Shown: positions 1 to 64,000, numbered from the stretch's first letter. The stretch is 64,000 nt of DNA from Candidatus Hadarchaeota archaeon (GCA_964621445.1 CAZUNO010000015.1:9636-73635); one strand, 5' to 3'. Made by a program: numbers and translations. The notes: a model not told the origin generated them from the letters alone.

Positions 1-2
1 AG

Positions 3-1016
3 GAGGCAGGATACTCGACGGCCATCTTCGGAAAATGGCATCTCGGAGATAGGCTGGTGAACAACCCCGTGCATTACGGGTTCGAAGAGTTTCGCGGCCA
101 CACCTATGGCGATTCCGACTATATATCACACGTCGACAGGCATGGCGACCTCGACTGGTGGCACAACCTGGAGATAGAGAACGATGAGGGCTACAACACC
201 AGGCTGCTCACCGACTACGCGCTGAGGTTCATGGAGGATAACCGGGACCGGCCCTTCTTCCTGTACCTGTCGCACTCGGCGATCCACTTTCCCTGGATGA
301 CCCCGGAGGAACCCGGACACCGCCAGCAGGGAGTGGATTACACGGAATGGAGTCCAACCGTACCCAAGAAATTCTCCAAGCTGGGCCCCCACGAGAACGT
401 GGCCCCTGTGGTGAGGACCATGATCGAGGAGCTGGACGCCAGCACTGGCCGGGTGATAAAAGGGCTGAGGGAACACGGGCTGGACGAAAACACCCTGGTT
501 CTCTTCCTCTCGGATAACGGGGGATACCTGCATTACGGGGGTCTTCACAGGGGGGATATTTCGAGCAACGGCCCCCTGCGGGGACAGAAGAGCGACATGT
601 ATGAGGGCGGGCACCGGGTTCCGGCCATCGCCTGGTGGCCGGGAGAGATCGAGCCGGGCGTTTCGAATGAAACCACCATGACCATGGACCTTTTCCCGAC
701 ATTCACGGAGCTGGCGGGTCTGGAGAAGGCTGGTGGGCGTGCCCTTGATGGGACCAGTCTAGTTGACCTGCTCAGGGAGAGCGAGCCCATTCCCGAACGG
801 CCCTTGTTCTGGGGGATGAGGGACAAGCGGGGGGTTAGAAGAGGTCGCTGGAAGCTCGACAAGTACCAGGGACGGCCCTATGAGCTCTACGATCTTGAGG
901 AAGACCTGGGGGAGCAGAACGACATTTCGGCCAAGAATCCAGATTTGGTCCGTGAGATGGTAAACGAGCTGAGCGAATGGGAGAGGGATGTTAGTAATGG
1001 GTTCAAGGGCGATTGA
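3..1016 (+). CDS. Arylsulfatase/sulfatase family protein (5' end outside window)
   Basis: Frame open from nt 3 (EAGYSTAIFGKWHLG); sulfatase motifs GKWHLG, FLSDNGG, GPLRGQK, YEGGHRVP, ELYDL..D.GE. Confidence 0.92.
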   Translation, partial: EAGYSTAIFGKWHLGDRLVNNPVHYGFEEFRGHTYGDSDYISHVDRHGDLDWWHNLEIENDEGYNTRLLTDYALRFMEDNRDRPFFLYLSHSAIHFPWMTPEEPGHRQQGVDYTEWSPTVPKKFSKLGPHENVAPVVRTMIEELDASTGRVIKGLREHGLDENTLVLFLSDNGGYLHYGGLHRGDISSNGPLRGQKSDMYEGGHRVPAIAWWPGEIEPGVSNETTMTMDLFPTFTELAGLEKAGGRALDGTSLVDLLRESEPIPERPLFWGMRDKRGVRRGRWKLDKYQGRPYELYDLEEDLGEQNDISAKNPDLVREMVNELSEWERDVSNGFKGD

Positions 1017-1140
1017 GATGCTCCTACATAACCTGGTAAGACATCATCTCCAATACTTTTGGGAAATTGGTATTCCTGCAAAACCATTACCCGTAATAAA
1101 CTTTCAACGAGAAATAAAATGTAGTTAGAGAGTTCATGTT

Positions 1141-1356
1141 ATGAAAAAGAAGATGCGATACGTTCATACTGAGGTTAATCCGGAGATATACGCCAGAGTG
1201 GTGGGCATTGCCAGGTCCAAGGGAACAAGCCTCAAGTAACAGATCAGAAAAGCCCTTGTGGAGTTCGTGGACCATCACGAAGGAGATGTCGAGGGTGATG
1301 ACTCCTCCCCTTCTTTGGTCAGCTCCTTCGAAACTGAGGAAGGAAACTGGAGTCAA
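1141..1356 (+). pseudogene. Ribbon-helix-helix (antitoxin-like) protein with premature TAA
   Basis: Manual translation MKKKMRYVHTEVNPEIYARVVGIARSKGTSLK*QIRKALVEFVDHHEGD; beta-helix-helix pattern continues past TAA at 1237-1239; 3' end approximate. Confidence 0.55.
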
Positions 1357-1433
1357 AGTTGGACGACTTTTTCGAGTGGTTGGCGGAAGGCAGTCCCCTG
1401 GGGGAATTCCATCTCCGTCCTCTAAATAGGAAA

Positions 1434-2458
1434 ATGGAACTGAAATTTACAGCTCAGCGGTTCCAGGTTATGGCCAGGGAGGAGGCCGAGCCCCGGAGCA
1501 AGGATGAAAAGGATGACATCAGGAGAGCCGTCTATTCCCTGGTCAAGTCCTATCTATCCTCCCCAGGAGAGGGTTATGTGCTGCAGTTTATAACCGAGCA
1601 TAAGAAACACCTCTGGTATCCCCTGGGCACCTCCTCCTCCTGGAGTCAGCCGGTGGGACTAATAGAGGTCCTGGTGGATTTTCCCCGGGGATTATGGCTT
1701 GAGGACCCGGAACCTGAACCAGATGCCATATACAGGACCGGCACGGGGATCAAGTTCTTCTGGCGCGTTGAGGATGGCAATCCCTCCTCTGACATCGAGG
1801 GGGATATCGTCAATCGGACCATGCCCATGGGGATATACCTGAAGAATTCCCTGGCAGTCTTCCTAAATACAGGATACAAACCGATGGCCGCCCTGGTCAA
1901 TATACTCGTGATATGTCTTATCTGGTACTCCGCTATTCTGTTCTCATGGTCATTTTTCGGCCCAAGCCTTAGACAGATTTCCTACCCGGGAATCAAGAGG
2001 AGCTTGACCCTGGGTTTTATCTCCTACTTCCTTTCGGTGTTCTCGGTATTGGCCGTGCTTCCTGTTCTATACTTCAGAGATGATGGAGAGATTACCGCAA
2101 CCGTCTCGCCAGATACCTTCCCTGGTTGGCAGTTCCCTTGGCATTATTTATCCCCCTTATGGTGATCGGTTGGCGGGGCTATCACGGAGATTTGTTTGTC
2201 CTGATTTTTTTGGTCCCGGGAATCGCCCTGCTCCTGATCCTGGGAATGGAACTGGCCTTTAAACACCTGAGGGATCCGTTAGGGACTCATAAATCCTCGC
2301 GGCTGGCCAGGTGCTGGGCTCTTGGCACATTCATGGCATTTCTCATGATAGTTTTGTATTCCTATTCCCTGATTTTAGGCCTTGCTGCAATTGTCCTCAG
2401 CCTGATCTTGGGCATGACAAAGATACCAGCACTGGCAAAGAATAGTCCCGGCATCTAG
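1434..2458 (+). pseudogene. Membrane protein, frameshifted near 2080
   Basis: ORF 1359..2165 turns hydrophobic and continues in another frame (WRDYRNRLARYLPWLAVPLALF) as ORF 2126..2458. Confidence 0.6.
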
Positions 2459-2541
2459 CAACATCCTATTGTAAACCAATTAATAGACCCAGAGTTGTGG
2501 GGTTTTGATCATAATAATTGGGGTTTGATTTTTCAAGATAA

Positions 2542-3612
2542 TTATATGACCCGGGGATTCAGTTCCTCTGAATACGCAAGCATATCCTTCAACAAGATTT
2601 TAACGACACTGTAAAGTCCTTCTTTGATCTGTCTGATAGTCCCGGCATCCTCCAGTTCGTCCAGATATCTCTTAAAGTAGGCATGAGTAATTTCTTCGCT
2701 CCGCGGGGATGATTCAAGATATTCGGCCATTAATCTCGACTCAGAAATCGGCATATCTGTTTTGGCGATCATGGACTCACGGTATATAGAAGTTTCAATC
2801 CTTACGAAAGGATCAATATTATGGATTCCGAGATAATCCTTAAGCATGGAGTAACTGTGTGCCAATATTTCGGTGAGAGCCAGTCGTTTAAAGTTCGCCT
2901 TGGCCTTTTTTGGCCCTTTTTCCATAGCTTTCTCATATATACCTTCTAATGTGCTACCGTAAGTTACCAATTGTTCATCAAGGCTTACTAAGTCTAACGA
3001 CTCCATGACCGACAGATATTGGTGCATTTTATTCCGTTCTCCATGAAATATCTCATAACAAATTGTGTTCAATGGAACCGATCGATTGTCGTATAGTTCA
3101 GCGAGTATCATACTGAATTTGTTTATGCCATTCCGAATGTCGTGAATTTTGGTGAGGTTTTCAGCGGTTTTATTCACAATTATGGACTCAATTCGGTTTC
3201 TCCATATTTCAAGATTAGAATAGGCGGATTTGGAAAGGTTCGCTCTTTTGGGATATCTCAATGCTTTTCCTTCGGAGCTAATCTCCATCCTCCCAATTTT
3301 GGGAAATTCAAGAAACCTAATAATCTCCCTATCCTCCAAATCGTTTCGTACAAGTCTAGGATAGATTATCTTTAGATCTATGAGCCAATTTCCCTTCGGC
3401 CGTTTACTAATAGTACCAGGTGAAACCCGATTCCCGTAAAGCCTATGGATCATTCGATTGGCAATGAATTCAGCGTGTTTGGGAGACTCAACCCGATACG
3501 ATTTTCCAGAATTCCAAAGATCCCAATAGACATCCTCCTTACCAACATCAGCAACGGTTTCTACGGATGAGTTGCTCAAAATATTGCCTCTAATTAGAGT
3601 CAGAATCTTCAA
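2542..3612 (-). CDS. Hypothetical protein, possible C-terminal winged-helix-like elements; partner of C39 peptidase
   Basis: 356-aa ORF in AT-rich segment, overlapping the stop of the upstream peptidase. Confidence 0.75.
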   Translation of the reverse strand: MKILTLIRGNILSNSSVETVADVGKEDVYWDLWNSGKSYRVESPKHAEFIANRMIHRLYGNRVSPGTISKRPKGNWLIDLKIIYPRLVRNDLEDREIIRFLEFPKIGRMEISSEGKALRYPKRANLSKSAYSNLEIWRNRIESIIVNKTAENLTKIHDIRNGINKFSMILAELYDNRSVPLNTICYEIFHGERNKMHQYLSVMESLDLVSLDEQLVTYGSTLEGIYEKAMEKGPKKAKANFKRLALTEILAHSYSMLKDYLGIHNIDPFVRIETSIYRESMIAKTDMPISESRLMAEYLESSPRSEEITHAYFKRYLDELEDAGTIRQIKEGLYSVVKILLKDMLAYSEELNPRVI

Positions 3613-4243
3613 TAATATCGTTATTTTTGGACCAGTCCGTCAATTTTGGTTGTCTTGTACTTTTAATCCATCGAAGTACTATGCCACTGCCACGTTCCCA
3701 AAGACGGAGAAAGTCGACTTCCGGATATTCCTTAACACCTTCTTCAAGAGGATCCATACATCGTATATGTTTCAATTTGGGGTCGTAACCTCTTACTACT
3801 ATAGCATGATGTAATATGCCGCTTACTCCCTCTAAATCAAATCTTTTATCTATATAAACGCCTGTTGGAAGACTTCTTTCAAGATCATCCAGGACCCTTT
3901 CCAAATCGCCCCTTTCTTCTATTTCTATCCTCCATCCGCAGTTTTCGTCATCTAAGATTTCATTCAGGTTTGTGATGTCGAACAAACTTGTACCTAACTC
4001 TTCATCGGTGTTTAGGGCTTCCGCAATTCGTGAAGCACTCATTTCAGGCATATCTTCATCCCATCGACTTATGAAATCCATCATCATCTTAAGGCTTATT
4101 GGCACGCAATCCTGCTTTTCGGGATTTTGTTTAATTAAGTGGATATCCAAATCTATCCAACTACGAGGATTTCCCTTTGATTTATTCAAGAGAATATCTC
4201 CAGGTATCTTACGAAGTAATAAGGCATATCCAAATATATGCAT
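3590..4243 (-). CDS. Papain-like cysteine peptidase, C39-like
   Basis: Q...DCVP (catalytic Cys), HAIVVRGYD (His), MDP (Asp), F.RLW; start uncertain. Confidence 0.85.
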   Translation of the reverse strand: MHIFGYALLLRKIPGDILLNKSKGNPRSWIDLDIHLIKQNPEKQDCVPISLKMMMDFISRWDEDMPEMSASRIAEALNTDEELGTSLFDITNLNEILDDENCGWRIEIEERGDLERVLDDLERSLPTGVYIDKRFDLEGVSGILHHAIVVRGYDPKLKHIRCMDPLEEGVKEYPEVDFLRLWERGSGIVLRWIKSTRQPKLTDWSKNNDIIEDSDSN

Positions 4244-4461
4244 TTCTTAAAATCTTTGCATCCCTTTTTATATATCATTATAATCCTTGAAAATACGTTT
4301 CATAAATACTGAGATAGTTGAGATAAGATTCCATTATTCTCTTTGGGGAGCATTAGAGCTTGCTTTGATTTAGTTGTCAGTTATGTAAAATTGCAATGAT
4401 TCCTGTGTTTATGCGCTTTGGGTAGATCGCAATAGATATCAAGTAAGGGGAAAGAACAACT

Positions 4462-5693
4462 TTGGGGAATTCAAAACGTCGGTCATTTCTGAAACTCCCA
4501 ACTTTCTCTTAGCCCTTATCCTCGCAATTATCATATCGCTCGGGGTATTTTTGCCCTCGACCCAGGCCCAGCAGGAAGAGGAGATATCGGCCTTCGTCAT
4601 GGCTCATTCCCAATGGATATGGGGCAACCCCTTCCGGGTCCTCTTCTCCCGTGACCCCCTGTTTACCTACTCCCTGTATCCTCTGCCTCCCTTCATATCC
4701 ATGGCCGAAAAATCCAAGCTGGATAGGATCTACTTCCCCAGGAAGAGGGAACTGCTGGTGGATAACTACGACCTGATGGTCTTCCATGATATAAGGACCG
4801 GGTTCACTCCCAGACAGATCCAGGACCTGGATTACGCCTTCCGGGAGGCCGGCATGACCGCTATGTGTGGGCTATGTCTGGGCTGGGACTATGCCTGGGA
4901 GCCCACCATACTCTCCGAGCTGCTTCCCATAACCGAGCACGGGAGCGTCAGTCCTTACTTCAGGGGCTACACGGTTAAGTTTAGGAGGGACAGGCCACCC
5001 GTATTCCTCGATTTTCTGGATATGGGTATCGAGAATGTGGTGGGAACCCAGTTCTGTGATATGAAGGCCGACCAGGCAGCCACCGTCTGGGGAGACATAG
5101 AGCCCTGGGGAATCCCCTGGATGGTTTCCTGGAGGCCCGGGGGTACCGATGCGGGCATGCAGTGGGTGGTATCCCACACCTTCGGGGGATGGTGGGACGA
5201 GAACGAGAACCCCTACTCCTACGACGTATGCACCAACATGATTTTCTATTCACTGGGCCGTGACCTGGTGGAGAATATCCCTGGTAGAAGACGTGCTAGG
5301 GGCATGTTCGCCGATATCCAGACACAAAAATCCATAATCGTTTCCATGATGGAGTGGGCCGCCGATTTCGGGGCCGACACCACCTCACTTTCGGACTCCC
5401 TGGAGAATATCGAAGGGGAGATGGAAGTCGCGGTGGAGGATTACAAGAAACAGGACTACGCCTCGGCCATCTCCTTCCTAAAAACCATGTCCCAGAGGGT
5501 AAAGAACATATCGTCCCGGGCAGTGGAGCTAAAGGACGGGGCGCTGCTCTGGGTATATATCTCAGAATGGCTAGCCGTGTCTTCAGCGGCTCTGATATCC
5601 GGCCTGGCTGTTTGGACCCTTATGGTACGCAGGAGGCTGTATAAGGCAACGCCCACCACGAGACTCGAGTCCGATGTAAGATTTTCCAATTAA
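4462..5693 (+). CDS. Surface protein family paralog 1 (GATase-like domain, stalk, conserved TM tail); signal peptide split by 1-nt frameshift at ~4503
   Basis: YFPR..L..YD, FGADT, ALLWVYISEW...LMVRRRLY; TTG-MGNSKRRSFLKLPT at 4462 is one frame off the h-region FLLALILAIIISLG. Confidence 0.85.
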
Positions 5694-5711
5694 CCAAGGG
5701 AAGGAAAGCTC

Positions 5712-5987
5712 GTGAAACCTCTGCTTTACATTCCCGCCGGCGCCATCGGTGACACCAGCCCCTTCTCCATCACCAGGAAGCCGGTCAACATCACTACCAA
5801 ATCATGTTTCGTGTTTTTCGAGGACGAGAATTTCCACTACGCGGTGGAGTACGAGAAGCCAGAACCGGGAAAGGGCGGCCTGGAGAACCTGGCCAGGATC
5901 TCGCCCTGGGGCCCCTCCCAGATATCGGGCGCCAAGAGGATTGGAAGTGAGCGGGGCCTGAGGAAGGTACAGATGCAGGCCAGGTAA
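5712..5987 (+). CDS. Small hypothetical protein or gene fragment
   Basis: 91-aa ORF with purine-rich upstream; no family recognised. Confidence 0.3.
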   Translation: MKPLLYIPAGAIGDTSPFSITRKPVNITTKSCFVFFEDENFHYAVEYEKPEPGKGGLENLARISPWGPSQISGAKRIGSERGLRKVQMQAR

Positions 5988-6032
5988 GGAGAAATATTAG
6001 AACCCGCCCTCGCCACATCCCGCGGTGCGTCC

Positions 6033-7334
6033 ATGAACGTAGATGAGCTGCGATCAGAGATACTGGAGTCCATCTCCGATTACCCGGTAATTGACTGTCA
6101 CGACCACACCATGGGGCCCGAAAGCGCCCCCGAGTACTCGGAGCCCATAGCCGCCCTGATCCAGGGATACTTCGAGAGCGATCTCATATCCGCCGGCGGG
6201 GAGAGTGTAATGAACAAGCTCAAGGACCATGATATCTCCACCGAGGAGAAGTGGCCCATATTTCAGGAGCTGTGGAACAGGACCAAGCACACGGGATATG
6301 CGAGGGTAACCCGCATCGTTCTCAGGGATTTCTACGGTCAGGATGAAATGAGCCTGGAGTCCCTGAAGGCCATCCAGGACCGGCTCCTGGATCTCAAGGA
6401 TGAGGAAACATATCGGTCTATCCTGGAAGGGGCAAACATAAAGTGCAGGCTGGTGAATGTGGATCCGGGCCTAAGGGACTTCATCACCGGGAAGCACCAG
6501 ATGTACCCCCTGGACAGGCTCCTCATCCCCCTGCCCGGATTCCATAGCATACGCAGCTACGGCGATGTGGAGAACAACGCGAGGATCGTGGACCGGTCGG
6601 TGGTGGATCTGGATGATTACCTGGACGCCTGCAGGGAGGTTTTCTCCTCCATGAAAACGGCGGGAGCGGTTGGATTCAAGGACCAGTCGGCCTACAACAG
6701 GGCCCTGATCTACGAGAACGCCACCCGGAGCCAGGCCGAATCCCTCTTTAATCGAATAATCGAGGATCCCAGGAAGTCCCTGGGCTGGCCGGGGGCAAAA
6801 CCCCTGGACGATTTCCTGTTTCACAGCTTCATGAAGATGGCGGCGGAGCTGGAGCTGCCGGTACAGCTACACACCGGGCATATGGCCGGGATAAGAAACG
6901 ACATAGTGAAGACCAATGCGGCCGGGCTGACCTCGGTGCTGGAGCTACACCGGGATGTGAATTTCGACCTCTTCCACGGGAACTGGCCCTATCTGGGCGA
7001 GCTGCTGTATTTGGGTAAGAACTACCCCAACGCATCCATAGATTGCTGCTGGGTCAATATAATCGATCCCTTCTATACCGAGAGACTTCTGGCTAATTCT
7101 CTGGTCACCGTCCCCCACTCCAAGATCCATGCCTTCGGCGCCGACTACGGCGACTGCGTGGAGTACGCCGCCGCCCACCTGGAGGTGGCCAAGGACGTGG
7201 TCGCCGGCGCCCTGGCCGGGTCAGTGTCCAGAGGTTGGCTGGACAGGGAGTCCGTGGAGTCCGTTGCCGCTGACTGGTTGTTCAACAATCCGAATAGATT
7301 TTTCGATCTGGGATTCGATACACTGGAGCCCTGA
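6033..7334 (+). CDS. Amidohydrolase superfamily protein (uronate isomerase-like)
   Basis: IDCHDH metal motif, PVQLHTG, FDLFH, FGAD. Confidence 0.88.
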   Translation: MNVDELRSEILESISDYPVIDCHDHTMGPESAPEYSEPIAALIQGYFESDLISAGGESVMNKLKDHDISTEEKWPIFQELWNRTKHTGYARVTRIVLRDFYGQDEMSLESLKAIQDRLLDLKDEETYRSILEGANIKCRLVNVDPGLRDFITGKHQMYPLDRLLIPLPGFHSIRSYGDVENNARIVDRSVVDLDDYLDACREVFSSMKTAGAVGFKDQSAYNRALIYENATRSQAESLFNRIIEDPRKSLGWPGAKPLDDFLFHSFMKMAAELELPVQLHTGHMAGIRNDIVKTNAAGLTSVLELHRDVNFDLFHGNWPYLGELLYLGKNYPNASIDCCWVNIIDPFYTERLLANSLVTVPHSKIHAFGADYGDCVEYAAAHLEVAKDVVAGALAGSVSRGWLDRESVESVAADWLFNNPNRFFDLGFDTLEP

Positions 7335-7545
7335 CCACGTTTAACCGCTATTCGATGGCCGTATGTAACTTCATGGGGACCTCAATTGATCATTTTATCC
7401 CAAAGTTTTTGTATGCAGCTTCCCATAGTAGTATAGCGTTTGCGGTCTTTTAGGCCCACATGGCGAATCGAGCTTGGCGGGTGTCTCTCTTGACATCCGT
7501 CCGGCGGTAGCCTATTGAGGCTGGTCCGCGGAATTAGGGGCAAAA

Positions 7546-7815
7546 ATGATGGGAAGGAGAAACGTTGAACATGTCTGTGCTGAATGCGGTAAGAAGATTA
7601 ACGGAACGCCAACGGAGTGCATGGGTTGTCTCCGCCTTTTCCACAGCTCATGCCTGCAAAGGGTAAAGCTGAAAAACAAGAGACCCTCATACATGATGTG
7701 TGAGGACTGCGTGCTCGAAAAACACACGGAGAGGGTGCTAGTAGGACCGACGAGAATTGACGAGGACGCTTTGGAAGCGAGTCCCCACCTGTCCAGTAAT
7801 TCCCGTGGAAGGTAG
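7546..7815 (+). CDS. Small zinc-finger protein with PHD-type C4HC3 pattern
   Basis: CAEC-x10-CMGC-LRLF-H-SS-C-x15-CEDC. Confidence 0.7.
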   Translation: MMGRRNVEHVCAECGKKINGTPTECMGCLRLFHSSCLQRVKLKNKRPSYMMCEDCVLEKHTERVLVGPTRIDEDALEASPHLSSNSRGR

Positions 7816-7889
7816 ATCACCGCGTTGCGGATCGGCAATGACATGCTTGAAATGATACCTTTAATTGGGAAAAACGAGAAAGTCGGTCC

Positions 7890-8156
7890 GTGGATCTGAG
7901 AAAAATCCTTGGCAAATTCATTCGCGAAACCGAAGGAAAACATGTGGAATCCCTGGGTAGGCTTAGCCAGAAGAAGGGTGATCTATCGGTCAAGAAGGAG
8001 GAACAGGATGTTTGGGTCGGTCCCTATCCGGATATAACCTATACCTGGGGCCGACTCAGCGGCGCTCAGAGCATAGACATGGTCCTGTTTCTGGTCAGCA
8101 TCGCCGTGCTGCTTCTACTAGCCGAGATACTACGTCAGACCCAGGGTCCCTGGTGA
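7890..8156 (+). CDS. Small membrane protein (single C-terminal TM)
   Basis: 88 aa, hydrophobic VLFLVSIAVLLLLAEIL. Confidence 0.55.
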   Translation: MDLRKILGKFIRETEGKHVESLGRLSQKKGDLSVKKEEQDVWVGPYPDITYTWGRLSGAQSIDMVLFLVSIAVLLLLAEILRQTQGPW

Positions 8157-8211
8157 TCGGGAGCTCCCGAGTATACTTATAAACCGCCCGGGAAGCTAGA
8201 CTCTGAGCTGA

Positions 8212-9504
<1,293 letters not shown>

Positions 9505-9549
9505 AATAGAACTAATCAAGTCCCCGGCCGGCATCGATTTTTCAGGGAG

Positions 9550-10854
9550 ATGGAACCCTCACAAAGCGGTGGCTTTTTGGATGGTAATGACTGGCTCCTG
9601 GAAATGATCCGGGCAGAGATCGTGCAGAGAAGGCAGGAGGGGTGCCGGGTTACCGGCATCGAGGAGGAGATCGGGGACGACACTTCAATCCAACGGTTAA
9701 GAGAAACCTGGAACCGGCTTCAAGGTATGGAACCCACACCGGACTTTCCCTACCTGGAACCATCGGACATGGAGTCTATAGTGGAGGAGACCGGGCATCC
9801 GACCAGGGATTTACCGATCAAGTGGGATGAGCTTAAGGATAGGATACATGCTGCCTGGCTGGGCCGCTGTGTTGGGTGCCTCCTGGGAAAACCGGTGGAG
9901 GGATGGAACAAGCGAGAGATCGAGGAATATCTAAGGAGCCAGGGCTCCTATCCCCTTGAGGATTACATCCCTCCCGCCGAAGGCCCGGGGCGAGCGAGCC
10001 CTCCGGAAGCATTAAGGGGAAATATCCATGGCATGCCACGCGATGACGACACCGACTACACGATCCTCGGGTTGCACATGGTGGAGAGACACGGTTTGGG
10101 GATAACCAGCCAGCAGATAGGTGAGGAATGGCTACAGAACCTGCCCTACAGATCGGTTTACACCGCGGAGAGGGCCGCATATAGGAACCTCGTCAACGGC
10201 CTGTCCGTCCCCGAAACCGCCACCCATTACAATCCGTACCGGGAGTGGATAGGCGCCCAGATCAGGGCGGATATCTGGGGCTATGTTAATCCGGGTAATC
10301 CGGAGGCCGCCGCGGAAGCTGCCCATGAGGATGCCAGACTGAGCCACGTCAAGAACGGTGTCTACGGCGAGATGATGGTGGCTTCCATGATAGCGGCATC
10401 TTTTTCTCTGGACGATCCCTTGGAGGTGATCAGAGCGGGCCTGGATTTTATTCCTCGGAACAGCAGGCTTAGCGAAGCGGTTAGGAGAGTCCTATCCTGG
10501 TCGGCTGAAAATGATGACTGGAGGGACTGTTGGTCCCTGATAGAGACCCGATACGGCCATTACCATCCCGTACATACCATAAACAACGCCCTAAACGTGG
10601 TTTGCTCCCTGCTCTACGGGAGGGACAGCTTCCAGAGGACTGTGGGCATCGCGGTGATGTGCGGCTGGGATACCGACTGTAACGGGGCAACCTCGGGATC
10701 CATATACGGGGCAATGAATGGCCTCTCGGGGATAACCGATCGCTGGCTATCCCCTCTGGGGGACAGGGTCAGGAGCCACGTGAGGGGTTTTCAGGAATCC
10801 AGGATATCTGAGCTAGCGGAAAGAACCTACGCCCTGGTGGAGGAACCGGGATGA
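9550..10854 (+). CDS. ADP-ribosylglycohydrolase family protein
   Basis: DDDTDY, EWIGAQIRAD, SHVKNG.YGE, GWDTDCNGAT. Confidence 0.92.
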   Translation: MEPSQSGGFLDGNDWLLEMIRAEIVQRRQEGCRVTGIEEEIGDDTSIQRLRETWNRLQGMEPTPDFPYLEPSDMESIVEETGHPTRDLPIKWDELKDRIHAAWLGRCVGCLLGKPVEGWNKREIEEYLRSQGSYPLEDYIPPAEGPGRASPPEALRGNIHGMPRDDDTDYTILGLHMVERHGLGITSQQIGEEWLQNLPYRSVYTAERAAYRNLVNGLSVPETATHYNPYREWIGAQIRADIWGYVNPGNPEAAAEAAHEDARLSHVKNGVYGEMMVASMIAASFSLDDPLEVIRAGLDFIPRNSRLSEAVRRVLSWSAENDDWRDCWSLIETRYGHYHPVHTINNALNVVCSLLYGRDSFQRTVGIAVMCGWDTDCNGATSGSIYGAMNGLSGITDRWLSPLGDRVRSHVRGFQESRISELAERTYALVEEPG

Positions 10855-12242
10855 TCCCAACCAGTTCCGGGCTGAAAGCCATGGTCCTGTTTTGCCTGCT
10901 GGCAATTCCCCTCAACGCTATTTCGGCCGATTCATCAGAAATCAATTATCCCGTCCAAGGCATGATCTGTCTAGCTCCCCAGTTCGATCCCTCGACCTAT
11001 GAGACACGTGTCAAGGATATGCTGGATCTGGGTGTGGGCACCATAAACTCGTTCCACGGGACTCCGGAAAATAACCACCTGTTCCTGGAGGAGACGGACA
11101 GTGGCGGGGTCCATTTCATACCCTCCATACACCTCATCTGCTGGATCAGGTTCGGTGATCCCCCATACCCGGATTCCGGCCCTCTTGGATGGGAAAACAT
11201 CCTTAGCTGGCTCAAGCTCTACGGGTACAGGGAGCCGAATCTTCCAAAACCCTTCGACCAGGGCCCGGATGGCGGGAATCCCTTAAACGATATTGAGCTG
11301 CGAGAACAGGTGGAACTGGTCCTGGAAAAAATCGGTGACCGCGGTATTCACCCATCCCTGCTTGCCTACTATGCCTTCGACGAGCCCTCCAGCAATGCTC
11401 CCGGTACCATGGACAGGATTGCTAGGCTGCATTCCGCCCTTTCCGAATTCGAGAACGCACCTCTTCCAACTGGAATATTCCTATGGAACGATGACGGCCA
11501 GAGGGCAGTAAGGGAGTACATGGAGGCCCTGGACCGGGAGGCCCCGGGACTTAAGCCCGGCTTTTTAATGTACGACTGCTACCTTCTCAGATACAGGGTG
11601 GGGTCCGGGTTTAACGATTACCGCTACCGGGCCCGGCAGTGGGTTGAGATAGGGAGAGAGTACGACCTCCCAGTGGTGGTCGTGCCCCAGGGCTTCCAGG
11701 TAAACGATAGGCCGGCCGCCAACGAGCTCAGGGCCCAGGTATACATAGCCATGGCAGAGGGCTGTAAAGGCATCTCCTGGTTCAGACTTGAGACCCTGGA
11801 GCTCATGGAGGACTGGGCCCTGGACGAGATCAGGGAGATCAACGCGGATATGAAGATAATATCACCGCTGATAGCCGAACTAGAGAAGGTCGCAAATCTG
11901 GCCCAAACCTCGGATGGCTTTGCTAATACCTTCAGACACCGGAATGGGACCCTGTTCGTGTTCCTGGCCAGCACCGACGTGTTATCGCCACATAACGCCA
12001 GCGTATCCCTGGGCCTCTCAACGTTAAACATGTCGGTAAAATCGGTAATAGACTGTCATTCGGGTGAGGTGATCCCCATCAGCGACTCTCAGGGCCAGGC
12101 CAACTTTTCCCATAAATTGGAGCCCGGTGGAGGCCGCCTGTTCATGATCGAGACCAGGCCCCAACCCGTAGGCGAGCTGCTCTTGCTCCGTATGCTTTTC
12201 ATACCTCTCCTGCTTCATTCGCTTCGATTCTCGAGCTCCTAG
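10851..12242 (+). CDS. Secreted glycoside-hydrolase-like TIM-barrel protein with hydrophobic C-terminus
   Basis: Signal peptide; YYAFDEP, YDCY, VPQGF, G.KGISWF typical of clan GH-A-like barrels. Confidence 0.7.
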   Translation: MIPTSSGLKAMVLFCLLAIPLNAISADSSEINYPVQGMICLAPQFDPSTYETRVKDMLDLGVGTINSFHGTPENNHLFLEETDSGGVHFIPSIHLICWIRFGDPPYPDSGPLGWENILSWLKLYGYREPNLPKPFDQGPDGGNPLNDIELREQVELVLEKIGDRGIHPSLLAYYAFDEPSSNAPGTMDRIARLHSALSEFENAPLPTGIFLWNDDGQRAVREYMEALDREAPGLKPGFLMYDCYLLRYRVGSGFNDYRYRARQWVEIGREYDLPVVVVPQGFQVNDRPAANELRAQVYIAMAEGCKGISWFRLETLELMEDWALDEIREINADMKIISPLIAELEKVANLAQTSDGFANTFRHRNGTLFVFLASTDVLSPHNASVSLGLSTLNMSVKSVIDCHSGEVIPISDSQGQANFSHKLEPGGGRLFMIETRPQPVGELLLLRMLFIPLLLHSLRFSSS

Positions 12243-14185
12243 GACCAGCCGAGGAGCATGAGCACCCGATATAATATCCCCCCGGTGACGGTGGCAAATA
12301 TTATCTCGAATGCGGTGACATAGGCCGCGTCCCTCCACCCGAACTCCCGGGCCATGGCGGCTATGGTGGCGATGCAGGGGATGTAGAGCATTACCACGTA
12401 GGCGAAGACGTACATCTGGGCCGGGGTTAGCACCGTGTTGAACTGGGTGGTCCCTAGCAGGGTGGCCAGCATGAGTATGGTCAGCTCCTTGCGCAGAATG
12501 CCCACCACCAGCAGGACCCCAATAATTGCCGGGAGGCCCAGCAGACCTACGGTGACCGGGGCCAACAGATCCGACATTATCTGGAGCACGCCTCCGACCT
12601 CCATGGCCTTGATCAACACCCCGGCACCAACGATCACCGGAAAGGCCATCTTGACGAAGCTGCTGAGCCGGAACCAGGTTTGCTTGAGAACGATATTGGG
12701 GGATGGCTTCCTGTAGGAGGGCATCTCCATTATCAAACCTATGGCCTCCCCGGGAAGGGTCCTGTAGGCCAACCTTCCCAGCGCGAAAACTATGATCAGG
12801 TCTATGACGTAAAGTGATAGCGCATAGAGGGGTCCCAGATATTTCCCCACCAGGGCAAGGATGACTATGGTCCTGGCGGCGCAGGGCACCAGGGTGGCAG
12901 CAAAGGCCGCTATAAGCCGTTCCCTCCGGGTTTCCATTATCCTGCAACCAAGAACCGCGGGAACGCTACACCCGTAGCCTAGCAGCATGGGGATAAAGGC
13001 CTTCCCGTGAAGACCCATCCTGTGCATTGCCGAGTCCATGAGAAAGGCGATCCGGGCCAGGTATCCAGAATCCTCCAGGACGGAGAGAATGAGGTAGAAG
13101 GGCAGTATATAGGGCAGGGCGATGGTAATTCCGGCGAAAACTCCCTCGATCAAACCCTCCTGGATTATGACCCCGAGGGGACCGGTTCCCAGGATATCCT
13201 GGAGTATGGGCCTTATTATACCCAGGGCCGAGTCGAGAACGCCCGAGAACCAGTCCCCAAGCGTGAAAATGGACAGGAAAACCCCCAGGGTTATGAGGAG
13301 CATGATAACATATCCCCAAATCCCGTGTGTGGTGAGGGCATCCAGCTTACTGGAAAGGGTTCGCCTGGGTCCATGGATAAACTCCTGACAGGTAGAGGAT
13401 ATCCGGTTGGCCAGGGCGTAACGCTCCGAGGTAATCACGGTGCTCGCCGGCTCACCGTGTATTGATTCCAGCTCCGAACGCAGGGAGTCCGCCTGGTCCA
13501 GTATCTCCTGGTGGGAGATCATGTCAAGTACCTTCTCGTCGCTCTCCAGGAGCTTGATGGCGATCCACCTGGTTGGGTATGGCCAGGGTCCCTTTTCCTC
13601 CAGGAGCTGGCTTAACTGGGAAATCCTTGATTCTATCTCCGGCCCGTATTCTAGCCTCTTGGACTTTCCTCCCCCTTCAGATTCGCCGACCGCTATGGCC
13701 TCCCTGAGCATCTCGGTCAGCCCGGTTCTCTTGGTGGCAACCGTGGAGACCACCGGTATGCCCAGTTCTCTGGACAGCTTCTCGGTGTCGATCCTTACCC
13801 CCCTCTTTTCGGCCTCGTCGTACATGTTTAGGGCTATTACCAGGGGTGCCTCCAGTTCCATGAGCTGGATGGTGAAGAACAGGTTTCTCTCCAGGACGGT
13901 GGAGTCCAGGACGTTGATCACCACGTCGGGCTCCTCCTGGGCGATGTACTGGCGGGAGACTATCTCCTCCTCCGAGAATGTCGATAGGGAGTATATTCCC
14001 GGCAGGTCGATGATCTTGAGGTTCCTGTCCTCGAAGAACAGGGTGCCCTCCGCCCTCTCAACGGTCTTCCCGGGCCAGTTTCCTATTACCTGGCTTAGAC
14101 CGGTGAGCTGATTAAAAATTACGCTTTTCCCCACATTGGCATTTCCGGCCAGGGCCATGCGGAGGTCCGGTCCTTCATCATCCAC
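12239..14185 (-). CDS. feoB: Ferrous iron transporter FeoB
   Basis: GNANVGKS, GNWPGKTVE, DLPGIYSL, NMYD, LEDSGY.AR, GYGCSVPA; GTG start at 14185 preferred (ORF extends to 14203). Confidence 0.97.
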   Translation of the reverse strand: MDDEGPDLRMALAGNANVGKSVIFNQLTGLSQVIGNWPGKTVERAEGTLFFEDRNLKIIDLPGIYSLSTFSEEEIVSRQYIAQEEPDVVINVLDSTVLERNLFFTIQLMELEAPLVIALNMYDEAEKRGVRIDTEKLSRELGIPVVSTVATKRTGLTEMLREAIAVGESEGGGKSKRLEYGPEIESRISQLSQLLEEKGPWPYPTRWIAIKLLESDEKVLDMISHQEILDQADSLRSELESIHGEPASTVITSERYALANRISSTCQEFIHGPRRTLSSKLDALTTHGIWGYVIMLLITLGVFLSIFTLGDWFSGVLDSALGIIRPILQDILGTGPLGVIIQEGLIEGVFAGITIALPYILPFYLILSVLEDSGYLARIAFLMDSAMHRMGLHGKAFIPMLLGYGCSVPAVLGCRIMETRRERLIAAFAATLVPCAARTIVILALVGKYLGPLYALSLYVIDLIIVFALGRLAYRTLPGEAIGLIMEMPSYRKPSPNIVLKQTWFRLSSFVKMAFPVIVGAGVLIKAMEVGGVLQIMSDLLAPVTVGLLGLPAIIGVLLVVGILRKELTILMLATLLGTTQFNTVLTPAQMYVFAYVVMLYIPCIATIAAMAREFGWRDAAYVTAFEIIFATVTGGILYRVLMLLGWS

Positions 14186-14894
14186 CTGTCTCCACCTCAA
14201 CAAACACCCTGGAGGCGATGCCGAATCCTATGGCCAGCCTCGACCCCCTGAGTTCTACGTTTACCGGACCACTAAGAGGAGCCGACCTTATCATCTTGAC
14301 GCTGGTTCCGGGGGTTAGCCCCATGTCGGATAATCTTCTTACTGCTCCTCTTCCCGCCCGGATGAACGCTATCTTGGCGGATTCTCCTGGTTCAAGTGAG
14401 GTAAGAGGCTTTATGGGCATATCTCTTTTCTCCTTCCTTGGTTCCTGGGCCGCTATGCACTCGACACAGCTGGAATAGGGGCTGTCGCAGGGTGGTATGG
14501 GTTTGTTATCATCGGGGCAAAAATCCGGATGTTTAAGTATTTTGCACAGTGCTTGCTCTGCCTCATCAGAGAGGTGGTGCTCAAGTTCGCAGGCCTCATC
14601 GTGAACCTTTTCCTTGTTCATGTTTAACATTGAGTAAAGGAAGGTTTCCAGAAGACGGTGCTTTCTGGTCATCTTTTCCCCCTTCTTCTCCCCGTCATCG
14701 GTGAGACGGGCCCCGTGGTAGGGTTTGTATTCAACGCAAGCTCGCCTTGCCAGTTTTTTCAGCATCTGGGTAGCGCTCGCGGGGGAAACGTTTAGTGACT
14801 TGGCCAGATCGGTGGTCCTCACCGGACGGCCGTTACGGGTAAGTTTGTATAGCGCCTCGAGGTATTCCTCGGGTCCTTCATCCATAACTAACAT
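14178..14894 (-). CDS. DtxR/MntR family metalloregulator with C-terminal FeoA domain
   Basis: EEYLEALY, RKHRLLE.FL, EACELEH, CP...PIP, RL.DMGL.PG FeoA. Confidence 0.95.
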   Translation of the reverse strand: MLVMDEGPEEYLEALYKLTRNGRPVRTTDLAKSLNVSPASATQMLKKLARRACVEYKPYHGARLTDDGEKKGEKMTRKHRLLETFLYSMLNMNKEKVHDEACELEHHLSDEAEQALCKILKHPDFCPDDNKPIPPCDSPYSSCVECIAAQEPRKEKRDMPIKPLTSLEPGESAKIAFIRAGRGAVRRLSDMGLTPGTSVKMIRSAPLSGPVNVELRGSRLAIGFGIASRVFVEVETGG

Positions 14895-14896
14895 TG

Positions 14897-14910
14897 TTAG
14901 GCTCGCCTAA
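14897..14910. promoter_or_regulatory. Palindromic DtxR-type operator TTAGGC-TC-GCCTAA
   Basis: Perfect 6-2-6 inverted repeat between a minus-strand TATA-like element (~14911-14918) and the dtxR start; TTAGG..CCTAA matches DtxR-family boxes. Confidence 0.8.
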
Positions 14911-15009
14911 ATTTAAGTCTTTCGCATATCCCGATTCGAATTCCAGATAATCCTATAATGGCCGGACGGGGGGCAAGACTTTTCTATTGAAAACACGGAA
15001 AGAGTAACG

Positions 15010-16263
15010 TTGAAATGCGGAAATTCTGGCCAAATGGTCATCCTGATCCTGCTTTCGGTTCTAATCTCCCTGTCCATGTCCTCGGCCAAAGTGGACCCGG
15101 CGACCATGAAGATCAGGATAATATGCATAGGGGAGTCCTATGTCCCCGAGACCCGGCTACCAATCCTCCTTAAGGCCGATCCTAGGATAGCCTACCAGGC
15201 AATACCCGCTAACTGGGCCGAATCCACCTTCCAGGTGATTGGAGGGGCGAGCAGAAAGGACGCCCTCAAGTTCATACGTCAGTACATGCCCCGGAGCTAT
15301 GGCTTATTCGTGGAGAACTATGACATTATACTGCTATCGGATTTCGAGGTTGACGTGATTACCGAGCAGCAGTTCATGTGGATGGAGAGGGGGGTGAGGG
15401 AAGGAGGCATGGGCCTGGGCAAGTACGAGATGAACTATGACCCCGGGCATTTCTCCACTTTCGACCGCTTCCGGGCATCGGCGGTGTACAAGGCGGTCCC
15501 GGCCGACCTGAAGAGCGGGTCCCTCATGAGGAGGCCGCTGGAGGGTATATACGCGGTGAAGATGCCGGACACGGGGGAGCCCCATCCCATGCTGGACCTA
15601 CCGGAGATGAGGCGCTACAGGCTTCTCGGTTCGGGCGATTACGGATACGAGACACCCCGGACGGGAGCTACCGTGGTGGCCCGTTTCAAACCTAACGACC
15701 AGGACGCCATGATTATCTGGGATTACGGCGATGGGCGTTCCCTTACCTGCGTACCTGGCCTGGACAAGATAAGCGGGGCGGCAATCACAGACTGGCCCTT
15801 CGTGGTCGACTTCTGGATCAACCAGATGTGGTACCTGGCCGACCTAGCTATTCCCGATGACATACAGATGGTCCACACCCTCAGGTCGGATTCCCTGACC
15901 TACGTAAACGAGAGGAGCCTGGCCACCTCGGTCATCCAGTTCGTGGAGAAGTTCGGGGCCTCGACCGATAAGCTCTACGGCACCCTGGACGAGGTGGATG
16001 AGATAAAGGCCGAGTCCGATATGCTTTACATGGAGGGGAGGTATGAGGACAGTCTACAGAAGCTCGAGGAGGCCTATGCTGCCCTTGGCGATCTTTCCCG
16101 GCAGTCGGTAGAGGTCAAGGAGAGGGCCCTATTCTGGATCTACACCATCGAGTGGCTGGCGGTGAGCGGCACGGCCATCCTTACCGGGGTTATCGTTTGG
16201 AGCCTGATGGTGAGAAGACGCCTCTACCACGAGGTGGAGATCACCAAAGCCGAGGAGAGTTGA
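15010..16263 (+). CDS. Surface protein family paralog 2
   Basis: Signal peptide, YMPRSY..YD, FVEKFGAST, ALFWIYTIEW...LMVRRRLY. Confidence 0.9.
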   Translation: MKCGNSGQMVILILLSVLISLSMSSAKVDPATMKIRIICIGESYVPETRLPILLKADPRIAYQAIPANWAESTFQVIGGASRKDALKFIRQYMPRSYGLFVENYDIILLSDFEVDVITEQQFMWMERGVREGGMGLGKYEMNYDPGHFSTFDRFRASAVYKAVPADLKSGSLMRRPLEGIYAVKMPDTGEPHPMLDLPEMRRYRLLGSGDYGYETPRTGATVVARFKPNDQDAMIIWDYGDGRSLTCVPGLDKISGAAITDWPFVVDFWINQMWYLADLAIPDDIQMVHTLRSDSLTYVNERSLATSVIQFVEKFGASTDKLYGTLDEVDEIKAESDMLYMEGRYEDSLQKLEEAYAALGDLSRQSVEVKERALFWIYTIEWLAVSGTAILTGVIVWSLMVRRRLYHEVEITKAEES

Positions 16264-16657
16264 ATCCCCGGGAGGGCATACGTATTATCAAACGCATGGG
16301 AAAATACCCTGATTCATAATCTACGAGTGACAGTTGCAGTGATAAAGTAGCGACTATGTTGGGAATAACTATAGTAGCACATTAGCCCTATACAGATAGC
16401 ACATCTTAGGAAAAAGCCTAATCCTGTAATTACAGCTTAATTCTAATTTTTTTACAGGAACAATTACTGGCAAAAGTTAATGCTCTATACCTTTCTTTGG
16501 ATAATCAAATTGTGGTAAGAGAGAAAATAGGAATATTGGAACTTGAATTAATTTCATGAAAGCATATGATTACAAATTTTAGTAGAGCAAAATTGATAAG
16601 TGCTAATAGTTCGCCAACACTACTTTAGTTCCTGAATTCCCTGACTATCAACCATTA

Positions 16658-17959
16658 ATGAGGCTAATCTCTTTGCCTGACGTAAAAATATCCTTCATCG
16701 GTGGTGCCAGTATGACTTGGATGCCGACATTTTCCCAGGAATTATTGGGCTGCCCTGAACTGTCTGGGAGCACAATAACGTTGATGGACACCGATGAAGA
16801 GCACCTCCAGGTAATGAAACGGTATATCAATCGGATGAAGCGGGAGCTTGGGGCAGATGTCACAATTGGGACTACGGTGGATCGTGAGGATGCGCTATCC
16901 GATGCTGATTTTGTGGTAACTACATTCATGGCTGGAGGGCACGAATACTGGGCGATGGATTTGAATATAGCCCTGAAGTATGGCCTGCAGACGCCAAAGG
17001 GCATGTCGGTGGGGCCTGGAGGACTTTTGCAGGGACTTAAAGCGATTCCTATGATAGTTGAGATAGGTCAGGAGATGGAATCTCTCTGCCCGGATGCCAA
17101 GCTAATTAACTACACGAATCCAATGTCGAGCATTATATTAGGGCTCCAACGTTATTCGAGCATTCCAAGCGTTGGCGTATGTCCAGGATTGGAACACGAA
17201 ATGAGCCGTTACGCAGATATGCTGGAAGTACCGGAGCATGAGCTGCAAGTCCGTGCTGCTGGCGTCAACCACTGTGACTTCATTCTCGAGCTTCGCCATT
17301 TGGGTGAAGATGTTTTGCCTAAAATCATTGATATGTTGGCGAAGGACGAGCAGGAACCCATCAGCCGCTTGATCTATGAAATCTTCGGGGGCCTTCCTAC
17401 ACCTGGTGACATCCATATCATGGAGTTCTTCCCATACTTCATGCGACAAGGAACCGATCTGGAACAGTGGGGTCAGACGCACAATTATGTTGAGAATCGA
17501 ATAGCAAAACGAAGGTCTTTTTGGAGGTCGATCAAAGCCGCGGCCCAGGGGGAAGGAGAGTTCGTGACCAGCTATGAACCCCGGGAGAAACTCGACAAGC
17601 TAATATGCTCCTCGGTTCTAAACCAGAACAATGTTTTCCAGCTGAACCTTATGAATCGAGGATCCATACCAAATGTGCTGAATGACGCTGTTATCGAGTT
17701 ACCTACCGTAGTGGATCAATACGGATATCATCCTGTGCAATTCGGAAATCTGCCGACGGCCATCGCTGGCATCTGCAATACTTCTGCCACGGTACAGGAC
17801 CTTACCGTTGAAGCTGCCATGAAAGGAGACCGCCAGCTGGCCCTACAGGCATTGCTTATGGATCCTCTGTGCTACTCGATGGAGATAGATGAAGCTGAAT
17901 CAATGCTTGATGAAATGATAACTGCACAGAAAGTTTGGCTACCTCGTTTCTTTGAGTAG
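16658..17959 (+). CDS. Glycoside hydrolase family 4 (NAD-dependent alpha-glucosidase/galactosidase)
   Basis: KISFIGGAS, AL.DADFV, GPGG, NYTNP, GVC, AGVNH, A.LMDPL. Confidence 0.92.
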   Translation: MRLISLPDVKISFIGGASMTWMPTFSQELLGCPELSGSTITLMDTDEEHLQVMKRYINRMKRELGADVTIGTTVDREDALSDADFVVTTFMAGGHEYWAMDLNIALKYGLQTPKGMSVGPGGLLQGLKAIPMIVEIGQEMESLCPDAKLINYTNPMSSIILGLQRYSSIPSVGVCPGLEHEMSRYADMLEVPEHELQVRAAGVNHCDFILELRHLGEDVLPKIIDMLAKDEQEPISRLIYEIFGGLPTPGDIHIMEFFPYFMRQGTDLEQWGQTHNYVENRIAKRRSFWRSIKAAAQGEGEFVTSYEPREKLDKLICSSVLNQNNVFQLNLMNRGSIPNVLNDAVIELPTVVDQYGYHPVQFGNLPTAIAGICNTSATVQDLTVEAAMKGDRQLALQALLMDPLCYSMEIDEAESMLDEMITAQKVWLPRFFE

Positions 17960-18080
17960 CCTGAGCAACGGTCAGATGAAAAAAATGGTAAGTGTCCTTC
18001 CTCTAATCTAGAACTACAGGAAATGGGCTACCACAATTTATAAACACAACCTCATTTTCAATGCCTCCGGTTTTGATATC

Positions 18081-19286
18081 ATGTCCGAGCTGCTTTCATC
18101 AAGAGAAAGAATGCTAAAGGCTCTAGATTGCAGGGAGGCTGACCATGTTCCCCTGTCCTTTATGATCTATACTGCTTTGAGGAAGCAGTGCAACGACGAC
18201 TTTGAATTCGTGGATAGACAGCTCGAGATGGGGTTGGATGCTACAGTCCGACTAGAACTTTCCTCCTCGGATGATATACCTAATCACAGGGATCTTCCTG
18301 GTCTACCGATTCGCTATGATCCAGATGTGGAGGTCGACGAATGGGTTGAAGAAGGACCGGGACAAGGGCAACCAAACATTCTGCATAAGGAATACCACAC
18401 GCCTGCGGGTGTATTGAGTACAGTTGTGAATCAAACCGAAGACTGGCCCTACGGGGATCATGTTCCACTTCTTGACGATTATCTGTGTCCTCGTTCTCAG
18501 AAGTACCTAGTAGAGAAGAAAGAGGATCTCGAGGCACTTCGCTATCTTTTGACATCGCCATCTGAGAAGGATATTGATGCATTCCAAAGAAAATCAGAAA
18601 AAGCCCTAGAGTTTGCTGATGATCGTGATCTTCTAGTTACAGGGGGACGTGGAGTTGGGATGGATGCTTCTGCATGGTTATGCGGATTCCGAAATGTGGC
18701 AATCGCTGCTCTTCGCCGGCCCGATTTTGTGGAAAGCCTCGCAAAATTCTTGCATTCATGGAATCGCAAGAGGATGAGGGTTTTTCTGGACACGGGCGTC
18801 GACCTTTTCGTACGGCGTGGCTGGTACGAAGGCACAGATTTTTGGTCACCAAAGCTGTACCGCCGGTTCATATTTCCTTATCTTAAGAAGGAAATTGAGA
18901 TGACTCACAGAGCAGGGGCGAAGTTTGGATATATAATGACCAGTGGGTCCATGCCACTCCTCGAGATGTTTGTTGAAGCTGGATTGGATGTGTTGATCGG
19001 AATTGACCCTGTCCAGGGAAGAGGAACCGATCTATCCATGATGAAACGCAAACTTCGGGGAAAGATCTGCCTATGGGGCGGGGTCAATGGTTTCATCACC
19101 ATGGAGACGGGTAGTAGGAACGATGTTACCAGAGCGGTCATGAGAGCTGTAAAGATACTTGGACCATCAGGGGGATTCATTCTTTCACCTGTGGACAATG
19201 TCCGGGATAATTCCCCTGCGACCAAGGAAAGGGTTCAAGCAATGATCGAGGAATGGAAGAGGATTAGAGAATATCCAATCAAGTAG
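18081..19286 (+). CDS. Uroporphyrinogen decarboxylase/MtaA-like family protein
   Basis: SSRERM..AL...D.VP, SP.LYR.F..PY, LWGGVN, GGFILSP. Confidence 0.85.
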   Translation: MSELLSSRERMLKALDCREADHVPLSFMIYTALRKQCNDDFEFVDRQLEMGLDATVRLELSSSDDIPNHRDLPGLPIRYDPDVEVDEWVEEGPGQGQPNILHKEYHTPAGVLSTVVNQTEDWPYGDHVPLLDDYLCPRSQKYLVEKKEDLEALRYLLTSPSEKDIDAFQRKSEKALEFADDRDLLVTGGRGVGMDASAWLCGFRNVAIAALRRPDFVESLAKFLHSWNRKRMRVFLDTGVDLFVRRGWYEGTDFWSPKLYRRFIFPYLKKEIEMTHRAGAKFGYIMTSGSMPLLEMFVEAGLDVLIGIDPVQGRGTDLSMMKRKLRGKICLWGGVNGFITMETGSRNDVTRAVMRAVKILGPSGGFILSPVDNVRDNSPATKERVQAMIEEWKRIREYPIK

Positions 19287-19363
19287 TCTATCCAATAAAC
19301 TGATCTTACTCGGAGCACCTATAATTGGCGACAATTAGGTGATGAAGGGTAAAACGTACGTAT

Positions 19364-20617
19364 CTAACGGCTGAATTTGGTTATCCCGACGTCTCGATAA
19401 AGGTGTTTTCTGGCCATCAACGTCCACAGGACGTAACCCGAAACCATCAACGCGGATGTGGTGACAAGCCATTCGATGGTGTAGACCCATAGAAGGGCAA
19501 TGCCTCTCAGGTCCCTTGCCATTTTATCCGCTTCTTGAAGGTCCTGAAAAACCCGTGTCATCGTTTTTTCGCATTCAACAAATTCTTGGTTCAGGTACTG
19601 CTCCTCGGCCATATGGACTTCGTCTTCGAGTTCCCATATGGCCTTCTGGACCTTTTCTGTATTGGCTCCGAACTTATCGATGAAATCGCTTAGCGAGATA
19701 AGCACTGCCTTTTTCGCTCTGAATTCGATGAAGCTAGACTTTAGGCGATGAAATACCTCTACATCCTGGATGAGAGATCTTCCCGTGGAGTAGAGGATGA
19801 TGTTGGTGAGAATGTCTGGAGCGTATATATTATCATTTGATGTCTTGGGATAGCGGAAGAAACCAAGTTCCTTGTGCATGGCGTCACCAATTGTCATCGT
19901 GGTCCCCTCCCCGTATTTCCAGGTGATTAGATATGGAACATCTTCATTCCCCGGGAAGTTCCCCACCTGCCAGGCGAGAATTGTAGATCCGTCCCGTGGT
20001 ATCAATAACCTCGATTCACTGCAACCAACTTCTTCAATTCCATATGGAATATAGGGAGTCAATACCGGGTCGGGGAAGTCCTTGTTGACACGTACTGTGA
20101 AATGATTATATGTGCTCTCTCCACCGCCTCCCCGCGCAACGACTGCTGGCGCATCATTGGGGAATGACTGTTGCGTGAGGGAGTTGGCCCAAGCCTCATG
20201 TATTTGGGAAACTATACTGAAGACGCTTGCATCATTAAAACCCCCCGCTCCTTCCTCTATAACGTCGTGCATCCACTTGTCCTGCTGTGTCGTGAACAGG
20301 TAGTATTCCGGAGAAGTCAAGAGTATATAGTCAAAGCTCTTCATCTCCTCATAAGTTCGAGGAAAGTACTGTCGTATGTACTTGATCATGGTACTCGCTC
20401 CACCTCGGATGTAGTCACCTCTAGCTGGAATTGCCACCATGTCAATGAGGGGTTCGTCCCTCAGAAAGTGGGGAAGTTGGGCGTTGCGATCCAGGATCTG
20501 CCCGGTGAGCATCACTTTGATCTGTTCTCCTCCTAGACAGGAGGGTGAAGAAATCAAAATAACTCCCGATAGCACCAGTATCAACAAAGACCAAAATTGG
20601 GAGGATGGATGATGCAA
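19364..20617 (-). CDS. Surface protein family paralog 3
   Basis: YFPRTY...FD, FIDKFGANT, ALLWVYTIEW...LMARKHLY. Confidence 0.9.
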   Translation of the reverse strand: MHHPSSQFWSLLILVLSGVILISSPSCLGGEQIKVMLTGQILDRNAQLPHFLRDEPLIDMVAIPARGDYIRGGASTMIKYIRQYFPRTYEEMKSFDYILLTSPEYYLFTTQQDKWMHDVIEEGAGGFNDASVFSIVSQIHEAWANSLTQQSFPNDAPAVVARGGGGESTYNHFTVRVNKDFPDPVLTPYIPYGIEEVGCSESRLLIPRDGSTILAWQVGNFPGNEDVPYLITWKYGEGTTMTIGDAMHKELGFFRYPKTSNDNIYAPDILTNIILYSTGRSLIQDVEVFHRLKSSFIEFRAKKAVLISLSDFIDKFGANTEKVQKAIWELEDEVHMAEEQYLNQEFVECEKTMTRVFQDLQEADKMARDLRGIALLWVYTIEWLVTTSALMVSGYVLWTLMARKHLYRDVGITKFSR

Positions 20618-20678
20618 AAATCTTCTCGCTTAAAAAGCGACGATTATTATATAACTATTTCGCCCGGGTTAACAGTTA

Positions 20679-21947
20679 TTGGGTTTACCTGTACCGCATA
20701 GAGCATTGAATAGGAGATTCCTCATATCATTTACCTGCCTGTTACTGGTGTTCGGCCCGAATGCTCTGGCGGCCGAGCGGATCGACCTCCTGCTCATAGG
20801 CCACGTGGTTTCCTCCTACAACCCGGTGACCACATTCCTGGATCCCGACCCTTCAGTCAGGTACACCATAGTCCCCACCAGCGAGAGCCACGCGCTTCCC
20901 CTAAACGAGGATGATGCCAAGAGGTACGTAAAGCAGTACTTCCCTCGGACCTATGAAGACCTTGCCGATTACGACTTCCTGATGTACTCCATACCATACA
21001 TTCTGCCCCTAACCCTGAACCAGATATCCTGGCTGAGGGAGGTCGTTTATTCCGGCGAATGCGGCGCACTCACGGATCAGGGAGGGCTGAGGCTGGACGT
21101 GAAGTACGCCCAGTTCTGGGTTAATTCCGGCATGAGCGAGGTGTTCGCCAATGATGCGGAGGCCGTGTTGCAGACGGGAAAGGTGACCTACAGCGACTCG
21201 GGGTACAGGCTTTCCGTTAAGCCGGAGGCCCAGCCCCAGGTCCTGGAACCCCTGATTAGCCTGGGTCTGGAGGACATCCCGGCCCTGGGCCTCTTCCACA
21301 CCGTTCCCAGGGAGGGAGCACGGATAATAGCTGAGGCCATGGGCAACTTCCCGGACATACCCGGGTACTCGAAGAGCGCCCCCTGGCTCATGTACTACCA
21401 GTACGGAGAGGGGTCCTCTTGGACCCTCTGCGACAACTTCGTCAATCCGTTCTGGTGCGGCATGTATTACGGGAGCGTGCAGGGCGACCTGCAGACCGAT
21501 GTTCTGATGAACATCATATGGCCCACCGTGGGGTGGGAGCTTCCCAGGGACGCCGCGCTCGTTCACAGGATACGCCTCCGTTTCAGGGATTACATAGAGG
21601 AGAGGAGTCTCCAGATCTCGGTGGTGGAGTTCGTGGACAGGCTTGGAGCCAATCTACTGCCGGTGGAGCAGGTCCTGGATACGGCAGACCAACTGAAGGG
21701 AGAGGCCGAAGAGCTTTACCTGGAACAGAGATACCAGGATTGCGAGGAGGAGCTTGACGGGGCATTCGCAAAAATTGAGGAGGCCGGCGGGCTGGCCCTG
21801 GACCAGAAGAAACGGGCCCTGCTCTGGGTGTATATCATAGAGTGGGCCGCGGTGACCGGCGCCCTCATGATCTGCGGCTTCGTTATCTACACGGTGATGA
21901 TCCAGAGGCGTTACTACAGGGAGATTCGCACCACTCGTACACAGTAA
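20679..21947 (+). CDS. Surface protein family paralog 4
   Basis: YFPRTY.DL..YD, FVDRLGAN, ALLWVYIIEW...VMIQRRYY. Confidence 0.9.
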   Translation: MGLPVPHRALNRRFLISFTCLLLVFGPNALAAERIDLLLIGHVVSSYNPVTTFLDPDPSVRYTIVPTSESHALPLNEDDAKRYVKQYFPRTYEDLADYDFLMYSIPYILPLTLNQISWLREVVYSGECGALTDQGGLRLDVKYAQFWVNSGMSEVFANDAEAVLQTGKVTYSDSGYRLSVKPEAQPQVLEPLISLGLEDIPALGLFHTVPREGARIIAEAMGNFPDIPGYSKSAPWLMYYQYGEGSSWTLCDNFVNPFWCGMYYGSVQGDLQTDVLMNIIWPTVGWELPRDAALVHRIRLRFRDYIEERSLQISVVEFVDRLGANLLPVEQVLDTADQLKGEAEELYLEQRYQDCEEELDGAFAKIEEAGGLALDQKKRALLWVYIIEWAAVTGALMICGFVIYTVMIQRRYYREIRTTRTQ

Positions 21948-21988
21948 TCATAAGATATTTGTCCTTCTCATTGCCCCCAAGCGTCGTG

Positions 21989-22834
21989 ATGGATTCACAG
22001 GCCCTATCGGTGATAATCGCCACGGTGCTTTTGGGACCCCCGCAGGCGGCCCCAATGTCAATAGCGATTATGGGTCTGGGAATAGAGAAGGCCATGGCAC
22101 TTATGGCCTTTGGCCACCTGGGCAGTGCCCTGTTCCTTCTCTTTTTCTTTGAGCTGATCAGCCCCCTTATCGAAAAAATCAGGGGCTTTCTTGGCTATCT
22201 TTGGATAAGAATTAAGCAGAAAAGGGGCCTCAAACCCATTGAGGAAAGATCCAGCGTTCCGTTCCAGGTGATGACTCCGGGTAGCAAGTATTACCTTCTG
22301 GGCGCGGTGGCTTTTGTCTTCGCCTTCGGCTCCTTCGTGGGGGTTGCTGCCACAAAGGCAGTGAACATGAAGCGCTCTCGGGCCTTCGCAGCCGTTCTAA
22401 TCGGATGCGGAATCTCCGTGGTTTTCTGGTCCCTGGTGGCCTACTACCTATCCAGGACCATCAAACCCTGGTTGATCACCCTGGTATTCCTGGTCCTGGC
22501 CCTGGCCCTTCTATGGAGGGGCAAGATCCTGGAAAACAGGTTCATGTCGGAGATCAGGAAACTGGGCATAAGGGGAGTCCAGGTCCTGTACCTCATGGCA
22601 TATGAGGCATCCCCCCGAAAAATCGCTGCCAGGAGCCAGATGGGCATAGACGAGATAACCAAGGTGCTCGAGGAGCTGCGGAGAAAAGGGTATGTGACCT
22701 CAGTTGGACAAGACATATACGAGCTCACATCCAGGGGCCTGGACAGGGCTGGACGGCTCCCTGGATGGTTGGTGGAGTCTCTAAAATCGGATGAAGAGGA
22801 GGGGAATAAGGATGAAACTGACGGAAGAAGTTGA
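21989..22834 (+). CDS. Polytopic membrane protein fused to C-terminal winged-helix domain
   Basis: About 5 TM segments, then ASPRKIA...I.KVLEELRRKGYV...YELTSRG; ATG 21989. Confidence 0.75.
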   Translation: MDSQALSVIIATVLLGPPQAAPMSIAIMGLGIEKAMALMAFGHLGSALFLLFFFELISPLIEKIRGFLGYLWIRIKQKRGLKPIEERSSVPFQVMTPGSKYYLLGAVAFVFAFGSFVGVAATKAVNMKRSRAFAAVLIGCGISVVFWSLVAYYLSRTIKPWLITLVFLVLALALLWRGKILENRFMSEIRKLGIRGVQVLYLMAYEASPRKIAARSQMGIDEITKVLEELRRKGYVTSVGQDIYELTSRGLDRAGRLPGWLVESLKSDEEEGNKDETDGRS

Positions 22835-23765
22835 AGTAGGTTCTCTGGGATTAAGAAACAGGATAGTGATGCCACCCATGGCCACCGGACTGGCAACCGA
22901 GAAGGGCGAGGTGACCGATGAACTGATCGACCACTACTCGTCCCGGGCACCTTGGCTGGGGCTGATAATCGTCGAACACAGCTATGTGCACCCCGAGGGT
23001 AGGCTTTCCAGCAGACAACTGGGAATATACGACGATTCCCTGGTACCGGGACTGGAGGAGCTATCAAGTTCGGTAAAGGAAGAGGGAACGCCGGTGTGCA
23101 TCCAGATTAACCACGCAGGCGCCAAGGCCGAGCCGGGTCCAGACCGGTATGCGGTGGGACCAAGCGCCGATGAGAATGCACACCAGCTTACCGAGGCAGA
23201 GATCTCGGAGGTGGTCGAGTCCTTCGGCAAGGCGGCGGCAAGGGCAGTATCAGCCGGCTTCGATGCCGTCGAGGTCCACGGCGCCCATGGATTTCTGCTT
23301 AACCAGTTCACCTCCCCGGTAACGAACCGCAGACAGGACTCATACGGTGGATATATCAAGAATAGAATGCGGTTCCCGCTCATGGTGGTGGATAGGGTTA
23401 GAAGGGAGACCAACGGAGAGGCCCAACTATGGTATCGCCTGGGAGCAGACGATCGCAACCCCCGAGGCAATAGCACAGAGGACGCGGCCAAGATGGCCAG
23501 GATGCTAGTGGACAGTGGAGTGGAGGTAGTTGACGTCTCGGGAGGGGTCTGTGGCTCCCGTCCCACAGGTCTCTCGGGACCTGGATACTTTGCATACGCT
23601 GCCCAAGCGGTCAAGGATGTCGTTGATGTGCCAGTGGTGGCCGTGGGCGGTATAAGGACCCCGGAAGATGCGGAGAGGATATTGTCGGAATGGAATATCG
23701 ACCTGGTGGCCGTGGGCCGGGCTCTACTTGAGGACCCCGAATGGGGTAGAAAGGCACAGGAATAG
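22812..23765 (+). CDS. NADH:flavin oxidoreductase (old yellow enzyme family)
   Basis: RNRIVMPPM, GFDAVEVHGAHGFLLNQF, N.R.D.YGG, VGRALL.DP. Confidence 0.95.
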   Translation: MKLTEEVEVGSLGLRNRIVMPPMATGLATEKGEVTDELIDHYSSRAPWLGLIIVEHSYVHPEGRLSSRQLGIYDDSLVPGLEELSSSVKEEGTPVCIQINHAGAKAEPGPDRYAVGPSADENAHQLTEAEISEVVESFGKAAARAVSAGFDAVEVHGAHGFLLNQFTSPVTNRRQDSYGGYIKNRMRFPLMVVDRVRRETNGEAQLWYRLGADDRNPRGNSTEDAAKMARMLVDSGVEVVDVSGGVCGSRPTGLSGPGYFAYAAQAVKDVVDVPVVAVGGIRTPEDAERILSEWNIDLVAVGRALLEDPEWGRKAQE

Positions 23766-23772
23766 GCAGTTA

Positions 23773-24348
23773 ATGGTAATAGAGGGAACATTCATAACTC
23801 CCGACGGAAAGCCAGGAGCGAGGAACAACCCATTGAAGATCCAAGATGCCGAGGAGCTCTTAAGAAAAATTCAGAAAAGGTACAATAAGAATCCAGATCA
23901 AGATTGGCGAATACTCATGGGCCGCGACTCCTCCGGACGCCCGACCCAGCTCATAGGAAACTCGAAAGCGTCCTGGCAGATAAAAGGAGAGATGGTTAAA
24001 CCTAGCAAGTTTGCTGGTGTGGGTTCCAGGCTCAAGGGAGTCAGCGGAGATGACCTGCTCGACGTGGGTGATCCCTTTTACGGCCTGAGGCCGGTCAAGA
24101 AGGAAGCGATGAGAAATATGCTCAAGACGGGCTCAAAAAAGTCACTCAAGAACTTGATAGGCCTGCCCCCGGCCTCACTGGATAGCGTGTCCTCTGCGGA
24201 GGCCCTCCTGGAGGGCCCCATCCTCCACTCGAGAACCCCTATCACCCCTATCTCGGACAAGCAGAGGGAGCTGGAGAACTCCCTCAACAGAAGTTTAGAG
24301 AAGTTAATGAGGGACAGATATCCGGAGACCAGAAGTGCCTACGGATAA
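23773..24348 (+). CDS. Conserved archaeal hypothetical protein
   Basis: P..WR...G, WQIK....P....GVG, EGP pattern recalled from euryarchaeal hypotheticals; co-oriented in operon. Confidence 0.7.
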   Translation: MVIEGTFITPDGKPGARNNPLKIQDAEELLRKIQKRYNKNPDQDWRILMGRDSSGRPTQLIGNSKASWQIKGEMVKPSKFAGVGSRLKGVSGDDLLDVGDPFYGLRPVKKEAMRNMLKTGSKKSLKNLIGLPPASLDSVSSAEALLEGPILHSRTPITPISDKQRELENSLNRSLEKLMRDRYPETRSAYG

Positions 24349-24356
24349 TCCCTGAG

Positions 24357-25430
24357 GTGAAGTACCTGCCATCCATTGATGTTCGTGATTTACCGAGTTC
24401 AAGAGAGGTGACCGTTACCCGGGATAAGGGCTATTTCCCGGTGGTCGTCCAAACCGGACCCAGCAAGGCGGTCGCCGTGGTCCGGGCTGGAGCCGGACAT
24501 ATTGGCCTGAGGGGAAGGCTGGAGGTGGTCAGAACCGAGGACTCCGGACTTACCTGGTCCCAACCCGTTGTGGCAGCGGACAGCGAGTGGGATGATAGGA
24601 ATCCCTCCCTGGGCAAGACCCGTCGCGGCGATCTGGTGCTCGCATATCACCACCAGGGAAATTACGACTCCGATGGCAATATCGTGAAAGGAGATCGCGT
24701 TGACACCCTTCTCACCACCTCCACCGACGAGGGAGGCACCTGGAGCGACCCATACCCATTGAACCTAGAGGAACTCCGGGGACGTTCACCCTACGGCAGG
24801 ATGATCAACTATGGCGATCAGCTGCTGATGCCGATCTATGGAGCGGAGATAGGGAGGAAACTTCCTCTGGACCGTCCCTGCAGGAGCTACATAATCAGAT
24901 CGGAGGACGGGGGCAGGACCTGGAAGACTCCAACCGAGATAGCCAGTGAGATGAACGAGACATCGCTACTACCGATGCCCGATGGAGATATCATCGCCTT
25001 CCTGAGATCGGAAAAGGGCCATCCCGCTTCCATCTACGGCTCCTTCTCTAGCGATCAGGGGTATAAATGGTCTGAGCCCTCCCGGATAACAGCCGACTCG
25101 GAACACCCGGCCGACGCCCTTCTGTTGTCCAACGGCTGGACCCTTCTCTGCTTTGGAAATCGGCACCATCCGTACGGGGTCCAGGGCCTGGTGAGCACCG
25201 ATGGCGGCAAATCATGGAATGGGACCAGGTTGATATTCACCGACGACCTGCCGGATACGGACATCGGCTATCCGAGCATGACCATGTTTGATAACGGAAG
25301 GATTATGATCATGTATTACTCGAGAGGTATCAAGTCCAAATATAGCGGGAAAGGCGCCTTCGCGAGAGCCATCCTCTTCGAGGAGGATGAGTTGGTTTCA
25401 GCCCTCCAGAAAAGCGGGGCTGGAAAGTAA
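24357..25430 (+). CDS. Sialidase-like (BNR/Asp-box) beta-propeller glycosidase
   Basis: Five Asp boxes (TEDSGLTWS, STDEGGTWS, SEDGGRTW, SSDQGYKWS, STDGGKSW), DIGYP. Confidence 0.9.
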   Translation: MKYLPSIDVRDLPSSREVTVTRDKGYFPVVVQTGPSKAVAVVRAGAGHIGLRGRLEVVRTEDSGLTWSQPVVAADSEWDDRNPSLGKTRRGDLVLAYHHQGNYDSDGNIVKGDRVDTLLTTSTDEGGTWSDPYPLNLEELRGRSPYGRMINYGDQLLMPIYGAEIGRKLPLDRPCRSYIIRSEDGGRTWKTPTEIASEMNETSLLPMPDGDIIAFLRSEKGHPASIYGSFSSDQGYKWSEPSRITADSEHPADALLLSNGWTLLCFGNRHHPYGVQGLVSTDGGKSWNGTRLIFTDDLPDTDIGYPSMTMFDNGRIMIMYYSRGIKSKYSGKGAFARAILFEEDELVSALQKSGAGK

Positions 25431-25436
25431 GCTTTG

Positions 25437-27485
25437 TCAGGGGAGGGTTATGGTGTTAACCTCGGTTTGTGATTCCATTCCCTGGACGAGGTCCCGGTCA
25501 TGAGTTACCAGGATGACCTGTCCAAGTTCCTCCAGACCGGCAAGGGTGCTGGCCAGAGATCGAACGTTTTCCTGGTCCATGTATTCTGTCGGCTCATCGA
25601 GTATCAGAAATCCCTGGTCCTGGACCTCGGGCTCCGTCTCCCTGAAGACCCGGGACAGCGCTATCCTCATGGAAAGACCGGCCATCACCCTTTCTCCCAC
25701 CGATAACATCTCCAGAGGCATCTTTCCGGAGGCTGTGCGGGCGATAACCCCGTAGTCATCATCAAGTTCTAGACCCTCTATAAAATCCCCGGAATATATA
25801 TCCCGGAAAATCTGGTCCGTGCGGGACTCGACAGTTGGTAATATCCGTTTTCTGGCATGAGGACCGATATTGTTGAATGCCCATCTGATGTCCTTAACCC
25901 GTTCTAGCTCATCCTCCAGGGAGGAATGCCTTTCCTCAATGGATTTCAAGCGGGTCTTTTTCATCTGTTCCTGGCCGAGTTTGTCCATGAGCTGGGAGAT
26001 CTCCTTTTCCAGCCTCTCCAGCATCCGTTTGTCGGCCATGTACTTCGCCAAGCGGTTCGATTCCTGGCCAACAGAGGGCGCCGACTTCTCCATCTCCTGG
26101 AGCATTTCCTTTTCCTTCTTTATCTCCTTTTCCATCTCCCGCTTGCTCTGGAGATCGGAGCTGAGCTGGGTCTCTATCTCCTCCTTTGAGGTCCTCAATC
26201 CGGAGTTCTGGGACCTCGCCTCCGATATCTCCCTCTCGGCTTCCCGCAGTTCCTGGTCTAGCCTGGAAAGACGGGACTGAAACCTGTCAACTGCCTGTTT
26301 GAATCTCTCCCTATCCTTCTCCTTGGACCGGATAGAGCTCTGAAGATCCTGGATCTTCTGGTCAAGGCTTCCTCGGGCATCCCGCGCGTGTTGAACGGTG
26401 AGTTGTGATCCACACAGAGGACAGATTGATTCACCCTCGGCCTCCATCTGGGAGAAGGTTTTTACCAGCCTCTCCTGCAACTCGAGATCGGCCTGGAGCT
26501 TCAGCACATCATTCTCCAGCTGCTGCAGGCTCTGCTGGTGCTCCTGAAGGTCCTCCGCTATCCTCTTTTTCCTCTCCTGCAGGCTCTGCTTCTCCTCGCG
26601 GAGGGATTCTATCCGATTTTCCCTCCTCAGGATATCAGCTTCGATCTCGTTCAGCCTTTCGTTTGCGGAGTCGATCCGCTCGTCCAGGGCCCCTCTATTG
26701 TGCTCAATGTTCTCCAGCCTCTGTCTAGTTGATGCCTGGTCCCTGCCGCCTTCCAGGTCTTGGGCAGAGATATCCTCGGAAATACCAGGCTCGCTCTTCA
26801 TTTTCTTGATCTCAGCCTGGAGGGTCATCTTCTCCTCCATACGACGGGAGAGCTCTTCTGATATCGATTCCGCGTTTTCCACCTCGGCCTGGGCCCTTAT
26901 CAGCTCCTCTCTTGCCCCGGACACCTCGTCTTCCAGCCTGGACTGCCTTTTCCTAAGGTCCTTCCAGGCCTCCTCGAAAACCCCGAGGCCTATCATGCGG
27001 TCAATCTCCCTTTCTCTCTCCTTTCCGGCCTCCAGAAGAGACCGGATTTCCCCCTGTCTTATGTAACAGGAGTTCCGGTATGTGCCCTGGTCGACAGGGA
27101 GCAGATCGTCCAGGGTCGCCTCCACCGCTGTTTTCTTTGAGGACATCTCATCTCCATTCCTGGTCAACCGTGTCTGGGTGGTTGATGCGCCCTCGTCACC
27201 TTTACTTAACTGCCTGAGAATGCGGTAGGAGCCTTCCGTAGAGACGCCACGTGGTCGAAAGCTGAGGGAGACTGTGCACTGGTTCTCCCCGATACTAACC
27301 AGTGGTGCAAGCCCGGTTGTACCGGTAACCGAGCCAAACAGGGCGAATTCTATGGACTCCAAGATCGACGTCTTGCCCGAGCCATTCGGTCCCTGGAGTA
27401 TGTTGATGCCGGGTGAGAAACGGACATTCCTGTCCTGGAAAATTTTGAAATTATGGAGTGAAAGTTCATTCACCATCATCTTCAT
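25437..27485 (-). CDS. rad50: Rad50/SbcC-like SMC ATPase with zinc hook
   Basis: GPNGSGKT, YIRQGEI, coiled coil with CPLCG, LSVGE, ILDEPT, VTHD. Confidence 0.88.
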   Translation of the reverse strand: MKMMVNELSLHNFKIFQDRNVRFSPGINILQGPNGSGKTSILESIEFALFGSVTGTTGLAPLVSIGENQCTVSLSFRPRGVSTEGSYRILRQLSKGDEGASTTQTRLTRNGDEMSSKKTAVEATLDDLLPVDQGTYRNSCYIRQGEIRSLLEAGKEREREIDRMIGLGVFEEAWKDLRKRQSRLEDEVSGAREELIRAQAEVENAESISEELSRRMEEKMTLQAEIKKMKSEPGISEDISAQDLEGGRDQASTRQRLENIEHNRGALDERIDSANERLNEIEADILRRENRIESLREEKQSLQERKKRIAEDLQEHQQSLQQLENDVLKLQADLELQERLVKTFSQMEAEGESICPLCGSQLTVQHARDARGSLDQKIQDLQSSIRSKEKDRERFKQAVDRFQSRLSRLDQELREAEREISEARSQNSGLRTSKEEIETQLSSDLQSKREMEKEIKKEKEMLQEMEKSAPSVGQESNRLAKYMADKRMLERLEKEISQLMDKLGQEQMKKTRLKSIEERHSSLEDELERVKDIRWAFNNIGPHARKRILPTVESRTDQIFRDIYSGDFIEGLELDDDYGVIARTASGKMPLEMLSVGERVMAGLSMRIALSRVFRETEPEVQDQGFLILDEPTEYMDQENVRSLASTLAGLEELGQVILVTHDRDLVQGMESQTEVNTITLP

Positions 27486-27717
27486 TGCCCATCTCCAACG
27501 AGCGTTTGAGCTGGTCCTCGATGTCCCCGGTCCGCTTTTGGCTCTCCTTTGCCGGTGATCCCGTCTTATTCTCCCCTTGATCCCCTGCCTTCTCCCGGAT
27601 TATGTCCGTGGCTTCCCTTATGAGAGTCTTTAGTTCGCCTTCTTCATACTTTTCTGAGAAATTTTCCCTCAGGAAGGATTCCAAGATCGAATAGATGTCC
27701 AACGAGCGCTTGGTCAT
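27466..27717 (-). CDS. 83-aa helical acidic protein overlapping rad50 start (Mre11 C-terminus-like?)
   Basis: ATG 27717, TATA-like TTTAAG upstream, 20-nt overlap with rad50. Confidence 0.6.
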   Translation of the reverse strand: MTKRSLDIYSILESFLRENFSEKYEEGELKTLIREATDIIREKAGDQGENKTGSPAKESQKRTGDIEDQLKRSLEMGNEDDGE

Positions 27718-27777
27718 ATCAAAGATAGGGAGGCCTGATGGCCTTAAAGTATTTCTGCGCCGGGTCTCCCCCGCCAT

Positions 27778-28857
27778 CTATTCCCAGTAGCTCTTCAGTA
27801 TCTCAAGGTAATTCCGATAATTGCTAAAGGAGATTCCCGGGGAAACGCAGTGATCCAGGCTGGGTATATATCCCCCCTCCTGGAGGAGAAAATCGAGCTT
27901 GTTTTTGACCTCCTCCTCCAGGGCGCGACCTCCCTTGGCGATCTTTCGCTTGTCTATATTGCCGATCATGAGCAGGTCACGACCGTACTCCCTCCTGAGC
28001 TCTATGGCGTTCTCCCCCGCTGCCGCCTCAAGGGGGTACAGACAGTTAACTCCGCCCTCCAGAAAGCAGGGGGTGATGGTGTCATTGTTACCGTCGCTGT
28101 CAACCATGATGATGTCTATGCCTCTATCCCTCAGAAAACCGGTTATCTTTTTGTATCCGGGAAGCATGAATTCCCGCCAAAGCTCGGGGGAGATGTGGGG
28201 ACCGCTGTGGTAGGCCATATCCTCCCAAAGAGTTGCGTAGTCTATGCGGGCCTCGGAGACGGCCTTCCTGCAAGCATCCACCTGGAACTGGGCCAGAAAA
28301 TCGAATAGCTCCCGGATAAACTCGGGTTCCCGGAACATCATCATTATCAGCCTTTTCAGTCCCATCATGTTACGGGCATTGCCGAAAAGGCCAGGAAAGT
28401 GGATGCCAACCGGATGTTCAACAACCTCGTAGTATTCCATTAGTTCCGGTCCCCAGTTCTTGGGGTATCTCCTCATGTCATGAGGATCATATCTGTCCCT
28501 TATCTTCTCAAAATCCCCAGGAGTATTGACTCCAAACTCAATGAACTGGGGTATGCTCGAGCCCACCTTCAGCGTCTTGGCCACCCACCTGAGACCGGAT
28601 CCCATGGTCTCGGTGACCCTGGTGCGTTCGTCCTCCCTTATGGTCCGGGTCACATAGCTGGGAATGGGCCCGAAGTCCAATCCTATCCTTTCCCGCTTGT
28701 CGAAACCCAGGAATTCCTGGTGGTCGACGCCCGCGGGCAATCCCTCCCTGCGCCAGCGATTGACGGTCTCCTGCCAGAAATGTAACCATTCGTAGAACGG
28801 AGGCCTGTCCGCATCCTTGAAGTGCATCCAGGCGTTGAACCTTTCCCGGTCGTTCAT
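27778..28857 (-). CDS. Uroporphyrinogen decarboxylase/MtaA-like family protein
   Basis: RERF, WEDMAY..GP.ISP, VDSDG, PLE.AAG, GGYIP.LDH. Confidence 0.9.
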   Translation of the reverse strand: MNDRERFNAWMHFKDADRPPFYEWLHFWQETVNRWRREGLPAGVDHQEFLGFDKRERIGLDFGPIPSYVTRTIREDERTRVTETMGSGLRWVAKTLKVGSSIPQFIEFGVNTPGDFEKIRDRYDPHDMRRYPKNWGPELMEYYEVVEHPVGIHFPGLFGNARNMMGLKRLIMMMFREPEFIRELFDFLAQFQVDACRKAVSEARIDYATLWEDMAYHSGPHISPELWREFMLPGYKKITGFLRDRGIDIIMVDSDGNNDTITPCFLEGGVNCLYPLEAAAGENAIELRREYGRDLLMIGNIDKRKIAKGGRALEEEVKNKLDFLLQEGGYIPSLDHCVSPGISFSNYRNYLEILKSYWE

Positions 28858-28955
28858 CCCATCACCGTCAAAGGGGGTTATAAGCTCCGATTTAACTATT
28901 CCTGCTCCGGGCAGGGGGCAAAGGATATTTAGAACCTACAGGAAAATTACTTGCA

Positions 28956-29978
28956 ATGACCGGCCTGCTTACCAAGATCAGGGACTATGATCGGTTGCTG
29001 AGCGAGCTGGATGAGGCTAGAGAAAACCTGGCCCAGGCCAAGGCCCGTCTCGAGGAAATGGAGGCGGAGCTGGATAAGCTGAGGTCCCAGCTGGACAGCG
29101 CCCATGAAAAATTGAAGCGGGAGAGAAAGAGGAAGGCCAAGGAGGAGGAACGACGGGGGAAAGTCGAGGACCAGTTGGAGAAAAAGAAGCAGGAGATAGC
29201 CAAGCTGGAGTCCAGAATCGAGGAGCTGGGCCGGAGGGTGGAAACCAACACCACGGCTACCCTGAGCGAGGAAGCTGAAGTTGAAGGCGATGGGGTCAAG
29301 GAGTTTGTGGGCCAACAGAGGTTCCCATCCTCAGGGATTTGCATTAGTGCAAAGGTCCCAGATGAGGAATTTGCACAGTGGATCGATTCCGTTCCGGGCA
29401 TGGCTCCATGGGCATCGAGGGTCGCCGGCGGACGGAAGGGACTGCTGGTATTCGCCTGTGGCACCAGGGCCGTGTTCCTTGAGCCCCCTCTCCCCCTTAA
29501 GGAGTCCCAAAACATTAGAGATACCGGCTTCGACTTCTCTGTGTTGGAAAACTCCCTGGGCAAACCACGGGTGGGGTTTATTTCCCTTCACCGGGACCGG
29601 TATGCAGTCTGCCTCTTAAACGGGGCCCTGGAGAAGAGCAAGCTGGAACGAAAGTCGGTATTGGGACGGTCCAGTAAAGGAGGTTTCAGCCAGGCACGCT
29701 TCTCACGGTCCAGACAGGACCAGGCAAAGCACCTTTTTCTGGAGGCGGACGGCGAGATAAAAGGAATTTTGGGGGATGAGAACCTGGAGTACGTCCTACT
29801 TGAGGGCGATGACGTAACGGTTTCCAGTTTCCTGGAAAGCTCGGAGAGCCTGGATGAGAGAGACGTCGTTCGCTACACCATGTCCCAGAAGCTATCCCGG
29901 GACCTCCTGGATAGACTACCAAGCATGATATGGAGATGGAGGGCCTGGGTCTTCGACCTACCCTCCCCGGTAACCTAG
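28956..29978 (+). CDS. Archaeal VLRF1 (Vms1/ANKZF1-like release factor) with N-terminal coiled coil
   Basis: KGGFSQARFSRSR loop, L.PP.P, long N-terminal coiled coil. Confidence 0.85.
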   Translation: MTGLLTKIRDYDRLLSELDEARENLAQAKARLEEMEAELDKLRSQLDSAHEKLKRERKRKAKEEERRGKVEDQLEKKKQEIAKLESRIEELGRRVETNTTATLSEEAEVEGDGVKEFVGQQRFPSSGICISAKVPDEEFAQWIDSVPGMAPWASRVAGGRKGLLVFACGTRAVFLEPPLPLKESQNIRDTGFDFSVLENSLGKPRVGFISLHRDRYAVCLLNGALEKSKLERKSVLGRSSKGGFSQARFSRSRQDQAKHLFLEADGEIKGILGDENLEYVLLEGDDVTVSSFLESSESLDERDVVRYTMSQKLSRDLLDRLPSMIWRWRAWVFDLPSPVT

Positions 29979-30469
29979 CCCAGAGGATACCCGATTTTCC
30001 TGACTAGATTCCTCCGTTGCTCCACGTCCCGTTCGTTTTCTATGGCCTCCACCGCGTTTCCATCCACAAAACCCAATACGCCCCGGCCCAGGTCCGTCTC
30101 CGCCACCAGCACCTGGCAAGGATTGGCCGTGGCTCCCGCAACATTACAGACGCCGGGAACGCTCTTCACCGCTCCCAACAGGTTCACGGGATATGCCCCG
30201 TTAACCATTATGACGAAGGCGTGGGAGGCAGCGATCCGCAGAGAATTTTCCGAGGCCAGTTCCTCTAGACGGTCATCATTACCGGTTACCCTGGTTAGTT
30301 TGGGCGCCGCCTCGTTCATGGCAACTCCCACCTTTACCTGGGGGACGGAGGCAACAATGGCCCTGAAGAGATCGTCACAGGTCTTCACCGTGAAATTTGC
30401 CATGCCCACGATGACCTGATCCTCCTCTTCCTTCTCAATGTTCACCGCCTCGATCTCAACTCCTGCCAT
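29975..30469 (-). CDS. Adenosine-specific kinase/AMP-binding protein (COG1839-like)
   Basis: G.A.NEA, G.D..L..LA, YPVN, ATANP.QV.VAET..GRGV.G.VDG. Confidence 0.9.
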   Translation of the reverse strand: MAGVEIEAVNIEKEEEDQVIVGMANFTVKTCDDLFRAIVASVPQVKVGVAMNEAAPKLTRVTGNDDRLEELASENSLRIAASHAFVIMVNGAYPVNLLGAVKSVPGVCNVAGATANPCQVLVAETDLGRGVLGFVDGNAVEAIENERDVEQRRNLVRKIGYPLG

Positions 30470-30539
30470 GTATAGAGAATTGCATCCCTAGAAAATAAAT
30501 ATGCCGGGACATATTTTTGAGGTGGGCTGAAGTGAGGTA

Positions 30540-31775
30540 TTGAGCTTGAATTCAAGGACCATCCTACTCGCACTGCTCCTGATCACGATTCCGGCAGCGG
30601 AGGCCATAACCGAGCTCGATGAAGGCATAGGATTGATGCTGCTGGGCGACGTGGGCAGGGCCGGCTCGCCGATAAACAACTGGCTGGACCGGGATCTAAT
30701 CATCGACTACTTCGAGATCCCCATGGCCCAGAAATCGATGGTCAAGGAGGACCTGATCAAGTACACCAACCTGTATTTTCCCAGGACCCTCGAACACCTG
30801 GTAGATATCTATGATATGATAGTGATTTGCGAGGAGGAGGAGCTCTTCGCCTGGTACACCTCGCCACGACACCAGGAAATCATGTACCGGGCGGTGAAGG
30901 ATGAGGGCGTGGCCCTGTTCAACTCCCTGCCCCACGAACACTACGAGGTCCAGGAGTGGGCAGACACCAGGCTATCCGAGACCATGCCCCACGACTACGA
31001 GAAGCTGTACATCAAGGTCATGAGGTCATGGACCCTGGAGATAAACGAGGATCCAAACCTCCCCCCGGTCTTCACCCCCTTCATCGAGCTGGGTATAGAG
31101 AAGTATCAGGGCCCCCATCTGGGCCGAATATACAAGAAGCCCGGGGCTACCACCTGGGCCCGGGCCGTGCCAATCAACGCGCCTTTCTTCATCAGCTGGG
31201 AATACGGCGAGAAGAAGGCAAGAACCTCGGTGACTGGCCACGACCTCGACGAGGCCTGGTGGGGTTCGACCTACAGGGGGAGTACCACCGAGAACCCATG
31301 GGGAGGGGACCTATTCCTGAACATCGTATACTGGTCGGTGGGAAAGGATCCAATTACAGATATATCCATCGTCCGGGCAGTCAGGGATGAATATGCAAAC
31401 TTCCTGATGCAGAGGGGAGTGACCCTGTCCCTGGTGGACTTCATAGACGACTTCGGAGCCAGCGTGGCCCCTCTGGAGCAGGAACTCAGGGAGATCACCA
31501 AAGGAAGGGCTGTGGCAAAGCGTCTATATTTCGAACAGGACTATGACGGGGCCTTGCAACATCTTCAATCAATGTTTAAGACCATGGAGAATATAGAAAC
31601 GGAGGCCCTGGAACTCAAGAAAAAGGCCTTCCTCTGGATATACGTAATAGAATGGTCGGTGGTAACCGCCTCCTTGATGGTGGTGGGCTTCATCACCTGG
31701 TCGTTAATGGTAAGAAGGCGACTTTACAGAAAGGTTGAGGTTACCAGAACGCAAAGCTCGGGCAAAACTGGATAA
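30540..31775 (+). CDS. Surface protein family paralog 5
   Basis: YFPRT..L...YD, FIDDFGAS, AFLWIYVIEW...LMVRRRLY. Confidence 0.9.
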   Translation: MSLNSRTILLALLLITIPAAEAITELDEGIGLMLLGDVGRAGSPINNWLDRDLIIDYFEIPMAQKSMVKEDLIKYTNLYFPRTLEHLVDIYDMIVICEEEELFAWYTSPRHQEIMYRAVKDEGVALFNSLPHEHYEVQEWADTRLSETMPHDYEKLYIKVMRSWTLEINEDPNLPPVFTPFIELGIEKYQGPHLGRIYKKPGATTWARAVPINAPFFISWEYGEKKARTSVTGHDLDEAWWGSTYRGSTTENPWGGDLFLNIVYWSVGKDPITDISIVRAVRDEYANFLMQRGVTLSLVDFIDDFGASVAPLEQELREITKGRAVAKRLYFEQDYDGALQHLQSMFKTMENIETEALELKKKAFLWIYVIEWSVVTASLMVVGFITWSLMVRRRLYRKVEVTRTQSSGKTG

Positions 31776-31816
31776 TATTTATAGAATACAAAATCAATTA
31801 AGGGAAGTGATCAGGC

Positions 31817-32224
31817 ATGCTCTTGTTTCTGTTTAAGACGTCCAAATCGAAGAAGACGAAGGTCAGCGCCAGCAAGAAGGAAGAGATACCGATCAAGTAC
31901 AGGATCGAACCAAAAAGCTCTTCACAAAATCCCGGCGACGAGGTCACATACAAGGTTACCATCATCAACGACAGGCTGGACGAGGTGTCGGGGTCGGTGA
32001 CCCTGACCCCGCCCAAGAAGTGGCCAATTGAATCAAAGGGCCAGGATTATGGGCCATTGAAGAAGGGGGAGGAAACACACCTGGAGTTTACCTTTACCAT
32101 ACCCGATGACGCCGAGACCGGATTCATCTACAAGGTAGCGGGAAACATAGACTACGGGATTGATAACGTAGAATCCAGCGCCATGATCGAGCTGGTGGAC
32201 TCCGGCGAGGAACTTCTCTGGTAG
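31817..32224 (+). CDS. Ig-like (NEW3/NPCBM-associated-type) domain protein
   Basis: PG..V..KVTI.N, L..P..W, L..GE....F...IP.DA..G.Y. Confidence 0.7.
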   Translation: MLLFLFKTSKSKKTKVSASKKEEIPIKYRIEPKSSSQNPGDEVTYKVTIINDRLDEVSGSVTLTPPKKWPIESKGQDYGPLKKGEETHLEFTFTIPDDAETGFIYKVAGNIDYGIDNVESSAMIELVDSGEELLW

Positions 32225-32242
32225 TTATTTAGAGGAACCCGC

Positions 32243-33646
32243 TTGATGGAAGTTCCGGAGGAGCTGACCTCCGAATTCAGGAAAACACGTGAACTATTGG
32301 AATCCTTCTCAACCGCCAATATAAACTGCCACCGGGACGCCGATGGCCTGTGCGGAGCGGCAATAATTAAACAGCTATTGGAGAAATTCGGGATCTCCTG
32401 CAGTATACGATCCGTTTTGCCCAATGACCTACGGGTTTTGGAACCCTCTAAAGGCCTGGATGTGTTCGTGGACGTGGGAAGTGGGCAGCTCTCCCATCTG
32501 CAAAGCTTTCAACAAGGAGCCCTAGTGGTTGATCATCACCCTCCTCAGGGGAGGGAGAGCGACAATCTGGTTCATTTAAACCCCAACAAAATTGGCTTCG
32601 ATGGTTCAACCGAGGTGAGCGGAGCGGGCATGGCCTTTCTGCTTTCGAGGAGCCTGGGAGCTGGAGGCGGTCTGGCCAAGCTGGCGGTGGTGGGGGCCAT
32701 AGCGGACAGGCAGGACCTTTTAGGGGATCTCAGAGGCTTAAATGCCGGGATACTGAGGATTGCGGTAGAAGAGGGCTCCGTTAAGGAGGAGAAGGATGTC
32801 CTACTCTTCGGCAAGGAGAGCCGACCGCTCCACCTGGCCCTGAAATACTTTAACGACCCGCCAATACCTGGCGTTTCTGGCCTGGAGGCAGGGTCCATGC
32901 AGCTTTTGGCCGATCTTGATATCCCTCTTCGGGAGGGAAAGAGGTTCAGGACCCTTCACGATCTGGATAAAGAGGAAAGAAGGAGATTAGCATCGGAGTT
33001 GGTGGTGAGGAGCATAGGGAGCGTTTCTCCAAACGTATCCACATATATACCGAAGATGATCATCGGCAGCACCTACAGGATGGTGGGCGAGGACCGACCC
33101 CTTCAATACGCCAGGGAGTTCGCGACATGCGTTAACTCAGCAGCGAGGATGGGACTGGAGCGGGATGCGGTGGACATGCTGGTCGGTGATCGTTCGGGAA
33201 GCTACCAGAGGGTGCTTGAGGGCCTTGAAAGGTACCGAAAGCAGCTCTCCGTCCACATACGAAGGGTGGTTTCCAGCGGGATTGAAACTGCTGAAAATGG
33301 CTACCTTCAGTATTTCAAGGAACCTGAGGTCCCGAGAAATATTGTGGGACCGGTAACAGGTCTAGTGCTGGGAAGTGGAGCAGCAGATATAAGGAGACCG
33401 CTTGTCGGCCTGTCACCTGATGAACCTACAAAGGCCTCGGCAAGATGCTCAAAGACCCTGGTCCTGGAGGGTATGGACCTATCCGTATGTGTGGAAAGGG
33501 CCGCGGCCAGCGTTGGAGGGGAAGGGGGCGGACACCGGGGAGCGGCAGGCGCTTTTTTCAGAACCGGTTATGAGGAGGTTTTCCTCCATAATCTGGAGGA
33601 TCTGTTGCTAGACCAGGTGAGGTCTAGGGACATTCCAGTAACTTGA
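32243..33646 (+). CDS. RecJ/GAN (Cdc45-like) DHH family nuclease
   Basis: H.DADG, D.GSG, DHH, GA.AD.Q, GGGH.GAAG. Confidence 0.92.
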   Translation: MMEVPEELTSEFRKTRELLESFSTANINCHRDADGLCGAAIIKQLLEKFGISCSIRSVLPNDLRVLEPSKGLDVFVDVGSGQLSHLQSFQQGALVVDHHPPQGRESDNLVHLNPNKIGFDGSTEVSGAGMAFLLSRSLGAGGGLAKLAVVGAIADRQDLLGDLRGLNAGILRIAVEEGSVKEEKDVLLFGKESRPLHLALKYFNDPPIPGVSGLEAGSMQLLADLDIPLREGKRFRTLHDLDKEERRRLASELVVRSIGSVSPNVSTYIPKMIIGSTYRMVGEDRPLQYAREFATCVNSAARMGLERDAVDMLVGDRSGSYQRVLEGLERYRKQLSVHIRRVVSSGIETAENGYLQYFKEPEVPRNIVGPVTGLVLGSGAADIRRPLVGLSPDEPTKASARCSKTLVLEGMDLSVCVERAAASVGGEGGGHRGAAGAFFRTGYEEVFLHNLEDLLLDQVRSRDIPVT

Positions 33647-34709
33647 AGGACGCACCGTCATACTCTTCCGGCAGTTCTCCCATCGTATAGCCCCTACCCG
33701 TGGTTTCGCAGTAGTAATAGCGGCGCTCGGAGTCCTCCTGGGGTGAGAAATACACTCCCCCGATCCCCTTTTCCCCCGCTATTCCCACGCCCATATGCTC
33801 GTCAACGATTATTAATGCAGCACCGTAGCCCAGGTGTTCCTCATTTGACATCAGGGAGGCAAATAGAAGAGATGTGTCCTCACAGTCCCCTCCCCCATCA
33901 TGAAGGGTTTCAACCGGGTATTTGGGATAATCGTTTCCCTCTGCCTCCTGGTCCGCGGAGTAGGGCATCTCCTGTACGAAGGAAAGGATGAAGTTAGCCT
34001 GTTGGTGTGGGTCAAGTCCTGCAAGTTCTCCGTAGAAACCCAGGAGGTGGGCCAGTGATTCCACGGTGGGGTGGTTGGGGCTCAGGTATTTGAGATAGTC
34101 CTGGTAGGAATACAGCGCCCTATCCTGTTCTAGTCCCTGCAGGTCGGTGAGGGGTTGGGAGAGGCATAATTTCCAGGTATACCCGTTAAAAGTCCAGTTA
34201 AAGCTCCTTGAGGTAGAGGGCTTCCCGACCACCACCGTTGCCCCCAGGGCGTGTTTTCCTTGCACGGTGTCCCCCGATGGATCGATGACCAACATTATGG
34301 GATTCACCCCTGCAGGTAGCGCCAAGCGGTCCTCGAATGTCAGGTTTGCGGTCTCACCGTTTTCCAGGTTCGGGATGGTGGCCCTTGAAACCTCCTCGTC
34401 CCCGATAAAGAGGCAGAGCGTGGCGGTGCCCGAATCGCCTTTTCCTCCGTTCTCGATCAGGGCAGATATGGTGACCGCCTGGCCAGCATCCGGCTGGTGT
34501 GGGCTTATGCCCATGCCTCCTATCCGGAGCGCGGAGGACCCCCCTCCGGGGGTTCCGGGGTCAAGAATGGCCCTTATGTCCTCGATATCTTCCGAGATAC
34601 AGCCAAGAGTAAGGCAGGCGATCAAAATACAGGCTAGGCCAAACGCCCCCATGACCCGACTTGGGCAGGGTTCTTTCCCTTCATGAGAAGTAGTTACTTG
34701 CCTCTTCAA
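33624..34709 (-). CDS. Lipoprotein with CARDB domain and transglutaminase-like cysteine-protease domain
   Basis: LGC lipobox-like motif, ISALIENGG CARDB, YPKYPVETL..GGGDCED, HM.VG, YYCETT. Confidence 0.85.
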   Translation of the reverse strand: MKRQVTTSHEGKEPCPSRVMGAFGLACILIACLTLGCISEDIEDIRAILDPGTPGGGSSALRIGGMGISPHQPDAGQAVTISALIENGGKGDSGTATLCLFIGDEEVSRATIPNLENGETANLTFEDRLALPAGVNPIMLVIDPSGDTVQGKHALGATVVVGKPSTSRSFNWTFNGYTWKLCLSQPLTDLQGLEQDRALYSYQDYLKYLSPNHPTVESLAHLLGFYGELAGLDPHQQANFILSFVQEMPYSADQEAEGNDYPKYPVETLHDGGGDCEDTSLLFASLMSNEEHLGYGAALIIVDEHMGVGIAGEKGIGGVYFSPQEDSERRYYYCETTGRGYTMGELPEEYDGASFKLLECP

Positions 34710-36057
34710 CGCTGTTGAAACCGTATTCGATACTCGAAAATCTTTTTCTTAATTCCGTGGCCTGGTTGCGAAGTTCCCTATAGCTGGTGGACTTGCCCTT
34801 CATTACCCGGATCATGAGGTCACAGAGGTCCTGGATATCGGGTTCCTTGAATCCCCTTCTAGTTACCTCCTGGAACCCTATTCTCAGACCCGAGGGGTCC
34901 TTGGTCTTTCCTGGATCATCGTAGGGCATCAGGTTACGGTTAACGATAATATTGGCCCTCTCCAGGTTATCGGCCACCTTTCCGCCTCCTCCGTGATCGG
35001 TTACATCGACGGCTATTTGATGGGACATGGTGAACCCCTTGTCCTCTCCCAGCACCTTCAGACCTTGTTCGTGGAGATATTCCCCTGCCTTCCTGGCATT
35101 GTTAACCGTTTGCTCGGCGTACTTCTTACCAAAGACCCACATCTCCACCGCCGATAGCCCCAGGGCGGGAAGTCGTCTCAGGTGATGGTTGGAAACCGAA
35201 AGCGGGAAGACGCCTTTCTGTACAGCTCTGGCCGCGGTTCGTCTCTTCTTGCTAAGCCTACCTTTATCATCTCTTAGGTCGGCCATGACCACTCCCCCCT
35301 GAGGACCGGGAAAGGTCTTGTGAGTGGAGGCGGTTAGGAAGTCCACTCCCTCCTCGAAAGGTTTCTGGAACTGCCCCCCTGCTATCAGGCCCAGGACATG
35401 CGCGGCGTCGTATACTATGTAGGCCCCAACCTCCCTTGCAGCTTCAGCTATCTCCTTGACCGGGTGAGGAAACAGGTACAGGCTGCCACCAAAGGTGACG
35501 ATGCCTGGCTTGGCAGCCTTGATTATCCTGGCCGATTGGTCGGGATCTATATTCATCTCCTGGAGGTCGAAGGCATGATCTATGGTCTCGAGTCCCACTA
35601 CCTGCCCTGCCAGGCCGGTGTAGTCATGGGATATGTGGGCGCCGAAGTTGACCGGAGCCACCACCATCTTGTCGTTCCCGGTTGCATTGCTCAGTCCCTT
35701 GAAGGTGGCCAGGTTGGCCACCGTCCCGGAGACCGGTCTGATGTCGATGAAATCGGCTCCGAACAGACCCTTCATTAGTTTGGCCGTGTCCTTCTCTATC
35801 TTGGACATGTATCTCTGGCCCTGGTAGTGCCTGACCTTGGGATATCCCTTTAGATCATTTGAGCCCTCGGCGTAGCGGTGCCATAGGTCCTGGGATATCC
35901 CGTACAGCTCCCGGACTGCAGGGGAGGGACAGCCCTCGCTGGCAATTAGGTTTATCGTCTCCTCGCCGCGCCATTTTTCATGATTTTTGGTTGCTTCCAG
36001 GAGATTCTTCAGATCCGTGCCAATGTCAATTTTTTTCAACGGCTTCACTTCTGCCAA
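34681..36057 (-). CDS. glyA: Serine hydroxymethyltransferase (archaeal type)
   Basis: NLIASE, RYAEG, GAHISH, YDAAHVLG, STHKTFPGPQGG, SGLRIG. Confidence 0.97.
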   Translation of the reverse strand: MAEVKPLKKIDIGTDLKNLLEATKNHEKWRGEETINLIASEGCPSPAVRELYGISQDLWHRYAEGSNDLKGYPKVRHYQGQRYMSKIEKDTAKLMKGLFGADFIDIRPVSGTVANLATFKGLSNATGNDKMVVAPVNFGAHISHDYTGLAGQVVGLETIDHAFDLQEMNIDPDQSARIIKAAKPGIVTFGGSLYLFPHPVKEIAEAAREVGAYIVYDAAHVLGLIAGGQFQKPFEEGVDFLTASTHKTFPGPQGGVVMADLRDDKGRLSKKRRTAARAVQKGVFPLSVSNHHLRRLPALGLSAVEMWVFGKKYAEQTVNNARKAGEYLHEQGLKVLGEDKGFTMSHQIAVDVTDHGGGGKVADNLERANIIVNRNLMPYDDPGKTKDPSGLRIGFQEVTRRGFKEPDIQDLCDLMIRVMKGKSTSYRELRNQATELRKRFSSIEYGFNSVEEASNYFS

Positions 36058-36104
36058 CTGGTCCGCATAGGGCCTGGGCAGAGGGGCTTAAAAGTTGTCT
36101 CTCC

Positions 36105-36923
36105 CTATTCATCCGGAGCTAGATAGAGGGTGGAGGTAACTGCAGCGTGATCGGAGGCCTTGATCCCGGAGGGGTCCTGGCCATCTATGAGGGATACCTC
36201 CCCAACATCGGTACGGGTCCAGGGAGAGGGTGAGGTGAAGATAAAGTCTATCCTCCCCTCCTCGTGGGTCTTGTCGTCCTCTTTGATAGTTCTCCTATTC
36301 CGCACCGGGGCTTCCTCCCAGGTGTCGACAAGGTTTCCCATAACGGTTTGATTATCCAGCTTTTCCCTTCCAGTAAGGATCCTGATCGGCGTGTCCTGGG
36401 GAACACAATTGAAGTCCCCCACCACCAGCTTTGGTAGGTGGGAGTTGAAGGAGCTCAGGAACCTCAATAGCTCCACCGCATTTCTAGGCCGCATTTTAGG
36501 GCTGAGGGAGAAGTGGGTGACGAAGAAGTGTAGATCCCCTGCGGGAAGGTTCAGAGTGCCGTTGAAAACGATTCTCTGGTGAACATCCTTCTCATCCTGG
36601 GGATCCCGGGTCAGCTCCAGGTAGGCGGTGGATTCTATGGGGTACCTTGACAGAATTCCAACCCCCTCCACCTTCCTTGGGGTCCTGGAGTAGACCATTG
36701 CCGGTTGGAACTGGTAATCGAGGCCGGTACGATCGGCGATCTGTTTCGCCTGGTGGTGACCAAGGGAGTTAAAATTCCTGTCGTCTCTTAGTTCCTGTAA
36801 CCCGACTATGTCCGGGTCTGTCTCCAGGATATTCTCCACGATCATCCTGCGCCTCTGAGGCCAGGGCTCGTTGTAGTTCCATATGTTATAGGTCATTACC
36901 TTGAGTTTCATCGAGTTGGCCAT
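36105..36923 (-). CDS. Endonuclease/exonuclease/phosphatase family protein
   Basis: MTYNI, GLQE, ILSRYP, GDFN, RIDFIF, SDH. Confidence 0.93.
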   Translation of the reverse strand: MANSMKLKVMTYNIWNYNEPWPQRRRMIVENILETDPDIVGLQELRDDRNFNSLGHHQAKQIADRTGLDYQFQPAMVYSRTPRKVEGVGILSRYPIESTAYLELTRDPQDEKDVHQRIVFNGTLNLPAGDLHFFVTHFSLSPKMRPRNAVELLRFLSSFNSHLPKLVVGDFNCVPQDTPIRILTGREKLDNQTVMGNLVDTWEEAPVRNRRTIKEDDKTHEEGRIDFIFTSPSPWTRTDVGEVSLIDGQDPSGIKASDHAAVTSTLYLAPDE

Positions 36924-37013
36924 GCCCCATACCGGTGTAATGGGTCTCGATCATCTCTTAAAAACTGGTCCGTGGACCCATATTAGGTGTATCAGAAATC
37001 CGCAACGCCGGGA

Positions 37014-38357
37014 TCAATCCCTGATCGGACCGCCAATCCTGTAGGATGCGCCGGGGATAGCGTTTCTCCCATCGACGACCCTGTCACCGATCTCGCTGAG
37101 CTGCTTGTCCCGTTCCCTGTATTCCTGGTGTGCGGTAACCAACACAAGGCAATCACATTTCAGGGCCCGGTCAAAGCTGGCAGGGGTGTAACCCATCGAC
37201 TGCAGTTCCTGATCCGAGAAAAGCGGGTCGTTGAGGAGGACCTGGCCGTAATCGGATAGTAGGTCCAGCAGTTTCAGCGCGGGTGAGAATCTGGTCTCCT
37301 TTACCCCAGCTCTAAAGGCCAGTCCCAGGACCCCGATGGAGGATGTCGATGGTTCAAGGCCCTGGTCCTCGATACACCGATCCACCAAATTCTTTAGATG
37401 CCCGGGCATGGAATCGTTCACCCTTCTGGCCTCTTCGATAAGCTCTACATCCGTCCCGTACTGGTGGCCCTTGGTTATTATGAACCAGGGGTAGACTGGT
37501 ATGCAGTGACCCCCGACCCCGCTCCCGGGCAGGTGGATGTGGCAATAGTCCTCGGTTTCGAGGTTAGCGGCCCTTATGACCTCCCAGGCGTCAACGCCGT
37601 GTTCCTGGCAAAAAAGGGCCAGTGTATTGGCATAGGCGATGTTAACGTCCCTGTATACCCCCTCCGAGACCTTTACCAGCTCAGCCGTTTCCAGGGATGA
37701 GACCTTTACCACCTCCCCAAAAGCGGTGTACAGACCGGCAGCCGAGTTGGTGCTTCTATCATCGATTCCCCCCACGATCTTTGGATACTTATACAGATTA
37801 CGAATTACCCGACCGGTCATGAGTCTTTCCGGCGCGTGTACCAGGCCGAAATCCTTTCCCGCCTTTAGGCCCGATTCCTCCAGCATGGGCAGGATATGCT
37901 CCCGAACGGCCCCCGGTGGCATCGTGGTCTCGATTATTACCAGATCACCCTTTTCAAGCCCCTTGGCGGCCTTGGTGCAGGCCTCCTTCATCTGGGAGAA
38001 GTCGGGGTTCCCCCTGTTATCAACCAGCAGGGGAACGAGTATCAGGATCACGTCGGACTCCTGTGCCGCTCTCACGGCATCGGTCGTGGCCCGTAGACGA
38101 TCATCAGCCACCACATCGGCCAGGATCCGGTCAAGCTCCGGCTCCTCCTTTATGGGGCATTTTCCCTGGTTTACCTGGTCGACTAGTTCCTGGTTCCGTC
38201 TCACCCCGATAACCCTTGCTCCCTCTCGGGCCAGGAGCGCGGCAAGGGGAAGGCCCATCTTCCCGATTCCCACCACATCGATGGTTATGTTGCCCGACTG
38301 CATTAGGGAGGAGACTTCGTCCTGGGAAAGGCCGTATATCTTGACCAACGTATTCAC
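37014..38357 (-). CDS. Nucleotide-sugar (UDP-ManNAc/GlcNAc-type) dehydrogenase
   Basis: GIGKMGLP, ETT.PPG, PER, YRDVNIA, GVGGHCIPVYP. Confidence 0.93.
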   Translation of the reverse strand: MNTLVKIYGLSQDEVSSLMQSGNITIDVVGIGKMGLPLAALLAREGARVIGVRRNQELVDQVNQGKCPIKEEPELDRILADVVADDRLRATTDAVRAAQESDVILILVPLLVDNRGNPDFSQMKEACTKAAKGLEKGDLVIIETTMPPGAVREHILPMLEESGLKAGKDFGLVHAPERLMTGRVIRNLYKYPKIVGGIDDRSTNSAAGLYTAFGEVVKVSSLETAELVKVSEGVYRDVNIAYANTLALFCQEHGVDAWEVIRAANLETEDYCHIHLPGSGVGGHCIPVYPWFIITKGHQYGTDVELIEEARRVNDSMPGHLKNLVDRCIEDQGLEPSTSSIGVLGLAFRAGVKETRFSPALKLLDLLSDYGQVLLNDPLFSDQELQSMGYTPASFDRALKCDCLVLVTAHQEYRERDKQLSEIGDRVVDGRNAIPGASYRIGGPIRD

Positions 38358-38412
38358 CGGATGGTGTGGCAGATGGAAAGCGACCGTTAAATGTCTTCTC
38401 TGAGTTCACGAA

Positions 38413-39687
38413 TCAGGGAGAATATACCGGCCAGGTCTCCGGTCCGTCCGGCAGCACCAGAATCTTGGCATCCTCACCCAGCCTGTCTATGGCGTTCCGT
38501 ATGCCCTGCTCCACGCTGTCGATCGGCTTGAGCCACATACCCCTGGCCTTCTGGTCATCTATATTCTCGGAGAAAAGGGATATCTGGGCCTTGGAAAGAA
38601 TACGGGCAAGTATCTGTGTCTGCCACTGATCGATTACGAAGAAGTCCGGGGAGTGTACCTGTTCCAGGAACCTCTCCGGGGAGCCGGCCTCCAGGATCAT
38701 GTTCTCAAAGGTCTGGTGTCCAATACCGTCGGAGCACTCGGCGGCCATGATTATCTCGCCGCCCTCCTTGATCACGTTCTCCGGGGTGGTCATCCCCTTG
38801 ACTGCCTGGTATAGGTTCAGGTCCAGGGGATATCCGCTGTTATTGGTGATGGCGATATCCACCTTCTCCTCGATGGGTATCTTGGATTTCTGGGAAACGA
38901 ATTCGGTTCCCTTTCGGTGGGCCTCCACTACATCTCCTGAGAAAACCCTGGTGATTTCCTTCTCCCGGTTGAGGGTAACGTTCACTATGAAGTCGACCCC
39001 CACCTTCTCTGCGGCCTCAACCCCGTCCTCATATATTGGATTGCCCTTTGAAATTCCGGTCCTGGCCTTGGGATGCCCGATGTGGTCCGCACCGTGGTTT
39101 ACGGCGATGCTATCCTTGCCCGCGCAGCCGGGAAGTATTGCCTTCCGGCCTCCGGTGAACCCGGCGAAGAAGTGGGGCTCTATGTACCCGGTCAAAATCC
39201 TGAATTCAGCCTTATGAAGGACCTTATCTATCCATATCGGGGTTCCATTATTGGTGTCTCCCAGGTAGACCTGTGATTCCTTATTGCGGGCATCGTGGTT
39301 AACAACCTCTACCCGGTTAAGTACCGCGGCGCCGAGCATTTCCTCCAGTTCGTCCTTTGTATTGGGCCTGTGAAGACCAGTCGCCACCAGTATGGTTATG
39401 TCTTCGTCCTCTACCCCAGTGGCGTTTAGTTCGCTGAGGATGGCAGGGACCAGGAGGTGGCTGGGAACCGGTCTCGTCTTGTCCGAAACCACGATGGTGG
39501 TCTTTGTTCCCGGTTCGACTAGGTCCGGTAGGGGACGGGAGGCTATGGGATTCTTCACGGACTCCACAATGGCCTGGTAGGCGTCGTCCACGCCGGGAAC
39601 GAACTCCGGCTCGGCAACCTTGTATAGATTCTCGTCAGGCACGTCGATGTATAGACCCTTCTTACCGTAAGCGATCTTGATTCTCAA
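38413..39687 (-). CDS. larA: Nickel-pincer dependent lactate racemase family
   Basis: SD.TRP, ATGLHR, PHFFAGFTGGRK, D.NLYQAVK. Confidence 0.92.
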   Translation of the reverse strand: MRIKIAYGKKGLYIDVPDENLYKVAEPEFVPGVDDAYQAIVESVKNPIASRPLPDLVEPGTKTTIVVSDKTRPVPSHLLVPAILSELNATGVEDEDITILVATGLHRPNTKDELEEMLGAAVLNRVEVVNHDARNKESQVYLGDTNNGTPIWIDKVLHKAEFRILTGYIEPHFFAGFTGGRKAILPGCAGKDSIAVNHGADHIGHPKARTGISKGNPIYEDGVEAAEKVGVDFIVNVTLNREKEITRVFSGDVVEAHRKGTEFVSQKSKIPIEEKVDIAITNNSGYPLDLNLYQAVKGMTTPENVIKEGGEIIMAAECSDGIGHQTFENMILEAGSPERFLEQVHSPDFFVIDQWQTQILARILSKAQISLFSENIDDQKARGMWLKPIDSVEQGIRNAIDRLGEDAKILVLPDGPETWPVYSP

Positions 39688-39806
39688 TTCAACCGGATAT
39701 ATATCGCGCTTTCACATTAAGAGTCTTTTCCCAAACCTCCTTTCCCTGCCGTGGACGACCAAGATTTTTCTACTAGTAGAGGTCAAGTAGCAGCTCGGGA
39801 TGTCCA

Positions 39807-40673
39807 ATGCGGGATTCACTTGGACTTGATGCCAGTCTGGGAAGCATAATACTCATCGTCCTGATCAGCTCCGCCCTGGTGGTATTTACATTGGCCCAGG
39901 AGGAGGTGGAAAGCCCGGTAACCATCCTCAAGAACCAGTATCCCAGTAGGATTTACAGTCAGGCCTCGGTGACCACCAGGGAGAAGATGGATTTCTCATT
40001 TAGCGTGGCTGCTAGGAAAAAACTAGCCAGGCTGGGTATTCAATACGTTACCCTGGTGGAGACCGATCCCGTTCCCGGACCCCTAAACCCCTCCTCCTCG
40101 TGGGAGGGTATTCTGGGAAACATTAGCGCCCTTAAGGCTTTGACCAAGGAGTCCGGGAACCCTTACCTGGAAACTGAGGTCAGGTCCATCGAGGTGGAGC
40201 ACGGAAACTGGTCCTACGAGGGCGTTTTCTATGATTTCCCGGTGGTTAGATTCTATGCCAGTCCGGAGTGCAGTGACCAGGTGCTAACCTCATTCCTAAT
40301 GCTGAAGAATGAGACCCATGTGCTTTACTTCGAGGGCATATCGGATTTCTATATCCACCGACTGGGTCGCTACTACGGAATCTCCTTGCCCCAGGAGGAG
40401 AGGAACCGAAGTTCCATCGACCGGATGAAGATACGGAGAAACCAAGAGGTGGCCACCTACTCATCGGCCCAGGACGCCCCGCCTGGGGCCCTGCCCATAA
40501 CGGAGGTCCCCGAAAAGGGAAGAGTTGTTTTCGACGATCTGGAGGAACACGACACCATTTCCATTGACTTCACCATAGAGATACCCAGGAGACCATCCGG
40601 GCTGTCCGCTCACCTGATCAGGATATATGCGGACGGCCAACCAGTTGAAATGAGGTTGAACCTAGTGGAGTGA
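39807..40673 (+). CDS. Secreted/membrane-anchored hypothetical protein
   Basis: N-terminal hydrophobic segment; 4-nt overlap with next gene. Confidence 0.75.
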   Translation: MRDSLGLDASLGSIILIVLISSALVVFTLAQEEVESPVTILKNQYPSRIYSQASVTTREKMDFSFSVAARKKLARLGIQYVTLVETDPVPGPLNPSSSWEGILGNISALKALTKESGNPYLETEVRSIEVEHGNWSYEGVFYDFPVVRFYASPECSDQVLTSFLMLKNETHVLYFEGISDFYIHRLGRYYGISLPQEERNRSSIDRMKIRRNQEVATYSSAQDAPPGALPITEVPEKGRVVFDDLEEHDTISIDFTIEIPRRPSGLSAHLIRIYADGQPVEMRLNLVE

Positions 40674-41650
40674 TATGGATGAGATCGAGATTGCTGTCCT
40701 TGGTTTTGTTCCTGCTAGTACTTTCGCAGGCCGGTGTATGGGGGGAGATGTTTGAACCTCTGGTGGTTGTCTACGCCGGGAGGATGGATTACGGAAACGC
40801 TCTGGTCGAAATAGTAAATGAGACCGGGACCAGGGCAAGGCTTGCTGAAAGCGACGCCACACTCCGTGGCCTAATCAGTCTTCCCCAGGTCAAATGCGTT
40901 GTAATAGCTGCCCAGAACCCATCGGACTTCGTTTTTCTGAGGGAATTTTCCTCGGTGCTCAGGAATTACTTCCTGGAGGGAGGGTCCCTGGTGGGCATCG
41001 GGCCCTGCTGTGGGCCCGATCTCGAGGAGCTTTCCGGGTCCCTGTTTCCGTTAAGAGGTAATGCCACCAAAAAGGGCAGGCCCATTGATGGGGGCTTTGG
41101 CTCGGAATATGTTAGATGTGGAGATCTTGAACCGATAACCGGGAGTCTGCCATCAAGGTTCGTGATTACCCAGAGCGAGTATTCATATCGAGCGGGAAGC
41201 AGCGGTCCTGTAGATCCGGTTAGCGGACTGGGCGAAACCAGGGTGCTTTTTAGGGACCGCTCCCAGGGTGCGCCCATGGTGGTAACCCTTGAGAAAGAAA
41301 AAGGAGGTAGGACGGTGTCCATGCCCGGATGTCGGGTGGCGAACGTGGAACGCCTACCCTTCTACTGGGGGAATTTGGTTGAGAACCAGAAATTTAGACT
41401 CCTGCTGGCGGGGGCCGTTAACTGGGCCATGGATGGCTGCAATCGTTACCATTTCCTGGCGGCCAATGCCGAAAGTGATCTCAGTGAGGAGAGGCAGAGA
41501 CTCCAGGAACTGGTTGATGAGGGAGAGAGTCTGAGGGAAGACGCCCAGCGGAATAGAATGATGCTTCTTGGGGCCCTATGGTCTCTGGGGCTGGTTTTCC
41601 AGGGCTTTCTGGTCGTCAAGTATATTTTGCCGGCTTTCAGGCAGAGCTAG
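40670..41650 (+). CDS. Surface protein with GATase/ThuA-like domain, short stalk and C-terminal TM
   Basis: Signal peptide, L..Y..EGGSLVG, GGR.V, AVNWA, coiled coil, TM. Confidence 0.75.
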   Translation: MIWMRSRLLSLVLFLLVLSQAGVWGEMFEPLVVVYAGRMDYGNALVEIVNETGTRARLAESDATLRGLISLPQVKCVVIAAQNPSDFVFLREFSSVLRNYFLEGGSLVGIGPCCGPDLEELSGSLFPLRGNATKKGRPIDGGFGSEYVRCGDLEPITGSLPSRFVITQSEYSYRAGSSGPVDPVSGLGETRVLFRDRSQGAPMVVTLEKEKGGRTVSMPGCRVANVERLPFYWGNLVENQKFRLLLAGAVNWAMDGCNRYHFLAANAESDLSEERQRLQELVDEGESLREDAQRNRMMLLGALWSLGLVFQGFLVVKYILPAFRQS

Positions 41651-41655
41651 CCGCT

Positions 41656-42672
41656 TTAGCTCCCCAGGAACTCCTCGGCACGTTTGAGCTGGTCCTCATA
41701 ACCAAGCAGGATTACCCTGTCCCCAGCCTCTATCAACTCCTCGTCCGGGGGGTTAGCGATACGGTTCTCCGGGTGATTTTTCTTGGCCAGGGCCACCAGC
41801 GTGGTGCCGGTTTTCTGGCGTAAGAGGGGTAACACCTTCCCCACCATCTCGCCCTCAAGGGGACCATTCCTGACTCCGAATTCCCGGAGATCCGCTCCCT
41901 CCAACCCAGAGGTGACATCATCCACGAAATCGATGACCTTTGGCTCAAAAACGGAGCTGGCCAACATCCTGCCGGTGAGGGCCTGGGGGGAAATCACGCT
42001 TTCCACCCCCGATTCCTTAACCAGCTCTATTAGCTGCCTCTCCTTGATCGAGGCGACGACATGTATGGATTTATTTACCTTCCTGCATGCCAGGGCCGCC
42101 ATTATGGTCTTGGAATCATCCCCCACGTTGATGATTACCGTTTCCGCGTCCCCCAGGTTTGCCATTTCCAGGGACTCGGTAGAGGTTGGGTCCCCCAGAA
42201 TGGGGAAGGCTTCCAACCGATTTGTTCTCTCTACACTCTCCTGGCTCTCAACCACAACCGCGACCTCCATGCCGCCGTGGATCAACTGCTTGACCGCTTC
42301 CTCGACGACATCGTCCATTCCCAGTATGACTATGTGTTTCCGGTACTTGCATTCCTTCAAACCCTTTGATTCCTCCAGAACCCTCCCTAGTATCAGGGAG
42401 GCGATTCCTCCTATTGTGAATACGTAGATGCCGAGACCGATTAGTATGAAAACCATTGATATAGATCTCCCTCCAGGACTGACTGCCGATATGTCCCCGT
42501 ATCCAACCGTGGATAGGGTGACCACTCCCCAGTAGACGGAATCGAAATAGGTGAGTTCCTCTCCCTGGGCTCTGGCCTGGTTCTCAAAGTAGGTGAAGAG
42601 GGTAGTGGAGATAAGGAAGATGGCTAATAGGGCAAGGGCCGCCAGATAGACCCTGCGATTATCCCGCGCCAT
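41656..42672 (-). CDS. MthK-type potassium channel with RCK (TrkA-N/C) domains
   Basis: YW..VT.STVGYGD selectivity filter, HIVILG, GDPT, RCK_C. Confidence 0.95.
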   Translation of the reverse strand: MARDNRRVYLAALALLAIFLISTTLFTYFENQARAQGEELTYFDSVYWGVVTLSTVGYGDISAVSPGGRSISMVFILIGLGIYVFTIGGIASLILGRVLEESKGLKECKYRKHIVILGMDDVVEEAVKQLIHGGMEVAVVVESQESVERTNRLEAFPILGDPTSTESLEMANLGDAETVIINVGDDSKTIMAALACRKVNKSIHVVASIKERQLIELVKESGVESVISPQALTGRMLASSVFEPKVIDFVDDVTSGLEGADLREFGVRNGPLEGEMVGKVLPLLRQKTGTTLVALAKKNHPENRIANPPDEELIEAGDRVILLGYEDQLKRAEEFLGS

Positions 42673-42700
42673 GGTTCTATCATGGGTAATACTGGTGATA

Positions 42701-43774
42701 TTAATGCTTGCCGGATGTGTGTAGAAGAGCACAACGTAGATTCCAAAGGTGGATAAATGGATAGAGCCGGCGATATGCGTTTTCCGAGAAGAGTTCCTTC
42801 AAGGTGTATTTTTGGGTGAGATATGAGATGGCCTTTTCATGGTAACGGTAGGATCCATCCAGCAAACCACGAGCGAAATCGGCCACCTGCCTCTCCCCCC
42901 TTATGGCCTGGAGAAGCAGGTGGGGATAGCTTCTTGGCTGACCTCTAATAATAGACCGGGCGGCCGTCAACCCGGAGAGAACGGCTAGATGTGAACCGCC
43001 GCCGTGATAGGGGTTGGCAAGCCCGGCCGCATCCCCACATAGGAAAAGATTATCTTGCTGGATGCTGTTTGCCACCTCATTAGGTATGTGTCCGGAAGTT
43101 CTGGAAAGAACCTGGAAATCACCTATCTTTTCCTTCAGAAATTTTTTTAGCCGCTGCCACTTCTTCCTCGGGGGATGGCATGTCCAGCCTATTCCCACGT
43201 TTGCTTCCCCGCCCGACTTGGGGAATATCCAATAATACCCCTTATCCCCGGGAATAAAATAGGCAACTATCTTCTTTTCAAGGTCATCAAGATCGGCGTT
43301 TATCCTGACCTGTATTCCCAGGGAGAGGGAAACGCTTCCCATTCCGTACTCCCTATAGGACTGCCCCGGGCAGCCCGAGCAGTCCAGGACGTAGTCATAG
43401 TTACGTCTAAGGCGGGAGATCTTGCCCTCATGGTTCAATACGATTTCGGCTCCCCGCCGTTCGGCCTGGCGGGCCATTGATCTGAGCCAGACATCCTTGT
43501 CCATCATCCATATATTCATATCCCCTGGGCTGAAGCTGTACCACCGATGGGCCTTGATGAGTACCTCCTTTACCCCGGTCCGGGCTCCGGGTGGCGGGTT
43601 TGAGTAATGCCCGTAGAGGTCAAAGAAGCCCTCCGCGCACCTAATTACGTGCCCCACCTCCGGCTCTTTCTCAAGCACTGTTACCATCAAATCCCCCCGG
43701 GCTAGCTCCAGTGCTGCCGTGAGACCAGCGGGGCCAGCACCCATTACGGCTACTCTTACCAAGTGAGACACCAA
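42701..43774 (-). CDS. Geranylgeranyl reductase family FAD oxidoreductase
   Basis: GAGPAG, CAEG, GYYWIFPK, ANVGIG, GDAAG..NP.HGGG. Confidence 0.92.
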   Translation of the reverse strand: MVSHLVRVAVMGAGPAGLTAALELARGDLMVTVLEKEPEVGHVIRCAEGFFDLYGHYSNPPPGARTGVKEVLIKAHRWYSFSPGDMNIWMMDKDVWLRSMARQAERRGAEIVLNHEGKISRLRRNYDYVLDCSGCPGQSYREYGMGSVSLSLGIQVRINADLDDLEKKIVAYFIPGDKGYYWIFPKSGGEANVGIGWTCHPPRKKWQRLKKFLKEKIGDFQVLSRTSGHIPNEVANSIQQDNLFLCGDAAGLANPYHGGGSHLAVLSGLTAARSIIRGQPRSYPHLLLQAIRGERQVADFARGLLDGSYRYHEKAISYLTQKYTLKELFSENAYRRLYPFIHLWNLRCALLHTSGKH

Positions 43775-43888
43775 ATTGGGCTTGTTACCCGAACATTCTA
43801 GATGGTCTTTTCCTTGATATTGATTCCGCTAACAATAGTTGTCTACCCAAATATGGGTTGAGAACTAAACTTATCGCCCTAAAATCGG

Positions 43889-43914
43889 TTTTTTTTGATT
43901 TTTTTATTTTTTTT
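43889..43914 (+). terminator. Oligo-T tract (possible archaeal terminator)
   Basis: Three adjacent T runs; no matching upstream + strand gene seen. Confidence 0.25.
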
Positions 43915-44289
43915 CAAACTTTAAATCACGTAGCACAGCATCCTATTGAGGAGCCATTGTATTAAAGTTTTATTTCGAGTGCTCTATTTGGATCCTACCT
44001 TAGAAAGACCCCCCTTTATTCCTTTTCCACTTGCCTGGACAAAAAGACACCTAATCCCAATGTCGTTTCCCTATCATCCAACCCCTTTCCTGACAGGAAA
44101 GAGCCAGCGGGGGCTATGCTATGCGCTATACTCCACATGTAACCCCATGCTACAACTGTTTTCATGACTTCTTGGTCGAGAAATCGCCTCTAAAAAAGAA
44201 GATGGAAACCTGAAGTTCCTTCATCGGGAAAGCCCTCCGCAACGAGATGGATAGGGAAAGCACAAGGCAGGGGGGTAGATAATGCTACA

Positions 44290-44437
44290 GACTTGAATAT
44301 ATGTTCAAGTCCGCAAAGCCGGTTTTGATACTTTAAGCGATCGGAAACCCGTTTCCGCGACAATCGATTGCCCCCGCTGGCAGCGACCCTAAGTACCAAA
44401 AGCCCTTTTGACCCCAGATCGTGAAACCGGTTTCACG
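44290..44437. promoter_or_regulatory. Cluster of palindromes (candidate operators)
   Basis: GACTTGAATATATGTTCAAGTC (44290-44311), CGGAAACCCGTTTCCG (44342-44357), perfect CGTGAAACCGGTTTCACG (44420-44437). Confidence 0.5.
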
Positions 44438-44740
44438 TGATGAGGTGTTGGACGAGTTCGAGGATCTGTGGGGCAAGAGTCCGTCTATTGATAATATATT
44501 ATCATTAGCGTCTACAGGTAAAGGCAGTCCTCTCTATGGAAAGATTGGTCCCTATGCCAAGAGTATTGGTGTAGATAGAAATATGATCCGCAATAAGATC
44601 AACCTCTTGTGGCTGCCTCCCGAAATCGATTGCACGCAGCGACCCCCAGATCGGACAACCGGTTCTTCGCGACGAGGTGCTGGCGGTATCCCAACGGCCT
44701 TGACACAGGTAACCCGTCCGACTGGTTGTACTCACGCACG

Positions 44741-45193
44741 ATGAAAGGCTACAGCAACGCGCCGACCGGAAGCAGCCCCAGGGGCGTAAAGAGAACCGGG
44801 GCTGAGCTCACAGAGCGTATCTATGGACTAACAAGTAATGATGAGGGATACAACTCCTGCTACAGTAGGATTAGGAGGAAGATTAGGAGCCTTGAGTCCA
44901 AGGGTCTGGTTTCTAGATCCCTCTTCGGCAACAACAAGCCGTTTAGGCTGACCGAGCTGGCGATAATCAACCTGGCCAAGATCGGTGGAAAGGAGAAACA
45001 GCTTAACGTAATTCCAAGAGTCGATCTGGTTGTATACATATTCACGATCGCTCTGGCAATACCTGTCTTTCTTCTGTCCGCTTGCTTGATCGATATGGCT
45101 GAGCTTTCAATCATAGGCATGTTCAGATGCTTCTGTTTCCTCCTCGGCCTCTCCTTCTGCAGGATAGTGCAGAGTGTGAGGAGGGTTTTCTAG
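44741..45193 (+). CDS. Winged-helix protein with two C-terminal TM helices (N-terminus possibly damaged)
   Basis: T.AEL...IYG, RIRRKIRSLESKGLVSR, FRLT, then 2 hydrophobic helices. Confidence 0.6.
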   Translation: MKGYSNAPTGSSPRGVKRTGAELTERIYGLTSNDEGYNSCYSRIRRKIRSLESKGLVSRSLFGNNKPFRLTELAIINLAKIGGKEKQLNVIPRVDLVVYIFTIALAIPVFLLSACLIDMAELSIIGMFRCFCFLLGLSFCRIVQSVRRVF

Positions 45194-45720
45194 TGAAACC
45201 CGTCCGCTTAGAAGAAGAGGATGAAGAGCAGAAAAGGGTGGTTTTTAGCATGAGGACTAAGATCTCAATCTTTGGGTTATGCTTCCTAGCAACCATGGTT
45301 TTCGTGGCCTATACGGGCACTCCTCGTGTAGCGGAGGCCCTACGCAACCTGGGACAGGGATTGCAGGAAGATGGAAACGAAACTGAGCCGCCAGACTACA
45401 CCGAAACTGCCTTCGGCGTACCAGTGGTTACTTGCCAGCATGAGATAGTGTGGGAGAAGAGGTACAGAGATTGGGAGGCTGAAGACATGATCCCGGCCGG
45501 GGATGGCTTCCTTATCCTGGGGAATATCCTCAAGGGGGTCATCAACCTCCGCGCCCTGATGATCGATGCAGATGGTGACAAAATCTGGAGTAGAACCTAC
45601 GGTGGGGCCTATGAGGTGGAGAAAGCAGGAGGCCTGGTTGGTGGGGAGAATGGAACCTACCTGCTGGCTGGAGGCACCGATTCATGGGGGGCAGGGGAGC
45701 GCGAAAGGAAAATACTATAG
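45193..45720 (+). pseudogene. Membrane-anchored beta-propeller-repeat surface protein, 3'-truncated
   Basis: TM, then WEKRY / WSRTYGG...YLLAGGTDSWGAG repeats; stops abruptly where AT-rich DNA begins. Confidence 0.6.
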
Positions 45721-45771
45721 TCCTTTAGTCCTTTGATTATATTAATAAGTTCTCAAAAATCCTGAGAAAAA

Positions 45772-46236
45772 ATGAGTGTTAAAAATAAGGTAAAAAGTGT
45801 ATTAATACCCTTTTTGGAAGTCCATCCGCCTGAGAAAGTATATAAAGAAGGTCTAAAATCCTTAAAGGAGAATGGAAAGCTTTACCTTCTCCATATACTT
45901 GATGATGCCTCTACAAAGAGTATCCGATATATGACTGAGCTAGGCGAAGAGAGTGAAGTTGTCAAATCATTTCAGAAGGCTCAGAGAGATTTGGGAGAAG
46001 CAGGAATTGAAGAATTTTTAGAGAAGAAAAGAGCGGAAGGCGAGAAAGGGGTTTCCATAGAAACTAAATTTGTAAAGGGAGATCCCGCTGAGGAAGTTTT
46101 AAAGGCTATTGAAGAGTATTCTATCGACCTTGTTGTTTTAGAACAGTTAAGGCAAAAAAAGGATCGAATACTGTTTGGAGACGAGATGGATTTTCTTAGA
46201 GAGAAAGCTCCTTGCCAAGTTGTAACTGTACGATAG
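45772..46236 (+). CDS. Universal stress protein (UspA family)
   Basis: LYLLHI, GDPAEEVL....DLVV, ILFG, APC.V. Confidence 0.88.
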   Translation: MSVKNKVKSVLIPFLEVHPPEKVYKEGLKSLKENGKLYLLHILDDASTKSIRYMTELGEESEVVKSFQKAQRDLGEAGIEEFLEKKRAEGEKGVSIETKFVKGDPAEEVLKAIEEYSIDLVVLEQLRQKKDRILFGDEMDFLREKAPCQVVTVR

Positions 46237-46252
46237 ATTTTCGGCGATAATT

Positions 46253-47704
46253 ATGGGTGGAGGTAAGGGGGTTAAGGAGAGGTCTGAGATAAGCGAAGAA
46301 GTACCTCCTCTTGAAAAACCTCAAAACATTCGGGCAATCGTTTACCTTTTAATTGCTTTTGGAGCTTTGGCTCTTATTTCTATAATGCCTACCCCCATGA
46401 ATCCTTTTGCTCAGAGAGCTTTAGGTATTTTAGTGTTTGTCACGATTTTATGGATCACTGAAGCTTTTCCTCTCGGGATGACTGCGCTTTTTGGTGTCAC
46501 GTTGTTACCCCTGTTAGGAATACTTCCTCTTTCAAACACTTTTTTGGGTTTCAAGAATCCCGCATTGTTCTTTCTAATAGGTGCTTTTTCTTTTGGAATA
46601 GCTATGCAGAAAACAAACCTTTCCAAGAGGTTTTCTCTTAAGGTTTTGGATAGATTTGGGAATAGTGCGTCATACATAATTTTTGGCATATGCTTGATAG
46701 GATGTGTTATGTCTTGGGCTATGCCCTCCCATGCTGTTGCGGCGTTACTTCTGCCGGTATTGGTTAGCATAATCAAAGCGGGAGAGATAAAGCATGATAG
46801 TAATTTTGTAGTGGCCGTATTTTTGGCGCTGACTTATTCTACTTCGGTTGGAAGTATTGGATCATTGCTGGGTGGAGCTAGGAATATCTTAGCTATTGGT
46901 ATTCTTGAGACTTTAACCGGTGCTTCGCCAGGTTTTTTGGATTGGATGGTTGCCGGTGTCCCTATAGCTTTAGTTTTAACGGTTTTGACTTTCTTCACTT
47001 TGAAGCTAATTTACCCTTGGGAGGAAATAGACACCCAAAGAATTAGGAATAAACTACAAGATGAAGTAAGAGAAATGGGTTCGATGAGTAGAGGTGAAAA
47101 AAAAGCCGTCACCATATTTTTTATTACTCTTATACTCTGGATTAGCGTTGGTAGGAATTTTGGACTCTCGATAATTGCTATAGGTGGCTTTTTTGCCCTT
47201 GTGGTCTCACGGGCGATAACTTGGCGTGATATAAAACGGAACATGCCTTGGGGATTGATTTTCCTTTATGGTGGGGCCTTGACATTGAGCTATGCATTGA
47301 CTGAGACTAATGCTGTAGTATATATTTCTAAGAGTTTAGTAGATTTTGTAGGGCAAAATCCTCTTGTTGTCATGATAACTTTTCTAATTTTGGTTATTGT
47401 TATCTCTAATATGATGAGTAATGCGGCTGCCGTTGCTGTCGTTCTACCAATTGCCATTATTACAGTAACTGGATTGAGCGTGGCTGAGCATTATCCTGGA
47501 GAACTCGTCGCTTATCTCATTGCGATGGGATCAGCAATGGTATTTATGTTACCGGTTGGCACACCTAGTGCAGCAATAGTTTATTCCTCGGGTTATGTAG
47601 AAGTCAAAGATCTAGTGAAAGCTGGCGGTGTCCTGACAGTTTTATCAATTTTAGTATTTCTCACGATTGGTTTAGGCTGGTGGAAGCTTATTGGAATTTG
47701 GTAA
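46253..47704 (+). CDS. SLC13/DASS sodium:dicarboxylate/sulfate symporter
   Basis: LWITEAFP, GSLLGGARN, PWG.IFL.GG, MSNAA, FMLPVGTP..AIVY. Confidence 0.93.
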   Translation: MGGGKGVKERSEISEEVPPLEKPQNIRAIVYLLIAFGALALISIMPTPMNPFAQRALGILVFVTILWITEAFPLGMTALFGVTLLPLLGILPLSNTFLGFKNPALFFLIGAFSFGIAMQKTNLSKRFSLKVLDRFGNSASYIIFGICLIGCVMSWAMPSHAVAALLLPVLVSIIKAGEIKHDSNFVVAVFLALTYSTSVGSIGSLLGGARNILAIGILETLTGASPGFLDWMVAGVPIALVLTVLTFFTLKLIYPWEEIDTQRIRNKLQDEVREMGSMSRGEKKAVTIFFITLILWISVGRNFGLSIIAIGGFFALVVSRAITWRDIKRNMPWGLIFLYGGALTLSYALTETNAVVYISKSLVDFVGQNPLVVMITFLILVIVISNMMSNAAAVAVVLPIAIITVTGLSVAEHYPGELVAYLIAMGSAMVFMLPVGTPSAAIVYSSGYVEVKDLVKAGGVLTVLSILVFLTIGLGWWKLIGIW

Positions 47705-47865
47705 ATTTATTCCAAGCAAGGCTTCGTTGGATCGGTGTTTGTATAAGACCTCTAACCATTACCGAGAAGAGACCGATGAGCGCTATCAACCAGGTGAACA
47801 GATTCCTATAGTTATGTTCCATCCTTGGTTTCGCTGCAAATCTGTGATAACGTTGTGTTGGTGTC

Positions 47866-48010
47866 TATAGTGGTCCCTTTTCTTTTGGCTATGATGAGTT
47901 CTCTTGTTTTCTCAGGTGGCTCTCAGGTCGGTTGAGCCAACCATGCTATCGATCTTCTCTACAGTTTTCTGGTCTACTGAGACTCCGAATTTGATTTTAC
48001 GGCCTGTCAT
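47866..48010 (-). pseudogene. CopG/NikR-like RHH regulator relic with internal deletion
   Basis: MTGRKIKFGVSVDQKTVEKID...DLRAT, then EKTRELIIAKRK in another frame. Confidence 0.45.
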
Positions 48011-48242
48011 GTCTGTGCACCGGGTGCACGGCCTTGATATCTCTTTTTCTCTACCTGCTGGATCATGGTCTGTCTGTTCGTTCACACTTTTGCTCATTTA
48101 GAAGCGTGTTAAGGTAGCTGGACCCTGTGAATGGGTGATGGAGATGAGATAGGTCTTCTTTTGTCGGGTGGGCTCGAATCCTTTCAGCTTGCCCAGATCG
48201 CAGAATAGCTAGGCCCCAAATTGTATACTTTCCTATACTAAA

Positions 48243-48506
48243 AGAAAGGGCAGAATTGTGGACTACCAAGTGGTTAATGATCTTAGCGAATTGAAAGCTG
48301 AACCGGGTTTCAGTATTGATATTGGATTAATAACTCTCCTGCAGTCCAAACTGTCGTTGCTAACTCTTCTTAGAGGAACTGACCAGATTGAAGACATGGA
48401 CTACCATTTGTTAATTTGGTATAATGAGAGCTTCAGCGGTTACAGTAACCTTACAATCCTTAAGGTTAATCTAGAAAGGAGAAACGACTGCGCCATCTGT
48501 AACCCG
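48243..48506 (+). pseudogene. C-terminal fragment of ThiF/E1-like enzyme
   Basis: VDY...LKAEPG..IDI.......K..L..LL...RRNDCAICNP zinc-binding tail; no adenylation domain upstream. Confidence 0.5.
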
Positions 48507-50002
48507 GCGCATTGGTCAGAGTCACTTCAAAAATTGTTGACCGAGGCAGCCTTCTGTATGATCAGTTTGATCCATGAAGCAGGCCATCTGTATCTGCTAT
48601 CTAGGATCTCCTCGCTGGCGCAGTTAGAGACTCAGAGAGATCGCTGTGCAGGTAGTTCGTGCCTGTCATCGGTCCTCACGGTATATCGAATGTTATCTCC
48701 ACAGCGATTCCGCTGCCAGAGAACCCAAACGAAGATACCGTGACGCGGAATGGGGGAACTCCATAGGGGAGGAGCGATATGATCCTTTGGGAGCACTCGG
48801 CGTTGAGTACAGATCCAGTTCTCAACTATTACTCCGCCAGTACTCAGCGAGTGCCCACACTTCTCAGATCTACTGTGAATCCTAATACGAAGGCTTATCC
48901 CCCAAGCCCAAGCGAATCATAGCGTATAGATACTGCTCTCCCCCCTCCTTTCGGTTGATGGTATTTTCGGCGGATGACCCTACACCGTACTAGTTAACCC
49001 AGTTTGGTGTAATCCACATTACACAAAACCAGCTCACGGGCCTATCCGCTGCCGCATCGCTCTGCTGCTGTATCTGTCGGGGATCCGGGCAAAGGGTATC
49101 GGACCTCCCCCTGGGACCCATCGCCGCCCCCTGGCTTCCGAGGATCACCCCGCGGCGTATCGCCGAACTGCCCCCTATGCGTACGTGTCTGGCGTCGGTT
49201 TCTCTCGCTGGTTTTCCCGCTGGCCGGTCGGTGGCTTTCTCGGTCGACGCATCGGTGACAACTGGATGAGCTCTGATCGACACTTAATGCTTATTGGGGC
49301 GGGAGAACAGCACCTTGGAGTACTTCAGATAGGGGAGAAGAGGGAGGAGCTGTTTCAGGAACCAAGTTTCGCGCACAGATAGGTCACGAAAACGAGGCAG
49401 GCGATATCGAAGGGCGGAAAGCCGAAAACATTTGCTACTCCGAGGTCTCCCAGCGTATACATACCCTTCTTCCCTCACCACCCCCACAGTCGAGCCTGAG
49501 CGAACTCGATAGACACGAGAACCCTACACGGCAGAATGGTGATAGCAGAAGAGGGCCGATGATAGCGATCTCCGGTAGCAATTCATCCAGTTCTCGAGTC
49601 TGGTCTAGAAGCCTTGCTGGGTCTGCTTGGCGTGGCCGCCCCGAACGGTGTTGGTCTTTGTGTAATGGCGATTACACCAAGTCTGTTCAGAATCTAGGTA
49701 GGAGGTCATTCTATGGGAACAGTCCCAAATTCGTTGTCCCTTCAAGGCATCTCTCCTGTCTATGCTAGTCAGCCTTATACGGGTCAATATGAGGATACTC
49801 GCAGCCGTAGAGCGAGGAGATGTTCTAGCGTCAATAGAGGGAAGATAGGATTCGAGGATTGTTCGACTAGGGGGTCCAGAGTTGCTAGATCGATGGCGAG
49901 ATGGAGGGTCGCCCCGATATAGCTACCGCCCTAGATATGGCTTGTCTAGCCTTCGTTTGGTAGCTTGATTCTCACAATACCTGAGACGGAGAATTCGTTG
50001 GA

Positions 50003-50540
50003 ATGGCCATTACGGACACTGAGAGTGACGGTCTCCTTGAAGTCGCTCTCGACTTTGAAATATGCCGAGGAGCGCGCTGCAACATCGTCCTGGATGAGAA
50101 AACCCGTTTCCTGATAGCGAATGAGATAACCGAGCAGCGTAGCACGCTGGAAACCCGGATGGTTATGCAGAAAGCCAAAAAGCAGACCAAGAACGCTAAA
50201 CCGTGGGTTATGATTAGCGACGGTATGAGTGCCTATCCGTCCGCTATACGACAGGAATTTGGCGATGACACCCCAACACATCGGCAACGTGGGCATCCGA
50301 GACCGGATAAACAACAACGTGCTGGAACGCTATCATGGCACGTATAGGGAGCGAGATAAGGTTATGTGTGGTATGGAAAACAATATTCCGGCCAGGGAGA
50401 TGAACGAAAACATCAGGACATACTACAACTTCGTCCGAGGGCATACGGCTCTGAACGGACGGACATCCGCCGAGGAAGCCGGGATAAACCTGTCTCTGGG
50501 ACGCAACCGATGGATGAGCCTGCTCCATCAGGCTCTCTAA
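50003..50540 (+). mobile_element. IS6-family DDE transposase remnant (5'-truncated, frameshift at ~50275)
   Basis: D.KTRFL.A, ISDG..AY..AI, NN..ER.HGT.RER.KV, YYNFVR.H.AL.G.T.AE.AGI. Confidence 0.85.
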
Positions 50541-50696
50541 TCCTTTTTCTTTACAGGAAAAGAATAGGAAGAAACGAAAGCTTTATTAATTGGCCGCCTT
50601 ATTACAATCAAGAGAGAAAAACAGACGGCAGGAGCAAAGCTCTGTCCTGTAAAGGGCAGCAGGATTTCCCTGTCTGCCGTCTGGAACTCAGGCTTT

Positions 50697-51200
50697 TTAT
50701 CTTTTTAATTTCTCTATTTCGCCGTCAAGTGAAATATATTTGTCTGCATTCAGTTGTAATGTCTTTGCTGTAGAATGGTCAAAACCAGCCACTTCAACTT
50801 GTTTCCCCATTTCTTTCACTGCTTGAATGGCTGGTAGGAAATCTTTATCCCCTGTGGCAACTACAGCAACATCATACATTTTTTTATGGCCACAAAGTAG
50901 TAGTTTAGTGGCCAAAGCAATATCAACACCTTTTTCGTAAAATTTACCTTCTTCTTTTTGTAGTTCGGTTTCAACTACTTCATAACCTATATACCTTAAT
51001 TTGTTGTAAAAATTTGTTTGCTTTTGTACCGGGGGCTCTTTCACACTGACAAAAATATATGGCCTGATAAGCTTACGTTCAGATGTTAAAATTTCTTTTA
51101 GCTTTTCGTAGTCAATTTTTATTCCTATATCATTGGCTGAATGAAATAAGTTTGAGCCATCAATAAAAATCATTATCTTGTCTTGGGTATCTAACGCCAT
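50697..51200 (-). CDS. NYN domain (LabA/DUF88) putative RNase
   Basis: IFIDGSN, EKGVD..LA, TGD.DF.P......G..V, L...AD; AT-rich. Confidence 0.92.
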   Translation of the reverse strand: MALDTQDKIMIFIDGSNLFHSANDIGIKIDYEKLKEILTSERKLIRPYIFVSVKEPPVQKQTNFYNKLRYIGYEVVETELQKEEGKFYEKGVDIALATKLLLCGHKKMYDVAVVATGDKDFLPAIQAVKEMGKQVEVAGFDHSTAKTLQLNADKYISLDGEIEKLKR

Positions 51201-52407
51201 ACAACCATATCTAACTAATGTATATGTATAATAAGTTTTACCACGTCACTATTCACGACCCGCATTAGACAGCCACTTGTCACGCCCCGAATTTATAGAC
51301 AGAACCGAAGCTATTAGTCAGCCAAGCCACCAAGGCCGAAGCAAATGAGGTGACGTCATTCTTCTACATAAGGCGACAATGCTTGCACCTCGTCCGCTGA
51401 CAAATCACGTTGTTGGATATGCCTGAATAGAAGGTTTAGCTTGGGACCAATCTGGCCAAAGGTGTCGATATCACTGTGGTTGCTTGGATCTAGCGGTTGC
51501 CTCCCCCCTGCTTGGCGGGGGCACCGGAGCTTCACATCTCGGAATCTTGGAGTACCCTGCAACTATGGGCGCGTAGGACATGTAGGGTGGGGCTACCTTC
51601 CTTCGAAGTTCATTGCACGGCTTTTGAATGGGTCGGGGGGCAAAACCTCTTTTCTCCGCCGCCCTTAAACGATCTTGATTACTAACTCAGTCAGCCGTTC
51701 GATTAGAGATCCATAGTACAGTACCGGGAAGACCATCACAGCCAAGAGAGATATCAACAGGGATAGGCTTCTCTGACAAGTCTATCAACCCAGATAGAAT
51801 GAGCAGAGATAGAGCGTAAGCCGGAACCAAGTATATGAAGCGAGGTTCGCCGGGTTCACCGGGATAAAGGAAGATTGAGGCTCCCACTCTATCGGTGTAG
51901 CTATGTCTAGGACTTAACTCTTGTTCCAATACATTTGTCGGAGATGAAAGGTTGGCGGGTTCTATTTCGATGGTAAGACAGCGCTTCTGTAATCTGGGTG
52001 ACTTCAGTCATCGGTCATTCTGAACGAACATAAAAGAGACCACAGGTATGAGGCGTCAAGTTAATCGTATTATGTTGGCAATGAGTTTAGGCGGATAAGT
52101 CCCCCAGATTGTAGTGCAAGTTGGTTCCATGTGAATTGGAGAAGTCTATACGATGACCGACACAATCTAGGTAAAGGAACATCATTCAGTTATGATCAAT
52201 ATCAAAACCTTGACAAATATGATGATCTCCGCAGTCTACAGCTTTTCTCAGCCCGATATATAGCCGAGACCCAGCGACCCGGGGGACCCCCTATCCCAGA
52301 TATGCTTCGCAGGGCCAAGGACCTGATGCTAGGCAATTATGACTATATCACCCTGCATTTGCATTAGCTTATGCTTACTTCAAGTATAGAGAGAAGAAAC
52401 CAAAAAA

Positions 52408-52734
52408 TTACTCTGTTTCTCTGTCTTCTGGTGCCTCCAGTTTCTGTTCGATGTGTTTTACAGTTTCCTTATCTATGAGAACCTTTACATGTTCTCCATC
52501 ATATAGGTACAGAGGTTTCTTTGTTTCAGCTGCTAACTGGACGATTTCCCTGGGTACTCTCGACACCGGAACGGACAGCATCAACAAACCTTTTTCATAG
52601 ACGCCTACTGTGATTTGATCAAGGTGCCTCACCTCAAGTCTATCTCCCAAACGGTAAGACAACTTGTTCTCTATGTGGGTCAATATTTCGCTATCACTCT
52701 CGGTCACAGAACCATCTCCATCGAAAAGTTCCAT
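52408..52734 (-). CDS. Hypothetical protein
   Basis: 108-aa ORF with plausible composition. Confidence 0.55.
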   Translation of the reverse strand: MELFDGDGSVTESDSEILTHIENKLSYRLGDRLEVRHLDQITVGVYEKGLLMLSVPVSRVPREIVQLAAETKKPLYLYDGEHVKVLIDKETVKHIEQKLEAPEDRETE

Positions 52735-52860
52735 CTGGCTGTCATATAGGTCTTGGGCCTTACCTGAACCTGTTCATGGTGGTTCCTAACGGTAGCTTCA
52801 AGACCAGTATCAGGATGGCTATCCCCACCGCTATGGCGACAACCCTCCAAACCAACAATC

Positions 52861-53508
52861 CTAGCCATCCCCCTCGGGAAACTCCTCAGATTCCTCCTCT
52901 GGAGCGGCCTTCTCGGCCAAGCTGTCAAGATCCAGATCGTCCGGCATCTGTATGTCAGGGGGCATTATCTTGACCCTTATACCCATCATGCCCTGCTTGA
53001 GGTCGGCGACGGCTAGTCCTTCCAGAACCTGGTTCGAGGGGTTACCGCATTTCTTTATCGAGCCGTCCACAAACCTCGCCGTTCTTGCATAACTACCACG
53101 AATCTTACCGGAGACGGTGATTTCACAGCCCTGGGCGCCGGCGTCCATTATCCTGTTCAGGGTGCCGTAGGCGGATCTTCTGAACCGTCTCCCTGCCTTT
53201 AGCATTGCCGCCAGGCGATTCCCCATCACTTGTGGGCTGAGCTCCGGAACCGGTACCTCCTCCACCTCTATCTGGAGATTATCAAACCCGTATCTCTCCT
53301 GGAGGACCTTGGTCAAGCTCTTTATGTTCCTTCCTCTACGCCCGATCACCAGACCTGGACGCTCTGCATAAAGAACCATCCTAGTCCTCAGAGCGGTTCT
53401 CTTTATGTCCACGCCACTGAACTTGGCCCTCTGCAGCTTTCGCTCCAGAAACTCTGTAATATCTGCCTTTCTTATGCCTCGCTCAACAAATAGTCTTTCT
53501 CTAGCCAA
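52861..53508 (-). CDS. rps3: 30S ribosomal protein S3 (uS3)
   Basis: RPGLVIGRRG KH motif, P.L, AGAQGCEI.VSGK, G..G..VKIMPP; TTG start after GGTGA. Confidence 0.96.
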   Translation of the reverse strand: MARERLFVERGIRKADITEFLERKLQRAKFSGVDIKRTALRTRMVLYAERPGLVIGRRGRNIKSLTKVLQERYGFDNLQIEVEEVPVPELSPQVMGNRLAAMLKAGRRFRRSAYGTLNRIMDAGAQGCEITVSGKIRGSYARTARFVDGSIKKCGNPSNQVLEGLAVADLKQGMMGIRVKIMPPDIQMPDDLDLDSLAEKAAPEEESEEFPEGDG

Positions 53509-53751
53509 ATCACTTGTCACCGAGCCAAATCTCAACCTTTTTGGGTGGGCTTGCGGGAGGAGACTACACCTCCTCTTGCCCTATGGTTGAACCCCTTGAC
53601 CGCAAAACATTTTCTTGAGCCAACGCCTCTGGGCCACCCCCCTTGCCCCAGACACGTTTCCCAGTACCAACAACCTGGTGCTGGTGAACCATAGCTATAT
53701 ATAGAGCCCTGATAAATTCATTGTCGTTTACTAGGGGGTTGGCGATTGTAG

Positions 53752-54291
53752 GTGCCGAGAATTGAAGTTCAAAATATGGTAGCATTCGTAGATCTCAACA
53801 CGGAGCTGGATCTAGAACGTCTGGCGTTCGAGCTGCCGCACAGTGAATATGTCCCTGACCGTTTCCCGGCGTTGGTAGTGAAATTCAAGAAGCCGAAAAT
53901 ATCGTTTCTGGTATTCCGGAACGGCAAGATAAATTGTACCGGTGCCGATCAGGTGGATAGCATAGAGCAAGGAGTGGCCAAGCTGGCGGAGCAGCTACGG
54001 GACCTCGATATCGAAATCCAGAAGGACCCCAAAATCAAGGTTGTCAACGTTGTAGCTACCGTGGACTTGGGGCTGACCATGAACCTTGACGAGATCGCTT
54101 TGAACATCGAGAATGTGGAGTATGAGCCAGAGCAATTTCCGGGCCTGGTGTACAGGCCCTACCAGTCGAAGGCATCGGTCTTGGTTTTTACCACCGGAAA
54201 GTTGGTGATCGCCGGTCTAAAAGATAGGGACCAGGTTAGAGGAGTGGTGGATAGACTGATGGAAAGGCTAACCAAAGCAGGTTTAGCGTGA
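53752..54291 (+). CDS. tbp: TATA-box binding protein
   Basis: NMVA...Y.P..FP...F.NGK..CTGA, repeated as NVVA...YEPEQFPGL...F.TGK.VI.G. Confidence 0.97.
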   Translation: MPRIEVQNMVAFVDLNTELDLERLAFELPHSEYVPDRFPALVVKFKKPKISFLVFRNGKINCTGADQVDSIEQGVAKLAEQLRDLDIEIQKDPKIKVVNVVATVDLGLTMNLDEIALNIENVEYEPEQFPGLVYRPYQSKASVLVFTTGKLVIAGLKDRDQVRGVVDRLMERLTKAGLA

Positions 54292-54625
54292 TAGGTTACA
54301 AATACCTCGAAGTTGAGATCCTTTATGCTCGGATGTAGAGGGCACCGCCAAAACAATGGAGCCTCCCTTGCTAGGTTTAGGGCCTGTGAATCCCGAAAAA
54401 CAGGGGGGTCGACCGGTTCATGGTAGACATGTTGCAGAGTTGCAGGCGGGAGGTATACCTCCACCGATAGGTCCAATAGATTGGGCATAACCGGCTACAA
54501 CGGGGCAGCAAAGACATGGACCGGGTTTAGTTTGCCGCCGGAGGGTAGAGGAAGCCTGCAGCCAAGGGTCCTGTATAAGGCCTTGTGCTTGGAGATGCCT
54601 GGAACCGTGTATCACCGATTTAAGA

Positions 54626-55069
54626 CTATTGTTGCTGTGTACCGTAGTTGGCGGTCAGCGAGGCTTGCTGGATTATGTGCCCCTTCATGGCCTCCTCTAA
54701 CCGGCGCCGGGGTGCTCCCTGCCCTAGATCTAGCTCGCTGTCCAGGGCGTAGAGCTGGAACCGGTAGGTGTGGACACCGCTAGGGGGGCAGGGCCCTCGG
54801 TATCCTTGTTCCCCGAAATCGTTTCTGCCCTCCACCCCCGGTGGTTCTTTCCCTGCCTCTGTCCCGGTTGTGTTGGGTGGGATGTTCCACACCGACCAGT
54901 GGTGGAGAGGCCCGGCCGGAGCGTCCACATCGTCCACAACCAGCACCAGGGCGGCTGCTTGTCTGGGGATGTCTATGAATCGGAGGGGGGGTGGGATGTC
55001 TTCACCGTCACCGGTATACCTGGAGGGGATGTCACCCCCCGGTTCAAAAGCAGAGCTGTCAACATCCAT
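54626..55069 (-). CDS. YbhB/YbcL (PEBP, Raf kinase inhibitor-like) protein
   Basis: SSAF..G..IP, D.DAP...HW, NDFG..GY.GPCPP.G.H.Y.F..YALD. Confidence 0.93.
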   Translation of the reverse strand: MDVDSSAFEPGGDIPSRYTGDGEDIPPPLRFIDIPRQAAALVLVVDDVDAPAGPLHHWSVWNIPPNTTGTEAGKEPPGVEGRNDFGEQGYRGPCPPSGVHTYRFQLYALDSELDLGQGAPRRRLEEAMKGHIIQQASLTANYGTQQQ

Positions 55070-55315
55070 AAAGACCTTTACCACCGGGCACAACTTAAAC
55101 CTTGGCCCCTCTGCCTGGGGGCGGAATGAGCCCTAGGCTAACAAGTAACCGGGTACGGCCCTGGATCAAGGCCTAGCTAGCGACCATGCCCAGGTAACTG
55201 TTAAACAGGGGACAAGAACTAGCAGCGGCTAACAATCGCCAGAGATAACTAGCCCCCCAGGGCCGGGTTGAGAGGACCTGGAAAGGATCCATCGCCAAAC
55301 CGCAGGCATCGGGCA

Positions 55316-55363
55316 ACCGTTGACCCTACCGTTGCAACAATCGTTGAGTTCACCGTTGAAAAG
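55316..55363. repeat. Four A(C/T)CGTTG motifs at exact 12-bp period
   Basis: ACCGTTG 55316, ACCGTTG 55328, ATCGTTG 55340, ACCGTTG 55352. Confidence 0.6.
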
Positions 55364-55624
55364 ACAGCCCACTGGGCCGTTATGTATGCCTTTAACCGGC
55401 CTATAGACATGTCCCCACCCCCTTGTCAGTTAAAGCCATACCCACACCGCGCCAGGCGGGTCCTGAGCTTGCCTTCTTCGTCCATTTGGGCGCCCCCACC
55501 CAGCTATGATTCGGGGGGTTTGCCAAAAAATCTCACCTGGAATGATAAACCAATTCTAGCTCCATGTCGACGGTCGTTTTCGGGTTTTCGGCAAGTTAAT
55601 AAGTGGATGCTACAAGCCAGTGGC

Positions 55625-56461
55625 ATGCCGGGCGCAGCAGAGGTAATTCTTGGGGACCTCAAGAAGCTGCGGAGGATACCGACGGGGACCCCAAGGTTCC
55701 TTGAAACACAGAAGGAGATCATGGAGCAGGTGAAGAACCTGGACTCCGAACAGAGAAAGGGTTTGAGAGGCAAGGTAGAGCGAATGAGGCGAGATATCCG
55801 TATCTATCGTTCCTCATACTACACCCCGGATTACTTCAGGGTGTTAACCGTTCTCGACCAAAAACTCAGCCAAAGGGGCTACCAAACCATCAACAGGGAG
55901 ATCGAGGAGAACCTGGAACAGATCGAGAACAGCTTTGAGAACAATCATTTCCCGAGATATCCTTCTTCCTACATCAAGAAACTGAGATTGCTGGTAATGG
56001 AGGCCGGTAGAGAGGACGACATCAGCCGGAAAAAAGTTAGAGGCCTTAGTGATAGCGTTGAGGAGATAGCGGATAGAGTGAAGCGATATGAATACCAGAA
56101 TGTGGCCATAGAGCTCTCCACATCTCGGATAACGGTAAGCAGCCTTTTCACCGTCGGCACCAACAGAAATGAATGGAGCATCGAACTGATCTCCCCCAAA
56201 CTCGAATACGGAGGGAGGACCTTCCAAAAGAGAAGGGTGTTAGCTTACATGGCCCAGGAAGGTAGGCCTCTTTCTCGCCCAGAGATCGAGGAAGGTGTGG
56301 GCAAGAAGATACCTTACTTTGGCTGCATAGTCCAGGCCGTGGTCAGGCAGCACCTCATGATCCCCATACCCGGAGAGAACAAATATGAGCTCACCGGAAC
56401 GGGAGACAGAGTGGGAGAGGTGTACATAGAACTCATCGATGAAGGACATGATCAACAGTGA
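55625..56461 (+). CDS. Hypothetical protein, helical N-terminus and C-terminal winged helix
   Basis: TTAATAA ~25 nt upstream of ATG 55625; PLSRPEI...KYELTGTG wHTH pattern. Confidence 0.7.
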   Translation: MPGAAEVILGDLKKLRRIPTGTPRFLETQKEIMEQVKNLDSEQRKGLRGKVERMRRDIRIYRSSYYTPDYFRVLTVLDQKLSQRGYQTINREIEENLEQIENSFENNHFPRYPSSYIKKLRLLVMEAGREDDISRKKVRGLSDSVEEIADRVKRYEYQNVAIELSTSRITVSSLFTVGTNRNEWSIELISPKLEYGGRTFQKRRVLAYMAQEGRPLSRPEIEEGVGKKIPYFGCIVQAVVRQHLMIPIPGENKYELTGTGDRVGEVYIELIDEGHDQQ

Positions 56462-56819
56462 GCAGAGATATTGTCAACCATCCATACGGTGCCGGAACGC
56501 CTCGCTCAGCATCGCGATCGCATAGATCAAGATGTTGTTCCCGGCGCTATATCCATGCTGGTAGTTGGCCCCCCTCACCACGTTCTTGGTCCCTTCCACA
56601 GTTGGTGGTGGGGGCTGTCCGGTAGCACAACAAGGGTCCTGTCAACCTTACTCCGCGAAGGCCCACCCAACAAGGAGTCGATCTTCACCCACACTGGCTC
56701 ACAGAAACCGATCTCCATATACTTAACCGAGCGGCGCTCATCCTCGATCTCATCATCCGGGAGGAAACCCTTCACCGTCTAGCGCCGTGAGCAGCGCGAT
56801 CTAAGCCAAGAATAACAGG

Positions 56820-57293
56820 TCAGTTGGAGAAATATCCTTTGGGGTGGAAGTGATAGAGATCGAAGTCTAAGTTTTCGGCTTGCTCCATGAGCATTCTCTT
56901 GGCCTCCTGCCCTTCGCTGGATCTTCCTTTGAAAGGGTTCTTATTGGAAAACACGGCCAGGTACTTACCGGTTGACGGACATATCTTCTCCCTAAATTTC
57001 CATAATTCTCGGTGAAAATAATGATAAGAGACATTGTTCTTGTTCTTGATGAACTTTATCTCTAGCGCATATTCCAGGCTACGCGGTTCGAAACGTTTGG
57101 TGCCGTTCTCTATCTCGCCTCTAACTCCTTCCTTGAATATCCCGATGTCTATTAGAAAGTTTTCTCCCTTCTCACCTAGGTTGACCTCGGTATGGACGGA
57201 GCTTCTCAAGGAAGAGTTAACGATTTTATCGATGAATTCTTCCTTATACTTGGTGACATTCCTTTTTTCAAGCTCGGCTTCCGGTCGACTTGG
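56820..57293 (-). pseudogene. PD-(D/E)XK nuclease-like protein, 5'-truncated
   Basis: VHTEV...IDIGIF...ALEIKFIK; frame open upstream to stops at ~57295 with no clear start. Confidence 0.55.
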
Positions 57294-57468
57294 TTACTAA
57301 AGCGGCTATTAACGTCATGTTGCCTCCGCCAGTGGACAACTGCTCTTCCGTTCCTCTAGATCATTCTGTGCATTAACCATCAGGCCGCTGGGCATGGTGA
57401 ACACCATGCGGCTGTGGGGGAACTTCTAGGAGTTCTTTGCTGGATTTGCCCGTGCAAAGCCCTATCAA

Positions 57469-58701
57469 TCATTGACCGAACCGGGTGACCTCCACCTCTC
57501 GATATAGCCTCCTGCGGACCATGACCGTGTAAAGCACGAACCCGATAATGGTCATGGTCCCGGTTACCGCGCACCACTCCACAACATAGATCCACATGAG
57601 TGCCCGGTCCTTGACCTTGACCGCCCTATCATGCATCTCTTTGATGCTGCGAATTGCCTTATCCATTGCCGAGGAAGCTCTGGAAAGATCCATATCGATG
57701 TAGTATCTCTCTGCTTTGGACTCCTCCTGGTCAATTTCTTTCAGCCCGTTGAGTAGAGGAGCGGTATTGGCGTTGAACCTTTCAGCAAATTCGATAAGTG
57801 ATAGTACGAACTTCCTCTGCAGGCGAAAAGAGGAAATCTTTTCCCTCACCGCCTTGTCAAGAGCCATGTCCTCTATGCGTAAGCCGGCCGGAAAGTAGAC
57901 CAGGGAGGCAAAGACCTGACCTGCATACTCCCAGACCCCGCCCAGGGAGAAGGCCCAGTCCGTCCTTCCGCCCTAGTCATGGACAAATGCCACCGAACAT
58001 CCCTCACCCACCTCCATCTCCGCTATGACCGGACGGCCCGGAGGGTTTCTATCGGTGCTGGCCACCGCGGTGGCGCCCTGTTTGTCGTAGACCCTGTTAT
58101 GAGCCGCCAGCCATGCTTCCTTCCAGGGGATATTCTCGGTGAGAGGATGGTCCGGAATTTCGATACTCAACTTGAAAGGACCGGTCGGTCCCCAATCTTT
58201 CTTGTCCAGTGCACAGGAAACTGGGAGAACATCACCAATCGCGGTCTCACCCCAACTCAAATCCTGGCCCCAAGGCCCGGACACGCCACCGAAAGAGGAG
58301 GGATCATCCGCCATCAGGAACCCCAATCCTTGATCAATGACCGCATTCCTTGACCAGCGAAGGAACCTACCATCTATGTGGTGCTGCTGGGCTGCGGTTA
58401 TGCATATGACATCGAAGTTATCCCTCACCCTTTTCTCGGTACGTGGCAGGTAAAGGCGGTAATACCTTTTTGATTTCCTGGTCCCTATGATGGCCACCTC
58501 GCTGGGGACCGGGTAAATGTCTATTCTCGGGTCATCGAAGAAGAAGGTGGCTGCAAAACCTCCTTGGTTGAAGGCGTCCCCGATATGGAGAAGCCGAATC
58601 CTACCCGTCTCGGGATCCACCCTCCCCTGGCAGGGGGTGACCAGACCCAGAACCAAGATAAGAACTAATCCCACCCAGTTTCTTTTTCTTGCCGCATTCA
58701 A
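57469..58701 (-). pseudogene. Surface protein family paralog 6, single in-frame TAG at 57973-57975
   Basis: ORFs 57973..58701 and 57469..57867 are in one frame: ...AFVHD*GGRTDWAFSLGG...; family motifs YLPRT, FAERFNANT, ALMWIYVVEW...MVRRRLY. Confidence 0.85.
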
Positions 58702-60044
58702 TCCTCTATCGCCCCTTGCAACATATGCGTCGATCTCACCGTATGATACAACCTCCGCCTAACCATTACCGACCACAGAAAAACCCCAGCGATCATGGAG
58801 GTTCCGCTGACCACCAGCCACTCGATTATGTAGACCCAGAGCAGGGCCCGGTTTTTGAGCTCAACGGCGTTCTCCTCGACCCGATCCAGTCCTTGATGAA
58901 CTCGCTCATATATCTCCAGGGCCTCCTCGAACTTCAAATCAAGGTAAACCGGCAGGGCGCTCTGAGCCAGGTCCTCCACCTCATCCAGTTGCTCCACCAG
59001 GTCCAGGGTATTTGCCCCGAAAGAATCGCAGAACTCGATCAAACTCAAAACCAAAGATTTCCGATTCATGACGTCGAACATGCTCTGCCTTAATCGATGT
59101 GCCAGCTCAACGTCCTGGGGCACGGGACGTTTATCCATATAGATCATCAGGTTCGCCCCGAAGTCGAGAGCGTATTCCCAGGGATCGGTGCGAGTACACA
59201 TGCTGTGGGACTGCCCAGGCTCCGAACTGGGTCCGATTATCTCTCCGGTGACGGCAAAAGTCCGCGCCCCACTTTCAACTTCGTCGGTCACCATCGCCGG
59301 GTGACGAGAGAAGGAAGGGCTCTCTATATGGGCCAACATCTGGGCTCCCGGTTTGATCTTGACCAAGTTGTGGTGGAAATTTGTCATGAACGGCTGCCTA
59401 CGATCCCAGGGGAGGCTCCCCATGAACTGGTGATCGGGCTTATCTATCTTCATGAAGAGGCGGTACTTGGGCTTCATTATGTAGGTATTTTCCACGCACT
59501 CCACAGGAAGTAGTTTACCGACCGAGTTCCCTCCCCAGGAAGGCCTGCCGAATGCACCTCCAAAGCTTTCCCACCCCCCGAACATGGTTAGCCCCGTTCC
59601 CCCTTCTTCCGTTCCCCGGGCAATCATCTCTATGTAGCGGTCACCCAGCGCCAACGTGTTGGCATTTGCCAACACCACGACATCGAAACTGGAAGTCAGG
59701 TCACGGTAGGTCCTGGGCATGTAAAGACGGATGAAACGGTAGACATCGGTCTCTTTGCCGGCCCTCATTGCCGGAGCCGAGGCGAATCCAGCCCAGTCCC
59801 TCAGAGTGGCCTGTACGAAGCTCATTCTGAACAAAGGATCGGATCTCATCCACCAGAAGGGGGCTGAACGCGCCAGACACCCAACGTACAACACGCCGAC
59901 CCTGCCCTCCGTTTCTGCTGCGGGAGTTGTGGGAAGGGCGATGAAGACCATGGCCATTACCAGCAATGACCTGACAAGCAAGGTCTCACAGGACAACCCG
60001 GATGCCGAAACTCGCCTGCCACCTAATCCGACCCATCCTTGCAT
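58698..60044 (-). CDS. Surface protein family paralog 7
   Basis: YMPRTY.DL..FD, M.GGWESFGG GATase-like motif, FCDSFGANT, ALLWVYIIEW...MVRRRLY; start uncertain. Confidence 0.9.
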   Translation of the reverse strand: MQGWVGLGGRRVSASGLSCETLLVRSLLVMAMVFIALPTTPAAETEGRVGVLYVGCLARSAPFWWMRSDPLFRMSFVQATLRDWAGFASAPAMRAGKETDVYRFIRLYMPRTYRDLTSSFDVVVLANANTLALGDRYIEMIARGTEEGGTGLTMFGGWESFGGAFGRPSWGGNSVGKLLPVECVENTYIMKPKYRLFMKIDKPDHQFMGSLPWDRRQPFMTNFHHNLVKIKPGAQMLAHIESPSFSRHPAMVTDEVESGARTFAVTGEIIGPSSEPGQSHSMCTRTDPWEYALDFGANLMIYMDKRPVPQDVELAHRLRQSMFDVMNRKSLVLSLIEFCDSFGANTLDLVEQLDEVEDLAQSALPVYLDLKFEEALEIYERVHQGLDRVEENAVELKNRALLWVYIIEWLVVSGTSMIAGVFLWSVMVRRRLYHTVRSTHMLQGAIED

Positions 60045-61303
60045 GTGAGACCCACCACTCTGATGCCGCTTATCCCTATTAGAGCCCTTATCAGCTAAAA
60101 AAACATCCCCCAAAAAAAGTAAATGCAACCCCTAAAGTCTTAGGAAACCAGCTAATCAGAACCGCCAACCTGTTCATCCCCACTGTAAGAACGCCAAAAA
60201 TCCTCTTCTCCCAAGAGAGGAAACCTCTTTCTGGATCCCGGTGGGCACGCCTCTTCCTCAAGCCGTGTCGGAGATTTGATGTCTAGGTGTCTGTAGCGGC
60301 CACCGGGAGCCGGTTTCAACACTACTACCAGCCTTTCTTCCAGCACAGGGATACTTACCCGTACCTTTCTTGACCTCTATGAACCCGTGGCGGGCTGTTT
60401 TCTACATTTCGCGTTCTCTCGATGCTAACTTATTTTTAAACCTCTTCCGGCTCCAAGAACTCGATGTTGAGAATACTGTATGGACTGTCAGCCGGGCTGC
60501 TGGGGTCCAAGTTCTTGTCCATACCTGCCGGCGGAAAGGCCCACCCCCTGTGCTGGATCGGAAAAGATATTGAGGCTGCTGTGAGCTGGGGCGTGCGGAG
60601 TGCGCAAGGTAGAGCTTTACGGTTCTTGGCAGGGCTTCCCCTGGACACCAAGACCGGTTATATTCACAGTCACCATGTCCAAACCAATCCCCAGCCACGG
60701 CAGTTCCCCAAAAAAAAGGATCTCCATCCAGCACCGATACAGAGAGGAATAAAAAACCTGCCACAAGGCCCTCCCCCCTGCTGACCCCTAGGGGCGTTCC
60801 CCGGTGCCCCTATGGATCATAGCTATAGGCTTCATACCTATCTGGCTACCTACCCCCCTACAACAAATCCCCATGCATCTCCCTATTAGAGGATATAGCC
60901 ACCACCTGTTAGGTAACTATGTCCTTACCTATACAGACCACCTATCACTTCCCCTTTTTGGCCTGCTTCCTTTGGAGGTAAACAGAGGTACCCTCGCTCC
61001 AGGGACCAAGGGGGGAGCCATCGATCGGGGTTGACCGGTCTCAAGCCTTATCAAGGGGCTGATGATTTCCGGGTCTATAGCCGAGGTGCCGAGGCAGCTA
61101 GCTCCTCAATGGTGGCTACCAACAAGGTTCCCCAGGGTCTTGTCGCCCCATATGTGGCCAACAGAAAGGAGTCGACGCGGTCCCTCATGGTGGGAACTCG
61201 CTGTTGCAGGTGTTAAGAGAGCTAAGCCCGAGAGCGGGAAACAGGTTAGGCCATGGCAACACCTTAAAACCTGGGTGTGGACGGTATAGCGTTGGTGAAT
61301 GTT

Positions 61304-61507
61304 GTGGGGGAACTACCTCTACGCCCGGTGAAGAGAATTATAAAAGAAAATGCCCATGCCCAGCGGGTCAGCGCCTCGGCGACACGTGCCCTGGCACAAC
61401 TGTTGGAGGAACATGGAGCCCGGGTCGCGGTCAGGGCTAAAAAGATGGCTCAACACGCGGGAAGAAAGACGGTACGGGGGGAAGACGTGAAGCTGGCAGT
61501 AAAATAG
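61304..61507 (+). CDS. Archaeal histone (HMf/HTk family)
   Basis: ELP..PV.RII, RVS..A..AL...LEE, A.HAGRKTV..EDV.LA; GGTGA RBS before GTG. Confidence 0.96.
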   Translation: MGELPLRPVKRIIKENAHAQRVSASATRALAQLLEEHGARVAVRAKKMAQHAGRKTVRGEDVKLAVK

Positions 61508-61825
61508 ATCGAGGATCTAGTTCCGCCAGCCAAACGTGTGGTAATAGGTCTCCTCCCCATCCTGTGGTCTCTTACTACCGTAATAGGGTCCACCAACCAT
61601 CTAATGCTATACAGGCCAAGGCCGAAAATGAATGACCCTCAAGAAGTACACTAGGGCCCTGCCCAGGCAATACCCGGCAATGATTGACGTGTTCACTGTT
61701 TGCCCCCGCCTGGCAATAGCGTTAAGCCCTGTGTAGGAAGCTGGGAATCGGAGGGGCAAGATTCTTGACCTTTCGGACCCCCGAAACGTCGCAGGCTTTA
61801 AATTGCTGTTTCTTGTTGTTGGTTA

Positions 61826-62296
61826 ATGGAATGAGCTGGCGCCGAGCAGTGGTGGCCGTGGGGATCCCGGCGATGATGATTTAGCCCGGCTAAGGGACCA
61901 GTTACTAAAGGATAGGAAGCCGGTTCGAGAAGCTCAGTTAAAGACTTCTGTGGAGATAGAGACCATATCGGCGCTTTTCAAGGGACGTAAAACAGTGGCT
62001 GAGCTAGTGGACACCGTTTTTGGCCTGGATAGGGATGACCCTTACTTGGCTCCACTAATCCCCCTCAGGCTGACCTCTTCCCGCCTGTAGGTACCGTTCA
62101 GCGGTCCCAGTAAGTCTTGACCTGAACTGGTCTCCAAAATCGAAATCTCCCTCTACCTGGGGCCCTGATGCTAGTGATAGCTCTAGGGCGCTTTGACCCA
62201 GGAGACATAGGGTTCCTTACCGTGAACTCCGGGTTTTTTCTTCTTCTGGGTTCCTCTTCTTTGAGAATCATCCAAACCCTGTTGAGGGTGGCGTAG
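61826..62296 (+). pseudogene. Degraded paralog of the wHTH-TM gene at 44741
   Basis: ALFKGRKTVAELVDTVFGLDRDDPY...FFLLLGSSSLRIIQTLLRVA*; frameshifts and apparent internal deletion. Confidence 0.6.
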
Positions 62297-63435
62297 ATGG
62301 ATCGTGGCCTGGATTTGGAGGACATAGAGCCTGAAACCGGGGCAAGTTGAGTATGAAGGCCAAGTAGTCCCTATTCATGGCCGTGTTTTTTGGCTATGCA
62401 ATCCTCTCTTTCACTGCCTCCGCCCCAAGAACTCTAAACGCCATTCAGAGCCTCGGCCTAACCAGCCTAACTCTTAGCGTGGCACCCCTAACACTGGCAG
62501 GGATGTCATCGCCATACTCCGCGGCTACCTTCTCCCTCCAATTCTCTAGACTAGGAGTAAAAAAGAGTCGTATTATCGGGGCGTCTCTGAGCCTTGTTTT
62601 CTGTATGGGAATCCTGTTCCACTTGTTGGGGGAGTTCTTTTGGTCTGGAAAGGGTTTCATGCCTCTCTTCTTGCAGGGGGTTGACCTTATGATCGGTGAT
62701 CACCAACTCTCATTGGTCATTGCCATGGGCGCCTTGATTGTATTGATGATAAGCCTGGCCCTGGAAATATTCAAACGGCCACATGCAAACACATCCTTGA
62801 CGCTGGACAACCAATGGACCGGTGCCCGGGTTCCACAGCGGCAAAGCTTTATTTGCCTGGCTGCTAGTTCTCTACACCTTCGCTAAAAGAGAGGGCCATT
62901 CTCTCCATAGAACCATGGCTACCTCTGTGGTATCTTTCCTGGCTCCCTACATCTACCTCGTAGCCCCCCCAGTTCCGGTCCAGCGAAAACAACCCCACTC
63001 TAGGTGCAACCGTCCGATTGGGAGCCGGTGTGTCGATATTGATTACCCTGTCCCTATTCATCGCGTTCCTTCAGGGCAAGACCAGGTAAACAGATCCACT
63101 TAGATTGTTAATGGGTACCAGTGCATTCTTCGCTACCTATGTCATTGCCAAATGCCCTAATCGACAGCTACCTATACACCGCTTACGCCATGGACTCTTT
63201 TGGCCTCATGCTTTCCGGAGTCGTTCTCATGATACTCACAATCTACCCCAAATCCAGGCAGAGTGGGCATACTCTTCTGTCTCTCCCTGGCCCTAGTAGC
63301 TATGGGCCTAGCACTGCTCAACCGACAGGAACAGTATCCCAGAGGGGGTGGAAAGAGTTCATTAATCCACACACCTCCCCCCAAACCCCCAATCTGGCAG
63401 GGCACATACCTGCCCCAGTAAAAAAACTTCCCTGA
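62297..63435 (+). pseudogene. Multi-frameshifted polytopic membrane protein
   Basis: Hydrophobic segments spread over ORFs 62377, 62822, 63105 and 63121; ATG directly after upstream TAG. Confidence 0.55.
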
Positions 63436-63602
63436 TCTCCATAGCCATCGCAACCCTGCTGGTTCTACTAACGGTACTGGGCCGCGAAAAACTAGACATC
63501 CCTTGGCCACCACTGCACCCCACAAGACCCAGTGCCCGGGCATTACTGCCTAGAAGCCCACAAATTTCTAACCCTACCCAGGGTCCGATATTTTCCTGAG
63601 TG

Positions 63603-63649
63603 TACTTGAAGTAAGGAGTAAAGGTCCTACCTCTGGTTACTTGAAGTAA
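63603..63649. promoter_or_regulatory. Two copies of palindromic TACTTGAAGTAA, 35 bp apart
   Basis: Exact 12-mer at 63603 and 63638; core TACTT-G-AAGTA is an inverted repeat. Confidence 0.55.
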
Positions 63650-63740
63650 TACCGTGCGACGTCAAGCACCCGCTCCTTCCCAGGCCCTCTGTACCACCTT
63701 ACTTTCTTGGCAGAGACGGGAAGCACGCGCCTGGAAAGAA

Positions 63741-64000
63741 TCACTTCCCTGGCTTAGCTTTTTGGAGTACTTTTTCTCCTTTTTCGGTGGTCCCGTAGAG
63801 CCTGACCTTTCCCCGGTCCGGGGTCAGGCATTTCACTAGGTCCCTCTCCCTGAGCCTCCTGAAATAGGCGGATACGGTGGCCCTTTTCAGGCCAAGATCC
63901 TGGTTTATCTCGCATGCCGCTCGGGGCCCTTCCTGGAGGATGACCATCACCCGAAACAGGCTGGGAGAGCTACGGATCATGGCCACGCTGTCCCAATCGA
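63741..64000 (-). CDS. ArsR-like winged-helix regulator (start probably just outside window)
   Basis: DWD....IRS, L..GP....EI...LG....TVS...RL....LV.C..P.....RLY..TEKG. Confidence 0.85.
   Translation of the reverse strand, partial: DWDSVAMIRSSPSLFRVMVILQEGPRAACEINQDLGLKRATVSAYFRRLRERDLVKCLTPDRGKVRLYGTTEKGEKVLQKAKPGK

Follow-up and report, generated by a model that had tools for sequence, protein, structure and literature searches.

The window analyzed here, i.e., the whole 64,000-nt stretch of DNA from a Candidatus Hadarchaeota archaeon, an uncultured member of a microbial mat, carries seven related genes for surface proteins (copies 1 to 7). A sequence-only reading had located seven dispersed paralogs in it, and all of them exist and are genuine members of one family; however, position 4462, assigned there to copy 1, is one base out of frame and meets stops, and the seven are only a sample of the genome's loci. 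The open frame of copy 1 (4389..5693, plus strand) holds a signal-like segment, but its real start is uncertain: no ATG, GTG or TTG is found upstream of the TTG at 4551, which falls inside that segment, and therefore the start is either non-canonical or lost. Copies 2 (15010..16263, plus strand), 3 (19364..20617, minus strand), 4 (20679..21947, plus strand), 5 (30540..31775, plus strand) and 7 (58698..60128, minus strand) are intact. The likely start of copy 2 is the ATG that gives MVILILL, and its counterparts share 64% identity in the sister genomes G001 and G003 and 55% in G002. Copies 3 and 4 are divergently oriented, and the n-region of copy 4 is of the RR type (NRRFLIS). Copy 6 (57469..58701, minus strand), in tandem with copy 7, is broken by an in-frame TAG at 57973-57975. 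Recoding of this TAG was rejected, because all three stop kinds occur in other copies (among the 150 matches listed, TAG in five, TAA in five and TGA in three), and copy 6 was taken as an ordinary broken gene. In the alignment, the other copies are 23-31% identical to copy 1 overall, and the invariant residues include Y-x-P-R, the A of FGA, and the W, Y, E-W, G, M, Y and T of the tail. Copy 7 carries the GGWESFGG loop, and the neighbors that had been named are in place: copy 1 is followed by an Amidohydro_2 gene and copy 2 by a GH4 gene, and a URO-D-like gene adjoins copy 3.

Genome-wide, 167 of the 21,466 ORFs of at least 60 aa matched the family; 117 of them span the model, and the remaining 50 are fragments that collapse into 32 loci, of which 9 lie at contig ends, 16 are disrupted and 7 are partial. 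The family thus comprises 117 intact copies and 32 broken or cut loci, about 150 in total, and occupies 5.4% of the 3.2-Mb genome. The proposal of a lineage-specific expansion was borne out, since members were found in four of the five species genomes of the GTDB phylum and in none of the 36 other archaeal genomes searched. The four are all the genomes of one GTDB family, and the genome without it is the only other one of the phylum. These data show a type-I membrane protein family that is confined to one small archaeal lineage, with about 150 loci per genome. No pair of paralogs exceeds 80% identity. The orthologs of copy 5 lie in conserved synteny at 55-58% identity, inside the 45-71% range of the adjoining genes, and for 67 of the 84 copies sampled from sister genomes the host genome has a counterpart of at least 50% identity. 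Family members are each other's neighbors 64 times, when 14 are expected, which amounts to partial tandem clustering.

The order along the protein is a Sec-type signal, a head, a three-helix bundle (the stalk) and a single membrane helix that leads into a basic cytoplasmic tail, some 15-20 residues long; an N-terminal hydrophobic segment was detected in 115 of the 117 intact copies. Copy 5 was chosen for structure modeling, and its AlphaFold2 model reached a pLDDT of 90.3 and a pTM of 0.83. In this copy the head (30627..31337, plus strand; model residues 28-264) is an alpha/beta domain with a class I glutamine-amidotransferase-like fold. It is followed by the juxtamembrane bundle (31362..31613, plus strand), whose helices span residues 273-303, 308-329 and 333 onward and which has the FGA(N/S) turn between helices 1 and 2, and by the conserved anchor (31614..31772, plus strand), which reads K..A.LW.Y.IEW, a variable mid-helix and then G...W.LM.RRRLY..V..T. 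The membrane helix of the model runs unbroken from the stalk. The amidotransferase-like head suspected from sequence was supported by Foldseek, with 2gk3, 3soz and 3rht as the best matches (E 1e-7 to 2e-6), and the family sequence profile picks up 2gk3 (E 1.5e-4) and 3rht (E 0.038). Among the six window copies tested, only copy 7 passed the gathering threshold of Pfam PF07090 (28.8 bits, with a threshold of 27), and the other five gave no match to it at E up to 1.

The alignment shows that the heads lack the catalytic triad of class I glutamine amidotransferases: a Cys-His-Glu triad was sought over the 117 intact copies, and in any head column Cys reaches at most 13% and His at most 15%. About a dozen polar or aromatic head residues are nevertheless conserved, R84, Y86, R89, D99, W118, W151, Y267, D270 and N274 among them, and these could form an unrecognized active site instead of a binding site or a structural core. 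The heads would then be extracellular enzymes with a non-canonical active site, for instance hydrolases or lyases acting on mat polymers, and the 150 copies would be a catalytic repertoire. The conserved Arg, Tyr, Asp, Trp and Asn positions, the many enzymes within the fold superfamily, the richness of the genome in glycan and sulfate-ester metabolism and the sulfatase genes enriched near the copies (see below) all speak for such a repertoire. It is nonetheless unlikely, because there is no conserved nucleophile (Ser does not exceed 50% in any head column either), no function assignment was found in the literature searched for PF07090, the median head identity is only 21%, and several of the conserved residues lie at turns beside stalk motifs and may be structural.

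The anchor behaves differently from the head. The stronger conservation of the tail relative to the other parts, proposed from the seven, holds across the 117 intact copies: columns 381-420 hold 2.3-2.7 bits per column, with 0.7-1.7 in most of the ectodomain, and the median pairwise identity falls from 0.50 in the membrane helix plus tail to 0.26 in the stalk and 0.21 in the head. W379 (114 copies), E384 and W385 (113 each), M403 (116) and T415 (110) are near-invariant. R405, R406 and R407 come directly after a hydrophobic stretch, columns 379-404; within this stretch, columns 386-395 are variable, whereas both helix ends are conserved on all faces, and Y409, V412 and T415 are conserved 3-10 residues past the basic cluster. 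Identical tail residues use the same codon at a frequency of 0.365, when 0.345 is expected from codon usage, and this near-expected sharing indicates selection on the protein and not on the DNA; nothing in the sequences points to gene conversion. A putative dedicated membrane partner can reasonably be inferred from the Glu-Trp pair and from the conservation at the ends of the helix, although the conservation of the helix ends could partly reflect the demands of membrane insertion or of the lipid interface.

The anchor is also private to the family. A tail-only model made 148 matches inside family ORFs genome-wide, and its only match outside them at E <0.01 was an 81-aa relic. Among 1.84 billion representatives, the best 150 of 411 tail matches are all proteins of at most 468 aa with the tail at their C-terminal end, and no tail was found in proteins of 721-2055 aa. 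Hence, the anchor was not seen on another architecture in the genome, in those representatives (best 150 of 411 matches) or in 185,579 species genomes. PGF-, PEF-, GlyGly-CTERM and other known sortase signals are modular tags carried by many unrelated proteins, so that an anchor restricted to one family is not a modular sortase-type signal, and the likeness to these signals drawn in the sequence-only reading did not hold. Its companion statement, that the tail matches no described sorting signal, did: in an NCBIfam scan of six copies the best curated model was PVV_CTERM (17.0 and 13.7 bits, cut-off 27), and no other CTERM model matched at E up to 1.

The tail might still be a new C-terminal sorting signal processed by a dedicated exosortase- or archaeosortase-family enzyme through cleavage and lipid attachment, for which PGF-CTERM with ArtA is the model case. 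Its layout, an I-E-W motif followed by a hydrophobic helix and an Arg cluster, fits, and the genome has two exosortase-family genes, neither of which reaches any named subfamily cut-off: one scores 60.5 (100 is needed for ArtC), and the second passes only the generic signature model TIGR04178. This second gene is present in all three sister genomes that have the family (46-59% identity; all close kin), and no counterpart was detected in the single genome that lacks the family. In addition, it lies directly upstream of a frameshifted family copy, but in the host genome only: no family copy was found within ±1.5 kb of it in the G001 and G003 loci, and the G002 locus is too short on one side. As 5% of the genes belong to the family, a single adjacency among the four flanks could easily arise by chance. 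Furthermore, the helix is unbroken from the stalk with no Ser/Thr/Pro-rich linker, conserved residues extend past the basic cluster, and a crude scan detected about a dozen other proteins that end in an I-P-E-P-like tail, a helix and basic residues and are more typical exosortase clients. Together with the restriction of the tail to one architecture, these points make processing as a sorting signal quite improbable.

A further property of the ectodomain is the scarcity of N-glycosylation sequons. The ectodomains have 24, when shuffled sequences have 154.9 ± 11.0 and the reversed motif occurs 140 times; the head accounts for 21 (98 expected) and the stalk for 1 (43 expected). The 84 sister-genome copies likewise have 15 where 79.9 are expected. 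Sequons are instead enriched in the c6 family of small Ig-like proteins (62 vs 25.1 expected) and in 83 other secreted-like proteins (265 vs 155.8), and cytoplasmic-like proteins have 452 vs 522.5 expected. Two STT3 oligosaccharyltransferase genes are present in the genome. These counts amount to a six-fold purge and show the ectodomain to be under strong selection against sequons. The avoidance shows that the ectodomain is exposed to the glycosylation machinery and that glycans on it are costly, without implying the reason for the cost. In the part of the literature accessible to us no description was found of sequon avoidance in an archaeal surface family; the property is new here, unusual and easily testable. 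It also bears on whether the family forms a variable coat or decoy layer that evades viruses or grazers, or a purely structural envelope component. The very large copy number, the diverged heads, the 16 disrupted and 7 partial loci and the partial tandem clustering would suit such a layer. The lack of glycan shielding, however, runs counter to the usual state of exposed coat proteins; syntenic orthologs are kept and diverge no faster than neighboring housekeeping genes, and neither recent duplicates above 80% identity nor signs of gene conversion were seen, all of which leaves a coat or structural component with only a slim chance.

The neighborhood of the copies offers few fixed partners. Most copies stand alone with no recurrent operon partner, and only 40 tight same-strand neighbors were counted, six of them c6 genes. 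The c6 family is enriched near the family and recurs beside family or c12 copies; its window member (39807..40673, plus strand) has an N-terminal membrane helix and then a sequon-rich Ig-like beta-sandwich. The adjoining c12 member (40670..41650, plus strand) has a signal, a ThuA-like head, a coiled coil and a C-terminal membrane helix, i.e., the same build as the family with a different anchor sequence. Two of ten c12 members match PF06283 (ThuA-like), and no head link to the family was found, since the profile-profile alignment covers only the stalk and helix, at 21% probability. Sulfatase genes occur 17 times within ±3 genes of the copies (8.6 expected; 3 of 500 shift permutations reach 17), an enrichment of about two-fold that would barely survive correction for the 12 families tested. 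Like the family, sulfatases occur in all four genomes of the GTDB family but are absent from the phylum's other genome, a contrast that involves a single lacking genome. The host genome holds 46 sulfatases, 45 of which have no signal peptide, 32 GFO/IDH/MocA oxidoreductases and 17 xylose-isomerase-like barrels, and it has few classical importers (6 BPD_transp_1, 0 SBP_bac_8, 1 SBP_bac_5 and 1 weak SBP_bac_1 match). Binding proteins of ABC importers are usually membrane-anchored in archaea, and the family, being extracellular, anchored and numerous in a genome where canonical binding proteins are nearly absent, might supply them. This assignment is already disfavored and highly unlikely: ABC ATPase genes are if anything scarce within ±3 genes of the copies (5 vs 8.7 expected), only six permease matches occur in the genome, no transporter recurs among the tight neighbors, the head has an amidotransferase-like and not a periplasmic-binding-protein fold, and no SBP family match in Pfam was obtained with the window copies tested.

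The long-maintained paralogs, the anchor conserved at both membrane interfaces and the six-fold sequon purge argue for a specific, selectable function over drift. The explanation that we favor, to which we give a little less than an even chance, is that the family is an unglycosylated repertoire of non-enzymatic binding modules on a shared docking anchor. The diverged heads would recognize different ligands, the likeliest being organic matter of the mat, sulfated or derived from glycans, or else surface partners that carry glycans, c6 for example. The invariant anchor would do more than hold the protein in the membrane and would not be a sortase tag; it would act in docking or assembly, and would self-associate or plug every paralog into one common membrane or cytoplasmic factor. 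A bolder version, which we regard as a long shot, is that about 150 unglycosylated ectodomains of differing specificity plug into a single membrane machine for uptake or signaling. The plug would consist of the helix ends, W-x-Y-x-x-E-W outside and W-x-L-M-x-R-R-R-x-Y inside, plus the conserved Tyr/Thr tail. If true, this system would be the missing route that feeds the 46 cytoplasmic sulfatases in a cell with only about three classical binding-protein importers; to our knowledge, no archaeal system with this many-receptors, one-machine logic is known. With one gene in twenty, here and in the three known sister species, the family is the dominant cell-surface feature of the lineage. If the heads bind mat-derived sulfated or glycan substrates, they would represent food capture by an archaeon without the usual binding-protein importers, and docking of the anchor to a partner shared by all copies, if it occurs, would amount to a new principle in the organization of archaeal membranes.

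Among known proteins, the closest to the head are the solved members of PF07090 (GATase1_like), STM3548 (2gk3), STM1381 (3soz) and a Planctomyces limnophilus protein (3rht), with which the family has in common the fold, a detectable head homology and a series of motifs (FP, then YD at a strand start, G-G-l, evLP and the eyG-G strand pair); copy 7 even keeps the GGWES(F/Y) loop of 3rht. Further class I amidotransferase-like domains that are divergent or non-catalytic, namely ThuA-like (1t0b), the IFT52 N-terminal GIFT domain (5fmr) and the GH42 middle domain (5xb7), have the same fold with lower Foldseek scores. The solved PF07090 proteins are stand-alone domains of 245-259 residues, whereas the family adds a signal peptide, the three-helix bundle, a conserved membrane helix and the tail, and is sequon-depleted and present in about 150 copies per genome. 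The anchor resembles the archaeosortase, exosortase and rhombosortase signals (PGF-, PEF-, PEP- and GlyGly-CTERM) in its C-terminal hydrophobic helix followed by an Arg cluster and in the short conserved Glu-containing motif before the helix, and differs from them in being non-modular, in the continuity of the helix with the stalk and in the conserved residues past the basic cluster. As for the repertoire itself, the SusD-like proteins of Bacteroidota form large surface glycan-binding paralog sets in glycan-degrading bacteria. The family would be analogous to them in that roughly a hundred diverged paralogs at the surface go together with a genome that abounds in sulfatases and sugar-processing enzymes, but its fold is unrelated, its genes are not regularly paired with a transporter gene or with enzyme loci, and it belongs to an archaeon with a single membrane.

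The seven look-alike surface proteins that the sequence-only reading had placed at 4462, 15010, 19364, 20679, 30540, 57469 and 58698 were confirmed by translation, and in a joint alignment their overall identity to copy 1 was 23-31%. All seven carry a Y-x-P-R motif, an FGA motif and, at the C-terminus, a stretch that resembles the proposed consensus. Each protein can be divided into a GATase-like head, a stalk formed by a three-helix bundle, and an anchor made up of a membrane helix with a basic C-terminus. The start assigned to copy 1 at 4462 was off by one base and lay in the wrong frame; in the correct frame, which is free of stops from 4389, there is a signal-like hydrophobic stretch, and the earliest ATG, GTG or TTG codon, the TTG at 4551, sits within it. 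An in-frame TAG was present in copy 6. A pyrrolysine reading of this codon was ruled out, because other copies in the genome are interrupted by stops of all three kinds, so that the TAG would reflect decay rather than recoding. Just upstream of copy 1 there is a gene pair on the minus strand (3590-4243 and 2542-3612), in which one gene shows Peptidase_C39-like similarity that is weak and does not reach the threshold (E 0.0012) and the adjacent one encodes a 356-aa protein without family match. An ADP-ribosylglycohydrolase-family protein with ~100 unmatched N-terminal residues is encoded at 9550-10854 on the plus strand, and is followed by a 463-aa ORF without Pfam match. The G+C content of positions 44000-52800 is 0.447-0.483, versus ~0.53-0.57 elsewhere, only short ORFs are found at 48743-52861, and no Rfam RNA family was detected anywhere in the window.

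A model of the seven copies, run against the whole 3.21 Mb, 89-contig assembly, gave 150 scored matches from 175 candidates. When all 21,466 stop-to-stop ORFs of at least 60 aa were searched, 167 matched, 117 of which span the model, and the 50 fragments correspond to 32 loci, of which 9 are truncated at contig ends, 16 are disrupted and 7 are partial. The family ORFs occupy 172,860 bases (5.4% of the assembly) and are distributed over 50 of the 89 contigs, mostly alone (93 singles) and otherwise as 24 pairs, 3 triples and a single run of five. When 3,154 ORF-genes were clustered all against all, the family ranked largest with 150 members, ahead of the sulfatases (46), ABC ATPases (45), URO-D-like proteins (41), GFO/IDH/MocA oxidoreductases (32), xylose-isomerase-like barrels (17) and PF12831 flavoproteins (15). 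The initial observation is real, and far larger in scale than first stated.

The tail was indeed better conserved than the rest of the protein, as had been claimed: among the 117 intact copies the median pairwise identity rose from 0.21 in the head through 0.26 in the stalk to 0.50 in the helix plus tail. The consensus residue (numbered by family alignment column) was found in 105 of 117 copies at K373, 113 at A376, 114 at W379, 100 at Y381, 113 at E384, 113 at W385, 108 at G396, 107 at W400, 116 at M403, 105 at R406, 107 at Y409 and 110 at T415. The mid-helix columns 386-395 vary freely, and therefore the conservation lies at both membrane interfaces, on all helix faces and in the cytoplasmic tail. 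At identical residues, the proportion of shared synonymous codons was 0.365 in the tail and 0.374 in the head, versus 0.345 and 0.365, respectively, predicted from codon usage. Since codon sharing was no higher than codon usage predicts, both gene conversion and a DNA element were ruled out as the source of tail conservation, and on the codon comparison the conservation of the anchor is attributed to selection on the protein.

The sequence-only reading had further proposed that such a tail might be the signal of a new sorting system, and the distribution of the tail bears on this. A tail-only model searched against every ORF of the genome matched 148 family ORFs, and the only significant match outside them was an 81-aa relic (E 3.4e-5). 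Among 1.84 billion representative proteins, the tail profile matched 411 at E<=0.001 (371 of them at E<=1e-10), and the best 150 of these 411 matches were all <=468 aa, with the tail at the protein C-terminus. No fused form was found in proteins of 721-2055 aa, which is weak evidence, and none of the curated CTERM models matched the tail, in agreement with the claim that it fits none of the known tail signals. The genome does carry two exosortase/archaeosortase-family genes, at C19:27284-28000 (fetched locus L041, 1468-2304, minus strand) and at C2:79898-80566 (fetched locus L042, 1444-2259, minus strand), neither of which meets any named subfamily cut-off. One of these genes is present in the three sister genomes and was not found in the genome without the family, and in the genome under study it lies immediately upstream of a frameshifted family copy. 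However, no family copy was seen within ±1.5 kb of it at the loci of two sister genomes, G001 and G003 (the G002 locus is too short on one side to be informative), and in G001 the gene downstream of it is an oxidoreductase. In addition, a crude scan revealed about a dozen other large proteins that end in an I-P-E-P-like motif, then a helix, then basic residues, and that may be more ordinary exosortase clients. Because the tail is private to one architecture, the adjacency was not seen in G001 and G003, and there are likelier candidate clients, we consider it improbable that the family tail is a sorting signal.

A hydrophobic segment precedes the head in 115 of the 117 copies, and a twin-arginine-like motif was found in only 7 of 111. 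This N-terminal segment, together with the Arg cluster behind the C-terminal helix, corresponds to a type-I topology that places the head and the bundle on the extracellular side. The composition of the ectodomains would point to the same orientation. The 117 ectodomains contain 24 N-x-S/T sequons, versus 154.9 ± 11.0 (minimum 126) when each sequence was shuffled. With 140 occurrences of the reversed sequon and 206 of N-x-[AG] in the same ectodomains, the deficit is specific, and it was observed both in the head (21 versus 98 expected) and in the stalk (1 versus 43). Of the 24 surviving sequons, 13 belong to a tight turn, where they occupy two neighbouring columns. The same deficit was present in 84 copies from the sister genomes (15 sequons versus 79.9 ± 7.9). 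Elsewhere in the proteome, 83 other secreted-like proteins contain 265 sequons versus 155.8 in shuffles, and the cytoplasmic-like proteins 452 versus 522.5. At C32:7184-9560 of the assembly, two STT3/AglB-type oligosaccharyltransferase genes adjoin each other in opposite orientation. The simplest reading of the deficit is that the ectodomain meets the glycosylation machinery, which would support the outside topology, and that a glycan almost anywhere on it would be harmful, for example because the surface has to be kept free for binding or packing. In the small part of the sequon literature that was covered, no account of sequon avoidance was found.

When 40 relatives were screened, the family was detected in all three other genomes of the same GTDB family (127-242 first-look candidates each), and was absent from the single genome screened from its class outside that family and from 36 other archaeal genomes. 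The GTDB phylum comprises only five species genomes; in four of the five the tail-only model matched 147, at least 150, 137 and 93 times, and in the remaining one it had no match. Searching 185,579 species genomes with a tail peptide pattern returned 127 stretches, 121 of which were confirmed relatives, and the 76 loci kept were confined to three MAGs, two of Candidatus Hadarchaeota archaeon and one of an uncultured Thermococci archaeon. Two DNA runs of one study, labelled microbial mat, share 0.94-0.97 of the words of window positions 15010-21947, and small shares were found in hypersaline-lake DNA runs; none of the runs listed was an RNA run.

Among the 117 intact copies no pair exceeds 80% identity, and no more than 14 are above 60%. 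The ortholog group of copy 5 is 47-66% identical in other assemblies, and the next matches fall to <=34%. In two sister MAGs its ortholog keeps the gene setting, flanked on one side by a VLRF1-like gene and an adenosine kinase gene and on the other by the genes for an NPCBM-associated-domain protein and a DHH phosphoesterase; these syntenic orthologs are 55-58% identical, which falls inside the span of 45-71% seen for the flanking genes. The counterparts of copy 2 (15010-16263) are 64%, 64% and 55% identical, and their local setting differs. A counterpart with at least 50% identity was found in the genome under study for 67 of 84 sampled sister copies (median best identity 57.3%), and the median identity to the nearest paralog within this genome was 51.7%. 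From these identities, much of the expansion is older than the split of these genera, though by no wide margin, with family birth and death still slowly under way.

Family genes adjoin one another 64 times, versus 14 expected. The neighbours within ±3 genes were analyzed for twelve gene families using 500 shift permutations that preserve clustering. Sulfatases (17 observed, 8.6 expected) and a gene family denoted c6 (9 observed, 3.2 expected) each reached the observed count in 3 of 500 permutations; URO-D-like genes (13 versus 7.8, fraction 0.046) and PF12831 flavoproteins (6 versus 2.6, fraction 0.04) followed, and ABC ATPases (5 versus 8.7) were not enriched. Because twelve families were tested, these enrichments are no more than suggestive. 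On the same strand and within 40 bp of a family copy there are only 40 non-family genes, six of them c6 genes and the rest nearly all different. A shared upstream control element was looked for, and no 7-mer occurs in at least 12 of 111 family upstream regions. The c6 family comprises 16 genes by clustering and 17 by model, and its proteins consist of an N-terminal membrane helix and a beta-sandwich that is generic Ig or pilin in type and rich in sequons (62 sequons versus 25.1 in shuffles). It has no Pfam match, Foldseek returned nothing clear for its fold, and the VIA-align matches were generic Ig-like or pilin-like sandwiches throughout, with Z of at most 8.9. Co-directional pairs of a family copy and an adjoining c6 gene occur, for example, on contigs C25, C5, C32 and C65. 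Fifteen of the 16 c6 genes adjoin either a family copy or a gene of a second family, c12 (10 genes), whose membrane-anchored products (23 sequons versus 13.8 in shuffles) have a family-like build, except that the head is ThuA-like and the anchor differs; kinship between c12 and the family was rejected, as profile comparison did not link their heads. A c6-c12 two-gene module is located at 39807-41650 on the plus strand of the window and also on contigs C10, C13, C45, C4 and C6 of the assembly. Among the 76 sister-genome loci a c6 gene was found in 11 and a c12 gene in 5, and the order family copy, c6, c12 occurs in three of them (L070, L075 and L109). The c6 family is the sole recurrent candidate partner found, and it accompanies only a minority of the family copies.

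The gene content of this genome is unusual for an archaeon, with sulfatase, URO-D-like, GFO/IDH/MocA and xylose-isomerase-like expansions and few importers. No signal-like N-terminus was found in 45 of the 46 sulfatases, which therefore look cytoplasmic; the three sister genomes have 17, 21 and 36 sulfatases and the genome without the family none, and no paper on Hadarchaeota sulfatases was found in the part of the literature searched. Importer searches gave no match for SBP_bac_8, one for SBP_bac_5, one weak match for SBP_bac_1 and six for the BPD_transp_1 permease, which amounts to only about three classical binding-protein importers. This metabolic setting would fit, and does not show, a family that captures or handles mat-derived substrates. 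Taken together, we tentatively regard the family as an unglycosylated binding repertoire displayed on a common anchor for docking or assembly, a reading to which we give slightly less than even chances.

Copy 7, in tandem with copy 6, was the only one of six window copies tested with a Pfam match (PF07090, GATase1_like, 28.8 bits versus a threshold of 27), and no NCBIfam model recognized the tested copies. In the literature searched, PF07090, DUF1355, COG5426 and GATase1_like turned up just the 2015 Pfam database paper, nothing related was found on GATase1-like membrane proteins in archaea, and the accounts of Hadarchaeota from hypersaline microbial mats yielded none of this family; the head fold is known, and that literature contains no description of the architecture, scale or properties. 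No head column in the 117 intact copies has more than 13% Cys or 15% His, and therefore the amidotransferase triad is absent. Two PF07090 proteins of solved structure were matched by a 38-member family profile, 2gk3 at E 1.5e-4 and 3rht at E 0.038, and have motifs in common with it along the head. In the confident AlphaFold2 model of copy 5 (pLDDT 90.3, pTM 0.83), an N-terminal helix (the signal) is followed by an alpha/beta domain (residues 28-264) and by helices 273-303, 308-329 and 333-396, the last of which continues unbroken into the membrane segment. The ESM Atlas returned Planctomycetota PF07090 clusters for the head at 0.88, as a lead only. Foldseek grouped the head of copy 5 with 2gk3, 3soz and 3rht and, at a lower level, with GMP synthase and CTP synthase glutaminase domains, the N-terminal domain of IFT52, GH42 and ThuA-like proteins.
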